A stretch of DNA of 63,965 bases, filler included, from Rhizaria sp. SCN 62-66 (taxonomy: Eukaryota): the NCBI GenBank assembly GCA_001724265.1. It is 3 parts of 3 records of this genome, joined end to end, with 100 filler letters (N's around TTAATTAATTAA, not from the genome) between each part and the next. Parts side by side here need not be neighbours in the genome. Positions count along the whole stretch, not along the records: positions 1 to 26,223 come from MEDY01000422.1; positions 26,324 to 51,534 come from MEDY01000423.1; positions 51,635 to 63,965 come from MEDY01000534.1. The stretch is one strand, 5' to 3'. Numbering within the stretch: position 1 is the stretch's first letter; every line of letters begins with the position of its first letter. The notes under the pieces are model-generated. The model worked only from the letters and a program-made list of their open reading frames with translations, did not search any database and was not told where the DNA came from. Shown here in pieces: positions 1 through 63,965 of the stretch. Position numbers and translations under genes: made by a program.

Positions 1-91
<91 letters not shown>

Positions 92-92
92 G
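1..92 (-). repeat. (CAA)n microsatellite, about 30 units, encoding polyQ
   Basis: Perfect TTG repeat on the + strand, in frame with the 938->1 ORF. Confidence 0.95.
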
Positions 93-938
93 CGAATGCT
101 GCGCATGTTGCATCTGTTGCAGTTGTTGCTGTTGAGGATTCGCGGGGCCGTAACCGGGAAACTGCTGCTGTTGCTGTTGCTGATGTGGTGGATACTGCTG
201 TAGCTGATTGTGGTAGTACTGCTGCTGTTGTTGCTGCGACAGAGAGCCGTGCGGCGTCGCCGGGCTCTGGCTGAAGCTCTGGCCAGCGGGTCCCTGGCCC
301 TGCTGCAGTTGGGAGCCGCCGAGGTGGGGACTGTAGCTGCCGCTTCGAAGCACGACCGCCGCGAACGGCGCGGCGTGACTGCCGCTCGCTTCGTAGCTGT
401 ACTCGCCGCCGCCACCGACGTCGTAGTGCTGGCCGTACGCGGCCGTCGTGGTCGCAGCGGCGGCGACAGCGGCGGCGGGGGAGAACCCGGCTGGCAGCGT
501 GTGCGTCGCAGCTGTCGCGTACCGCGGCTGCGGGCTCTGATGCTGGTGCTGATGCGAGTGCAATAGTGGTGACGGGGACGCGTAGAACGAGCCGCCCATG
601 CCTGGGCCAGCGCCGGCGCCGGCGCCGGGGCCGGGGGAGACGGAGGGGCGCAGAAACGACGGCTGAGGCGGGGGGTACGAGGGTTGGGGCAGCGCGGTCG
701 CTGACGGCCCGTGCGGGCTGGGCAGCGGGTATGAAACGCCGTGCGGCGCGGCGGAGGCGTGCGGGCCAACGATGGGGAAGGACTGCATGTGGCGGGACGA
801 CACGGGCGGGCTGGTCGCCGGAGTGGCGGCCGAGTCCAAGGGCAGAGGGGCGACGAGAGGGGACCACGCCGTTGGGACCTGGCCGCCGGGCGGCGAAGGG
901 CCGAACGAGTGCAGGGATCCACCGCCGGGGGAGGACAT
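1..938 (-). CDS. Pro/Gln-rich low-complexity protein, 5' part only (runs off the window inside a polyQ tract)
   Basis: My own minus-strand translation from ATG 938 (MSSPGGGSLHSFGPSPP...YYHNQLQQYPPHQQQ...QQQ) is open to position 1, with GC-rich codons like the other genes. It is absent from the ORF track because no stop is reached. No recognisable domain. Confidence 0.75.
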
Positions 939-1728
939 CTGTGCGAGTTTAGTGCGGAGTCACCAAACGAGAGATGTCTCCTCGTAGAGTGTGGCTCCTA
1001 GGGTGGGTCGCAAGAAGCAAGACGTGAAACACAACAGCAACAACAGGGATGAGCTTTCTTGTGATGGCTACAACGAAGGATGCAAGTTCACTCAAGGAAA
1101 TACAGTCAGACTATAGAGTACAATAAAAGCGCTAATTAAGAATATCTTCGCTAAAACCACAGCTGACGATCAGAAGTCTGTGTAATCTTTGATCTAGTTC
1201 CTCGACACTGGTCGTTGACGATGCTCACTCACCTCGAATCCGTGGAAAGAATCATTCGTGGTTCGAGAGCTAAAACAGACATAAAGCAGTGATCTCTTGC
1301 AAGCTATTGAAATAAATCCAAATTGATGTAAATTATAGTACTTGATAGAATCTAATTTAACTGTATTTTAAACTTAGGAGCCTAAAATCAAAGAGTTATA
1401 CGCAACGGCAGTACCGAATCTCAGGACTCGGCCTGTCGAGACAAGCAGTTCGAAATCAAAAGCAAACATAAAACAGCGTCACGAAATAAGAAAATAGACC
1501 TTGACCGACAAATCCACGTACGGATGCCCCCCTAGAGGCTCGCCGCAGGATCATCATCGTTTTAAGGCAGTCATTCACAGCAAAAACCACAGCAGCAGCA
1601 GCAGCAGCAGTGGTCAGACAAAACAGAATCACAACACTACTCTGTGCAGAGATTATATGAACAGAACAAAACCAAGCAGCATTTGCCCGCCCGCGTCCTT
1701 CCCCCGTCGCGCTTGTTCGTGTGCGCAC

Positions 1729-4700
1729 TCAGTAGGAGAAGTACCCCGCGCGACTCGGCTGCGGCCCCAGTGGACTGGCCCCGAGTGCGCCACCGCCTGC
1801 AAACCCAACGCCGGATCCGTCGTCAAACGACGCGTCGAGCTGCTGCTCCGCGCGCGCCACGGCCGTCACGCTGCGCTTAAAGCACCAGAGCGCGGCGCGG
1901 TCCTCGCCCAGACTAGCTACGGCCACCAGCACGGGCGCGAGAACGGCCAACGCGACGACGACCAGCGCCTCGGTCCTCCCCGCCGCGGCCGCCGCGTCCG
2001 CGCCCGCGTCGGCCCCGGCGGCCGCCGCGGCCGCGGCGGCGTCGGTGGTCCACGCCGAGGCGAGCAGCAGCGCGACAACCGCGGCGACGACTGCCACGCG
2101 CGCCGCGGCGAGCGCGACGAGAAACAGCGGCCGCCCACACCACGTGCGCATGCACACCACGCCCCCGCGCGCGCGCGCCGCACGGGCGCCGCCGCAACAC
2201 AGCGCGCGCCGGACGCGCCGCGCCGCGCGCCGCCACCAAGGCCGGCCCGCGGCGCCGCGGCGCAGGGCCGAGCGCGAGGCCGCCAGCGCGCCCGCGTGCG
2301 AGTCGTTGGCGCGTGCAGTGTAAAACGTGTCGTAACCCCCGCTGCCGCCGCCGCTGTTGTTGCTGCTCGCGGCGAGTCCGCTGCCGCGACCGTAATCACC
2401 ATCCTCGTCGCTGTCGTCGTCGCTATCATCGTCACCGTTGTTGTTGTTGTTTTTGCTGTAGCCCGACTCGCCGTTGCTGTAGAGCGCGTCGGCGGACTTG
2501 AGGTTGCCGATGCTCATGCCGTCCGCGGTGGTCGTGAGCTGCGGGAACGCTGCGGCGACGAGCGCGGGCACGGTCGCGCGGTCATGTGACGCCCGCAGCA
2601 GCGCGAGCGCGGCGAGCACGGCGAGCAGCGACGCCGCAAGCAGCTGCCGGGGCGACAGCGGCGTGAAGTGCTGTGCCGCGGCCACGGCGGCGGCGTCGAG
2701 CGCGGTCGCCGCGGTGACGGCGCGGAGCATTTCGGACCCGGCGGGCGCGGCGAGCAGCGGCGCGAGGTCGAACAGCGCGGAGCCGACGCCAACAACGCCG
2801 CCGACGAGCAGCGGGTGCGCGGCGGCCCAGACGAGCGCGGGGCGGCCGCGGCGCGCGAGGGCGTGTTTGTCGTGCTCTGACGCCGCGTCGACCTGTACGT
2901 ACAGGTACAAAACGGCGAGCATCAGCACGCAGATAGCGCCCACCACGGGCGCCAGCGCGCGCACGAGGGCGCCCGCGGACGTCAGCAGCACAGGGCCCGC
3001 CGCCGCAGCCGCCGCAGCGGTCGCGAGGGCCGCACGCGTCTTAGGGTCGCTGCTGCCGCCGCTGTAGCTAATGGCGGAGTCGCCGACGGCTGCGAGCAGC
3101 GGCGCGGCGCCGTTGGCGTTGGGCACGGCGGTGCCGAGCGGGAGCGCGAACGCGGCGCCCGCGGCAGCCCCCGCGAGGGTGTCGGCGGCGGCGTTGGCGG
3201 CGGTCTTGGCGGCGACGGACTTGACGGCTGGCGCGGCGAGGTCGAGCGACTCGATGCCGTTGCTCGCGGCCGCCGCGCGCACCACGGTCGCCGGCACCGT
3301 CACGAGCGAGGCGACGACCAGCGACGCGAGAAACAGCACCGTGAGCTGGCCGTAGCGCTCGGCCAGGCGCGCCGCGTTCGGGTGCAGGAACCAGCGCTTC
3401 GGGGTCAGCAAGGCGGGCGCCAGCGCCGCGACAGCAGCGAGTCCCGTCGCGAGGGCGAACAGCGCGGCGCGCGGTAGCCACTGTGACGCGGGCAGCGCAA
3501 GCGCGGCGGCGAGCGGCGCGCAGACGGTCAGCTCGGCGGCGACCTGTGTGAGCGCGAACGCACGGCCGACGTCGTGGAGCGCGAGGCGCGCGTACACGGC
3601 CGCTGTCGCGAGTCGCAACAGCAGCAGGGCGGCAGCCAGGTAGGGGAAATACGCCGCCCAGAGCCAGGGCGCGCCCGACGCAAGCACGGCGCGCGCGGGC
3701 ACGCACAGGGCCGCGGCGGCCAGCGGCGCGGCGAGCGCGAGCGCGGTATGCAGCAAGTGTGCGAGGTCAAACGAGGCGAAACGCGTGTAGAGGCCCGCGA
3801 ACGAGGCCCAGGTAAACCAGGAGAATAAGAGCAGCTGCGCGGCGTCCCATGGCGCGTGCAGCGGCGCGGGCAGCAGCGCGTAGGGCGAGGCGCGGGCGAG
3901 CCAGGAGAGAATCGTCGCGAACATCGTCGATGAGGTGTGGTCAGGAGCGTACGCTGCAGGATCAATCGCGTAGCGCAGAGTGAAAACAACGGCGAGGCGG
4001 AGAAAGAGAAACGCAAAGGCAAGGTCGACGACGAGGTCACCCCACTGCAGCCAGCGGCGGTCCGGCTTGGACAGTTGCCCCCAGCGCACGAAGACGGGCG
4101 GGCGCAGGAACGCCGACCGGGCGACGACATCGCGCACATACGCGTATGTCGCGGCAGCCGCGTCGTCGCCGCTCATGCTCGTGTTAAGGCCGCGCGCGGG
4201 CGAGGAGAGCAGCCCGGAGCCGGAGCGGTAGCCGTCGCGGTCCGTGAAGCTCGTGTTGTGGAAGCTGCCGTTAAGCGACGCACCACCGGGCCCTGCGGCG
4301 GCGGCGGCAGCGTGGGTGGCCAAATCCTCGCCCAGCGCCTCCAGACCGCCGTCGTGGCCCTTGTGCAGCGACAGCGAGGTGAGCTGCGGGTCGAGGTTGC
4401 CTTCATAGTCGAGCGCGCCGTCCTCGTCGTCGTCGTCACCGTCCCAGGGCGACGGCGTGGCGGCGGCGGCGGGACGGGGGAGCGCGGATGAGATCTGCGT
4501 GGAGAGGTACAGCGGACTGTGCATCGAGTACAGAGGGTCGCTGTCCAGCGCAGAGGAGGAGGGCAGAGATGAGTAGTCGCCGCCGCCGCCGCCAGAGAGA
4601 CTGCTGCTGCTGTTGCTGTTGCTGCTGTTGTAACCGCCGTAGCCGTAGCCGGATCCGGAGCCTGTGCCGCGGCCGCCGCCAGGAAGACGCGAGGAAGACT

Positions 4701-4749
4701 CGAGCGCGTCCTGGCTCATGTACACGGGGTCATAGCCGAGATGGGACAT
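1729..4749 (-). CDS. LtrA (low temperature requirement A)-family polytopic membrane protein with low-complexity extensions
   Basis: WLQWGDLVVDLAFAF resembles the LtrA WxELFFDLVF motif, and HPNAARLAERYGQLTVLFLASLV resembles HLAERFGLxxIIxLGE. Many hydrophobic helices. First in-frame ATG is at 4749 (the track's start at 4824 is GTG). Stop TGA. Confidence 0.7.
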   Translation of the reverse strand: MSHLGYDPVYMSQDALESSSRLPGGGRGTGSGSGYGYGGYNSSNSNSSSSLSGGGGGDYSSLPSSSALDSDPLYSMHSPLYLSTQISSALPRPAAAATPSPWDGDDDDEDGALDYEGNLDPQLTSLSLHKGHDGGLEALGEDLATHAAAAAAGPGGASLNGSFHNTSFTDRDGYRSGSGLLSSPARGLNTSMSGDDAAAATYAYVRDVVARSAFLRPPVFVRWGQLSKPDRRWLQWGDLVVDLAFAFLFLRLAVVFTLRYAIDPAAYAPDHTSSTMFATILSWLARASPYALLPAPLHAPWDAAQLLLFSWFTWASFAGLYTRFASFDLAHLLHTALALAAPLAAAALCVPARAVLASGAPWLWAAYFPYLAAALLLLRLATAAVYARLALHDVGRAFALTQVAAELTVCAPLAAALALPASQWLPRAALFALATGLAAVAALAPALLTPKRWFLHPNAARLAERYGQLTVLFLASLVVASLVTVPATVVRAAAASNGIESLDLAAPAVKSVAAKTAANAAADTLAGAAAGAAFALPLGTAVPNANGAAPLLAAVGDSAISYSGGSSDPKTRAALATAAAAAAAGPVLLTSAGALVRALAPVVGAICVLMLAVLYLYVQVDAASEHDKHALARRGRPALVWAAAHPLLVGGVVGVGSALFDLAPLLAAPAGSEMLRAVTAATALDAAAVAAAQHFTPLSPRQLLAASLLAVLAALALLRASHDRATVPALVAAAFPQLTTTADGMSIGNLKSADALYSNGESGYSKNNNNNGDDDSDDDSDEDGDYGRGSGLAASSNNSGGGSGGYDTFYTARANDSHAGALAASRSALRRGAAGRPWWRRAARRVRRALCCGGARAARARGGVVCMRTWCGRPLFLVALAAARVAVVAAVVALLLASAWTTDAAAAAAAAGADAGADAAAAAGRTEALVVVALAVLAPVLVAVASLGEDRAALWCFKRSVTAVARAEQQLDASFDDGSGVGFAGGGALGASPLGPQPSRAGYFSY

Positions 4750-5490
4750 CGCGTGAGAGCCAAAGGAACCGACGGGAGACGGGCGCGAGCGCGCGGGAAG
4801 GTGAGCGGGGGCAGGCGGGTCCACAACGCCCCCAGTCAGGTGGTTGGACGGTCCTTGGAAGGGCTGCTGCGGCGCTCAGGTGTGCGGAGATTAAAGATCA
4901 ACAACACCTATACGGTCTTTACAACCGAGCACTACGTACCAAAGTGCGATCAGATAAAAATAAGCGCGGAATCCGGTGAAAATATGGGGGGAAAGATGGG
5001 GAGAAGATTAGCAGGCGCATGCATAAGGGAAGCACGCCCACGACAAAATTAAAGCCAATAAGCTTTGATTAAAGAGATACCGAATAAACATGAAAGACTA
5101 AACACGTTTTTAAATCATGACGCCGAATTCTAGCTTCTATCAACGCTCCCTTGAGGTCATATTCATGATGATGGAATCTCGGGTCGATCGGGGTCGAAGC
5201 GCGTCTTGCCACACCTACACGAACGGTTATCGACTTTGAGTCCATATCAATAGGCATGGCAGACATAGCGATAATTTTTATGCCAATCGTGATTGTTTTA
5301 TGTTATTTGTATTATATCTAAATTTATCTTTCCTTGACGTTGGAAATGTTTCGGTTGACTCAGTCAAAGTCTTCGCGCACACTTAAAGAGCCAAGCTGAA
5401 GGAGAGCGCGCGATGCATTCTCCGCACATTCTCACTCACAACAACTCACTCTCTTGCTTTAACCCTGCTATTCCCTCGGTTTCCGACAGT

Positions 5491-6926
5491 ATGTCTGCTG
5501 CGTGGGGCTCTAAGGCTGAAGTGAAGCCGAGTGTCGACCTCTCCAAGGCCGTGGGCTTCGAGATGGCGCCGCACAAGTTCTCTTACACTGAGCGCGACCT
5601 CATCCTCTACGCGCTGGGCGTCGGTATCGGCAATGAGGACGTTGTCTCCAACAACTGCCTCAAGTTTGCCTACGAGAACCACGAGAACTTCTCCGCGCTG
5701 CCCACTTTCGGCGTCGTGCCGCCCTTTTTCGCCATCGCCGAGGTGATCAACGTGCCCGGCCTTAGCTTCAACCCGATGCACCTGCTACACGGTGAGACTG
5801 AGCTCGTTCTCCACAAGCCCATCCCCACATCTGGCACGCTTGTCAACAAGGCCAAGGTTCGCGCCATCTACGACAAGAAGTCCGGTACGTCCTCACAACC
5901 GCTCCCGCGCTCTGCGCTGCGTCACGATGCGCATCTTGTCCTTGGCCTCGCATATTTCTGTTGAATACTCCCTAATGCAGCATACCTGCGGTGTCATTTT
6001 GAACAGTAGTATCGATTCAACTTGCTTACATCTTATATCTGTGTTTTATTGTCTGTATTGCTGATTTCACTCTCCAGGCGCGTCCATCGTCCTCGACGTC
6101 GACACTCTGTCCGAGTCTGGCGAGCTTATCTTCTCCAACGTCTACACCCTCTTCGTGCGCGGTCTGGGCGGCTTCAACGGCCCCGCTGGTCCCGCTGTCA
6201 AGGAGGCCCCTGTTGTTGTTCCCAAGCGTGCTCCTGACGCTGTTCAGGAGGACGCCACCGACCTTTCCCAGGCTCTTCTCTACCGGTACGCTCACGGCAA
6301 ACACCAAATTGCGCTGAATATATTCATAAACTGTCTGCCTATTGATATAATGAGTAGTACTGTATCATCAATATTATCTAATGTCGTCTTATTTTCCTTG
6401 CTTTTTAATCATTATTTTTTCAAATACAGCCTCTCCGGCGACCTGAACCCGCTTCACGCCGACCCCGGCATGGCCGCTCTCGGCGGCTTCAAGCGCCCCA
6501 TTCTCCACGGTCTCTGCACTTTCGGCATGGCCGGCCGCGCCGTGCTTAAGCACTTCTGCGACAACCAGCCTGAGCGCCTCAAGAACATCAAGGTGCGCTT
6601 ATTCCCCCCAAATCAATTATCCATCAACAAGTATTTGCCCGATTCGTAACAGCGCTCAGCAAACGCGTTCGCTCTCGCTCCTCACATATTTCTCGCACTC
6701 GTTTTTACTTTCCCTTTTGCTATCCAATCCTTTGCTTTTGCGCCCGCGACAGGTCCGCTTCGCGCGCCCCGTGACCCCTGGCGAGGTTCTGCGCACTGAG
6801 ATGTGGCTCGAAGGTACCGACAAGGTCATTTTCCAGACCCGCTCCGTGCAGCAGGGTGGCGCCGTCGTCATTGCCGCCGCCGTGGCCACCATTGCGCCCG
6901 CCGAGAAGATCGTTGCCAAGCTCTGA
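5491..6926 (+). CDS. ECH2: Peroxisomal (R)-specific enoyl-CoA hydratase 2 (MaoC/hotdog fold); exons 5491-5884, 6078-6285, 6430-6592, 6753-6926
   Basis: Splicing three GT-AG introns joins the frames and restores YRLSGDLNPLHADP...PILHGLCTFG (hydratase-2 motif), LLHGE and VRFARPVTPGE. C-terminal AKL is a PTS1 signal. Stop TGA. Confidence 0.93.
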
Positions 6927-7377
6927 GTCGGGCGAGCGAGGGCGCGGACTGACTGCAGTCGGTGAAGTAACGTGGTCGTGACGTCGTTCGTGAAGGTGAG
7001 GTGATGCAGTGGATGGAAGATAACTTCTGCTTTGTGATCATAAACGCAATGTGTTGTATTCATCTCTTAAAATTGTTTTATTTCACAAACTTGAGACTAT
7101 ACAAATGGTGGGAAACACTATCTATGATAGCGACTATTTTGCCCTTCAAGAAGCAAATTTATATGGTGATTGTTCTATCAAAAAGAACGCGGACAACCGG
7201 ACTATTATTATTGTTATTATCAGTTCGAATCGTTAATATTTTCAAAACAAATACAAGACAAAATCTTTGATAAATGGTCTTGGTTAACTTAAGTCATCTG
7301 TCATCGTCACAACAAACACAGCTTACGTGTCAATCGCAAATGATCTGTGTCCGTGTGTAATGTAATAGGAAGCTTAC

Positions 7378-10286
7378 TTACAGGATGTAGCGCTGAAGGT
7401 CGTGCTTGGCAAACATCTTGCTGGTCTTCTCCTTGACCATCTCCGCAGTGACGGTGAGAATCGCTCCGGGCCCCATCTCTGGCGCCGAGAACGAGAGCTC
7501 CTCAACCACGCATTCAACCACAGCATGCAGCCTGCGTGCGCCGATGTTCTCGAGCGATTTGTTGAGCTCCGCCGCAGTGCGCGCCATCTGCGCCACGGCC
7601 TCATCCTGGAACCGCAGCGCAACGCCCTCCGTGGCGACGAGTGCGCTCTGCTGTGCGAGCAGGTTGTGCACGGGCTCGGTCAAAACGCGGTAGAGCTCGC
7701 GCTCCGTGAGCGCCTCGAGCGTGACGCGGATAGGCAGCCGGCCCTGGAGCTCCGGCAGCAGCGCCGAGGGCTTCACCTTGTGGAACGCGCCCGACGCGAT
7801 AAACAGAATGTGGTCCGTCTTGACGTTACCGTGCGGCGTCGACACCACCGAGCCCTCGATGATCGGAAGCAGATCGCGCTGCACGCCCTCATCGGACGCG
7901 TCGGCGCCGGTGCGGTTGGCGTCGGGCGCGACACACACTTTGTCGATCTCGTCAATGAACACCACGCCAGACTCCTCCACCGCGCGCATCGCCTCCATAG
8001 TCACGTCTTCGTTCGCCGCTGCCGCGACCAGGGCCTCGCCCGCCGCGGACTCGAATGCGCGGCGCGCCTCGCGGACCGAGACCAAGACGCGGCGCACGAG
8101 CGGGGATCCGCCGCCAGTCGAGCCCGCCGCGGCGCTGGAGTAGCCCGGCGCGCGGTAGCCGAGGGACGGAGCCGTCGAGAGCAACGGCGACTGCGTTTGG
8201 AGCAACGACGACTGCGACAACTGCGACGGCGATGACGACGCTGCAGCAGTGCTGCTTGTGGTCGTGGTTGCGCCTGTGTGGCCCGAGAACAGCGACCAGC
8301 CGCCGTTGCCGTTACCAACACTCGCGCTCGCGGGTGCAGCGCTTGCTGTGGCGGCAGCGGCGGCGGCGGCGGCGGCGGCGCGCTGCTTGGCGTGCGCGTG
8401 CGCCGTCATCATCGCAGTCGCCTCCGCGGCCGACAACGTCGCCTGTAACCCCGGAGTCGGCGCGCCCCCGCCTTCAACACTGCCGCCGCCACTGCTGCTA
8501 TGACTAGCGCTGGCGAGCGCGGCGGCGCTGTGCAGCTCGCGGAGGTCGCGCACCGGAAGTTCCAGCTCGACCGTGGCGTTGTCAAGCTCGCCGGCCTCGA
8601 GGAAACCGCGGTACGCAGAGCGAGTCTCTGCATCGGCGTCTGGCGCGAACAGACGCGACAGCACAAAGTCATGCGCCTCAGCGCGCGCGCGCTGCAGCGC
8701 GGCCTGCTGGCGCTGCTGCTTGATGAGCGCGACCCCTGCCTCAGCGAGGTCCTTGATGATAGTCTCGACATCGCGGCCGTGGAAGCCTGTCTCGGTGAAC
8801 TTGGTCGCCTCGACCTTGACAAACGGCGCGCCCGCGAGCTTGGCCAGGCGCCGCGCAATCTCCGTCTTGCCGCAGCCCGTGGGGCCGATCATGAGGATGT
8901 TCTTGGGCACCACGTCGGTCTGCATCGCCTCCGGGAGCAGCCGCCGCCGCCAGCGGTTGCGCAATGCGATCGCCACAGCTCGCTTGGCCGCGGACTGGCC
9001 GATGACGTAGCTGTCGAGCGCGGCGACGACCTCGCGCGGGGTCAGCGCGGGCGCGCCAGCGGCGCCGAGCAGAGGCGCGGCGCGGGCGGGGCCGGAGGCG
9101 GGCGTGACGGCCGCGGGCGCAGTCGCTGTGACGGACGACGACGATGATGATGATGACGAGCGCGTGTCACTGCGGGCAGGCGCACCGCCGCCACCGCCGC
9201 CACCGCCGCCGGTGTTGCCGCTGCTGTTGCTCCCGCTAGAACTGCTCGTGAATGTGGCTGTTCCTGTGGTTGAGCTGGGGTCGGCGCGGACTGCAGCAGT
9301 CGCAACGGCCGCGGCAGCGGCTGTGTGCGTCCGGCTCAGGACCGTCGCCGAGGCCAGATAGGGGCCAAACCAGCGGTGTTTAAACAGCGACGGCTGCGGC
9401 GACGGCGAAGTGGATGCAGACTCAGAACCGTCAGCATTCGGCCTGTTTGCCGCGGTTGCGGCGTTTGAAGCGAGCCCAGCAGTCGCGGGCGCTGCGGCGG
9501 CCACTGCGCGCAGCTGCGACAGCGGTGCGCCAATGACAAACCCGCCTGGCAAGCGGTGTTGCGTTTGCTGCTGCTGCGCCTGGGCAAGCGCGTGTGTGTT
9601 GAGACCACTGTTGCTGTGTAGGAGCGCTGTGGAGGTGGACAGCGACGCGCGAGAAGGGAACTTGGGGAAGCCGCCGCGCGGGGGCGCGGTCAGCTGAGCC
9701 TCGCCGTTCAGCGCAGCCGCCAGTGCAAGGGTCGCCGCGCCGGGGCCCGCGGCGGCGCTCGCGTGGGCCGCGGTGGCAGGGGCAGCAAGAGAGGATGAGG
9801 AGGACGAGGAGGAGGAGGAGCTCAGAGAAGGGGTGCGGTGGTGGCTGTGCAGCGAATCTCCGAGCGAGTGGTAGTGGGCGAGGAGCGAGTCGTCAGAGCT
9901 CGGCACGGGGCCCACAAACAGCGTAGACGTGGGAGTGCCGCGTGAGTGCCAGCCTGTGGAGCTGGAAGGAGATGAAAACGGACGCAGAGCAACGGCAGGG
10001 AGTAGCACGGCTAACAGGCCTCCTGCCAGCGAGGCGGGAGACCCACTGCAGAATCAAGAGCGAGATGCGCAAATTTTAGAAATAAAAATTGCTTTAAGAG
10101 AAATAATTACTACACTTCTATCAGAAAACGTTGTTATGCATTTCTCACAAGGTCAGGAAGCCCTGCTTAGCATGCAGATACGGTCTTGTGAAAAACACGT
10201 GCGACCCATCACACCCGGGCAAGGAAAAAATGCAGCGATGCATGCGATACGTACCGCGAAAGAACGCGCTGTTTTAGCAGCAACAT
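7378..10286 (-). CDS. HslU: Mitochondrial HslU/ClpY AAA+ ATPase subunit of the HslUV protease; exons 10286-10255 and 10045-7378
   Basis: LTPREVVAALDSYVIGQ..AKRAVAIALRNRWRR, Walker A GPTGCGKTE, VEATKFTE, Walker B VFIDEIDK, GVQRDLLP, ELQGRLP, NIGARRL and the conserved C-terminus DLQRYIL-TAA. The proposed exon 1 (ATG 10286, GTACGT donor, phase 2, CAG acceptor at 10046) gives the presequence-like N-terminus MLLLKQRVLSRGSPASLAGG. Exon 1 is inferred. Confidence 0.93.
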
Positions 10287-10942
10287 TAACCAACTTAAAA
10301 AGGTTCAAAAATAATCGTGCACTTCGACTTCACGACGGTTGTATATCAGATCAACGAATGCAATTCGCCCCGGCCCCATCATCACTGGCTGGACCACAAA
10401 CGATAAAAATTGGCCGAGGTGAGGCGAAAGAGCACATAAACAGTAGTCGAGCGGGTTTTATAAGTCAAAATTTATTAAAAACATACTTAGAGGGATGTAC
10501 ATAAAGCTAAATATAGTAGAACAAACGTGTGTCGGAATAACCGCCTCCCGCACGTGCGTATATCTTCCAAGCACGAAAGCAAGGAAGAAACACACACGTG
10601 ACCAAGATACACTCATCATCTTCAGGCCCAGACGCACGCGTGTGCGAGGGTAAGTCCAAAGTGCAGGCGTCTGCGGCAGACGCCGTAATCAAGCACCCTT
10701 TTCCCGCGCCACATATACACACTCGCACACGCTACGACAACAACACAACGCCGCATCACAAGTTCAAGATCGAACAATAACAAGATCGAACAACAGCACC
10801 TCACAATATACTAGGTGGATGTGAGTCATGTCTCTCACGCAAAGTCAAGTCAAATCACGTCATGTCGTGCAAGCAAGCCAGTCAACAAGTCAGCAACACA
10901 GCATCAGAGTCGTGTGTCAAATGCTTTGCTCACATGATCCGC

Positions 10943-12241
10943 TCACAGCATCTGGTTGTAGCGGAACGCAGTGAGCATGCGCATGACCATGAGCGTCTGC
11001 GGCGCGAGCTTCGACGCGTACGCAGTCGAGCTGTAGCCCCACCAGTCCCAGCAGCCCTTGGGGTTGAGCACGTTGGCGACGGCGAACGGGTACAGCATGA
11101 CGATGTTGTTGCTCTCAGCCCAGCGGTTGTAGCCAGCGTACTGCGCAAAGGTGCTGCCGAGGTTGTCACGCGTCTGCTCGCAGCCGTGCATGGCCACGTG
11201 CACGCGGCACGACGCAGTCTCGTTGCCCACGCCGCTGCGCATGCTGGCGTTGGGGCCCGCGCGGAGGTAGTGTCCGCCGCGCGCGCGCATCTGCAGCAGC
11301 GCCTCAGTGCGGAGAGATGCAGGAATGGTGTTCTCACCGTGGAGCTTGGCGAACGCGCGCTCGGCGGCGGCGATGTCGGCCGCGATCGACTCGGGCGTCG
11401 CGTCCGCGTCCACGGGCTGTTCGGGCGCCTCCCCAGTCCACGGCATGATGGTATCGCGCACGGTCGAATAGTCGAGAACGTGGCGGCAGTTGGTCGGGAT
11501 GTAGGCGTAGGCGACCGAGTCGAGGCCGACGGTGGCGAGAGAGAGCGGGGGCATCAGCTTCGCAAAGGGCGCCTGGCGGACGCGGTAGAAGTTACTCTCG
11601 GGCAGGAGGTCACTCGCGGGGGCGCGCAGCGTGCCTTCGACAGAGACGACGTCGAGGATGTAGCCGGCGGTGTCGAAGCCGCAGGCGTTGATGTACATGG
11701 GGCCCAGGTACATGCAGTCGTTGCCGAACGCGGCCGTGGGGAACGAGTGCTCGGCCTGGATCTCGTGGTGCGAGACATGTGACGCGTTGAGCGCGGTCTG
11801 GAGCGTGACGAGACGCGTCGAAACGCCGTAGTGGACGACGGTGTCGCGCGGGGAAGCGAAGACAAAGGAGCGGGTCGACTTGAGGCACTCGTGGGGGTCC
11901 AGGAAGCCCGTCGCGACGGACGCGTGGTACTCCTTAAGCAGCAGGGGCACGTTAACAAGCGAAGGGTCCTTCATCAGGGACACGGCGAGCGCGACGTTGG
12001 CCTGGGCAGAGAACCAGGGGCCACCAGCAACGAGTCCGGCGCCATCGAGGAGGGACGAGTAAGCATAGAGGATCTGGTGGGCCGCAAAGGCGCCGGAAGA
12101 GATTCCCGAGACCGAAAGACCAGAGTCCTTAATCACACCATCTTCGACAGAAGCACGACAACCAGTCATGATGCTGCGGGCGGCCACATTTGTGGCAGCA
12201 TAAAGCACGAGGCACACCAAAAGGGAGACCAGGTACCGCAT
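10943..12241 (-). CDS. Secreted poly(3-hydroxybutyrate) depolymerase-like esterase (type-2, circularly permuted catalytic domain), intronless
   Basis: Signal peptide MRYLVSLLVCLVLYAATNVAA; N-terminal lipase box VSGISSGA; GAGLVAGGPW; putative Asp (RDTVV) and His (AEHSFP); CRVHVAMHGC; GYNRWAESNNIVMLYP; NPKGCWDWWGY. These match my recollection of the extracellular PhaZ family. Stop TGA. Confidence 0.82.
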   Translation of the reverse strand: MRYLVSLLVCLVLYAATNVAARSIMTGCRASVEDGVIKDSGLSVSGISSGAFAAHQILYAYSSLLDGAGLVAGGPWFSAQANVALAVSLMKDPSLVNVPLLLKEYHASVATGFLDPHECLKSTRSFVFASPRDTVVHYGVSTRLVTLQTALNASHVSHHEIQAEHSFPTAAFGNDCMYLGPMYINACGFDTAGYILDVVSVEGTLRAPASDLLPESNFYRVRQAPFAKLMPPLSLATVGLDSVAYAYIPTNCRHVLDYSTVRDTIMPWTGEAPEQPVDADATPESIAADIAAAERAFAKLHGENTIPASLRTEALLQMRARGGHYLRAGPNASMRSGVGNETASCRVHVAMHGCEQTRDNLGSTFAQYAGYNRWAESNNIVMLYPFAVANVLNPKGCWDWWGYSSTAYASKLAPQTLMVMRMLTAFRYNQML

Positions 12242-12752
12242 TCTGGAAGGCGAAATTGACAACAGAGATCGCGAAATTGAGCAAATATGAAACTAAGATA
12301 GTATAGATCAACTTGTAAATAAGCAAAACAAAGCATGAGCACCCCATTTAAATGGCCTCAATGCTCTCAATTAAGGACTAACACAAGGGTGACCTCGTTT
12401 GAGGATTTGACCTCGATCGGACGTTGCCCCCCACAGTGTGACAATTTTTGCGAACCAGCCAAAAGCGACGGCGAACGGCGTGGGCGAGGAGGCGAAAGGA
12501 CCGTCATCGGCCTATCGGTCACCTTGATTTTCTCGAGAGTTATTCCTTCTATTAGTTATATTCTGAGTGTTCCAGTGGTAATGCGCAATTTTTATTATAA
12601 TCCAATTTAATTCTTGCTCGAGTGTTCATCTTTGCTGTGAACCAACTCGGCTGCTCGTGCACTCGCTAACTTGGGTTTTGCGGTCTCTCACCATCTCGCC
12701 TTTCGCCGCGTGTGTGTATTGGCTTCCTGCTGTGCTTTAGTCGCCGCTTCCG

Positions 12753-13867
12753 ATGTGCAAGATTACCGAAGACCCCAACACGCCCAAGTACACCGTCGAG
12801 CAGGTGCGCGCGGTTCTCCTGGACGAGACGGCGCCGATCGCCAAGCGTACCCGCTGTGCCTTCATGCTGCGTCAAATCGGCTCCGAAGCCGCGATGGACG
12901 CGCTGGCTGAGGCGATGCGTTCCCCGTCTGTGCTCATCGGCCACGAGGTTGCCTTCGTGCTGGGTCAGATGCAGAACCGCTACATCCAGCCCACGCTTGT
13001 GCGCGTCGTGCAGGACACGACGTACCACCCCGTGGTGCGCCACGAAGTCGCCGAGGCCCTGGGCGCGCTGGCGGACCCCGAATCGATCCCGCTGCTCGAG
13101 ACGCTGTGCGCGGACCCCTGCGTTGAGGTTGCTCACACTGCGCAGATTGCGGTTGAGCGCGTGCGGTTCATCAAGGCGAACCCGACGTGGGACGCCGAGT
13201 ACCACTCGCTCTACCACTGTGTCGACCCGGCCCCGCCCGTCGAGGAGGACGACGTCGGAAAGCTCCAGACGATGCTGACGGACGAGTCGCTCTCGCTCTT
13301 CCAGCGGTACCGCGCGATGTTCAAGTTGCGCGACATCAACACCAAGGAGGCCGTGCTCGCGCTCGCCGAGGGATTCAAGGCCGCGTCGCCCGTGTTGCGC
13401 CACGAGATTGCCTACGTGTTCGGGCAGATCGTCCACCCCGCCTCCGCCGACTCGCTCAAGGTACGGATATATCTCTCTATTTTATGCACTAAAACGATAT
13501 CAAGATTAATATCAAGTTCTCTTGAGACACAAGACGATTGAATCGTGAACTGTTTTCTTAACGTGAACGTCACAACTTCATTACTCACGACACACGCGCA
13601 CTGTATTTGCTCTTGTTCCTTGCATAGGTCGTGATCGCCGATAAGAGCGAGCACGCGATGGTGCGCCACGAGGCCGCCGAGGCGCTGGGTGCGATCGCCG
13701 GTGACAGCTGCCACCCGGAGGAGCCCGAGATCCAGTCAGTTCTCGCGGTGCTCAAGGAGTTCCAGGCTGATGACGACCGGATCGTGGCTGAGAGCTGCGA
13801 TGTCGCGCTCGATATTCACGACTACTGGCAGAACGACGAGGAGGTCGACACGAACCTCGACGCGTAA
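12753..13867 (+). CDS. DOHH: Deoxyhypusine hydroxylase; exons 12753-13460 and 13628-13867
   Basis: Four HEAT-like HE motifs (LIGHEVAFVLGQ, VVRHEVAEALGA, VLRHEIAYVFGQ, MVRHEAAEALGAI), the VDPAPP linker, LFQRYRAMFKLR and VAESCDVALD. One GT-AG intron. Stop TAA. Confidence 0.95.
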
Positions 13868-14498
13868 GTACGTTAGTTGCTGTTGTAGGCTTACAAAGCA
13901 GGTCAACTTGACTACACAACGCACCGCTCCGGGACGCGCGCAATATACACGCTAACAATGCGTTGTGTGGTGATGTTGTGGGCGTTGAAGGGAAAGTGGT
14001 CGTTGCGCACGAATGGGAGCTTTTGACTTACATTTGGTGGAGAAAAGCCTGTTTGTGTGCTCAATTTGTCGCACTTGCCGCCCCTAACAGGACCAGATTA
14101 TGACGATAAATCGCGTCAAACTATCTAGATTTAGACTTCAAGCAGTTTTGTGCAACATAATCGTTTAATAGCACATGCATACAGTTCGTTAATCAACTTA
14201 AAACTTTGTGAGGATTTATATTTCCAATGAATTCAAAGGAAATCTAATTTCGCGCCAATCCGGCGATAAGTCTAACGGCTATATTCTCAACAACGATCGT
14301 GCGAGAACTGGACATGTAAATATAACCGTGGAACTCCGACGGATGAAAATGCAATTGAAACGCAGGATTTGACTGACTTATTTTTACTTAATCTTTTATT
14401 ATCCATTTGTATTCTTTGCACTTTAACTCCTGAGAAGACAGTTTTGTTAAGCCGTTAAGCAACAGCCAAGAAGCTCGACCCGTTACTTCCTCTCCAAG

Positions 14499-15141
14499 AT
14501 GCCTTTGGGACAGGGCTCGCGCCCCGACACCGGTCGGAAGTCCTCCTCGAGCACGTCCGCGCACAGCACAAAGAAGATTACTCCCATGCCGGCGCCGTCG
14601 CACGGCAAGTCTGAGTCCCGCGCGAGCGGCGGCGGACGGAAGCCTGAATGGAACACTTTCGTCAAGGACGCGGAGGAGTTCCGCCTTCCCGCGCGCAAGC
14701 AAGTCGAGAAACATCTCGCGCTTGCGCCTAAGCACCGCATCCAGGACCGCCTTGACACGGTGCTAAAGTCCACGGCCGCTGCGTCTGCGCCGCGCGAGTG
14801 GGACGACGGCTCCGACCCCGAGACGACTTCTCACTCTCTCTCTCACGCCCACACTCGCGCTCGTATTCAGCAGGCTCAAACCCTCGGCCACGGCCACGGC
14901 CACAGCAGCAGCGGCAGCGGCAGCCGCGGCGGCAACGACGACGATGACGCAGACGACCTGTACGGTTACAGCGCGACCGCGGAGGACGACGACGACGAAG
15001 ACAACCCTTACTATAGCGGTCCTGTCGATGATGAGCATTATGCCGCTGCTCGCGGTGCTAACAGCGGGCACGGTGCGGGTGGCAGCCGCCAGCGCGCGCG
15101 CTTTGCCCCCGCGACTGTGCACGGCCTGCACGACAACGACT

Positions 15142-15176
<35 letters not shown>

Positions 15177-18100
15177 AACGATCATGATAACGATTATGAT
15201 AACGATTATGACGACGACGGACGTGATTACGACGGCTACAACAGCAACGACAACGGCGACGATGACAAAAACGATGGCAACGACGGCGACGACAGTAGTG
15301 CTGCGTACGGTGCTGCGAGCTTGAGAGCGCGCGCCTCAGAGGCCTCTCTGCGCGCCGCTGCAGCGCTCAACCGTGTCTCTGCTGGGAACAATACTGGGAG
15401 CAGTGCTGCAAGCAACGCTGCTGCTGGGTCTGCACGCCCAGCCTCTGGCCGCGCCACTGCCCCCACTGCTCTCAACATCCACAGCAGCAGTAGCAACAAC
15501 AACAACAGTGCTGCTGCCTCCGCGTCTACCTCGTCGCTCTCAGCCCGTCAGCGCAAGTCCACGACTGCTACTAGTGGCCATGCTGCTTCGACAGCGCCTG
15601 CGACGGCGTCTGCTATGGCGACCGTGAGCGCAGGCGTTGGCGCCCGGCTCAAGGGCCTGAGCGCGGAAGAAGAGGCTGCGATGCTTCGCCGCGCGCTTGC
15701 TTCGCAACCGCCCGCGACGCCCGGCCGTGCGCAGCAAGCACAATCACAGTGGCACTCTCACTCTCAACCTCCGCAGCAACAGCAGCAGGCGAACAGCCAA
15801 CAGCAGCAGAACCAGGCTGACGGCAGCGCTGCGGCGCGCGCACGTGCGCAGCGGCAGCAGGCTGCTGCGGACGCCGCCGTGGAGGCCGAGGCCGAGGCCG
15901 CGCTTGCGGCGGCGCGCGCGGCGGCGGCGCGGCGCGGGCCTGCGGGCGCGGCCGAGTTCACCAAAGAGGACTCGCGCGCGCTGCGGGCAGTACTGCAAGC
16001 GCTTGACGGTAAGGCGCGGAAGCGTAGCGAAATGCTCGCGAGCGGGGGGATCTACTTCAGCAACACCGGCGGCGCTGACGCCGACAATAATAACGATGAT
16101 GACGACAGTGCGCGTGCTCACGACGACGGCGACCAAGAGCGCGATCAGGACGATGAAGAAGACGGCGTTGACTTGACTCAGCTCTCTCGCCCCGCCGCTC
16201 CCGCCGCTGCGGCTGCCGCGGCTGCGATCGCTGCGAAGCAGCAGCTGAACGCGCGCAAGTACTACGAGGAGACTTACAGTCAACTCGCGCCTGTCCCTGC
16301 TCCCGCCCCTGCTGCTTTTTCCGCTACCTCTACCCCTGCGCCTGTCGGTGCCGGTACCGGTGCGGGAGCAAACGCGATGCTGTCGCCGCCGCGCGCGAAT
16401 GCGTGGGACCAAGAGGCCTTCTACCGCTACTACGGCGTCGCCGGCGATTCCGCCAACTCTTCACAGCAACTGCAGCAACTGCAGCAGCAGCCTGTGCGCG
16501 CTTCTGCTGCCGCCGCGCACGGCCCCGCGCCCAACTCTGCGGCCGGCGGCATGTTTGCCTCGCCCCAGCGCGCCCATACCGTCGCAGTCCCCAGCAACAG
16601 CAGCAGCAGCAGCAGCAGCAGTCTGAGTGTATTCGACAACAACAGCTTTGCCGCTGGCACGAGCTCTGGTGCGTCAAGTGAGCAGTTGCGCGACCTTTAC
16701 GTGTTGCTCAGTGGCGTCTCCGCGCGCGTCGCCGCCCTTGACGCAGCCCGCACAGCTCCTGTGGCTAACAACAGTGGCGCCCAGAGCAGTACTGTTTCTG
16801 CGGGAGGCGAGAATGAGAGCGCCGTGGTGGCGGCGCTGCGCAGCGACTGCGAGCGCCTTACCGGCTCCGTGCAGAGTCTGTCCGAGACTGTGACGCAGCT
16901 GGCGATGTTTGTGCGTCTGGCCTCCGAGGACGCCGAGGACGTGCGCGCACAGCTGCGCGCGGTGCAGGAGAGCGAGGCTGCGCTGCGCGAGGACGTCGCA
17001 GCCGCGCGCGCGGACGCTGCGGCGGCCCGCAACGAGGCCGCCGCCGCGCGCAACGACGCCGCGGCCGGCAACGCCGCTGTCGCGCGGGAGATCAACGAAC
17101 TCCGTGCGACAATGCGCGCGCACGATAACGCCATCGCCGCCGTCTCCGCGACTGTGAACGCCAAGCCGTCTGTGGCAGCGCTTGCGGCGCTCACGGCGCA
17201 GCTGCAGCAGCAGCCGGGGGGCACCGCGCAGGGCTCGCTGCCGCCGTCGCCGCAGAAGCCTCAGCGCCAGCAGCAGCAGCAGGCGGTCGCTGCGCACGGT
17301 CACTCTCAGGGCCCCTATGGACAGCCCGGCTACCCAGCTGCTGCTCACAGTCACCACTCGGCTGCTCACGGTCACCCTGCTGCTGCATATGGCCAGCCCC
17401 CCTACGCTCACGGCCACCCCCCCGCGGCGAGTCACGGCAGGCCACAGCCTCAGCCTCAGCCGCAACAGTCTGCTCACGGCTATCCTGCCCACGGTCACCC
17501 TGCGCAGTCGCACGGTGGCTACGGCGCCGAGCCCTCATACCCAGCGCCTCTGGCATGGGAAGTCCCCGTCGACACCACCACCAGTACTGCCGACACCGCA
17601 AGCGCTCATCACGCGGCTCACCCTGCGAATGCGAACGCCAACAGTGCAGCCGGCGCCCAGAGTACGGCGGCGGGGGCCGCGAGCACCGCGATCCGCGGCC
17701 GTTCGTTTGCCCGGCCGACTTACTCGGCAGGCACACAGCGCGTGATGCCGCCCCGCTCGCCTGCGCGCACTGTGGCCGCCGCCGCCGCCCACCCCGGCCA
17801 GCAAGGCTACGGTCCCGCCGCGGCTGCCGCTGCCCACGCCGCCGCCGCTGTGGAGGGCACTCAGCCCGGGGCGGCGCAGCGCGTGCGCGAGAGCGAGTTT
17901 GCCCCCGTCCCTGTCCCTACGGCCGGCGACAGCGGCGCTTATGGTTACGCGCCCGCCGTCGTCGCCGGCGGAGGCAACGGCGGCTACGGCAGCACGTTCG
18001 ACGACGACTATGACTACGGCTACGACGCTGACGCCCCCGCGACTGAGAGCGAGCCCGCTGCGGCCCCCGCGCCCGCGCCCGCGCCGGCGCCGGCCCCCGC

Positions 18101-18800
18101 TGCGGGGCCTGTGCGCCGTACTGCTGCTGCAGCGACGACCGCGGCGGCCCCTTCGCGCGCGCGCACCGCGACCGCCGCGACTGCCGCGACCGCCGCGGCC
18201 GCTGCGACCAAGCCCGCCGTGCGCGCCGGCGCTGCTGGTCCGTCTGTTGCGAGCGGCGCGCGCGCGCGGCCCGGCTCCGCTGCCGCCGCAGCTGCCGCCG
18301 CGCCCGCTGCTGCAGCTGCGGCTGAGCCCGCAAAGCGCGGCATGGTAAGCAACGCCACGCTCGCGCGCCGCGCCGCTGCAGCCGCCGCGAGTGCCGCGGC
18401 TGCAGGAAAACTCGGCGCGCACACCACAAGCGCGCACTCTGCGCCGACCCGCGCCGCCGTCGCCGCCGCCGCCGCCGCTGCCGCCGCCGCGGTGCCCGCG
18501 CTGCCCCGCGCGGCCTACGCCGATCACGGCGACGACCACGACGACGGACATAGTCTCGGCGACGGCAACGGCGAAGGCTCCGTGGGCTCTGGGTCCTCGC
18601 CTGCGTCGGCCTCGGCCACGCCCACCAGTGCGACCCCACGTGCGCCCGGCACGTCGCACGCCGCGGGCGGGCCCGCTGCCGCCGGCACGCCCACGCAGGG
18701 CCCCGCGCCTGTGGCGGCCACCGGCGGGTTCTTTGCCGACCCGTTCCAGCACTACGAATCGCAGTCGCAGTCTCCGCAGCAGCAGTCTCAGCAGCAGTCT

Positions 18801-18843
<43 letters not shown>

Positions 18844-19526
18844 CTCAGCAGCAGCAGCAGCCGCCGCAGTCTGTGGGTGGGGTGCGTTTCTTCGACCCGT
18901 TGGCCGCCCGCCAGCAACGTGACGCCGCGGCTCTTAACGCGCAGGCGCAGTCGCACTTGCAATTGAATCACAGCGCTGCGATTGTCCCGCACTATCCCAC
19001 GGCCTGGGCCGGCCCTCCTAGCGCAAGCTTGGCTGCACTCGACGCCGCCGCGCTCTCCGGTCTGCCGCCCGCGCTGAGCTCCGCTGCCGCCGCGGGCACG
19101 GGCGCGGGCGCCGCGGGCGTGCGCGCGGCGATGCAGCGCGCGTATGTGTCGCACGCAGCGTCGACGGCGGCGACGGTCAACGAGGCTGCGGCCGCTGCCG
19201 CTGCGGCCGCCGCGGCCGAGGCCGGGCCCGTTGAGCCGAGCGGTGCGTCGGTGTTCACGCGCTATCTGGGCACTGGCGGCGGTTTTGGCAGCTACGGTGG
19301 CAATGCGCAGGCGCTGCAGCAACAGCAGCACCAGCAGCCTCAGCAGCCCCAGCAGCAGCAACAGATGCGTCCCGGCGCGGGCGCTGCGGCAGTGCATGGT
19401 GGCGCTGCTGCTGGGGAGCGCAGCCGCGGCGGCGTGCCCGCGGCGGCGGTTGAGGACGGCCGCGTGCGCGTGCCGCCTATGGCCGCGTGGACCGTGGGCA
19501 TGCACCGTGACGTGCGCGTCGACTAA
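14499..19526 (+). CDS. 1675-aa low-complexity protein with a central coiled coil, function unknown
   Basis: Long uninterrupted ATG-to-TAA ORF with host-like codon bias, a polyAsp tract, polyQ/polyA runs and a heptad-like segment (LRSDCERLTGSVQSLSETV...EINELRATM). AT-rich flanks. Confidence 0.8.
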
Positions 19527-19891
19527 GGCTGGCATGTGTTAACACTGAAGATGAACTTGCATCTCAATCCATGTCAATTGGCGAGCCGATTGACTTGATT
19601 TTGATAGCAATGAAAACGAACTATATCTCTAGATAACATTAGCGTAATTATGAGGCAAAATCAAACTTAGGCAACAATTCTAATGAATAATACACACAAC
19701 ATCATCTTAACCACTCACACTAGCATAAACGTAACTTTTACAAATTAGTCAAATCAGATAACAAACATGTTGTTGAATGTTCGTATATGTCGTCCAAAAT
19801 CATATGAATAAAAATGCGAGTAGTATTGTATATAATAAATTTTGTTCTTACTAGTAGTAATAGCTAAATAGTTCTTCATATCGTAAGATAA

Positions 19892-22376
19892 TTACGCCTT
19901 GTAGACGTGATGGTAGACGAGCATCATGGCCAAATCACGACCCAGCGGCCGCGCGAGCTCCGCGCACGGCAGACACAGCGCGTCCGCCCACCCGCCGCGC
20001 GCCTCCCCAGCCGGCACCTGTCCGTCGGCCGCGGTCGCAGCAGTCGCCGCGGTCACCGCAGCCGCCGCGGTCGCAGCGGTCCCGCCGGCGCGGATCTGCG
20101 CGACCTGCGCCAGCTCCGCGGCGAGCGGCGCGGGCGGCGCGTGGCGCACGCGGCCGCACAGCAGACAGCGCGCGCGTGCGGCCGCGGCGTCGCCCGTCAG
20201 CACCGCAGCCGCGTCCCACGCAGCGGGCAGGAACTCGGACAGCGCGGGTCGTGACGCGGGCTTTCTGCCAGCCGCCAGCCGCGCGGCCGCAGCCGAGCCC
20301 GCGGTCGGGACTGTGCGATACCGGCGGCCGGAGCGACGCGCCGCACTCGCAGCGTTCTCGGTCGCAATCGCGCTCTCAGGAGCAGTGGCGCTCTCAGGGA
20401 CAGCGGCAGCGTCAGAGGGCTGAGGAGCAGCGGTCCCGACAGTGACGCCGGCGGTAGTCCCGGCAGTGACGCCGGCGGCGGCACCACTGGTCGCGTGGCT
20501 GGTGCTGCAGCCGCCGCCGCAGCAGCCAGAGTCAGACTCAGGCGCAGCAGGAGCAGCAGCAGCCGCAGCGGCATCCGCGGGAGTCGCTTTGTAGCTCACG
20601 CCGCTGCCACAGCCACCGGAGCCGCAGCCGCCAGCCTTCTTCTTGCCAGCGCCGCTGCCGCCGCCGCCGCCGCCGCAGCCGCTGCGTCCGTCATCGTGCT
20701 CGTCCTCATCCCCCTCAGCCTCGGCCAGCGTGTCCGCCGCCGCGTCTGCGTCGGCGTCAGCGCCGGCCGAGGAGAGCAGCACGGCGAGCTTCTCCGCCGT
20801 GCGCACGATGTTGGGCACCGTGGTGTCAGCCGCAGCCTGCATCGTGCGCAGGAACGACTCGGCCAGCGAATTCGCGCTCGCGCCAGCCGCGGCCGCCGCG
20901 CGCGCGACTGAGCCCCGCGCCACCGTCGGCACAGCCTCCGCGCGCACCGCGACAGCTCCAGTCGCGGCGCTCTTGCTCGCGGCGCTTTTGCTAGCGGCGC
21001 CGTTGAGCGTTGCGCCGTTGTTGAGCGCTGCGTTGTTGTTAAGCGCTGCGAGGGCGTCCGCGGCGGCGTCCGCGAGGAGTACGTCCCTGGCGCGGCCGCG
21101 CACGGCAAGCGGGAGTCGCAGGAAGTGCGCGTACAGCGAGACCGGCTTGGCCACTAAGTCACGCAGCGGGCGCAGCTCGCGCACCCACGGCAGCGCAGCG
21201 CCACCGCCGCCGCCGCAGCTGGCGCTCTCAGTCATTGTCTGGCTCTCAGTCTGACTCACGCTCTGGCTCTGGTCACCGCCAGACTGCGGAAAAGCATGCA
21301 GCGCCGGGACCGCGAGCGCAGCGGGCAGCGCGACGCGGCGCAGGTCGACGTGCGCGACAATCTCCGGCAGTGCGGCGCCGCGGCCGGTGACAAGCGCGGC
21401 GACGGCGTCTGCAGCGCACGTGCTCATACTGGCCCCCGAGGCGAGCTGAGTGAACCCCAGCGCGAGCGCGGCGCGCTGCAGCACGCGCGCGCGCAGGAGC
21501 GAGATGAGCCACGCGCGCGCGTCGCCGCGGGGCAGCGCCATCACGAGCCGCCGCAGCCACGCGCGGCGGCGCCGCTGCAGCGCCAGCAGCGCCCACCGCG
21601 GCGCGCACGCGTTCACAAACTGGCCGGCGCTCGCGGCCGCGGCGGCAGTGACTGAGTAGCCGGGGCCGGTCGAGACAGCGCTGGTCTCTGCGGTGGCGGC
21701 GCTGGGGGCAAAGAGGGCGGCGCGCAGCGCAGCGTCGGGGTCGCACACACCGCAGCCCGGAGCGGCGGCGGCGTCCAGTGAAGCCAGTGGTGGCGTCGCG
21801 CCGTTACTGTTTGTGGCGGCAGAGGGGCAGCGGCAGGGCGCGTATGGCGCGACGACGAGGCGTGGCGGCACCACGGTCTCCAGGCCGAGCACAAGCACGG
21901 GCACCACGGAGTGCTGCGGCGCCGTCAGCGGCGGCGGCGGCGCGCGGAAACGGCCCTTCTCAGTCACCGTCTCCTTCCCAGGCGCATCGACAGCAGCTGC
22001 AGCCGCTGTCTCTGCAGTCGCGATCACAGAGACTGCGGGCACGGTACCAGTCGCAGGCGCGCGTAAGTCGTCGCTGGCCGCGTCGGCGCTGCTCGCGCGG
22101 TCACTGGTACTGCTGCTGTTGGTGGGAACCTGCGGGCAGTAGTGATTCCACCTCGCCAGCCGAACACATGGCAACAACTCCTCCAGCGCGTCCTGTGAGT
22201 CCTGTGAAGCGACGCGTGCGTGCGGCAGCGGAACCCAGGCGGGCTCGGAGCGCGCGCGGTGCGCCGCGGTGGCGAGCGCGGGGGCGGCGTCCCGATCAAC
22301 CGCAGTCGCGGCCGCCGCTGACGACGCAGCCGACGCTGTTGCTGCTGTCGTCGCTGTTTCAATTGCTGTTGCTGCA

Positions 22377-22411
<35 letters not shown>

Positions 22412-23308
22412 TGTGGAGACCGGCGCGGCCGGGAGAAACGCGTCGTCAACGTGCACAGTAAGCAGCCGCACGGCGAGCGAGTGCGGCGCGGCGTTGGCGG
22501 CGGCGTCGCGGCGGCGTAGCGCCAGTGTGCGCGCGGTGAAGCCCGCCGCGGCGCGCGGACACTGCGGAGACTCGACCGGCAGCGGCAGCGAGCGGTGCGC
22601 GGACGCCTCACTCGCAGGAGCCTCCTCGGCGGCGGCGGCGCTGCTGCTGCTGCTGGTGGAGGCGAAGGGCTGCGGCGGCGGCGCGCGAGTCGGGTGCTGG
22701 AAGGGGAATGAAGGCGAGAGGATGGCGGCGGAGAGCGCGGGCGCGGGCGCGGCGAGCGGGTCAAAGCGCGCGAGCTCGGCCTCCACGGCGCTCGCGGCGC
22801 GGCCATCACGGTAGGTGCACGCGGGATACGGCGCGAGGTCACCGTCACGCAGCGAAGAGGCAGCGGTCTGTGTTGAAGAGGCAGCGGTCTGCGTTGAAGA
22901 GGCAGCGGTCTGCGTTGTCATGGCAGAAACAGTGTCAAGCTGCGACAGAGCTGCTGTGTCTGCAGCGGGGATCACTGTTGTGGCCGCGGTCAGGGCGGCG
23001 TCGGGCAGCGCGTAGCAGAGGGCGCCGGCCTCCTTGAGGATGTTAAGCACGGCGGCCGAGCCCGCGCCGCCGGAGTAGGCGAGCATAACCTTCGTGTAGC
23101 GAATCGTGGCGCACTGGGTCATGAGCGCATCCGTGCAGCGCCGGCGCACGTCTGTGATGAAGCAGTCGCGACAGAGTGGACAACCCTGCCAGGCAATTAC
23201 CGTCTGCTTCGGCGCAGTCGCGGGACAGCGCGGGCAGATGCGCGAGACAGTGCTCCGCGGGAGCGCGGGCTGAAGAGATGCCGCGGAGTTGGTGTACGAC
23301 ACGGACAT
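19892..23308 (-). CDS. CTU2: Cytoplasmic tRNA 2-thiolation protein 2, expanded by Ala-rich insertions
   Basis: N-terminal CxxC...LCRDCF; degenerate PP-loop KVMLAYSGGAGS; VHVDD; LRARVLQRAA...A.DAVAALVTGRG; RPLRDL; ESFLRTMQ...TVPNIVRTAEKL; CLLC and terminal LCLPC. Stop TAA. Confidence 0.85.
22854..22917 (-). repeat. 21-bp tandem repeat x3 (TQTAASS) inside CTU2
   Basis: GAAGAGGCAGCGGTCTG(T/C)GTT occurs three times in tandem. Confidence 0.9.
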
Positions 23309-24381
23309 CTGTAAATATGTGGGTGAAGTCGAGAGTTTATGTGGGTGAGAAATTGGGAGATTATACTCTTTTTACGTGCTTAATACTTCCCAAAATTGTA
23401 GGTCTATTAACGGTTTGTGTATCTCGCTGGAAGACCTCTCCCATAACCTCCCAGCACCTCAATTCGTTTGAACGCTTCGTGGTTGATACGAAAACGTGAT
23501 CTTATGCTCTATATTCGCTGAATTGTGACAAAATGATCACTTTGTTGTGAATATCACGCTGACTTAGTTTGTATATCCTGGCTTTCATGGCCGTGTCTTT
23601 GTACGAGCTCGCTCTGGACTGAACTTATCGCCAGCAGCAAGTCTCTGGGTCAGAAGCTGTTGTCGTTTATGCATGCTGCTCACCGGATCAGAAAGTTGAA
23701 TCACATCGTGATTGTATCTCTCGTACGTATTTAACCTTAGTTTTTCTTTGTGATTCTGGGGTGGCATTGCTGGCAAGCTTTTTGACGCTCCGCATTCTTC
23801 TTCGAAAGGACGCTTCAACACATGCACCCACTTCGCTTCCCCAGCCTCTTCACTCTACTGAGATCATATGTTTGTTGTTGTTTTTTTTTAGCGGCTACTG
23901 TTTTTATCTTTTCGTTAATTACATAGCAAAAATCGTTATATTTGTTTGCTGCGCTCTCAGGGCATGTTTTCTATCAGGTATCTTAGGATAATAATCTGCC
24001 TGGGGTGGGAAACAAGCACTATTTCGGGGATTTATCTGTCACATAGAAGGTTTTAACAAATGAAAGTAAATTATATGATGTGAGAAAAATACCCAAATCA
24101 TAAAATATTGCATTTTTTTCGCTGAGTCCTCGATATAGCTGAATAAAATTCTAAAAGGAGTATCACAAAAGGCATCCGCGGCCAAAATTTTAAATAAAAA
24201 GGTTGAACAATACCACATCGCAGTCTGTAAAACAATATTGACCTTTCAGGTATTTTGACACTCAACAATATTTTCTATACAAAAAACGCGTTTTTCTAGA
24301 AAGGCGTGCATTCTCTTTCATATGCGAACCTATCTGAGCAGTATTCCTCATTAAATGTGTCCATTTGTTAGAAGTAGGAGA

Positions 24382-24482
24382 CTACTTGTACTGTACTAGT
24401 ACTAGTAACTTACTAGTACTGTACTAGTACTTACTACAAAGTAGTACTAGTAGTATTACTAGTACTAGTATTACTAGTAACT
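24382..24482. repeat. Degenerate array of self-complementary TACTAGTA/AGTACT units
   Basis: About 100 nt built almost entirely from TAC/TAG/GTA words, with several ACTAGT palindromes, in a 2-kb gene-free AT-rich region. Confidence 0.8.
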
Positions 24483-25505
24483 GGGCTTATAGTAAGGACG
24501 CGATGACATTGTGAAAATGAAGAAGTGCAAATTGGACTGTACATTCGCTCAGAAGTGCACACTGTTACTAGTAAGGTGAGCTTACCATAGCGTGCGCTTG
24601 CAGAGTTGAACCGACTTTAAATTTTGTCACGTTAGCGAAGTAGGAGCTCATGATAGAATAGTAAGCTTAATGTTTATTTATAATTGTGAAGGACGATTTT
24701 CCGTGAATGAAACGGATGTCAAACGAACGGCGCAGAAAGACGAAGCGAAACACGAAGTGCTTTAAGTTTTTTTACGCGTTGCGTCATTGCAGAGTTTTCC
24801 TTCCTCTCGTTGACATGACATCGAAGGATACATGCAGGTTGTTTCACTAGTAGGCAACCATATTATTAATGAGTAGTACTGCCATCTCGCGACTGAGAGT
24901 CGTTGCACGTTTGACTGTGATATATGAATGCTGTGTGCGAAATGAGAAGTAGATGAAATATACTGACAACTACAAAGAACATACAAAAAGAATTGACAAT
25001 TACAAAGAATAACATCCAAAAAGAATTTCAAAATTAAATCATACAAAAACAATAAAACGACAATATCAAACGAAATGGTGTGAAAAACAAAGGAAAAACT
25101 ACGCTGGAGTGAAGGAGAAGGGCGCGTTTCTGAAAACAGAACATCGCGCAAAAAATATAAATGCATGTTACATTCGCCGGCATTGAAACGATTGAGACAA
25201 GGTAGCAGATTGACTTGCATACCACTAGAGCGCCTCAATCATCACAAGTATTAATGAGAATAAAGCGTTAGTAATTGTAGCGTTAGTAATTGTAATTGTG
25301 AGCAAACTATGTTCTCCACATGATAGTCGTCGTGTCAAACATGTTTGAACAGTTTAGAGTATCCAGTCTTGACAGAAAAAAAGAATCTTAGACACAAAAA
25401 TCATCAGAACAAAAGGAATACGTCAAACTACAAGATCATAAAAAGAAAAATTTCAAGGTCGGGTTTCATGGGTCACAATGTTGCGTTTTTTTTGACTCAG
25501 TACTC

Positions 25506-26223
25506 TTACATGACCTCAAGCGAGTTCTCGGGAGCGTGGTCAAGGTTCACAACAAGCGCGGGATCATCTGAGTGTTCGCGCACGCGCTGTCGCGCCTGCG
25601 CCCCGGTGATCGCTTCTTCGGCTGCGGTGGCAGCGTCGGTGTTGCCGAAATCATCTGCCTCAGCGTCGTGACCGCGCGCCACCGTTTTGAGCTTAGCACC
25701 GTCCGTGGCCTGCGTGCTAACCTGGTCGAACGTGCTGTTCCACGCTGGTGTGGCGCCAGTCTCCATCGCCAGCAGCGCGTCGTGTCCACGATACGCCACC
25801 GCAGCGCGGCCCAGAGCCAGCTTATCGGTGTTCTTGCGGCGGGCCTCACTGGAGCGCTTCGCATCGGTCTTGTCGGACAGCGCAGCAGGGCGCGCGAGCG
25901 CATTGCCGTTTGCCTCAGCGTCAGCAATGGCGGCGTCGGTGGAGGCGATGTTGTTCTTCTCTAGGGTGAGTTTCTTCTCGCGGAGCTTGTCCTGGCGCCA
26001 CTTGCGCATGACCTGCGGGATGTCGTGGCCGAGAATGTAGGCCTCACGCAGACGCAGACGCAGCGGTGCCAGATTCATCTCCTCGCGCTGCAGCACGACA
26101 AACGCGATGACAACGACAACAAAGAAGAAAATAACGAGCACGCAGATGAGCACGGTGGCAACAACCTTAGCCGAGTGCGAGAGTGTGTCGACAAACAGGA
26201 AGTTGGCCAGGAAGAAGATCATG
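25506..26223 (-). CDS. 3' end of a membrane protein (last TM helices plus cytosolic tail), truncated by the contig end
   Basis: Open to the gap. Hydrophobic IFFLANFLF and VVATVLICVLVIFFFVVVVIAFVVL, then a charged tail. Stop TAA. Confidence 0.75.
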
Positions 26224-26323
26224 NNNNNNNNNNNNNNNNNNNNNNNNNNNNNNNNNNNNNNNNNNNNTTAATTAATTAANNNNNNNNNNNNNNNNNNNNN
26301 NNNNNNNNNNNNNNNNNNNNNNN
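26224..26323. other. Artificial contig linker (N44-TTAATTAATTAA-N44)
   Basis: Exactly 100 nt with a six-frame stop cassette in the centre; identical to the second linker. Confidence 0.97.
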
Positions 26324-28195
26324 CAGCGACGCATACACGGGCGAGAAGTGGGGCTCGTTGACGGCCTTCTCGAACACAGCCTTGACGATCTGCTTCAGCA
26401 GCTCCTCGTTTGTGATGTGCATCTTGAGAATCTGATCAGTAAGCTTCTCTGCATTCTTGTCCGTAAGCTTGTTGAGCACCTGCATCACCTCGCGCAGCAC
26501 CTTCTCGTCGCCCTCGACGTCGCGCTTGACCACGTAGGCCGTGTTGGACTTGACCAAGGGCAAGTACTCCTTGAGGTCAAAATGGCGCCCGCGGTTGCCG
26601 CCGCCAAGGCGAGACATGCGGTTACCGCCGCGGCCGCCGCCCATGCCGCCGCCGCGGCTGCCGCCGTTGCGCGGGTACGTCGAGCGCGCGATGGCCAGGG
26701 GCGCGGCGCCCTCGGTCATGCCAGAGTTGGCGAGCATCTTGAACGTGGCATCGAGCTTCTCCGTGGGCGTCCACTCGACGTCGGCGCGCTCCTTCATCGC
26801 CTCGCGCAGAGTCAGCAGCGCAGATGCAGAATGCGCCGCGGCGGGCGTGATGTCGTAAACGTACTTGACGGGGAGGTCCTCCTCATCGTCCTCGTCCTCG
26901 TCCTCGGCGTCATCCTCGGCGATGTCGTTTTCGTCCTCGTTGAACTCATCCGTGAGGATGTTCTGGAGCGCGTCGTTCATCGCCGTGTTGGTGCTGGGGG
27001 CGGGCGCAGCGCCAGCGGGCACCAGCGCAGCCACGTGCGGGTGCACGGGTGCATGCGCGGGGGCCGCCACGAGCACAGGGACAGCCACGGGTCCGTGGGC
27101 GTGGGCGTGAGGGGGCGCGTGCGCATGCGGGTGCGCGGGGGCCGGCATGAGCACGGGGATGGCGCCGGGTACGTACGCTGCGTTGGGGGTGAAGGCGGGC
27201 GACGACGACGCGAGCGGCTTGGCGGGCGTGGTGAAGTGGCCGCCGAGGGGCGCGTGGCCGTGCGCCGGGTGCTGCTGGTGCGGGTGTTGCTGGAACTGCG
27301 CCTGCTGCTGCTGCTGGTGCTGCTGGTGCTGGTGCGGGTGGAGCGGGTGCTGGTGGTGCTGCGAATGCATCGCGTGGTGCTGCTGCTGAAGGTGCTGCTG
27401 CTGATGGCCGTGGTGGCCGTGCAGCCCGGGGACGCCGTACGGCACCGGCTGCGGCATGCCGCCGGCAAACCCACCGGGCTGCTGCTGCTGCTGCTGCTGC
27501 TGCTGGGGCATGGGGACGCCGTAGTGTGGCTGGCCCGCGGGCGGCTGGCCGGCCATGGCGTTGGCGACGGCGCTGTACGCCTGCTGGGTATGGATCTTGG
27601 ACGTCAGCTGGGTGTTAACCGAGTTGAGCTCGTTCTGCAGGTTGGGCTGAATCGCCCGGGGCGGATACGCGCCCGTCTGCTGCTGCTGCTGCGGGATCGA
27701 CGGGTGCAGGGCGCCGTGGTGCGCGCCGGGATGCTGGTGCGAGTGCTGCGGCGAGAAGGCCTGCGGCGGGTAGCCGTGGCCCTGCGGCACCTGGCCGCTG
27801 CGGGACCCGCCAGGGTAGCCGCCCTGGACCATGCCGCCCTGCGCCATGCTGCGGGGCGCGCCATGCTGCGGGCGCGGACCTGCGTTGCCGCCGTAGCCGT
27901 TGCTAGGCGAGAACGCGGGACTGTTGGTACCGGCGTAGGTCGGCTGGCCGTAGGACTGTGGCAGGGGCGTGGGCCGGGACGCGGCGGGCGTGAAGGGCGG
28001 CGCGCTCATGCTGAACGCCGTCGCATTCACGTTGAGGCGGCTCCCAGAGGCGGGCGCGCCAGACGACGCAGCGCCGGCAGGTACGAACGTTGGGGCAGTC
28101 GCCTTCAAGGACGTGATCTTGCCAGCAGCATCCGCGGTGGTGGATGAGGGCGCGGCGGTCTGCGCGGGCGTGGGCTTAACAGCGGAGTCGGACAT
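26324..28195 (-). CDS. eIF4G-like MIF4G protein, 5' part (truncated by the contig end)
   Basis: Start of a MIF4G domain (LREVMQVLNKLT..NAEKL..QI...LKQIVKAVFEKAVNEPHFSPVYASL), preceded by an RGG-rich segment and LPLVKSNTAYV. PAM2-like motifs and a Q/H/P-rich N-terminus. Confidence 0.85.
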
Positions 28196-29672
28196 TTGCT
28201 CCGCGGTGGGAAGGGGGCGTTGAGCCGGAAGCAGGCTGCAGAAAGCTCCTGCGGCTTCTTTAGCAGATACGGTACAAGACTATGCAGTGGTGTAGAATCA
28301 CTTCTGGAGTCACGCAAGAGAAGGGAAAGCTGTGGAGGGCGCGGGGGCGGAGCGCGACAAAGGTCGGACACAAAGGGCAAGGGAGAGGCAAGCAAAAAAC
28401 AAAACGCAAACAAATTGTGAGTGCTGAAACAAGGGCGCGAGGTTTGTGAGGTGAAATCCCCGAAAGATACATGGGTGAAGCACCGCCAACTCGCGCTAAA
28501 AGGCCTCTGACCTCGAGCAGCAGGTACTCCAAGGAAGAATCCAACGCAGGCTTGACTCGATCCTGACTGAGTCCATGAAGCTTCGAAGACACACAAATAC
28601 ACCTAAAGGCGTTGTCATCCCGCCCTTTAGAAAAGCACTTCTAAAGAATCCGTGCGCGGCGTACTCATACAAATCATAAAAATCGTTTCTGCACCCCGTG
28701 GCTGCGTCCGGCGAGCTAGCGGGAGAGGCGGACACATCACCTGCGGACCGCGTCCGGTGCGCAGAGAGCGAGCCTCTCTCACTCGCCCCGCCGCTCCCGG
28801 CTTACCTTCCGCCGACCGCCGCCCACAGTCACCATCGCCTCGAGCCGACAGCCGGCACAGTGTGTGGCGGGAATTTCAACACGATTGCATGCCGTGCTTT
28901 CTCCGTTAATGTGTTTGTCGTGAATGATTTCCGGTAGAAAACTGCGTGGGCATGGGTTTGTGTATTTACTATGTGCACTGGAGATTATCTTGTCATGCAC
29001 CGGCGTGCTGGACGGAGGCAACTGGTGTGTGTTGATGATGGGCCTGGAACCACCGAATCGACTCGGGAACCCGCTTTTATAGGACACTATGCGGATACGA
29101 TGCATCGTATTGGCACTGTACAAGGCGATCTACACAATACGTTTGCTGAAGACGCATGAATTGAATCTTCTGCCGACTTGTTGTTTGAGAGGTTACCCTG
29201 CCAACTACAGGTGTCTTAAACAATGGCATGACATGGTTTAGCGGGGACAAATCCGGGAGCTAATAAATAAATTCAGTATTTTTGAGCGTATTGGATGATT
29301 ATTCGGCTTGTGAACTATTTCCGGAGCATGATCGATCGCATTATGATTGTGTTGGCATCCTGAGAGGAGTCCTCAGAAGCATGTGTTGTCAGCTTCGCCA
29401 AGCAGAAACGACTCTCGTGTTAAAAATGTATGTAACAGAGCAAAGTGGCAGTATCATATGTGTGCACGAGATTTTTCTAATTGAACACAGTGCCTTATAT
29501 ATTTATCTTGAACTTTATTGTTACAATCACAATCCACTTTTATGACGTAGTACGCTGTCCTTCAGAAAGCGAACTCCCGTTTTTCTCTAATTCTATCTTC
29601 ACAATGATTCTCACTCGCTCACGACCACCACGACCTCTCAACCTTGATGTACTGTACACGCTACAAAAGTAC

Positions 29673-32638
29673 ATGTCATCTTACGGCAGATCGGAATCCT
29701 TGCCATCTCCGCGTGCTGACAACGCCAACACCGCTCACTCGCACCACAGCCCCGAGCCAGCCCCTGCCCCCCCGCCGGTCGTCGTCTCGTCCCCGTCACA
29801 ATCGTCTGCATTCCCGCACGCACACACTGCGCGCGCACCTAAGCACGCAGCCTCGTAGTGGACCCTGCCGACCGCGCGCCCGGCGGATCCCTCTGCGAAT
29901 CACAACACAAAGCCAACCGACGCCGCCAACTCTGCAGAGACAACGGACCCCGACACGAACGACCTGCGTGACCAGCTGCGGCAGCGGCAGGAGTCGGCGC
30001 GCGCGCGCATCTCCTTCTCGCGCCACGGCGCGCAAGGCGTGGCGCTGACCGAGGCGTACCGCGAGCGTGCCGCTGCCTCTGGTGGCGCGGACGAGGAAGC
30101 CGCCGCCACACGCCACCGCACGGCGCTGCTCGAGCGCAGGCAGGCTGAACACGACTCGGCGGCGGCGGCGGCGGCGGCGGCGGCTACTGCTGCTAAAGCA
30201 GAAGCTGCAGAGGCCGCCGCGGCCGCTGCGGCTGAAGCAGAGGCAGCGGAGGCGGCGGCAACTGAAGCGGCAGCTAGAGCTAAAGCGGACGCTGCTGCTG
30301 CTGCTGCTGCAAAGTCCTCCGTGTCTCCCTCAGACACTAGCGCTGACGCCCACACCAGCCAGGACCAGAGTCACGACCACAGCTACAGTCGTGGACACGA
30401 ACGCGGCCACGGCGAGAGCGAGAGTCACCGCAGCGGCCGGCACCAAAACGACAGCAGTGGCGACGACCGCTCGCCCCCGGCAGTCACGCGGCGGCTGTCG
30501 TCCGTGTCGGCCACGCGTGCGGTGCCCATGGTCGTGGGGGCGGAGCGGACGGAGCAGGAAGCCGCGGCTGAGGCCGAGGATGAACAGGCCGCCGCGCGCC
30601 GCGCGTCACAACGCGTGCGCGAGGCCGCCGCGCGGGCGCTTGAGGAGGCTGCGGCGCGCGCAAAGGAGGCTGAAGCTGCGGCTGCCGCGGGTGCCGCTGA
30701 CACCGACAATGACGAAGATTATGATGAAGATGAAGGCGACGACGGCAACGGCGCCGCTGATGATGGTGGTGACGCTAAGGATGAAGATGTGGCTGCTGGC
30801 GCCAGCAGAGATGTTGACATTGAAATCAACAACGGCATCGACATTGACAACAATGCAGAAACCGAAGCAAATTTTGAGACTGTCGAGCTTGATGAGACAA
30901 CTGAGACTCGTCCTGTCGTCGCGGCGACACCTCCGTCTGCGCCTGCGCCCAATGTCAGTCTAAGCGCCACTACAGAACTCGACGGCGCTGTCATCGACGA
31001 AATGGAAGCCAGGCTCGAAGCCGAGCTTGAGTCCGATGCCATGAAAGCCGTCAGCGCTACTGCCGTCACGAATAAATATGAGAAGCAAGAACAAGCTGCA
31101 CCTGAGCCCGCGCCTGCCGAGCCGAAACCCAAGTCAAAGCCTGAGTCTACGGCGGCGTCAAGGGGCCAGGCAGAGACGCAGCATCAGGCTCAACAAAAGT
31201 TGAAGGCGCATGTCAGTGTCTCTGCTGAGCCGCTTGTGCCCGCCGAGACGAGCCGTGGCTGCCGTGCAAGCGGCAAGGCTGAGAACAGCCACAACAGCAA
31301 CAGCAAGGCCAACAGCAGATCTGACCGCGGGGCCAGCAGTCGCACTGACGGCGCCGAGCCGTCCGAGTTTGATGCCGACGTCAAGGCCGCCGCACTTGCT
31401 GTGGGGACTGCTGCGGGAGCGGGCGCTGCCGTGGCCGCGGCAGCTGCGGTGGCGGCGGCCGCACTGAGCGCCGCGGCCGCAGCAGCTCCCACGGGGTCCC
31501 AAGCGGACGACTCGACTGAGAGAGAAACCGCTGCCGCCGTCGTTGCGGCCGACGCTGCGAGCGCGTCTCCGCGGCGCGGCACGGACAAGCGCGCGCGGCG
31601 CGCGGCAGCAGCGGGCATCGCGGCCGCTGCCGAGGCTGCGAAGCGCCGCCAGGAAGAGGCCGCGGCCGCGCGGGTCGCAGAGCAGGAACGACAGGCAGAC
31701 CTCGTGCGCCGCGCCGCAGCCGCTCGCGCCGCCTCGCAGCGTCGCGCCTCCGGGATCCTCGGCGGCGGCGCGCGCTCGGCTAGCCCCAGCCCAGGCCCCG
31801 GCGCGCGCTCACTGGGGCCGCACGCGCAGCCGCTGGGGCCGGAGCCGTCGCCGCCGCCGCCCGTCGTGCTGGCTGCGTTGAGCCCGCGCGTGCAGGCCGT
31901 GCAGCCACCGCAGGCGTCGCAGCAGCAACCGCAGCGCAGCCCGCGCCGCGTGGTGCTCACTGCGGGCGCCGCGGCCAGCCCCGCGCCCGGCGTCCCCGCT
32001 CCCATCTCTGCGCAAGCCGCGCCGGTCGTCGTGGTGCACGGCCCCGCCGCGCCCGCCAAGGAATCCAGCAGCACTGCGGCCGTCACGACCAGCCACAGCT
32101 GCAGCAGCCACAGCAGCAGCGCGCGCGCGCCAGACGCGGACGCGGGCGCGGCGCTCTTCGCCCAGATCGCCCGCGCGCAGGCGCCGCTGACTGCGTTGCT
32201 GCAGCCGCTCGTCGCGCCACCGGGCGCCGTGCCCGCGGCCGCACTCGTGGATCTGCTGAGGCGCACTGGCGCGCTGTCGAGCCCGCGCGCGCCCGCGGCC
32301 GCCACCGTGGTCGCCGCAGCCGAGGCCGCCGCGAGCGTGCGAAGCCCGTTTGTGGGACTCTCGATGGTCGACGCCGCCTCGGTGCTCGCGCGACTCGCGG
32401 GCGCGGACCCCGCCGCGGGCCCCTTTACGCCGCGCGCGCGCGGAGCCCCCGGCGCGACCGGCGCCATGGACGCCGACGCCGCGCGCGTGGCATTGGCCGC
32501 GGCACGGCTGCCCGCGGCGCTGTCGCCCGACACGGCGCTGTTCCAGCTCGCGATGCTGCTCTGGCACCACCTCGCGCTAGCGCCACCGGCCGCCACCGCG
32601 GCCGCCGCTGCGGGGATCCCGCCCGGCAGAGCGCTTGC

Positions 32639-32669
<31 letters not shown>

Positions 32670-33593
32670 TATAACGCCGCGGACCCGCTGCTGCCGCCGC
32701 TTGCCCTGGGCTCAGGCCCAGGCTCCGGCCTAAGCACAGGCGCAGTCGCTGGCGCAGGCACCGGCTACAGTGCGAGCGTGCACGTCGGCATCGAATCGCC
32801 TCGCGGTAGCGCTGCTGTCGGCGGTGGCTCTGTGGGGCATGCGGGCAGTGCGCTGAGTGCCTCGCCCGGCGGCGCGGGCGTGGGATTCCACACCACGCGC
32901 TCCCCGCGCGGCGTGCGCGGCCGGCCCGGTGCGCCCACCGGCGCCCCGCGAGTCAACTTCGTCAACCAATCCGTGCTTGAGGCAGCGCGCGCGCTGCAGG
33001 AGGCTGCCGCCAGTCCGCGCGGCAGCGCCGGCACCGGCGCACACGCGTGGGGCGCCAAGGGCCGCGCCGGCGCGGGCGGAAAGGGCGCCAAGGGCCGCGC
33101 CGCGGTGGAGGCGGCCGGCAAGGGCAACGCGAGTGGTGGCGGCAGCGGTGATGCCCCGGTGCTGACAGCGCAGGACGTGCTTACGGCGTTGGTGCAAGAA
33201 GAGGAGCTCGAGTCCGATCTGTACCGCATCGACTCGCAGCTCGCGCAACGCTCAGTGGCGCCCGCGCGGCTGCCCACGCCGCCTCCGCCGCCGCGCGCTC
33301 CCAGCCCCGCGCCCGCGCCCGACTACGAGGCGTTGCGGACCGCACAGCGCGCGCGCGAGGCGCAGGACGCGCGCCGCCCCGTGCCGCACTACGAGACACC
33401 CTACGATGCCGCGCCGGGGCCGCGCGCGAGCGCAGTGGGTGCTGCGGGGACGCAGCGTGAAGGTGCACAGCGCAGTGGCGCGGTTAGTCCGCACCGCGGT
33501 GGGGGCGCACGCGGTACAGTGACAGGGTCTGACTCGGGGGCACGGCAGCCGAGCCCTGTGGGCATGCTGCCGAAGCTCAACAAGCGCGGATGA
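29673..33593 (+). CDS. ~1306-aa Ala/Pro-rich coiled-coil protein of unknown function, with one in-frame TAG at 29856-29858
   Basis: ATG 29673, TAG 29856 and the 30039-33593 ORF share one frame. GC-rich coding-like sequence begins at 29673 and continues across the TAG. The next in-frame ATG is only at ~30528. Stop TGA. The 5' part depends on TAG being read as sense. Confidence 0.7.
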
Positions 33594-34398
33594 GTGACAT
33601 GTGCAGCAGCTCGTTTATGATACGTACGACCAGTATTACCACTTACTTTGGAGTGTGATATCGTAACCTATTGCGGTGTCACTTTATGAAACGGTATATC
33701 CCGCTAAAGTTGATTTCATCATACACGTGGAATATTTGTGCCTAGACAATAATACTTGCGACTACAGTATTGCGTCTAATTTGTTGCAAGGGACGAAGAC
33801 ATGATCAAATCGCTCTCTGTATGTTCAGAGGAGCTGCATGCCAACAAAAGCTAGATTATGGTATGTCAGACATAAGAAACGTAAGAAATATACAAAATGT
33901 GTTACTTTAGTAAAATTAAAGTGTTCGTCACGAATTAAACTAGTACAAGTTGTACAACATATATTTATACGTGTACATATACGAAACAGAAGGAGACTAG
34001 CAAATAAATGATTTACTGTATGGACCGAAAAATCTCGAGACGAAATCGAAGTAACTTCGTCTCGGGATCAAAATGGCACTTTACAAGGCGTATATGGTTT
34101 GTCTATAAATGTCACTTTAAAGCAATTTGTCTGCCGGGCGGAATTTGCCCTGGGTAATCGCACTTATCGATTTTACGAAGACTGACCCCGCCCTGGTCTT
34201 TGAGTTGATCGGACCATCCGACGTGGGTGACTCCCCCGCCGTTGTCTTCATTGATGCATATTCCACCTGTATTAATCGAACAATGCAACTGTAATCTTGC
34301 TAACTGTAATCCTACCCCTGTATTGTGTACTTCTAGTGTCTTTTTCACTTCGCCAAGACAGTCTAGCACGCGTACTGTATCTCGGCTGTTGTCTCCCC

Positions 34399-37300
34399 AT
34401 GCGAGGCTCTCGGGCAACGAATGTGCGATGGCACATTGCCGCCTTCGCATTGCTGCTTGCAATCATCTTCGGCGTTGGCGTGACTCCTGTGGCATCACAA
34501 ACAGGAGTTCTTTCGTACTCGAGCAGTAGTGTTACCTGGGATGGTAGCAATGGTAACTCCTTCTACATTCAGGCTTCGTTCGCCACCTCAACAGCTGGCC
34601 GAAACCATGCTACCAACGTCTTCGACAAGTGCATGGTGTGCAATGCGGACGGCACTGCACAGATTGCCATGAATACGGTTGTTGGTCAACCCGGATGTTC
34701 ATGCGTTGACTATCGCACGAACGTCTACTATGGCTTCTTGGACCCTTCGATGTGTGCAAGTGCTCTTGATAAGATCAGCAACCTCTCATGTGCTTTAAAC
34801 ATGTGCGCAGCCCAAGTTCCATCCCCGATTGACTCGGATCCTAAATCATGCACAAACACTTCGTCGCCGACCTACGACTACGACGCTGACACGACTTGGT
34901 CCACATGTACCAGTTCGGGCACCTGTGGTCTCGACGGTGTGCGCACTCGCCAGCGCTACTGCTACAAGTCTGGAACAATCACCGCAAACGCTGTCTTCAA
35001 CACGAGCGTTGCGACCACATGTACCGATGGGCAACCTGAGGAGTCGATGACGTGCGTGTCTGGCACCGCGTCGAGCTGTCCCGCGACCTACATGTGCTAC
35101 AACAACGCCGACGCCTCTAAGGCGCCCGTGGCCTGCGCCTCGGCGTGCAACTGCGAGACGGGCGTCGCCGAGCACCTAGGCCAGACCGTGGGCTGCTTTG
35201 TCAACGGCGTTTATGCGGGCGCCACGTGTCCGTACCCGGCGAATAACACGCGCCCCGCGATCGCCAACCTGACGTGCTCGGCCAATAGTTGTCCGTACCG
35301 CTGTGGCTCCACTGCCGGCTCGCTCGACTACGTCTGCTCCAACTCTCTGTCCACCGCGGCGTACACGACCTGCAGCACCACCTGCGGCATCAATGGCTCG
35401 CGCCAGACGTACCGCACGTGTACCAACGCGTTCGGCCAGGCGGCGGGCAGTAACGCTCCGTGCACTAATACGGCAGTGTTGCCGACCTCGCTCACGCAGA
35501 CATGCGCCGATTTCTCCGCATCCACATGTTTTATGGCCTGGCGCTGCGATGTCAGCGGCGTCTTCCAGGTCTGTACTGGGCTCGACGCGTGCGCCGCTAC
35601 GAGCACTTATTGCGGCACGCCAGCGCGACCCACTTTCAACGCACTATGCCGGCTCGACAACAACGGCGTCGTCAGCACGATCGCCAACACGTACTGCACG
35701 TCTGTCGTTGGCAGTGCACCTGCGCCTGCTGGTGGCAACTGTCCCGATGGCACATTCTGCTCGTTTTCCTGCCGCACATCGACTAATCCGACGCTCACCG
35801 ATTGCTCGGACGCGATGTGGTCCACGACTTGGCCCGCTACGTGCTCCAGCGAGGCCGGCTGCGGCAGCGGCACGCGCACGCGCGAGGTCCGTTGTATCTC
35901 TGGCAGTAATAACTACGCCTCTAACGACGTGCGCTGCAGCTCGCGGACGCAACCTATGACAACCCAGGTTTGCTACGGCTCCGGTTGCGCCGTCCAGTGC
36001 TTCAACCCGCTGGTGTACGATGAGTCCACGGTCGCTGTGGCCAACACAATGGCCTGCAGCAACAGCACCAGTGCGGGCCACTACGGTTGCCCCACCACTT
36101 GCGGCTACGGCACTTTTGTGACAGACGCCGTATGCATCGGCCGCGACATTTCTTCGAACCCGGTCGTGCTGCCACTGAACGACCAGCAGTGTATCAACTC
36201 GCGCGCGCCCTACGACGCGCTGGCCCCCGTGCCCTCGCAGTGCATGGACACATCCACGTGCGTACCTGGTGGCGAGGACGCTCCTCACTGGCGCTGTCTC
36301 GACGGCACCACACCCTACTGTCCCAATGGTGCCTCGTGGTGCCTGTGCGAGAGCCAGTGCACGGAGCTTCTGTGCGGTGATGGTACCATGCAGCTGCGCG
36401 GCGACCTTGTCTGCATTCTTGGCGGCCAAGTGCAAACCAACCAAACCATCTGCACAAGCTATTTGGGCGCCTTCAACTACGCCGCCCTGCACATTGGGGA
36501 GGCCTGTCGCGCGAATCACTGCGACTGGAACTGTGTGCGCGACGCAGCGGGCTTTCCCAAGCCCACGGATGTGTCAAATACTAAGTACCCTGCCGTTAAT
36601 GCCGTTGACGTTCTTGTCTGTGAGGACGACACAAACTGCTTTTCGTGCACGTCCGGTTGTGGCACTGGTAATCAGTCGCGGACGTGTAACTGCGTGCTGC
36701 GCAACGGCAACCCCATTGATGACTCGTATTGCGCAGAAAACCCGCAAACACGGCCTCCCGCCACTGGCGGTTCTTGCGAGCTCTACGTCAATAACGCCAC
36801 GACGTGTCCCCTCGACTGGCGCTGCAGTCTGCCCGCCACGCCGTCGACGCTGCTGCCCTGCGATCAGGTCTGCAGTACCACCTGCGGCACCGGCAACCGC
36901 GGCAACGCGCCGACTTGCGTGGTATCGTTCTCCAACGGCACCGTCGTGACGCTAGGAGCCGAGTACTGCACTGAGTACTTTGCCGCGCCCGATGTCTCTG
37001 AGGGCACGTGCTCGCGCACGTCGTGTCCATACCTGTGTCGCGCCGGCGAAGGCAGCCCCACGACGGCTTGCCCTACCGTCGCGCCCACGTTCGACGAGTC
37101 GCAGCCGTGGACCGCGGTCGCGCCATGGCGCTGCAATGAGGACTGCGGCACTGGCACGCTGAGCACGGAGGTCGTCTGCAATGCGCCCGCACCGACGGGT
37201 CTGACGACGGACTTTACGTGGTGCCTCACCAACGCCGCGCCCGTGCCGCCTACACGCACGTGCACCGATTACGTGGATAACAACGGCGACTGTGATGTCA

Positions 37301-40300
37301 TGTGGCGCTGCAACGGCAATCAGTGCACTCGCACGTGCTCGATGACGTGCGGGCCCGGTGAGTGGCAGCTCACTGAGTCGCCCGAGTCGTGTTACGTGTC
37401 GAGCGCCGGTGGTGCGTGGACCTCGATCCACAGCGGCTACTGCAACGTCGCCTGGAAGGACACCGAGCTGCCCGCAGGGCTCAACACCGAGTGCCGCGGC
37501 AATGCCTGCACGATCGGCTGTGGCGTACCCACGGCCGTCGAGGCCGACGTGTCGATCGCCGTGCTGAGCAGCTGCGACGCCATGGGTTCGATCGGTGACT
37601 GGACACTGTGCTCCGCGACGTGCGGTGACGGCTCGCTGCTCACGCGCAGCGCGTGCGTCAACTCGCTCGATGTGACCGGCCGCGTTGTCTACGACAGCTC
37701 CTACTGCGTCGACAGCACCAGCCCCAACCCGGGTTACACCGTGGTCAATGTCACTGACGACCGCCTTAACACCTCGGTGGCTTGCCGTGACTTCTCTGCC
37801 GCGGCGCAGGGCGACCCAACATGTCGTTATGCGTTTGCATGTCGCAACACTGCGGGCGACTTTGTGCCGTGCACGGATGTCTGCTCCGTCGAGTGCGGTA
37901 ATGGCGTCAACGTGCTGCCCGGTGCAGGCACGCCCGTGTGTGTAACGTGCGCCGCAACTGATGGTGTGTGCAGCTATGAGACGATGCAAGCCGCCGACAT
38001 TGTGGCCAACAGCTATTGCACGGGTACCGGACTTCAGACGCCCGTCGCCAACGGCACTGCGTGCATTGGCGGTGGCTGCGGCTACCTGTGTCAGAACCCG
38101 ACGACGCCTAGTGCAGTGTTGCGCGACTGTATGGACTCCAACCTGCCGCTTGATTACTACAAGCCGTGCTCCAACTCATGTGGTGACGGAACGCGCGTCA
38201 TTCAGCCCGTGTGCGTGATTGACAACTCGAACCCGTCGGCGCCTGTCATCGACTCCGCGCAGTACAACCCACACTGTGCACACGCGACGCTGCCCTCGCG
38301 CCCACAGATCCCTTGCACTGAGTTCATTCAGAACGCTGCGACCTGTAACATTACGTACCGTTGCTACTCCGTCACAGGCGGCTGGGACGCGGATTGCCTT
38401 CAGGAATGTGGGCTCTCCTGTGGTGCAAGCGCGATGCAGTTCCGCTCCGGTCGCATGCCCTACTGCAGCGCTGACAAGGGTAGCGGTGTTGTGGTGCAGA
38501 TCCCTTCGGACTCGGTCTGCACAGGACTGTCGCTCGTGCAGCCGACCACAGGCACCTACTGCGTCGGCGGCCAGTGCGCGTGGAAGTGCTCCGACTCGAC
38601 CACTGGCGCCGTGCTGGGCGACTGCGCTTCGACGCAGCCCACAGCGCCCCACTGGTCGCGCTGCTCCAACCAGTGTGGCAATGGCTTGCTCGAGACCTAC
38701 GTCGTCTGCGTTGATACGGCTGCGAACACGGTGTACGTTGAAGGCTCTGACGAGGCGTCTGTGCATTGCCTTAGTGCGGCACCGTCAGTGCCTGATGTTG
38801 CCTGCGAAGTCTACGCGCCCAATGTTCTCACGGGCAACGACTTCTGCGGCGTTGAATGGGAGTGTGACCTCGGCGGTGGTGAAGACCTCGTGCCCTGCGA
38901 CCCCGTCTGCTCGCAGTCCTGCGGTGTGGGCACCACCGTGCTCAGTGGCACGCCTGTGTGTCGCATCACCGTCGGCACAGCCGCGGAGATCTCGCGTGAC
39001 GACGACGCATGCGCCCTCGTGACGCGGCCCTCCGCCAACGCGGCGCCGTGTAACGACGGTCTCTGTCCCTGGAAGTGCCGCGTCAACGCTACCGCTGCCA
39101 TGAGCGACTGCGAGGCTGACGAGGATGCTCCCATTTGGTCCGGCTGCTCCAACAATTGTGGTGAAGGTACTCTGGTTACGGACCGTGTCTGTCTCAACAA
39201 CAACACCAACGCCGTCGAGGACTCTTCTTACTGCGCCAACACGCCGGTGCCGTCGTACTCGGTGCCATGCTCCGAGTACGCGGTGGGCACGTGCCAAATC
39301 TCGTGGCGCTGTGAGCAGTCCGATGGGTCGTTCCTGCCCTGCGAGCGTGAATGCAGCAAGGAGTGTGGTGACAGCGTGCAGCGCAACAACGGCGCGCCCC
39401 AGTGCCACACGTACAACACACTGACTTCAACCTACACTTCTGTCGACTTCCAGCTTTGCAAGGATATTATTCCGACCGCGCAGTGGCCTGTGCTCGACGG
39501 CGACGCGCCTGTGGCCTGCAAGGGCGAGCTGTGTCCCTATATGTGCCGCCACAGCGACTACCCGATGTTTAACATTTACGACCTCGTCGACTGTGCCACC
39601 GTCGCCGACGACGCCGCGGGCGCGCCTTACTGGTCTGATTGCTCTGTGGCGTGCTACTGGACGGGAACCAAGAGCAAGGACGTCGTGTGCGTCAACAGCG
39701 ACACGGTGCCCTGGACCGTGCACGAGCTGGCCGACAACGCGCATTGCGCGCGCTCCGGCGATGCGCCCACGCAAACGGTCAACTGCTTCAGCTACGACGG
39801 CACCAATTGCGCCGTGCAGTGGGGCTGCGAAGTCTCTGGCGCGCACGAGACGTGCACGCGCAGCTGCAACAAAGCTTGTGGCGACGGATACTTCGAGCTC
39901 AACGGCCCCGTCAAATGCTTCATCTCCGACAACGGCGGCGCGCTGGTCAGGGTCCCCGACGCCTACAACACCACGTGCGCTGGCATCGCCGCCCCAGCTG
40001 GTATTCCTGCCAACGGACCCAGCGCCGTCTGCGACGGCGGCTACTGCAACCACCGCTGCCACATCGACCCTGTGAACCACTCTGTGCCGCCGTTTGCGCA
40101 GACTGGCGACTGCCAGAGCGAATCACAGTGGGGCAACTGCGACGCTGTGTGCGGCGCTGGTGTCAAGCACACCGTGTCCAAGTGTTATGAGGGTTCGACG
40201 CTTCGTGACGACACGTACTGTCGCAACACCGTGCTCACGCTGCCCACGCCCTTTATTTGCGAAGATTTTACCACGTGTGCTGAATGGCTCTGCGGTGGCG

Positions 40301-43300
40301 TGGCCTGCGCTGCCGTGTGCGCCGGTGACTGTGGGCTGCGTACCACGGTCTACAACGCCGCCCCCGAGTGCTTCGTTAGCGGCGTAAAAACAACGAACAC
40401 GACCATCTGCTCCACGTACGCCGCACCACTGCCGGCAATCGGCAGCAGCTGCAACATGAAGAAGTGCCCCTGGTACTGCCGCAAGGACGTGACGTCGACG
40501 CCCGGGCTCTGTGACAGCGCCAAGGAAGTAACCAACGTCTGGGGCACCTGTAGCAACTCCTGCGGCGTTGGTACGCTTCAGACCAACTATGTTTGCTATA
40601 ACTCCTACGTCGGCTCCGCTGCTGTGGACGCGTCTTACTGCGACAACACGCCGCAGTCTGACTACCCCATCGCCCAGCATGGGTGCGCGCAGTACAGCTG
40701 TGCTGTCGCGTGGAAGTGCCGCGACTCCTGGGACACGGCTGCGTCGGCCTACAACACGTACTCTGACTGCACTCCGCAGTGCAACACGACCTGCGGTACG
40801 AGCCACCAGGTGTACCAGGGCCCCACGCTCTGCATCGTTGGCGGCTCCATCTCCTCCAACGTCACTGTGTGCGAGGAGAGCGCCGCCGCGCTGCCGGCGC
40901 TCGCGTCGGTGTGCACGGGCCGCAACTGCCCCTGGGGCTGCCAGTCCTTCGACGTGCCCGCCTCGACCATGACGTGTGGCTCAGGAATGCCCGACAAGTT
41001 CTACGGCACCTGCAGCAACTCGTGCGGCTCGGGCCAACGCGCGGCCAACGTCATCTGCCTTGTGCCTGAGGGCGATGCGGATCCGGCGAACGCGGCGCAC
41101 TGCGCCGACGTGGCCAAGCCCTCGCCGTCCTCAATCGCGTGCACCAACTACGTCCACAACGCAGGCACGTGCCCGCTCGCCTGGTTCTGCTACACATCTG
41201 GCGGCACGTACGAGTCCTGTTCGCAAGTGTGTACAGAGACCTGCGGTGACGGCTACTATCTGCTCAATGGTCTGCCGCGCTGCACGGTGCGCGTCGGCGG
41301 CTCCGAGCAACCGTTGACGGACCTCACTGTGCAGTCTGCGTCTTACAGCGCCTTCTGTGGCGCGCAGGGCTCCCAGGTCCCGCCATCAGGCACAAGCGAG
41401 ATCTGCAAGGGCCTCAATTGTCCTTTTGCCTGCAAGTCCAACTCGTCAATGACGCTTTACGACTGCACCAACGACTCTTCGCACAACAAGTGGTACGGCT
41501 GCTCTAACGGCTGCGGTGTGGGCACGCAGATCACAAGCATCGGCTGCCACAACACCAAGTCTTCTGTGTGGACCGCGCTCGGCGACCTTGAGGCCGGCAC
41601 GGACTACTGTGCCAACTCAGCCGCCGTGACGCCCGTGGGTCCCGCATGCGAAAACTACGGCTCCAAGTGCGCTGAGTGGCAGTGCGAGTACTACCCTGAC
41701 GCGACGCCCGAGAACCCCACTGCGGGCGCCATGGCGACGCGCGAGTGTGCGCTCGTGTGCTCGGTCGACTGCTCCGTCGGCGAAGACGTGCTCAACGGCG
41801 ACCCGCACTGCTACGTGTCGGGTGTGCGTCAGGCCACCAACACCATTTGCCTCAACTCGGCTGATGTCACGCCGCTGCCGACTACCGGCGGTGAGTGTTG
41901 GGGTAAGAAGTGTCCTTTTAAGTGCCGTCCTGTTGGATCAAGTCAGCTCTTTGAGTGCGACGACGAAGACAACATTTTCGGCGGTGGCTGTGACAATGGA
42001 TGCGGTGCAGGAAACAAGACTTCTGAGATTGTCTGCTTTGACAGCGTCGTTCAGGATCTGAACTCCACGCTCTGCTCGGAGACGCCCGCCGTCGTGCTGC
42101 CTGTCGTGCCCTGCGTGTCATACTCCGGCACCGACTGCTCGCGCTCCTGGAGCTGTCTCGTCGGCGGCAACATCGTGCCCTGCACGTCGACGTGTGACAG
42201 CACGTGCGGTGCGGGCACTTACTTTTACAACGGCGTCCCCGTGTGCCTCGTCAACGATGTCGAGTGGGATGGCACGGGCTCCAACCCCTGTAACATCGCG
42301 CCCGCGCCGACGCTGGATCATCTCCCCACGGGCGCGTGTGTCGGTGAGGCGTGCCCGTACGTCTGTGAGAACCCGAACGTGAACTCAACTGTTATTGATG
42401 TGTGCTCTAATGAAGACGTCTTCGATGGATGCTCTGCCTCTTGTGGTCCTGGCACGAAACTCACCAACATTGTTTGTGCGGAGCCCGCAGGGAGTGGCGG
42501 CTTCACCCCAGTGGATTCCACATACTGTCGCTTGTCGACCATGCCGACACTGTCGCCACCGAGCTGCAATGGGACCACGGGATGTGGTAATGTGAGCTGG
42601 ATGTGTCGTAACTCGCTGAACAACGTCGTCGCGTGCGTGAAGAGTTGTAGTGTAACATGCGGTCTTGGCACTTTCGTTCGTAACGGTGACGTCGGCTGCT
42701 ACCAGAACACCGAGTCTGGTTACGTTGAGGTTGCCTCAGCGAGTTGCTCGTCAATCGCGATGCCCGAAAGTGTTGGTGAAGAGTGCGTCGGCGACCGCTG
42801 CCCGTATCTTTGCCGCCCCGGCGGCTCCACTGACGTGCCGCAGACCTGCAACAGTGCGCCTGCCAACTCGCCCGCGACGTGGTCTTCGTGCTCAACTTCG
42901 TGCGGCGAAGGCACCCGCACTTCTCAGGTTGTGTGCTACAATGCCGCGATGTACCCGACCAACACATCTGATATTTTCTGTGCTGCGACCGACAAGCCGC
43001 AGCTGATCCCTGCTTACGACGCCGCCACCAGCACGTACTCTGTCGCGTGCTCGAAGTACGACCCCGCACAGGGCTGCTCCGTCATCTGGCAATGTCTGCT
43101 CTCCGGTGGGACGTACGCCGACTGCACGGCCGCGTGTGGGGCGACGTGTGGTTCATCGACTGTGGTGACAAACGGCACGCCAACCTGTCTTGTTAACAAC
43201 GTTGTGACCAACTCGAGCGTGTGCCAGAACTACTTGACTGGCCCCGCGATGCCTGCCTATGGTCAAGCATGTAACATGAAGCAGTGTGACTACGCTTGCC

Positions 43301-46300
43301 GCAGCACTGTTACGAATGCACCCTACGTGAGCTGCGACGACACTTCCATTTGGTCAACATGCAGTACCAACTGCGGCAACGGCACTGAGACACGTCGCGT
43401 CTACTGCTACGTCTCATCTACAAACAGCTACCAGACCAGCCTCGATAACTGCGTCAACAATGGCTTCCCGCAACCTTCAACGACACGCTCCTGTGAGAAG
43501 TACGTATACAATGTCAACACGTGTAACATCCACTGGCGCTGCAAGCAGAACGGCGCCAACACGTGGGGCACCTGCGAGGCCCGTTGCCAAACCTCCTGTG
43601 GTGCTAGCACCACCGCACTCTACTACTCTGGTGATACGCTGCCGACGGACCAACCGCCAGCCTGCTACGTTGGCAGCACGCTCGTCCCTGACACCGTGTG
43701 CCTCGCCAACGCTGCGTCACAGGTGCCGACTTACGGCGAAGTCTGTGACTTGAAAAAGTGCCCGTGGCGCTGCGCTGTGCCTGGCGCCCCGGCGACGACG
43801 AACCAGGCGTGCTCGACGCTCGACACGGCCCCGATTTGGTCATCGTGCTCTGAGACATGTGGCTTCGGTACGCGCACGACGCAACTCCACTGCACGGCGT
43901 TGAACGGCAACGTGATTGCGGATCAGAGCGCCTGCGCCAACTCGGTGCGGCCCACTGAGACGATTCCCTGCTCAGAAACGAGTCTATGCCCGCAGTGGTT
44001 GTGTGATGGTCAGCCGTGCGAGCAAACTTGTAGCTCCTGTGGTGTTGGTACTATGATTTATACGAACGGTGTCTTGGGCTGCTACTACAACGGGACCAAG
44101 CAAGCGTCAGAGACGTACTGTACGTCGCGTGGCGTGACCAAGCCCGCCACCAACGTCGAGTGCTCCCCGCGCAACTGCCCGTACATGTGCTATGACAACA
44201 ATAGCACGCTTTCGCTGCTGCACGACTGCGCTAACACCACTGCGCCCATCTGGGGCGCGTGCTCCGGCGTCCCTGGCGGCTACTCCTGTGGTGTTGGTCG
44301 TCAGAATGTCACGCGCACCTGCTCTAATGGGCTCGGTGCGCCTGTGGCGCCTACATGGTGCGAGAACGCCGCTGTGGTCCCGCCGCTTGATCGCGCTTGT
44401 GTCGCCACAGACAACTGCGGCGCGTGGTCGTGTGGCACTAGTACTTCCGCCGTGGTCCCCTGTCAAACCACATGTGAGACGCAGTGCGGTTACGGGCAGA
44501 CTGTCTACACTACGGCTCAGCAACCGCGATGCCTCTATAAGGGCGCCTTCCAGACTGGTGGCAACATCGACAAGTATTGCCCCACGGGCTTCCCCGCGCT
44601 TACGGCATGCAGTGATGTCTCTGGCTGCGCCTGGGGCTGCCGCAACTCGACCGGTGGCACTGTCGCGACGCTCGTTGCCTGCACGGACGATGGTTCTGGC
44701 TCTGGTTGGAGTGTCTGCGACAACGCCAACAAGTGCGGTGATGGTCAGACGACCACTGTGCCGACATGCTTTGACTCCGTGCGCAACGTCATCGTGGCGA
44801 ATCAGACGCTCTGTAGCACTATCCCGGGCCACGGCGTGAGCTCTTCCACACGCACGTGCTCGATTACCACTGGTTGCGGCTCCTGGCTCTGCTACGACGG
44901 CTTCGTGAACAAGCCCACGTCATGTGTGCGCACCTGTCCTTCGGGCTGTGGCGCCTCCACTGATTATCTCGAGAGCTCCATTGGCTGCTTTACGTTTGAC
45001 TCTTTGGGCGCCCCCACGCTGCGCACCGGTTCCGATAAAGACATCTTCTGCGCGGACGGCGTTGCGCAGACGCCGATCCCTGTCCCGGAGCCCTGCACGG
45101 CGACTGACAAGTGCACGTGGAAGTGCGGGCTCGCCTCTGGCAGCTCCTCAGCCACCGTTGGTTTGTGCCAGCCGCTCGACTACTGGCCCTCGTGCCCGAC
45201 TGCCTGTGGCGTTGCTGAAGTCGAACGCACCGTAGTCTGCACCAACACTGCCAACACGACTGCCGTCACCCCCGTTGCTGACTCGTTATGCGCGAGCGCG
45301 GGCACGAAACCGGTCAACAAGACCGAGTGCGAGGTCTTCTCCGGCTGCACATTTAGCTGGAAGTGTGCCTCTTTGTCGGACCCCACCAACTTTAACACTT
45401 GCGACGCGAACGGCGCCGACTTCTCCTCGTGCAGTACCACCTGTGGCACTGGTACCAAGACGCGCGTCGTCAAGTGTTTCGACCACTTGAATCAGCAGCG
45501 CGCCGAGACGCTGTGCACCACCGCCAAGCCTGCTGTCTCTGCGTCCTGTGATGACATGTCGAGCTGCTCTTACGAGTGGGCTTGTTACTCGAACTCCGTC
45601 GCCGTGCGCGATGTCTGTGCGAGTACTGGAACCTGGGGCGTTTGTAGTGCTTCGTGTGGTGTCGGAACGCAGTCTCGCTCCGCCGTCTGCGTCTCGAATG
45701 GTGGCGCTATTCAGAGCAATCTCACTTTGTGTGCATCTGCAGGTGTGGCCCCCGTGGTTTCCCGCGAGTGCTCCAGTGGCACGTCGTGTCTCTACACCTA
45801 TTCGGCCTGGTCCGCCTGCTCGCACACTTGTCTGACTGCGGCGGACACGCTGGCCGGTGTGGTGTCACGTAAGACGCGCACTGCCACGTGCACTACGTCG
45901 ACGGGTGCTGTCACTGTTGACTACTCTCTTTGTGCATCGAAGCCCGCGCCGACGCTGAATGGAACGTGCAGTGTGCCTGCGTGCGGCGCAGTGTCGCCGC
46001 CCGAATGGGTCGCCACCGGTTGGTCTTCGACGTGCTACGGCCGCTGTGGCGCCAACGCTGAGGTGCGCAAGGTCTCGTGCAAGACGACTGACACGCAGCC
46101 CGCAGTTACGGTCGACGACTCTCTTTGCTCGGCCGCGACGCGTCCCGCCAATACGCGTGCTTGCAGCACCGTGACGGTGCAGGAGAACCCCTGCTCGCAG
46201 TCCTCAATCTCCAGCTTCACGTCGGGCTCGTGTGTGCTCGAGACTCTCGTGGCCGAGAACACGACCTACACGGGCACCCAAGTTGGATTCTGCGTGTGTG

Positions 46301-48306
46301 CGAATGGCTTTGTGGGCACCTACTGCTCCTCGCGGCCGCGTATCACTAATGTGCGCTTGACGGACCTCGGGACCGCGCCTATTGTCGTTCAGGGCACCAC
46401 GCGCAGCGTCGCCTGGGAGTATATTGGCGCAGACACGCTTGGCGCCACCATTGTGCTCTACAAGTCGGGCAGTGACTTTGGCACGCCCGTCGGCACCGTG
46501 ACTCATGCCAGCGCCAACGCATTCTCGTGGACTGTTGCTGAGGATTTGGTCGGTGGCAGGTACTTCCTCGAAGTATACGCGTCTGCAATCTGCTCCGCCC
46601 GTAGTGCCGTCTTTGACGTCGACTCGGTCTGCAATGCGCTCGATTGCGGCGATCATGGTGTCTGCAACGCCTCTGATGGCACGTGCACGTGTACAGGTAA
46701 CTACACTGGAACGCTCTGCACAACCTCGCCGTGTGACCGCGCTCGCTGCCACCCCGCGGGCACGGCCTCATGCACTGACGGTGTGTGCTCTTGTCTCACG
46801 GACATCGGCGGAACGCCTCTTTTCACGGGCGCACGCTGCCTTACGCCTGCTGTGTGCAACATCGACACCAACGCGCCTGTGTGCGTCAACGGTGGCGTCA
46901 ACACTGCCGGTGCCGGCGACTCGTGCGGCGCGTGCTCCTGCGAGGGCTCCTGGGGTGGTGACACTTGTGCCACGTGCCAACTCGCCTGCGTGTCGGGCAC
47001 CGTCTCGCCAGACTGCACGACGTGCACGTGCCCTCAGGGCATTCACAGTGCTCTCTGCGCCTGCCGTCACATGCACGTCGGTCTGCACTTTGCGCTCACA
47101 CGCACGCCGTGGTGGGACACTGATCCCTCGCAGCAACGCGTGTGGCTGCGCACGCTACTCTACGACGTCGCCTCGCTTATCACGCTTAGCGGTGACTTCC
47201 CGCGCGGCCGGGTGCGTGTCGAGAACGTGACCACGACCACCATCTACAATGTCACGTACCGCACCGTCACGCTCAACATTGCTGGCGCATGTGCGGCGCC
47301 GCATGAGGCTGAATTTGTTTCTGAGGCCGGCTTCATGTCTCTCTCGCTTGACGACACCTCGTACCTCGCCTCTTCGCCTGCAATCTACTCCACTTCGGCG
47401 TGGGCGACGGCCAGCATTGACGGCAGCACTGTGGCGATGTCTTCTTCGCCGTCAGTCTTCCGCACCAAGAGCTTGGGCGCGAGCACACTGCACGCGGACG
47501 ACGTCACGATGTGGGACTTGTACGGCTACTGGGTAGACCTCAAGACAATCATGTCCTCTTCCACTGGCGCTGTCGGCTCTGTGCTCGCGACAATGCAGAT
47601 CAATGCGGGCGTCACGGCCGTTGACGTCAACTGCAAGTCCGGCTCGTCGTGTCCCACGGGCATCGCGGCCACGGCGCCCGGCATCGTGACAGACCCTGAT
47701 GAGACCAAGGAGGTGCCCTCATCGCCCATGTCGGGTTCGAGCGTCAGTGGCGACATGACTCTCATCGGCGCGCTGATTGGCGTCGCCGTTGCCGTCGTGC
47801 TGCTCGCAGGTTGCCTTATCTTCCTCCTCTGCTTCCGCCGCAAGAAGCGCCGTCAGCGCGACGACGAGGCGGACGCCGAGGCGCAAGCGCTTGCCGATGC
47901 CAGCAGCGGCGCTGCCGCTGCGGGTGCTACCGCCGCCGGCGCTGGCGTTTACGCAGGAGCCGCTGTCTACGCGAGCGCCGTCGCGGCCTCCGGCACTGCC
48001 TCACCGTTGGCGCAGGGCAAGTCGTTGCAGGAGCGCATGCGCGAAGCCAAGCGCGGCGACGACGGGGATGCGGGTGATGTCATGCACATCCGCGTCCGCC
48101 CCGGTGCCTCTGTCGCACCCGCACCTGTTTCGCCTGACGTTGATGATGACGCGCTGCCCAGTGACGCCTCCTCTGGAGACGATGATGACGTCCGCTCCGG
48201 TGCGGGTGCCGGTGGTAAGAAGCAGTTCGACTTGTATGCTGCGCAGAATACGCCGAAGCCTTCACAGAAGCGCTACGACCTCTATGCGTCGCAGTTCAAG
48301 GCATAA
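34399..48306 (+). CDS. Giant (~4630 aa) type I membrane protein: signal peptide, tandem TSP1-like Cys-rich modules, EGF-like domains, TM helix, acidic cytoplasmic tail; intronless
   Basis: Signal-like MRGSRATNVRWHIAAFALLLAIIFGVGVTPVAS; dozens of WxxCSxxCGxG...T/R..xC motifs; EGF-like CxCxxGFxGxxC and CGDHGVC..GTCTC..YTG..C; TM helix LIGALIGVAVAVVLLAGCLIFLLCF followed by RRKKRR (~47761-47855). Stop TAA. Confidence 0.9.
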   Translation: MRGSRATNVRWHIAAFALLLAIIFGVGVTPVASQTGVLSYSSSSVTWDGSNGNSFYIQASFATSTAGRNHATNVFDKCMVCNADGTAQIAMNTVVGQPGCSCVDYRTNVYYGFLDPSMCASALDKISNLSCALNMCAAQVPSPIDSDPKSCTNTSSPTYDYDADTTWSTCTSSGTCGLDGVRTRQRYCYKSGTITANAVFNTSVATTCTDGQPEESMTCVSGTASSCPATYMCYNNADASKAPVACASACNCETGVAEHLGQTVGCFVNGVYAGATCPYPANNTRPAIANLTCSANSCPYRCGSTAGSLDYVCSNSLSTAAYTTCSTTCGINGSRQTYRTCTNAFGQAAGSNAPCTNTAVLPTSLTQTCADFSASTCFMAWRCDVSGVFQVCTGLDACAATSTYCGTPARPTFNALCRLDNNGVVSTIANTYCTSVVGSAPAPAGGNCPDGTFCSFSCRTSTNPTLTDCSDAMWSTTWPATCSSEAGCGSGTRTREVRCISGSNNYASNDVRCSSRTQPMTTQVCYGSGCAVQCFNPLVYDESTVAVANTMACSNSTSAGHYGCPTTCGYGTFVTDAVCIGRDISSNPVVLPLNDQQCINSRAPYDALAPVPSQCMDTSTCVPGGEDAPHWRCLDGTTPYCPNGASWCLCESQCTELLCGDGTMQLRGDLVCILGGQVQTNQTICTSYLGAFNYAALHIGEACRANHCDWNCVRDAAGFPKPTDVSNTKYPAVNAVDVLVCEDDTNCFSCTSGCGTGNQSRTCNCVLRNGNPIDDSYCAENPQTRPPATGGSCELYVNNATTCPLDWRCSLPATPSTLLPCDQVCSTTCGTGNRGNAPTCVVSFSNGTVVTLGAEYCTEYFAAPDVSEGTCSRTSCPYLCRAGEGSPTTACPTVAPTFDESQPWTAVAPWRCNEDCGTGTLSTEVVCNAPAPTGLTTDFTWCLTNAAPVPPTRTCTDYVDNNGDCDVMWRCNGNQCTRTCSMTCGPGEWQLTESPESCYVSSAGGAWTSIHSGYCNVAWKDTELPAGLNTECRGNACTIGCGVPTAVEADVSIAVLSSCDAMGSIGDWTLCSATCGDGSLLTRSACVNSLDVTGRVVYDSSYCVDSTSPNPGYTVVNVTDDRLNTSVACRDFSAAAQGDPTCRYAFACRNTAGDFVPCTDVCSVECGNGVNVLPGAGTPVCVTCAATDGVCSYETMQAADIVANSYCTGTGLQTPVANGTACIGGGCGYLCQNPTTPSAVLRDCMDSNLPLDYYKPCSNSCGDGTRVIQPVCVIDNSNPSAPVIDSAQYNPHCAHATLPSRPQIPCTEFIQNAATCNITYRCYSVTGGWDADCLQECGLSCGASAMQFRSGRMPYCSADKGSGVVVQIPSDSVCTGLSLVQPTTGTYCVGGQCAWKCSDSTTGAVLGDCASTQPTAPHWSRCSNQCGNGLLETYVVCVDTAANTVYVEGSDEASVHCLSAAPSVPDVACEVYAPNVLTGNDFCGVEWECDLGGGEDLVPCDPVCSQSCGVGTTVLSGTPVCRITVGTAAEISRDDDACALVTRPSANAAPCNDGLCPWKCRVNATAAMSDCEADEDAPIWSGCSNNCGEGTLVTDRVCLNNNTNAVEDSSYCANTPVPSYSVPCSEYAVGTCQISWRCEQSDGSFLPCERECSKECGDSVQRNNGAPQCHTYNTLTSTYTSVDFQLCKDIIPTAQWPVLDGDAPVACKGELCPYMCRHSDYPMFNIYDLVDCATVADDAAGAPYWSDCSVACYWTGTKSKDVVCVNSDTVPWTVHELADNAHCARSGDAPTQTVNCFSYDGTNCAVQWGCEVSGAHETCTRSCNKACGDGYFELNGPVKCFISDNGGALVRVPDAYNTTCAGIAAPAGIPANGPSAVCDGGYCNHRCHIDPVNHSVPPFAQTGDCQSESQWGNCDAVCGAGVKHTVSKCYEGSTLRDDTYCRNTVLTLPTPFICEDFTTCAEWLCGGVACAAVCAGDCGLRTTVYNAAPECFVSGVKTTNTTICSTYAAPLPAIGSSCNMKKCPWYCRKDVTSTPGLCDSAKEVTNVWGTCSNSCGVGTLQTNYVCYNSYVGSAAVDASYCDNTPQSDYPIAQHGCAQYSCAVAWKCRDSWDTAASAYNTYSDCTPQCNTTCGTSHQVYQGPTLCIVGGSISSNVTVCEESAAALPALASVCTGRNCPWGCQSFDVPASTMTCGSGMPDKFYGTCSNSCGSGQRAANVICLVPEGDADPANAAHCADVAKPSPSSIACTNYVHNAGTCPLAWFCYTSGGTYESCSQVCTETCGDGYYLLNGLPRCTVRVGGSEQPLTDLTVQSASYSAFCGAQGSQVPPSGTSEICKGLNCPFACKSNSSMTLYDCTNDSSHNKWYGCSNGCGVGTQITSIGCHNTKSSVWTALGDLEAGTDYCANSAAVTPVGPACENYGSKCAEWQCEYYPDATPENPTAGAMATRECALVCSVDCSVGEDVLNGDPHCYVSGVRQATNTICLNSADVTPLPTTGGECWGKKCPFKCRPVGSSQLFECDDEDNIFGGGCDNGCGAGNKTSEIVCFDSVVQDLNSTLCSETPAVVLPVVPCVSYSGTDCSRSWSCLVGGNIVPCTSTCDSTCGAGTYFYNGVPVCLVNDVEWDGTGSNPCNIAPAPTLDHLPTGACVGEACPYVCENPNVNSTVIDVCSNEDVFDGCSASCGPGTKLTNIVCAEPAGSGGFTPVDSTYCRLSTMPTLSPPSCNGTTGCGNVSWMCRNSLNNVVACVKSCSVTCGLGTFVRNGDVGCYQNTESGYVEVASASCSSIAMPESVGEECVGDRCPYLCRPGGSTDVPQTCNSAPANSPATWSSCSTSCGEGTRTSQVVCYNAAMYPTNTSDIFCAATDKPQLIPAYDAATSTYSVACSKYDPAQGCSVIWQCLLSGGTYADCTAACGATCGSSTVVTNGTPTCLVNNVVTNSSVCQNYLTGPAMPAYGQACNMKQCDYACRSTVTNAPYVSCDDTSIWSTCSTNCGNGTETRRVYCYVSSTNSYQTSLDNCVNNGFPQPSTTRSCEKYVYNVNTCNIHWRCKQNGANTWGTCEARCQTSCGASTTALYYSGDTLPTDQPPACYVGSTLVPDTVCLANAASQVPTYGEVCDLKKCPWRCAVPGAPATTNQACSTLDTAPIWSSCSETCGFGTRTTQLHCTALNGNVIADQSACANSVRPTETIPCSETSLCPQWLCDGQPCEQTCSSCGVGTMIYTNGVLGCYYNGTKQASETYCTSRGVTKPATNVECSPRNCPYMCYDNNSTLSLLHDCANTTAPIWGACSGVPGGYSCGVGRQNVTRTCSNGLGAPVAPTWCENAAVVPPLDRACVATDNCGAWSCGTSTSAVVPCQTTCETQCGYGQTVYTTAQQPRCLYKGAFQTGGNIDKYCPTGFPALTACSDVSGCAWGCRNSTGGTVATLVACTDDGSGSGWSVCDNANKCGDGQTTTVPTCFDSVRNVIVANQTLCSTIPGHGVSSSTRTCSITTGCGSWLCYDGFVNKPTSCVRTCPSGCGASTDYLESSIGCFTFDSLGAPTLRTGSDKDIFCADGVAQTPIPVPEPCTATDKCTWKCGLASGSSSATVGLCQPLDYWPSCPTACGVAEVERTVVCTNTANTTAVTPVADSLCASAGTKPVNKTECEVFSGCTFSWKCASLSDPTNFNTCDANGADFSSCSTTCGTGTKTRVVKCFDHLNQQRAETLCTTAKPAVSASCDDMSSCSYEWACYSNSVAVRDVCASTGTWGVCSASCGVGTQSRSAVCVSNGGAIQSNLTLCASAGVAPVVSRECSSGTSCLYTYSAWSACSHTCLTAADTLAGVVSRKTRTATCTTSTGAVTVDYSLCASKPAPTLNGTCSVPACGAVSPPEWVATGWSSTCYGRCGANAEVRKVSCKTTDTQPAVTVDDSLCSAATRPANTRACSTVTVQENPCSQSSISSFTSGSCVLETLVAENTTYTGTQVGFCVCANGFVGTYCSSRPRITNVRLTDLGTAPIVVQGTTRSVAWEYIGADTLGATIVLYKSGSDFGTPVGTVTHASANAFSWTVAEDLVGGRYFLEVYASAICSARSAVFDVDSVCNALDCGDHGVCNASDGTCTCTGNYTGTLCTTSPCDRARCHPAGTASCTDGVCSCLTDIGGTPLFTGARCLTPAVCNIDTNAPVCVNGGVNTAGAGDSCGACSCEGSWGGDTCATCQLACVSGTVSPDCTTCTCPQGIHSALCACRHMHVGLHFALTRTPWWDTDPSQQRVWLRTLLYDVASLITLSGDFPRGRVRVENVTTTTIYNVTYRTVTLNIAGACAAPHEAEFVSEAGFMSLSLDDTSYLASSPAIYSTSAWATASIDGSTVAMSSSPSVFRTKSLGASTLHADDVTMWDLYGYWVDLKTIMSSSTGAVGSVLATMQINAGVTAVDVNCKSGSSCPTGIAATAPGIVTDPDETKEVPSSPMSGSSVSGDMTLIGALIGVAVAVVLLAGCLIFLLCFRRKKRRQRDDEADAEAQALADASSGAAAAGATAAGAGVYAGAAVYASAVAASGTASPLAQGKSLQERMREAKRGDDGDAGDVMHIRVRPGASVAPAPVSPDVDDDALPSDASSGDDDDVRSGAGAGGKKQFDLYAAQNTPKPSQKRYDLYASQFKA

Positions 48307-49930
48307 ACCGCCCTGGAATGTGACATTGTCTTTACTTGATTTACATTCGAATCTTTGTATGTGTGTTTATTTTGTTTGTTTTGTGTTATTTTGCTAGGTT
48401 TTTGATAGCACACTCATTGCTTGATATATGTTATGTTACATTGTACTTATCTTTACGTTTGTCTACCATTCTTTCTTTTTACGAACAACTTTTCTCTCAC
48501 TCGTTCTTGCGATTTAAGTGTACTGTTTCCTCCTTGTCCGTGTTGTTTGTGTGACCCCTGCGTTTTGGTGCCCCCAATTTCATATTCACGTCCAACAGCC
48601 GTCAATGAACCCCCGACTGGTTGTTGGAACGTACGTGAATACCGTATCTAGGTTTGTCAGTCCTTAAAGCGTTGACTTACACAGAGGTCCACACCAACTC
48701 GAATTTGTTTTTGTTTCCTCAAACGCTACAACAATCGGTTTCTTTTGGTTCACTTTATCTCTCTCATATTTTGTGTCGATGTACAAACGGATGTCGGTTT
48801 TCTTGACTATATCATTATGACGCTATGTTCAAAAGTGGACAGTTATTTTAAATTGGTTTGTCCTTGTTCTGTTCTGTTTCCGCTCTCTCTGTATCAACAC
48901 TGTTGCTGCTTGTCGCAGTGACAGCCAATTCAGAAGGCTCTTGTTACACGTTTCTTATATCTTGTTCTTTGTTCGTCCGTTTAGCTCGCTTTTTTTTTTA
49001 TCCAGCTGCTGGACCATTTTTCGTTCCGTTGGAATGTACGCCTTGTATTCCAACGTGGCCGCCTTTTATTTTCCCTTTTCCTGTCTCTTTGGAACACTTG
49101 CGCTTGTTATTCTTTTTCGTCGACCTCATAAGCAGCGTATTGGCTCTCTTCGTGTCGCTCATTTTTGCGACACAACGATGTGCCAGCTCGACCGGCATTT
49201 TTGTCGGCTACACTGCCAATGGGTATTAACGACCTCTTACAATGCATCCCAAATGGTTGAAATACAATTGACTCTCCTTCTCTTTGTCGTTGATCTTTAT
49301 TTGCTTTTGGTGCTGGACGAGCTTGACGCTCACGTGTAGTCGCCGTGCCGAAAGTAAGTTATAGAAACAGAAAGGATTAAAATACGGGCGTTGTCATATC
49401 TTGCTTCTGGTCTTTTGTTTCAATAATCATGTGTCATAGTGCTGAATTTACAAGTGAGTTTGTTGATAGCATCTACTTCGCACACATAAGATCCCACTCC
49501 GAGAAACAGTAACTGTATGACGGTCTGGAAACAAGACTAGGTACCCGCTTATCAATCTATGCTGTGTGATTTCTGTTTATATGCTTATTCTTGTCATAAT
49601 GTCAAAATCTGAGAAACTTGGGTGAAAGGTCGAACTGTTCCAACTCATAACACACACAATCTCAATAAGATGAAATGCGACAACAATGCTTGCCATTACT
49701 GTAATGTCAAAGAAATAAATGTGAAACACATCTTTATTCACAAATGTCATCACGATCTAAGCAAATGTCTTCATGTTTGCCTCAATTTTGATGTGCGCCT
49801 TAAAGCAACTCCTTTCACACACGCACTAAATATGTGCAATCGTTGGTCTGGCCACGATTAGATTCAATCAATCGCGGACCTTTTAAATCCATTGAAGTTG
49901 CACAATCTCATCAGCATATAATCGCCTGTC

Positions 49931-51440
49931 TCAGTTTGACCTGAAAGAAGAATGCATCATGATCGACTGATTATTGCGACCATAAACACTCTTAATGCAG
50001 GGATCCGTCTTGCAATGCGCCATGAAACACTGCAGCACCGTATCGTCAAAGGGGCTGCCCATATTGTCACACGATAGCGCAGTCTCTCCTGCCACGCACG
50101 ACATCACGCGCCCAACGGGCACTGCGCCGCGCAGCAGGCTTAATTGACATTGCTTAAAGACAATAAACACGGGTGTGTCCAACGTGAAACGCGAGTAAGG
50201 CCACTCTTGAATAGCCCCGCGTGGGTACATCAAAACAGTGCCAACGGGATACGCCGCCCCGGTGTCGTCCGTGTTTGCCGCTCTGGTGTACTCGCCGTAA
50301 ACAATGTCAGTCTCTGGCAGTGTAACCGGCGCAGTGGAACACGGCGCGTCAGGATGTGAGTGGTACAGCGTCACAAACGGCAACGATGCCGCAGTCTAGC
50401 CCAGGGGTACAAAACACTTGTGCACGTAGATCCCGAGCCCGAGTGTTTGCGACATGACGCGGAAATGCGCGGCATGGCTCGGAAATCTCTCGTCGTCGAG
50501 CCGGATCACCGCGGCGTACTGGTCCTGCTTCTGTGTCGTTGCGTTGTAGAGCTGCGCCTGAAGGACCACGTCGGCCGCCGTCGCGAACTGCACGCCAACC
50601 GTCTGGCGCGCGCACTCGAGTACGCTCTCGCGCGCCAGGACCTGCAGCAGCGCCAGCGCGGCCGCCGACGGCGCGCCGTTGCGCCGCACGGGACCGGGCA
50701 GCACGCACAGCGCGTTGGGCGTCAGGAGGGTCGACTTCACCCGGCGCGGATAGCCGCCCTCTTCCAGCGCACACGCAACGTGGGCGCTAAGGGCGGCCTC
50801 CCAACCGCAGCTGTAGCCGCGGCAGAACGCGCGAGCGTCGGCAACCGCCTGCTGCCGCTGCGCCCCATCCTCTAACGCACCCTTTTCAGTCCCAGCTGCA
50901 GTGGTAATATTCATGCGCTAAAGCAGTGCGCACAGCTGCGCAAGCTCTTGGTATAAATGCACAATCTCCGCTTTTTCGCTGGTATCAACCTCAGCGACCA
51001 CATCGGTCTTTGTATCGCGCAGTAGCTCCAGCGCACGCCACCCGCGCGCCTCAACAAAGGCCGCCGCAACAGAGGTCTGCGCCGTCGTCGCAGCTGCACC
51101 GCTGTAATCAGCCGCGGCGGGGTCGGGCGCAGTGTCGTGACTCGCAATCATCCTGCGCAGCACACGCAGCAGTGTGGCCGCCGTGGCCACGCCAGGGGCC
51201 TTCACGCCTGTATCTGCCGTTGTAACATCGGCCTCCGCGGTCGCAACAACGCCAGCGTCCGCCGTGGCGTCATTGTCTGCGTCTGCGTCTGCGTCTGCGT
51301 GCGCGTGCGGGCTCAAACAGCCCCAGAGCGGCCCGCCGAGGCGCAGGGCGATGCTGTGCAGCGTGAACGTGCAGTACTGCACTGCGCCGCCGGCGAGCAG
51401 CCGCTGCGCCGCGGAGGCGACATCCGCCTCCGCCTCCGCC
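49931..51440 (-). CDS. ~500-codon unknown gene or pseudogene, 5'-truncated by the telomere, with two in-frame TAG codons (50918-50920 and 50396-50398)
   Basis: Track ORFs 50918-51382, 50396-50914 and 49931-50383 are all in one frame and are separated only by single TAGs (...AQLCALL*RMNIT...; ...CFVPLG*TAASLPF...). The frame is open up to the telomere junction and ends at TGA. Confidence 0.6.
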
Positions 51441-51534
51441 TAGGGTTATTAGGGTTATTAGGGTTATTAGGGTTATTAGGGTTATTAGGGTTATTAGGGT
51501 TATTAGGGTTATTAGGGTTATTAGGGTTATTAGG
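51441..51534 (+). repeat. Telomeric repeat (TTATTAGGG)n, about 10 perfect units
   Basis: Perfect 9-mer array at a contig end, with the G-rich strand running 5'->3' towards the end, and containing TTAGGG. Confidence 0.9.
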
Positions 51535-51634
51535 NNNNNNNNNNNNNNNNNNNNNNNNNNNNNNNNNNNNNNNNNNNNTTAATTAATTAANNNNNNNNNN
51601 NNNNNNNNNNNNNNNNNNNNNNNNNNNNNNNNNN
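51535..51634. other. Artificial contig linker (N44-TTAATTAATTAA-N44)
   Basis: Same 100-nt structure as 26224-26323. Confidence 0.97.
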
Positions 51635-52074
51635 TCAAAAATAATGACCTGATCATTCGTTCTGTCGTGCCGAAATATTTTTCAAGTTGACTGGGGGGCG
51701 GCCCACGGAAAGAGTTTGCGGACGGGACTGTAAATTGAACGTTTGTTCGGCAACAGTCTATGCGTACCTCTGTACAATTTCCAAAGTACATTCGACTGTA
51801 TCTTTTAGTGTAGAAAATGTAAGACATGTTCTCCTACAATTTAAAATGTACAGTACACGCTTTTGACGAATATTTGTTGCGTATTTTATAATGCACTGAA
51901 CTGCGTCGAGTGAAGGACTCGTGACCACGAACTCAGAAGCCCATTTGACTTTTTTTTTACTACAAAGTACCATGCGTCAAAATAGACTTGGTTTGTCCAA
52001 TATAGTGTGTATTTTTTTCAATTTAAACATACTTAGATATTAAAGTCTCAAAAACATAGCAGTATCTCAATTAT

Positions 52075-54101
52075 TTAGACCTCAATGACCTCATCCTCCT
52101 CCTCATCATCCCTCTTCCTCTGACTCGTCTTCTTCGCACTCGCGCTGCCGCCGGTCTTGGCCTTGCTGCCCGCCGCCGTCCTGCCGGCCTTCTTGGCCGC
52201 GGCGGCCTCGCGCAGCGCAGCCTTCTCCGCGGCGCGCTGCAGCCCCTTCTCGCGCGCGCGCTGCTCCCGCTCGCCGCGCCGCGCCTCCCTCTCGCTCACT
52301 GTCGCGCCCGCGCTGCCCACGCCCGCGCCCGCGGTGGCGCTGCTGCTGCTGCTGCCACTGCCAGCGGTGGCGGCGCTGCCGAGCGCGAGGGTGGCGGGGG
52401 ACCAGGGGATCTTGGAGACGGAGTGCACCGAGTCGGAGTAGCTGCCGATGTAGAGCGAGTTCTTGTAGTACACTGCCTGCGAATGATGGGGAAACGAATA
52501 TCGCAAAAGATTCAAGTGAGCTCAATGTGAGTACCAAATACAGTTGTCCAAGTCAAGTTTACATTTCAAGTGAATCAACGTGTAATAAGTCAGTTAACCA
52601 TTCTGAGAAATCAACTCGTTATCGAGTCTGGACAAGCGAGAATAAATCTAAGTGCTCACAGTCTTCAGGATACCATGAAGGCACGAGAATCAAGATAGTG
52701 AAAGACGCGTACCTCGCTGGCAGACCTGACCTTGCCGGACGTGTCGACGATGACCTGCGCGACCTCGGCCCCCTCTGCACTGGACACTGGCGGCTTGACC
52801 GCAGCGACGATCGTAGCGCCGCCGCCGAGTGCCTCGACGAAAGGCGCGATGTACTTGACGGGGATGGCCTTGGCAAGCAGCTTGCGCAGCCACGGCCGCG
52901 GGGCAGTGAAGTCGAACAGCGAGAAGGACGATGCGGACCGCAGCACAGTGCCCGTCACGAGCAGCAGGTCGTTGCCGCTGGCGAAGTACTGGTTCACGTC
53001 GCCGCTCTCGGTCTGGTCCGGCGCGCCGCCGGCAGTGGCGTACTCGCTGGCCCAGCGGATGTTGTCGGGCAGCACGGGCAGGTTCTCGATGTAGACGCCC
53101 GGAATGCCTTTTTTCGGTCCCGACAGCGGGATCTTGACGAGGCGGGCGCGGTTGAGCTCAGCGACGATGAGGTAGCTCCCGTCCTCTGAGAGTACGATGC
53201 CGTTGGGGAAGCTGAGCGAGTTGCGCTTGGTGAAGTAAGTCGCCTTGCGCGTCTTGGGGTCGTAGACGCCGACGCCGCCGTTCTTGCCACTCTCGAGGAT
53301 CTCGAGCATGTAGTCACGCAGACTGTGCTTGTTGCTCGAGATGGTGAAGTAGATCTTGCCGTCCGCGGCGACAGCGACGCTGTTGGGGAAGAGCAGCTCC
53401 TCGCTCTGCTTCGAGAGCGAGTCGTGCACCGTGGTGGCGATGGCCTGGAGCTGGCCCGACGCCGGGTCCATCGCGAGCAGCCCGAAGTAGGCCGCCGCGA
53501 TGATGACGAAGCCGTTGGGGTGGTAGGCCATACCCAGCGCGCGGCCGCAGATGTGCAGCGTCTCATACGTGCCGCACGGCAGCGGGAGCGCCTTGTTCGG
53601 GTCGCCGATCGTCGTCATGGGCTCGGGCGCCGAGAGCGGGGACGCGATGGAGCCGCGGAGGATCTTGCCGTCGGCGGCGCCGAAGTAGGCGTAGTCGCCC
53701 TGGGGAGCGAAGACTACCGACTCGGGACCCTTGTTTGCGCGGCCGCGCCACGCGGGCTGCGCCTTGGCCAGGTCAACCGTGTTGACGACCGGGAACGCGG
53801 CCCCCGCGCCCGCGCCCGTGCGCGCGCCGGCGCTGGAGGAGAGAGAGGGCGGGGAGGCGAGGCGGAAGGCCACCGGGGCGATGGGGGACGGTGAGACGTA
53901 GACGTAGGCCGCGATGGCAACGAGGATGCAGAGGATGAGCTGCAGGGCGCGCGCGGAGGAGTCCGATGAGGACTGAGAGGCGTCGCTGGTCGCCGTGGCA
54001 GTCGCAGTTTTGGCGTTCTTGGTGTTCGACGCGGTGGAGCTGCTGGAGCTGGAGCTGGAGTCGCTGCTGTCCCGAGGGACGGAGACGTTGCTGCGGGCCA
54101 T
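52075..54101 (-). CDS. Strictosidine-synthase-like / APMAP-family beta-propeller protein with N-terminal membrane anchor; exons 54101-52713 and 52476-52075
   Basis: TM helix ALQLILCILVAIAAYVYV; GPESVVF; ICGRALGM; YFGLL; FPNSVAVAADGKIYFT.SS; LSFPNGIVLSED; ENLPVLPDNIR. Splicing the GTACGC...CAG intron gives SEAVYYKNSLYIGS. Stop TAA. Confidence 0.88.
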
Positions 54102-54944
54102 GGGTAAGGTGGCGGGTAACGCGCGGGTGGCAGGCACAGCGAGGTGTGCTGCTGCTGCTTCTTCTTGTGTTACAGCTGGTGCTGCTGTCGAGTTGCTTGA
54201 GAAGATTGATAGAGAGCGAAGAGAGTCTAGATAGAGAAGTCTGCCAGGAAGGAAGATCGATCGTTGGGAAAAAACAAATTTGGATGGTAAATCTCGAGGA
54301 AAAATAAGTACAGAATCTCCACGTATCACTGCTACCGTGCGGATGTACGACGTGTTGGATCAAAGTGAAGTTGTGCTGACTCGCTCTCCGATCCGCTGGA
54401 CCAGCGCTGCCTGTGCCCACCGGCCGGTGCCCCTTGCCGCAGGCCCAGAAAAAGAGGTACAACGCAGTAATGCGTTCATTTCATAAGACAATTGGCAAGT
54501 GTTTCTATATTTCAGTATCTGCTGAATTTGAAAGTTTTATTCGTATCTGTATTGACGATCATCGGCGATCATAGTTTTGATTGCCTTTCATACCAACCCT
54601 CCACACTCCTTGCCTCGTGTGCATTCCCCTCTCACTCGCGCACCTGTCCTGCTCTGTCCTCAGTCCCCTGCCGCGCACCCTCGCGCTCTCTGACAGCTGC
54701 GTGGCTTATTGCTGGCGTTACACCAACATTAAACCCCGCGCGCTCGCGTGTGAGGCCCTCAGAGCACTGCACTAAAAGAGAGCGACGCTCCCTCAGCAGT
54801 TTCTGTTCCCTCCTCTCTCTTTTTTCTCCCCGCTGCTCCCCCAAACAGCAACGCTCCGAACCGCATCAACAGCGGCATTCACTAACCCTAGGTAGTAAAT
54901 CAGCGTAATCCAATAGTTATATTGCGTTTTGTAACTTTTCAAGG

Positions 54945-57900
54945 ATGGTATTCGCGGACGATGACTCCCGCCTCGTCCTCCATCGCGGTCTGCCGCTGCT
55001 TATCGCACTGACCGTCGCGGCCTCCGGCGGCACGCTCGCCATCTCCGTCGCTACCCTCAACGCGTGTCCGACGCTGTCAACATGCGTTATTGCCGTCTCC
55101 TCGCTGCTGCTGGCGGCCTCGCTCGCTTGTGAGCACCTGAGGCACCGGAACAAGAGTCTCCACGACAACGCCAATCTCGTTCTCTGGATCATCTGCGCCG
55201 TGCTGTCCCTTCTCGCGCCGCTCGCCGCGCTCGGCTACGCACTCTACGGCATCTCGCTGCTGGTTGACGCGTCCTCGCTGGACATCCCCGCCGCGGCCGC
55301 CGCGCTTGGGGCTGAGTCGCCGTGCGCACAAGCCCCTCTTTTTCCAGTCGCCATCCTCGCCATCGTGCTCACGGTCATCGCCGCTGTCGTGTACCTGCCC
55401 ACCTCGCTCTGGGTCATCTTCTCGCGCATGGTGTTCATGAAGCCCGCGCTGTGGTGGTCCGACTACGATGCCCACATAAACGACATCCGCTGGGTCCGCT
55501 CGGCTCTTGGTGACCTGGTCCCAGTTCTCGTGCTCCGCTCCGGATTGCAGTCGCAGGTGCGTCCCTCATTAGATATATATATCTTGCTTGTCATTTATAT
55601 ATTATTAACTCAAATTAAACGCGCTGTACAATTACTAAAACGCTGAATTGAAGCTATCGACGTTCATTGAACGCGCTAACGTATGGAAAATGATCTCTTC
55701 GGAACTGGTCGCTCACGTATTCTAACGCGACCTACTGTTGGGTTGTTTCCTTCAACTCCTCGCAGTCGCCCCCCGCGCTGACTTTGCTGTACGCGCACGG
55801 CAACGCGGCGGACCTGGGCGTGATGATCGGCGGCCTCACGCACCTGGCGCGCCACTGCCGCTGCGACGTCGTCGTCTTCGACTACCCGGGCTACGGCCTC
55901 GCCAACCGGTCCGTCCTGACGGAGCAGCGCGTGTATGCGGCCGCCGAGGCCGTGGTGCGCGCGATCCTTACCCCGACCGACAAGTCCGTGCTGCTGCCGC
56001 CCAATGCGCCGCCGCTGGGGCCGAAGCTCGTTCTCTACGGCCGCTCGCTGGGCACCGCTGTGTGCACCTATCTGGCCGCGCTGCTCAGCGACGCTGCCGC
56101 TTACGAGGAGGCGCGGGCGCGCGGCGAGCGGGCCGAGCGGTTTGCGCGCCGCGTCGTGCTCAAACACATCAGGCTCGCGCTTGGCACTTATGCCAATGCC
56201 AACAACAACGCTGCCGCGGACGGCACCGCCGCTGTCGCTACCGGTGCCGCTAACGCCAGCGCGAATGCGAGTGCAGGTGCGGGTGGTGCGAAGCCAGCGA
56301 GCGCGACAGTGCGCATCCCCCCGTTCCACCCGCCGTACCCGCAGCCGCGCTACATCGGCGGGCTGCCCATCCGCTCCCCGCGCGCGCTCATCGGCCTCAT
56401 CCTCGACTCCCCGTTCCTGTCTGTCCTCCGCACAAAGGTCCCCAACGTCTGTCTGGGCCCGCCCGACGAGGGCCGCCGCGCCGCCGCGTCGCGCCCCGCC
56501 GCGAACGGGAAGCCGGCGGGGGCGTCGGCGGGCGGCGTCGAGGAGGACTGGGGCGCCATCGGCCGACAGGGCAGGGAGGCGTGGCGGGCCTATGTCGCCG
56601 CGCTGGACGATAAGTTAAGCCGCATGGCCGTTGAGGCAGTGGCGAAGCAAATGGCGCTTCCGATGCCGCCGCTTGCAAACAACAACAGTAGCATCAACTC
56701 GTCGAACATCGCGAGCGCGAGTGGTGCGGTTGCTGCTGCGGCTGCGAGCCCCAGCAGCAACAGTAACGCGGGTGCGAAGAAGATCTCGATGATCAACTTG
56801 TACGACATCACTCTTCCTTCTAACTTGAACAATAACAGCAACAGCAATAGTAATTCTAGCAACAGCGAGTCCGCGCTCAGCACCCCCTTAGACTGCGGTG
56901 TAAGTACCACGTACGCGCTGGACCCCTTCGGCTTCCCCCCGCTGCCGCTCACGACGCCGCGCCAGCCCACGTCAACCGCGCTCACGGTTACTGCCCCAGC
57001 TCCGGCCTCCCGCGCCGCGACGGCCGCCGCGTCCGCCGCCGCCGCGGGCGCCCTTGCCGCCAGCTCCAGCAGCGCCGGCGGCGGCGCTGCGGCCGGCTCC
57101 GGCAGCGCCGCGGGCAGCGCGGGGTGCTTCGGGCGCGTCTTCAGCTGCGGCCGCCGCGGCGCCAGCGCGAGCGAGGTGTGTCTGAATCGCAAGACGGACA
57201 CTGTCGCCGCGGTGCCCACGGCCACGTGCCGCGTCAGCATCCCCGTCGAGACGCTCACGCGCTGGGGCGCGCCCGCAGCCGGCGGCGGCAAGCAGGCGGC
57301 GGCCGCGGTGGCGGGGTCGGGCACAGCCACGCTCGCGCCGCCCGAGAGCGCTATTATCGGCAACAATAACAACAACAGCAGCAGTAACAGTAATGAGTCG
57401 ACTGAGGCGAAGAGCAGTGGCGCTGACGCCCTTAGCAACAGCGCGGCCCACAGTCAGCAGATGAAGCCTCTGTCGATCATGACGGACGAAGAAGCCGCTG
57501 ACTCGCTTGTCGGCATCAAAGCCAATGCCAACATGAGTGTGGTAAACAACGCGAGCGGCCACAGCGCCAACACCGACGCCAGCACCAGCACCACCCTCAC
57601 CCTCGACCCAGCCGCCGCCGCGGCGGCTGCCGACAGCGACGCCGTCGACACCGAGCTCGTCGGCCCCCACGGCTCTGCCTCGTGCGCGTACGTGCTGAGC
57701 ACGGCCGCGGTGGCGTCGAGCCGACTGCCGCAGTCGTGGCGCTGCGACATGTTCTGCACTGTCGACCGCATCGCGCGCGTGCGCGTGCCCGTGCTCATCT
57801 CGCACGGGCTGCGCGACACGGTCGTCCCGCCGCACCACGCGCGCCGCCTCCACGCGCTGCTGCGGCCCGACTGCGCTTACCCGCCCGCGTGGCTGCCCGA

Positions 57901-59443
57901 CAAGGGCCACAACGACATGCCCAAGTTCTGGATCTACAACGTCGCCGCCGAGCGCGACCCCGGGCAGCGCAGGCTGCTGGAGCAAAAAAACAAGGATAAC
58001 ACCGAGTGCATCTTCGGGCTGCGGCGCTTCCTGAAGCACTGTGTCGCCAAGGGGGAGGCCAAAGATAGGGAGTGGGGCGAGGACGAGGTCGAGGAAGTCC
58101 TTACTAAGTACGGGGTCAGCGTCAGGGAAGAGAGTTTGAGCAACCTCAGCCCTCTGGACAGCGCCTGCAAAACCCCCGTCGACACCAACAACGCAGCCAA
58201 CGCGAACAATGCTAATGCTGCTGTTCCTGCTGCTGAAGGCAAGAAACTCACCGATGCAAACGCAGCCGACAACAGCACTGCGAATGCGACTGGTGCTGGC
58301 GCTGGGTCCACTGCTGTTGTTGTCTGCGGCGGCGAGTTCCGCGGCCCCGTGTCGCCTCTGGTGGCGGCAGAGCAGGCCGCCGAGGCCGCGGCGGCCGCGG
58401 GTGCCGTGACCAGAGGCATGCCGCCGTCGGCCTCGCTCACCCTCACGATGACGCCCTACAACAACTACACGTGCACCACGAGCACGAGCGCTGGCTCCAG
58501 CAGCGTCAACGCCGCCGCCGGCGCTGGCGCTGGAGCCGCCGGTGCGAGAGGTGACAGCAACAACAACTGCAGCAGCAGCGTGAGCAGCGCTAAGAACGCC
58601 GGCGCCGGTGCAGGCACGTGCGGCCACGCTGCGACTGTGAACGTGGGCGGCGGCTTGTCTTTCATCGCGCGCGCGTACGGCGAGGACGGGCGGTCGGACC
58701 TTTACGCGCCGCCCCCGCCTCTCCATAGTACCGGTGCGAACGGCAGCAATGGCGGTCACGGCCACAACGGGTGCAACGACAACGACGTCAACTTGATGAC
58801 GCCTCTGGGCTCGCCTGTGCTGAGTCCGAACCCCACCAACGGCAACAACGGGAGTCTAGGCACTGGCGGTGCGAGCGCCGGCTTTGCGTCGAGCGCTGCT
58901 GTTGTTCCGCTCTCGCTCTCACTGCCGTCTTCCCAGCAGCAGGGCAGCAGTGCCAGCACAGGGGCGAACGCCGCTCCCAGCAGTCACGGCAACGCTGCGG
59001 GGAACAACCTGTCGCTGACGTCGTCCACCGTGTCGCTGCGCAGCATCCCCCTTGCCTTTACCACCACCAACACCGCCAGCAACGCGAGCATTGCGAACAA
59101 CAGCAGCAACAGCACGAGCAACGGCGGCGGTAACACAAACACGGTGACAGTGAACTCTGGCGCGAGCAACATGTCGCGGCCTGTCTCTGCTGTTTCCGTC
59201 TCCGGCGGCGGCAACACCGCTGCCGTCGCTAACAGCAGCGGCACCGGCGGTGGCAACAACTCCGGCCGGGTTGCGCCGAGCGACGTCGTGACAACTGTGA
59301 CGACGGGAACGTCTGGCGCGGCGCACACCCGCAACTCGAGCTCGAGCAACCACAGCAGCATCCTGCTGCCGGTGTCCGTGCCCTCGCCGTCGCCCTCTGC
59401 CGCGAACACAAACGCTAACAACAATAATGCCGAGAATAAGTGA
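54945..59443 (+). CDS. ABHD17-like alpha/beta-hydrolase with N-terminal TM helices and large insertions; exons 54945-55556 and 55766-59443
   Basis: TLLYAHGNAADLG; FDYPGYG; nucleophile LYGRSLG; ILDSPFLSVLR; DMF..VDRI.RVRVPVLISHGLRDTVVP..H; GHNDM. The Ser-Asp-His triad is complete. Phase-0 intron. Stop TGA. Confidence 0.85.
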
Positions 59444-59940
59444 GGTGCTTATTGTGACTTGAAGTGCAGTGGCATGTCTTGAAAGCGTTTGTTTAAGTTT
59501 TCTGTTGACGGTTTTGTATTCTAAAAGTAGAATGATAGATTTTGATGATAGGTTTTGTTATTGTGAAACAAGTTTACTTTAGCTCGTCTCTTTTGTTCAC
59601 TTGTTTCGTTTGTTTCCTTCCTGCACACACCTTCCTGCACACACGTCTTACGCTGTGTGCTTATCCTTTCTGAAATGCCTACTTTTTATCAACTCAATAA
59701 CATAATTATCATTTTCTGTGTGACTTATCTTGATGTGACATACTTAATACAATAGATCAATATAACTTCTTTTTTTTTTACTCGCTGCCATTCGCCACGT
59801 GTTCTGAGCTGTTTTCAAGTTGCATCGACAACACCAAGAGGCTCGATGTTGATCTAAATGCGTGTCATCGTGTTTCTCCGTTGCTAAAGCATCAAAGAAC
59901 ACATCTATAAAGATACTTTATTGCTGTTTTTGATAATCAA

Positions 59941-62900
59941 ATGGCGCTGCTGCGGCTGCTGGTCTACGTCCTCGCTTTGCTCGGGGAAGAAGCAGTCATG
60001 GCAGCGACTTTGATGTTCGGCGCTGCCAATTTCACACACATCCCATTCCACGCATATCCTATGCTTGGGACTCACGTACGTTGAATTCAAGTATAAATTC
60101 TATGCATTTATGTTTTTAAACAAGTCTAACTGACCAGACAATCGTATCTAGCGACAAATCAACTTGAATCTTGACTTGAACAAGTAGCGATCGTCACATT
60201 TCTCATCGCCACTCTTCGAGGCTCTATAATCTCGTGTGTGCTATAGAATACGGCGACAAGTTACTTGCCTGAAAGTTTAATCAACAACTGGGCTAAGACA
60301 CAAACTCTTACAGTGACATCCCAGCTCGATCTTGGTGTGCGAAGCCTCAACCTGCGCCCCTCGCTCGAAAAGTCAGGCCGCTTGCTTTCCCGGCACGGGC
60401 CCGTCCTCGTCCCTGCACCGCTCTCCGAGCTCATCAACGAAGCTGTTGCGTGGGCACGGGAGCATCCGCTTGAGCTCGTCTTGCTGCACATTGCAACGTG
60501 CACAGGTCCCGCCTCGAAGGAAAGCGCCACCAACTCACACGCACGCGACGACGATCACAGCCATGCAGTGATACACTCCTCAAGCGTTGCCACCAGTGCA
60601 GCTGCAATCACCGCCGCGTTCGCTGCACTGCCGACCAACGCCCCGGGCACTGCTGCAACGCGCGCTGTGGCAGTGAGGAGCGCAGTCGCCAGCGCAGAGA
60701 GCGGTGCAGGGCAGTGCTGGGAGCGCACGCGTGCTCTGTTGCTTGCAGCAGGTGTGCTGCAGTTGCCGTATTGCGTGCCAATAACGTCTTCAGTTGCAGA
60801 TGTGTGGCAGGCAGCAACACGGCTGTCTGCGCACCACAAAGGAGCTGTGGTTGCAGTTGAAAAACACTGCGTTGAGGTGCGTTCCATAAAAGTGGAAGAA
60901 AAGCTACTTTGTATATTGTGTTATCGTAAAATCTAATTGTATTTCTGCGTGTTTGTTTTGTTGTTAAGTTATGACAGGAAAACTGGGATCCAACTGTAGA
61001 ATGCTCGGGTGTTAGTACTTTTAACGAAGACCACGCCGACGATAGCAGCGACTCTGACTCTGACGCAAATAGCGCAAACAGTGGCGCAAACGCAGTGCTG
61101 CGCGGGCTCGCTTCGGCTGGACGCGGATTAACATCCGCAGCAGCGCATACACGTGCTGCAGTCACCGCGGCTGGCGCAGGTATAAGCAACCTATTCCGCC
61201 GTGGGCGCCATGAAGGTGATAGTGCCGAGACTGGTGACAACGGAGCAAGGCAACCGCCGTCACCGCCTCCGATGCCGTTAACAATGACAGATAGTTCCGA
61301 TTCAGAATTAGCAAGTGAGGCACCACCATCGCCGTTGCCGTCTCTGACGCTTTCGTCATCAGTCCCCTCATCTTCGCAATCCCTACTGTTCGTCCCACAG
61401 ACAATATTGCGACGACGTTCTCAGTCGGCATTGTCACGCACGCCGCCGGCTATGCGTCTGCAAGCATGTAATCCCGGCTCTCACCCTCATATTGTCACAG
61501 CAACCTCTATGCCTACACAAAACACTGGCAATGCAAACAGTCTTTCTTTTGGTGCTGCAAGCGCAATCTCTGCCTCAGCAGCCGCTGGTGCAATGCTGCA
61601 CTTAGGGCCCGCCTCTGGGTCAATTCCGGCGTTGCCGCCAGCAGCAACATCGCCTCCATTATTATTGCCAACCGCCGCAGCTCCACTACCGGCAAGTACT
61701 TCATTGGAATCTGTTGCGCTAACATCAGTTGCAGCTTTACTTGCAACAAGGATGTCGCCGTTGCCGTCACTACCATTACTGCCGACATCCGTGCCAATAG
61801 CATCGAGAGCAGCAACAGAAACTGAAACAGCACCTCGCACTGTATCAACATCAGATGAAACTGTGGCAATAAACAAACCGGAAGTCGCGGGTAGAGTGCC
61901 GCTCGCGTTTGTTGCACACGAAATCGCCGACGCGACGAGTCGCAACGACAATATTACAGCTGGTGTTGCGAGTACTCCTAAAGATATCGTTATTGTCGCC
62001 ACAGAAGGAATTACGGACATCCCTACCCCATTAATTCCATCGTTAAGGTCTGCAACAGCAACAAGCCCTATTTCCTCAAATGACAATGGAAGCTTTAGTC
62101 CGAGGTCAAGTCCAAGCTCTGGTTCATCCATCTCCTCCGATCCGGACAGCTGGCCGCAAGACACCCGCTTTGGGGAGTTTTGCTGTTACGACACAGTCAG
62201 GGCGGCGCGGCTGGAGCCGTGGCGCCGCTACTATAGCTACTGGAACGCGCTTGGAGAAGGAGGCAGGCGTGTACCGTTAATCTTGACTAATCCTCTTGAA
62301 GCAACAAAAATAGCACGTGAGCAACTTGCACCTACAGCAAGTGAGGCTGGAAATAGTAGCAACCTCGGCAATAGCAACGAAGGTGTCAATGCGCGGAGTG
62401 TGGGCACATATGCACGTGATATTATTGTTGTGACAAACGCTGATGTTGGGAATCGTGGACGATTTGTTACCAGGGACAGGTCTAATGCAGGTACCAATTC
62501 GAATCGGCATACTGTTCGAGGCAGGTTTGTCTGGCAGCACCCCTCACAACGACTCCAGGCAACAGCGATTGAAGTGACAACAACAGAAGCAGTACCGCCA
62601 ACGCGAGTAAACGCAAGTACAGCCACAGATAGTTCAGAAAGATTCACAACACTTGCAATTACAGTGTCTCCAGCTGTACATCGCATTCGTTCTATTCTTT
62701 TACCAGATATCGCAGGCGCATCTGACATAAATCAAGTCACATCGCATGCCAAACTGGGTCTTGTCAGACAATCACTTCCACTGTGGTTTGTGACACTGCT
62801 GTATCCTCTACAGCTAACAGCAGCGCCAGGGCAACGCGATCACAGTCTAAGCACGCTTGCTGATGTCAAGAACTTTGTCGAAGATGTCATTACCCCCCGC

Positions 62901-63725
62901 TCACTGGCGCGCCCTATCTCTGAAAGTGCAGACTTAACAAACACCTTTATTTTAGTCTCAAATAGTATAAATAGGACAAGCAATGGAACTGAGTCATCTA
63001 TAGGTGTGAGCTCGGCAATTCGAAGCAACGACAGTGGCGAAAACAAGGAGACAGAGGATGACATTGCAAGAGCGATAGCCAAAGCAAAAGCCAAGGCAAA
63101 CGGGCGTCGCCTTGTTATGTCACAAGGTCACTGGCAGTACTCTACTACGAGTGTTGTGCTGGGAACACTGCGGCAATCATCAATCGTAAAAGATCAACGG
63201 CGCAGCGGCTTGAATAAAGTGCTTGCTGACAAGCTAGATCGTGCAACGCGCGCTGCAGAGGAAGCAGTGGAAGTTAGCAAGACATATGGTATTGTTTCAG
63301 TGGCTGCAAGCAACAGCGGTAGTGGTGGAATAACTCCGGGCACGAGTGATGTTCGTGTTAAGTGGGATGGGGGGGGGGGATTTGGCAGTGCTGGTTGGGT
63401 TACCGTTGATGATGTCGAGAGTAACGGCTCTGATGTTGCAGTCGCACTCCTCAAGAGGGCTGAGCTGTTGCAGAAACGGGGTCTTGCAATGCTGCCAAAG
63501 GAATACTTACTTGAACAAGAAAATATTGTTCCGAGTCACAATGCAACAGAAAACAATGATAAAAACGATTACGGGCGTGACAGCAGCAGTGATAGCAATC
63601 GCGTCAGTGACCGCGCCCGCACACCCAGCAGCAGTCTCGCTATGACTACGACGCAAGATGATCTCCGTGTCAGAGGTGTTTTCCAGAGTAATGAATGGCC
63701 CAAGAGCGGCATAATTATAATCTAA
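59941..63725 (+). CDS. PI-PLC X-domain-like phosphodiesterase with possible signal peptide and large insertions; exons 59941-60075, 60247-60876, 60978-63725
   Basis: Spliced product reads MLGTH|NTATSY...WAKTQ..TVTSQLDLGVRSLNLRP...HG...EHPLELVLL, the PI-PLC-X/PLCXD pattern. Two phase-0 GT-AG introns join the frames. Stop TAA. Confidence 0.72.
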
Positions 63726-63965
63726 TCAATGTTTTGTTGCACACGCTGTGTCTGGAAACATTCTTGTGATCGCATTACAAAACGAAATCGGTTAATATAG
63801 TGACGCATGCAACTTGTTATACACAGCGGGTCTTGGTATATAATATGTTGTCATTGTATTGAATAAAAATACCCCTGATGTAGAGGTTTATGAAAAACGC
63901 AAAAACGCGCCTGGAAGGGGCGGTTTTAAATATCCATACAACTTTGCCAAACATCCGTTAAATGA

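Follow-up and report, generated by a model that had tools for sequence, protein, structure and literature searches.

In-frame TAG codons in a divergent gene family of an uncultured wastewater eukaryote: a possible early stage of UAG capture

The question raised by this locus is whether its organism still reads UAG as a stop codon or, as a first-pass annotation proposed, translates it while UAA and UGA continue to end genes. The window (the whole stretch of DNA that was analysed, 63,965 nucleotides) is not one molecule but a concatenation of three metagenome contigs, with N44-TTAATTAATTAA-N44 spacers between them (26224-26323 and 51535-51634). Its source is an uncultured wastewater eukaryote; HslU gives no placement in any named group, and the HslU relatives indicate that the organism is not a fungus. 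For comparison we used a related species found in a different metagenome. Its HslU shares 63% identity with that of the window organism across 539 tree columns (75% for the best local alignment), and 34 paralogous loci of one gene family were taken from this species. Nearly all of the positive evidence that UAG does not terminate comes from this relative and not from the window organism. To our knowledge, very few nuclear codes treat UAG differently from UAA, and those described are finished reassignments, which shed little light on the way a stop codon acquires a new meaning.

Gene ends and ordinary coding frames

All 14 gene ends listed in the first pass proved to be stops as described, eight of them TAA (7378, 13867, 19526, 19892, 25506, 48306, 52075 and 63725) and six TGA (1729, 6926, 10943, 33593, 49931 and 59443). 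A further TGA at 52665, which closes a strictosidine-synthase-like gene, brings the window to TAA 8, TGA 7 and TAG 0 of 15. The seven non-family ends on the loci of the relative also lack TAG (TAA 5, TGA 2). In this small sample UAG is thus never the terminator of an ordinary (non-family) gene: the ends of both organisms together are TAA 13, TGA 9 and TAG 0 of 22. The chance of such a result is 0.007 for a normal TAG share of 20% among gene ends and about 0.1 for one of 10%, and the absence of TAG is unlikely by chance only to a moderate degree. For the window alone, no TAG among 15 ends together with three internal TAGs is not beyond chance expectation. The ends of family genes were excluded as independent evidence on terminators.

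Both remaining codons are true stops, as had been claimed. HslU (exon 2, 7378..10045, minus strand) closes with DLQRYIL and TAA, the same end point as the HslU of the relative, and a multi-exon MaoC-type hydratase-like gene (5413..6926, plus strand) closes with AKL and TGA. The hydratase has three introns, with donors GTACGT, GTACGC and GTGCGC and CAG acceptors. A deoxyhypusine-hydroxylase-like gene (DOHH; HEAT/PBS-lyase repeat) has one GT..AG intron (13461..13627, plus strand; AAG/GTACGG...GCATAG/GTC), whose acceptor shows that TAG is possible at 3' splice sites. In HslU a 376-codon open frame that lacks an ATG is limited upstream by a TGA (10054-10056), and the first in-frame ATG (8925) comes only after the conserved N-terminal region. 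We infer that a 5' intron explains this extension: an intron of 209 nt (GTACGT...ctgcag; 10046..10254, minus strand) would hold the in-frame TGA, and a 32-nt exon 1 (MLLLKQRVLS+CG; 10255..10286, minus strand) would match the N-terminus of the relative, MLFSRQRAVAR. The introns known from these three genes, with five donors in all, are 143 to 209 nt long. It had been stated that TAGs alone interrupt coding frames in the window; the three TAGs are present at the sites reported, but TAA, TGA and frameshifts are lacking only if introns are taken into account.

The first of these TAGs (29856..29858, plus strand; ...cctcgTAG/TGGACC, AAS[TAG]WTL) lies directly 5' of gene B (29859..33593, plus strand), a 1,244-codon open frame with no detectable homologue that ends in TGA and is coding-like from its first codon, although its first in-frame ATG comes as late as 30528. 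The TAG could be an intron or UTR boundary or an in-frame codon. It was taken to lie inside a coding frame, which codon usage does not establish: there is no codon-usage signal upstream, the signal starts right after the TAG, and the acceptor-like ...cgTAG coincides exactly with the onset of coding potential. Standard-code splice models offer only the donors GTGTGTG, GTGTGTT, GTGTGCA or GTGAGTG, unlike the five known, and introns of 577-1,577 nt as against 143-209 nt; an alternative model with the typical donor GTACGC at 29550 and a 200-nt intron places the TAG in frame. The TAG is probably just outside the coding exon, in a 5' intron or UTR, because HslU has such an architecture, there with a TGA, and as evidence for UAG decoding it is weak. 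It is unchanged in a contig from a second sample (X4 record 9, 28092-30131), in which one other letter differs, consistent with the X4 difference listed at 28534.

Ordinary genes contain no in-frame TAG in about 23,000 non-family codons of both organisms. None occurs in the 12,765 training codons of window genes and none within the coding sequence of long non-family frames on the loci of the relative (about 7,800 codons); the single TAG in the non-family frame of locus L010 precedes the first Met. In the family, by comparison, TAG makes up about 0.2% of codons. Between the two sets ATA, the rarest sense codon, varies by a factor of only about 2.7, which counts against UAG being a normal sense codon.

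TAG codons in the gene family

The other two TAGs are the sole lesions in the C-terminal 502 codons of a family gene copy (49931..51439, minus strand) that ends in TGA. The family is multi-copy, with a conserved, Cys-rich C-terminal domain and, in some members, an N-terminal B-box. As first described, the window copy is broken by a telomere: about 10 copies of the telomere-type 9-nt repeat TTATTAGGG (51440..51534, plus strand), the G-rich strand running to the contig end, are fused directly to its open frame. The N-terminal part, about 250-370 residues judging from the lengths of homologues, is missing, and because of this truncation the copy cannot be a normal gene. Its TAG at 50918..50920 (minus strand; CALL[TAG]RMN) falls in a variable column of the family alignment, where locus L001 of the relative also has TAG and other paralogs have mostly GAG. 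That at 50396..50398 (minus strand; VPLG[TAG]TAAS) falls in a column where homologues have Gln in 16 of 36 alignments. Both fit the pattern of TAG-only interruptions found in the family as a whole.

This pattern was measured by tblastn of 11 family proteins against the 34 loci of the relative and the window copy, counting stops inside the best-query HSPs. There were 22 TAGs in 16 of the 34 loci and two in the window copy, with one TAA and three TGAs. A wider count, using all 36 homologues with near-self pairs dropped and sites covered by at least eight homologues, took in 11,263 codon sites and again gave TAG 24, TAA 1 and TGA 3. The family's own codons predict fractions of 0.48-0.49, 0.26-0.31 and 0.20-0.25, respectively, and the probability of at least 24 TAGs among 28 stops is 4-5e-5, the same when the count is restricted to variable columns. 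In the two off-frames of these sequences TAG ranks last, or joint last, among the stops (frame +1: TAG 60, TAA 64, TGA 247; frame +2: TAG 71, TAA 155, TGA 458). In-frame stops in the family are almost only UAG and the frames are otherwise intact, with a single unbroken frame in 15 of the 16 TAG-bearing loci; frame changes occur in five of 35 sequences (L019, L025, L028, L030 and L031), of which only L025 also has a TAG in the tblastn table.

The TAGs are not placed at random. The fraction of the top residue is 0.37 at TAG sites (n=25) compared with 0.56 at 12,693 sense sites (Mann-Whitney p=2.5e-4), and columns conserved to 70% or more contain only 3 of the 25 but 36% of all sites. Random nonsense sites in a Monte Carlo test have an expected top-residue fraction of 0.51, which the TAG sites undercut (P=0.005), and the gap fraction is 0.21 as against 0.06, indicating variable, indel-prone linkers. 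The TAGs thus keep clear of conserved positions, in the manner of tolerated missense changes. One TAG interrupts a conserved domain. In locus L034, with TAG read as X, the full Pfam ubiquitin profile (1-72 of 72, E=8e-26) runs across the TAG and Peptidase_S74 follows in frame; at the TAG position the ubiquitin domain of L020 has Gln, a single case. A database gene call (P0160, 1,150 aa) stops exactly at this TAG, and the L034 frame is therefore about 1,318 codons long with the TAG as its only break. Other gene calls start just after TAGs (P0004, P0006, P0007 and P0014) or end at them (P0005, P0025 and P0027). Breaks at identical TAGs are seen in the gene calls of several independent assemblies and sources (JGI, ENA and Logan among them), with exact sequences on up to seven contigs. 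In L008 the family-typical end follows the TAG (YS[TAG]FRPV[TGA], paralogs SFRPV[TGA]).

Some copies are decayed. In L029 three TAGs replace conserved Lys, Leu and Lys residues, and its branch shows 15 non-synonymous changes to one synonymous; it is a true pseudogene, yet all its stops are TAG. L028, L030, L031 and L033 carry TGA or TAA, and the first three are frameshifted too. For the interrupted copies L003, L005 and L006, N/S is 1.17, 1.45 and 0.71, like that of the uninterrupted L007 (1.6), and the long branches mostly predate the TAGs.

The contexts of the three window TAGs had been thought to fit Gln or Leu, but no single amino acid suits the TAG sites. Codetta-like log-odds over 22 sites are negative for all residues (best -14, Gln -31). 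Calibration on 22-site samples of sense codons, which includes self hits, recovered the codon's own residue in 20/20 samples for each codon tested except ATA (12/20), with mean log-odds of +22 to +92 (ATA +12). With self hits removed, the best mean BLOSUM62 score at TAG sites is 0.21 (Ser; Gln -0.03), no better than random positions (-0.07, 95th percentile 0.34), and 10 of 11 real codons tested score 1.3-4.5 (ATA 0.6). Neither in ordinary nor in family genes does UAG mark one conserved residue at conserved positions, and Gln is only a lead. The closest paralogs have GAG, CAG, AAG, TTG, TCG or TAT at the TAG sites, all single-step neighbours, so the inferred precursors would require A>T, T>A, G>T, C>A and C>T changes. 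The same diversity excludes a CpA>TpA process of the RIP type.

Translation of UAG and competing explanations

These observations suggest that TAG is read through in the window organism and its relative. Our best reading, whose chances we put at about even, is that UAG is a poor or non-terminator that is translated, possibly in an early or ambiguous stage of capture, while UAA and UGA end genes. The original proposal that UAG is uncoupled from the other two stops as a non-terminator is supported by the family loci (the 24:1:3 ratio, intact frames, variable columns and the ubiquitin domain), not by the three sites from which it was made. Ribosomes would translate through UAG by means of a tRNA with anticodon CUA, the best lead being a Gln-type one, or by near-cognate readthrough aided by an eRF1 that recognizes UAG less well. 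Such decoding may be costly or imprecise; TAG would for that reason have been purged from ordinary genes and kept only under weak constraint, and the stage would be one of early or ambiguous capture, not finished reassignment. An ARAGORN scan detected no tRNA in the window, and tRNA-Gly(GCC) was the only one on the relative's 34 loci; some 177 kb is far too little for judging tRNA(CUA). Neither set contains an eRF1 gene. A more specific form of our reading, that a wastewater eukaryote lineage is midway in UAG capture, with the codon cleared from gene ends and re-entering first in this B-box/ubiquitin-associated family, is offered tentatively and seems somewhat doubtful. For ordinary genes the cost or ambiguity of UAG would remain too great, and a rapidly diversifying family would be the first to re-admit it.

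It is possible, though unlikely, that the code is standard and that a large family rich in recently dead copies has collected ordinary nonsense TAGs. On this view the TAG at 29856 would belong to an intron or the 5' UTR, and small samples or usage bias would account for the lack of TAG ends. The failure of every amino acid at the TAG sites, the scatter of paralog codons over the neighbours of TAG, the clean record of ordinary genes, the telomere truncation of the window copy and the decayed or frameshifted loci all agree with this, as does TAG being the first stop past the conserved C-terminal motif, under the standard code, in 6 of 29 family copies, a normal share. However, stops produced by mutational opportunity should stand at 48:27:25 and not 24:1:3 (P about 5e-5), and because of the varied precursors no single mutation class explains the excess. 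Pseudogenes should accumulate frameshifts alongside nonsense changes, but only one of 16 TAG-bearing loci has any. Gene-killing mutations should be random with respect to conservation, whereas these TAGs shun conserved columns. Around and after the L034 TAG, a full ubiquitin domain and a Peptidase_S74 domain are still intact.

Recoding limited to the family, with UAG a normal stop elsewhere, we regard as improbable. Here TAG would act as a regulatory brake, through programmed or conditional readthrough or through split products restarted after it. This would account for the presence of TAG at about 0.2% of codons in the family and its absence outside, for the position of TAGs in indel-prone linkers, and for gene calls of downstream halves that begin a few codons past TAGs. 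However, 28 TAGs share no common sequence context and their positions differ between copies, the split-gene model leaves the exclusive use of TAG and the presence of several in one copy (three in L003) unexplained, and the 0/22 TAG terminators of ordinary genes are left unexplained as well. That assembly or sequencing errors in repeated genes created the TAGs is very improbable: the loci are indeed short metagenome contigs of a multi-copy family, but the same TAG-bounded gene calls come from independent sources, the TAG at 29856 is identical in a second sample, and errors would not favour the rarest or joint-rarest stop trinucleotide of the off-frames.

Relation to known systems

UAG-only stop-to-sense reassignment has been described in Iotanema spirale (UAG=Gln) and the rhizarian exLh (UAG=Leu); the terminators are UAA 56 and UGA 15 in exLh and UAA 104 and UGA 15 in I. 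spirale, and conserved housekeeping genes use UAG often (384 in 71 genes and 204 in 126 genes, respectively), at conserved Leu or Gln positions (PMC5304391). The present case is alike in that UAG is uncoupled from UAA, only UAA and UGA terminate, and in-frame stops are nearly all UAG. It differs in that UAG is missing from ordinary genes, unlike a fully reassigned codon, occurs only in one family that evolves fast, stays away from conserved columns and matches no one amino acid. Ciliate UAG reassignments are described in phyllopharyngeans (PMC11687900) and Oligohymenophorea sp. PL0344 (PMC10553269). In these ciliates the meaning of UAG likewise changes independently of UAA, but in-frame use is abundant, and our organism falls in no named group by HslU. 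Oligohymenophorea sp. PL0344 reportedly reads UAA as Lys and UAG as Glu.

Trypanosome VSG archives are pseudogene-rich subtelomeric multigene families with frameshifts and all three stops. Our family is similarly large and divergent, with one telomere-adjacent copy and some dead ones (L028, L029, L030 and L031), but it is interrupted by TAG almost exclusively, in variable columns and with no accompanying frameshifts. In filamentous ascomycetes A-to-I mRNA editing corrects premature UAG to UGG and full-length protein is made. Genes broken by TAG only are common to both; however, editing would give Trp, whose weight at TAG positions in the weighted profile is 0.08, almost the lowest, and our organism is not a fungus.

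Theory predicts an 'ambiguous intermediate' or 'codon capture' stage in codon reassignment, and we know of no documented eukaryotic nuclear example of such a stage, our literature search being narrower than this claim. If our best reading is correct, the lineage shows the transition state itself, with UAG unused at gene ends, tolerated in a family under weak constraint and barred from core genes. In bioreactor and activated-sludge metagenomes the organism reaches an abundance that permits assembly, and RNA libraries of such samples exist. Standard gene callers split the family genes at TAG, and protein catalogues of such samples therefore hold truncated halves.

In-frame TAGs in the gene family

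The truncated gene at 49931-51439 (minus strand), which holds TAGs at 50396 and 50918, belongs to a multi-copy, fast-evolving family. It has 36 homologues at 30-51% identity and, since members at full length run to ~700-880 aa, the homologue lengths indicate that its N-terminal ~250-370 residues are missing. The first-pass annotation was right to call it telomere-broken, as it adjoins about ten repeats of the 9-nt unit TTATTAGGG that form a chromosome-end repeat at 51440-51534. When the family alignment was used to scan contigs of JGI metagenomes, it gave 34 further loci (112.8 kb), which we assign to one metagenome because the contig names have one common prefix. The HslU protein of this metagenome (P0039) matches the window HslU at 75% in the best local alignment and at 63% over 539 tree columns, and we therefore take its organism to be a relative of the window organism. 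Family-profile scans of genome contigs and viral contigs gave zero relatives.

Within single-frame alignments, we found 22 in-frame TAGs in 16 of the 34 loci and two in the window copy, together with one TAA and three TGA. A stricter count over 11,263 codon sites (all 36 queries, near-self pairs dropped, at least eight homologues per site) gave 24 TAG, one TAA and three TGA. Single-base changes in the codons of the family itself would yield TAG, TAA and TGA in fractions of 0.48-0.49, 0.26-0.31 and 0.20-0.25; the stops are not in proportion to this opportunity, with TAG over and both TAA and TGA under expectation (P = 4-5e-5 for at least 24 TAGs of 28, unchanged on variable columns alone). In the two off frames of these sequences, no stop is less frequent than TAG (60 and 71 vs 247 and 458 for TGA). 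One frame is kept throughout in 15 of the 16 TAG-bearing loci. The clearly dead copies (L028, L030, L031 and L033) have TGA or TAA, and the first three have a change of frame too.

The placement of the TAGs is also uneven. The top-residue fraction is 0.37 at TAG sites vs 0.56 at all sense sites (p=2.5e-4), only 3 of 25 TAG sites fall in columns at least 70% conserved vs 36% of all sites, and TAG columns (0.37) are less conserved than those of copy-specific missense residues (0.47). A Monte Carlo comparison with random nonsense sites gave P=0.005. In avoiding conserved columns, the TAGs behave like a tolerated substitution; a gene-killing mutation would have no reason to do so. L008 has YS[TAG]FRPV[TGA] where paralogs have SFRPV[TGA]. 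In L034, with X at the TAG, the Pfam ubiquitin match spans the TAG over the whole profile (E=8e-26), and a Peptidase_S74 (intramolecular chaperone) domain follows in the same frame; the database gene call P0160 (1,150 aa) terminates exactly at this TAG, so the frame comprises ~1,318 codons with a single break. The ubiquitin domain of L020 has Gln at this position.

We considered two other sources of TAG. RIP-like C>T mutagenesis was rejected, the precursors including AAG, TTG, GAG and TCG, and unspliced short introns were rejected where TAG replaces one residue without an indel (L006, L008, L015, L017, L020, L025, L029 and window 50396). Codon bias in the family is weak, and a codon-usage model built from the window genes gives it no score.

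Several other features of the family were seen. TAGs of the two species share one alignment column (L001:952 and window 50918, QLxALL*); with 28 sites, chance alone would produce ~0.75 such coincidences, and we therefore do not take this one as common ancestry. Some members carry a C-terminal ubiquitin fusion (L034 1-804, L020 2-961), and P0160 has a tandem duplication of the family C-terminal domain. The ESM Atlas offered weak TRIM/B-box leads (scores <=0.79); a B-box zinc-finger match at the N-termini of P0013 and P0025 is likewise weak (E about 1e-3, under the Pfam cut-off). The tRNA-Gly(GCC) gene at L031 2992-3065 (minus strand), a short distance upstream of a decayed copy of the family, is the only tRNA gene in the 177 kb examined. 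The TTATTAGGG repeats join straight onto the coding frame at 51440, an arrangement that resembles a chromosome healed inside a gene. This motif is described as novel, in Aspergillus transcarpathicus, in the TeloBase paper (PMC10767889). A telomere-repeat scan of genome contigs gave six matches, all unrelated: each is a 9-nt repeat in the interior of an AT-rich bacterial contig.

Introns and the TAG at 29856

Introns in the window are canonical GT..AG, and the five seen share the donor GT(A/G)CG and have lengths of 143-209 nt. The deoxyhypusine-hydroxylase-like (DOHH) gene has one at 13461-13627, whose 3' end reads TAG, and a MaoC-type hydratase gene that ends AKL+TGA has three. In HslU (7378-10286, minus strand), the first ATG comes only after the conserved N-terminal region, and the open frame extends 376 codons upstream of that ATG to a bounding TGA. 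A 32-nt initial exon (ATG at 10286) and a 209-nt GTACGT...CAG intron, together 10046-10286 on the minus strand, give MLLLKQRVLSR-GSPASL..., and the spliced N-terminus MLLLKQRVLSR matches MLFSRQRAVAR of the relative; the bounding TGA is therefore intronic. The prokaryote-style database call of this gene (P0038, 876 aa) misses the true start. Both the window HslU (7378-10045, minus strand) and P0039 have a ~310-residue N-terminal extension ahead of the conserved domain, which itself holds a long insert of low complexity; extension and insert are partly conserved between the two proteins (for example, FPKFPSR[AS]SLS). An ESM Atlas search with HslU returned HslU clusters and nothing further.

The first-pass annotation placed three TAGs inside continuous coding frames. 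All three positions are correct, but the upstream side of 29856 is not coding-like: the 84 codons before it score -0.52 and -0.30 in codon usage vs +0.16 downstream, and the coding signal sets in exactly after the TAG, which is identical in a contig of a second sample (X4). Downstream, 29859-30527 is clearly coding-like and has no ATG. By analogy with the ATG-less extension of HslU, and with the DOHH intron that ends in TAG too, ...cgTAG|TGG at 29856 may be an intron acceptor of the gene that follows (gene B, 29859-33593, plus strand). No convincing standard-code first exon was found for this gene; the only models that are in phase require introns of 577-1,577 nt with donors that do not resemble the five known. 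In one alternative model, the donor is typical and the intron is 200 nt long, and the TAG then falls in frame. Among the 32 pieces listed of 1,865 that match 26324-46323, no RNA-library contig covers 29856, and all joints in the listed pieces were rejected as splice junctions, their sides being at most 26 letters of GC-rich low-complexity sequence. A word search gave no homologues of gene B, low-complexity words having probably swamped it, and an exhaustive phmmer search of 1.84 billion representatives gave zero matches. Even the self match was absent, probably because composition filtering removed this Ala-rich protein. We have not counted TAG 29856 as evidence for UAG readthrough.

Ordinary genes, gene ends and the reading of UAG

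The 14 gene ends first listed for the window were all recovered, and a TGA at 52665 brings the tally to eight TAA, seven TGA and no TAG (0/15). Non-family ends on the relative's loci add 0/7 TAG, giving 13 TAA and nine TGA in combination. Zero TAG in 22 ends has P=0.007 if TAG normally ends 20% of genes, and about 0.1 if 10%; the lack is suggestive. Family ends are not independent evidence; if the code is standard, TAG would be the first stop past the conserved motif in 6 of 29 copies. Within coding sequence, TAG is absent from window genes (0/12,765 codons) and from the long non-family frames of the relative (0 in ~7,800 codons).

No amino acid emerges for UAG. At the 22 TAG sites, log-odds are below zero for all residues (best -14); in calibration at 22 sites, with self hits included, tested sense codons recover their own residue in 20/20 cases, except ATA (12/20). 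When self hits are excluded, the highest mean BLOSUM62 at TAG sites (0.21) equals the random-position null, and real codons give 1.3-4.5 in 10 of 11 tested (ATA, 0.6). The closest paralogs have GAG, CAG, AAG, TTG, TCG, TAT and even CGC opposite TAG. The earlier proposal that UAG is a rare sense codon for Gln or Leu, uncoupled from UAA and UGA, stands in part: the stop-type excess and the intact frames agree with uncoupling, but the lack of a signal for any amino acid, and of TAG in ordinary genes, argues against a settled reassignment of the kind seen in Iotanema spirale or the rhizarian exLh.

The TAG excess, the lack of other damage in the same copies and the scarcity of TAGs in conserved columns all call for selection that clears these genes of TAA, TGA and frameshifts but tolerates TAG. 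The simplest cause is inefficient termination at UAG in this lineage. We favour a weak or early UAG capture, with about as much doubt as conviction; UAG would be read through or decoded by a rare tRNA(CUA), for which Gln is the best lead, and this decoding would be tolerated at sites of low constraint. Under the standard code, the family would be pseudogene-rich with an unexplained TAG bias. L029, in which TAG stands in place of three conserved residues (Lys, Leu and Lys) and whose branch has 15 non-synonymous vs 1 synonymous changes, is a true pseudogene. The branches are long, and N/S ratios along them give no distinction between copies with TAG and intact ones. Given the skew in stop type, we consider the standard-code explanation doubtful, if a serious contender. 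Recoding limited to the family would accord with a TAG frequency of ~0.2% of family codons (the rarest sense codon differs only ~2.7-fold between family and ordinary genes) but would not explain the lack of TAG at non-family gene ends; we think it improbable. Artefact is very improbable: gene calls of other assemblies begin just past family TAGs or stop there, with exact sequences on up to seven contigs, and this recurrence shows the TAGs to be reproducible.

For the window organism itself, weak or early capture has little direct evidence behind it (two TAGs in a single truncated copy, and 0/15 ends), and the weight lies mostly on the relative. In Iotanema spirale and exLh, housekeeping genes often have UAG where Gln or Leu is conserved (PMC5304391), whereas TAG is absent from the sampled ordinary genes of the window organism and its relative. 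A literature search, supplements being outside its scope, found neither a nuclear UAG change in a stramenopile(-like) or activated-sludge eukaryote nor a gene family interrupted by TAG only. If confirmed, the capture would add a new lineage to a known kind of code change, in a form that is unusual and partial.

Source and other features of the window

The window consists of three contigs joined end to end (1-26223, 26324-51534 and 51635-63965) and separated by N44-TTAATTAATTAA-N44 spacers at 26224-26323 and 51535-51634, and features are therefore not to be read across the joints. The DNA is GC-rich with AT-rich spacers (GC ~0.49-0.69 in 4-kb bins), and window genes have a strong codon bias (GC3 0.76 over 12,765 training codons). 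Since 0.66-0.99 of sampled words of 26324-36323 are present in bioreactor, wastewater and activated-sludge metagenome runs, the source is an uncultured eukaryote. The nearest named matches to the window HslU are stramenopile proteins (52-62% in best local alignments); in a quick tree, the window and JGI proteins pair on a long branch outside every named group.

A single open frame of 4,635 codons at 34399-48306 (plus strand) has a signal-peptide-like N-terminus, contains no TAG and ends in TAA; contigs of the RNA library X6 are identical to parts of it. At 1-95 (minus strand), a long (TTG)n run encodes a poly-Gln tract belonging to an open frame (3-938) that runs off the contig. Every Gln codon of this tract is CAA; elsewhere the genome prefers CAG.
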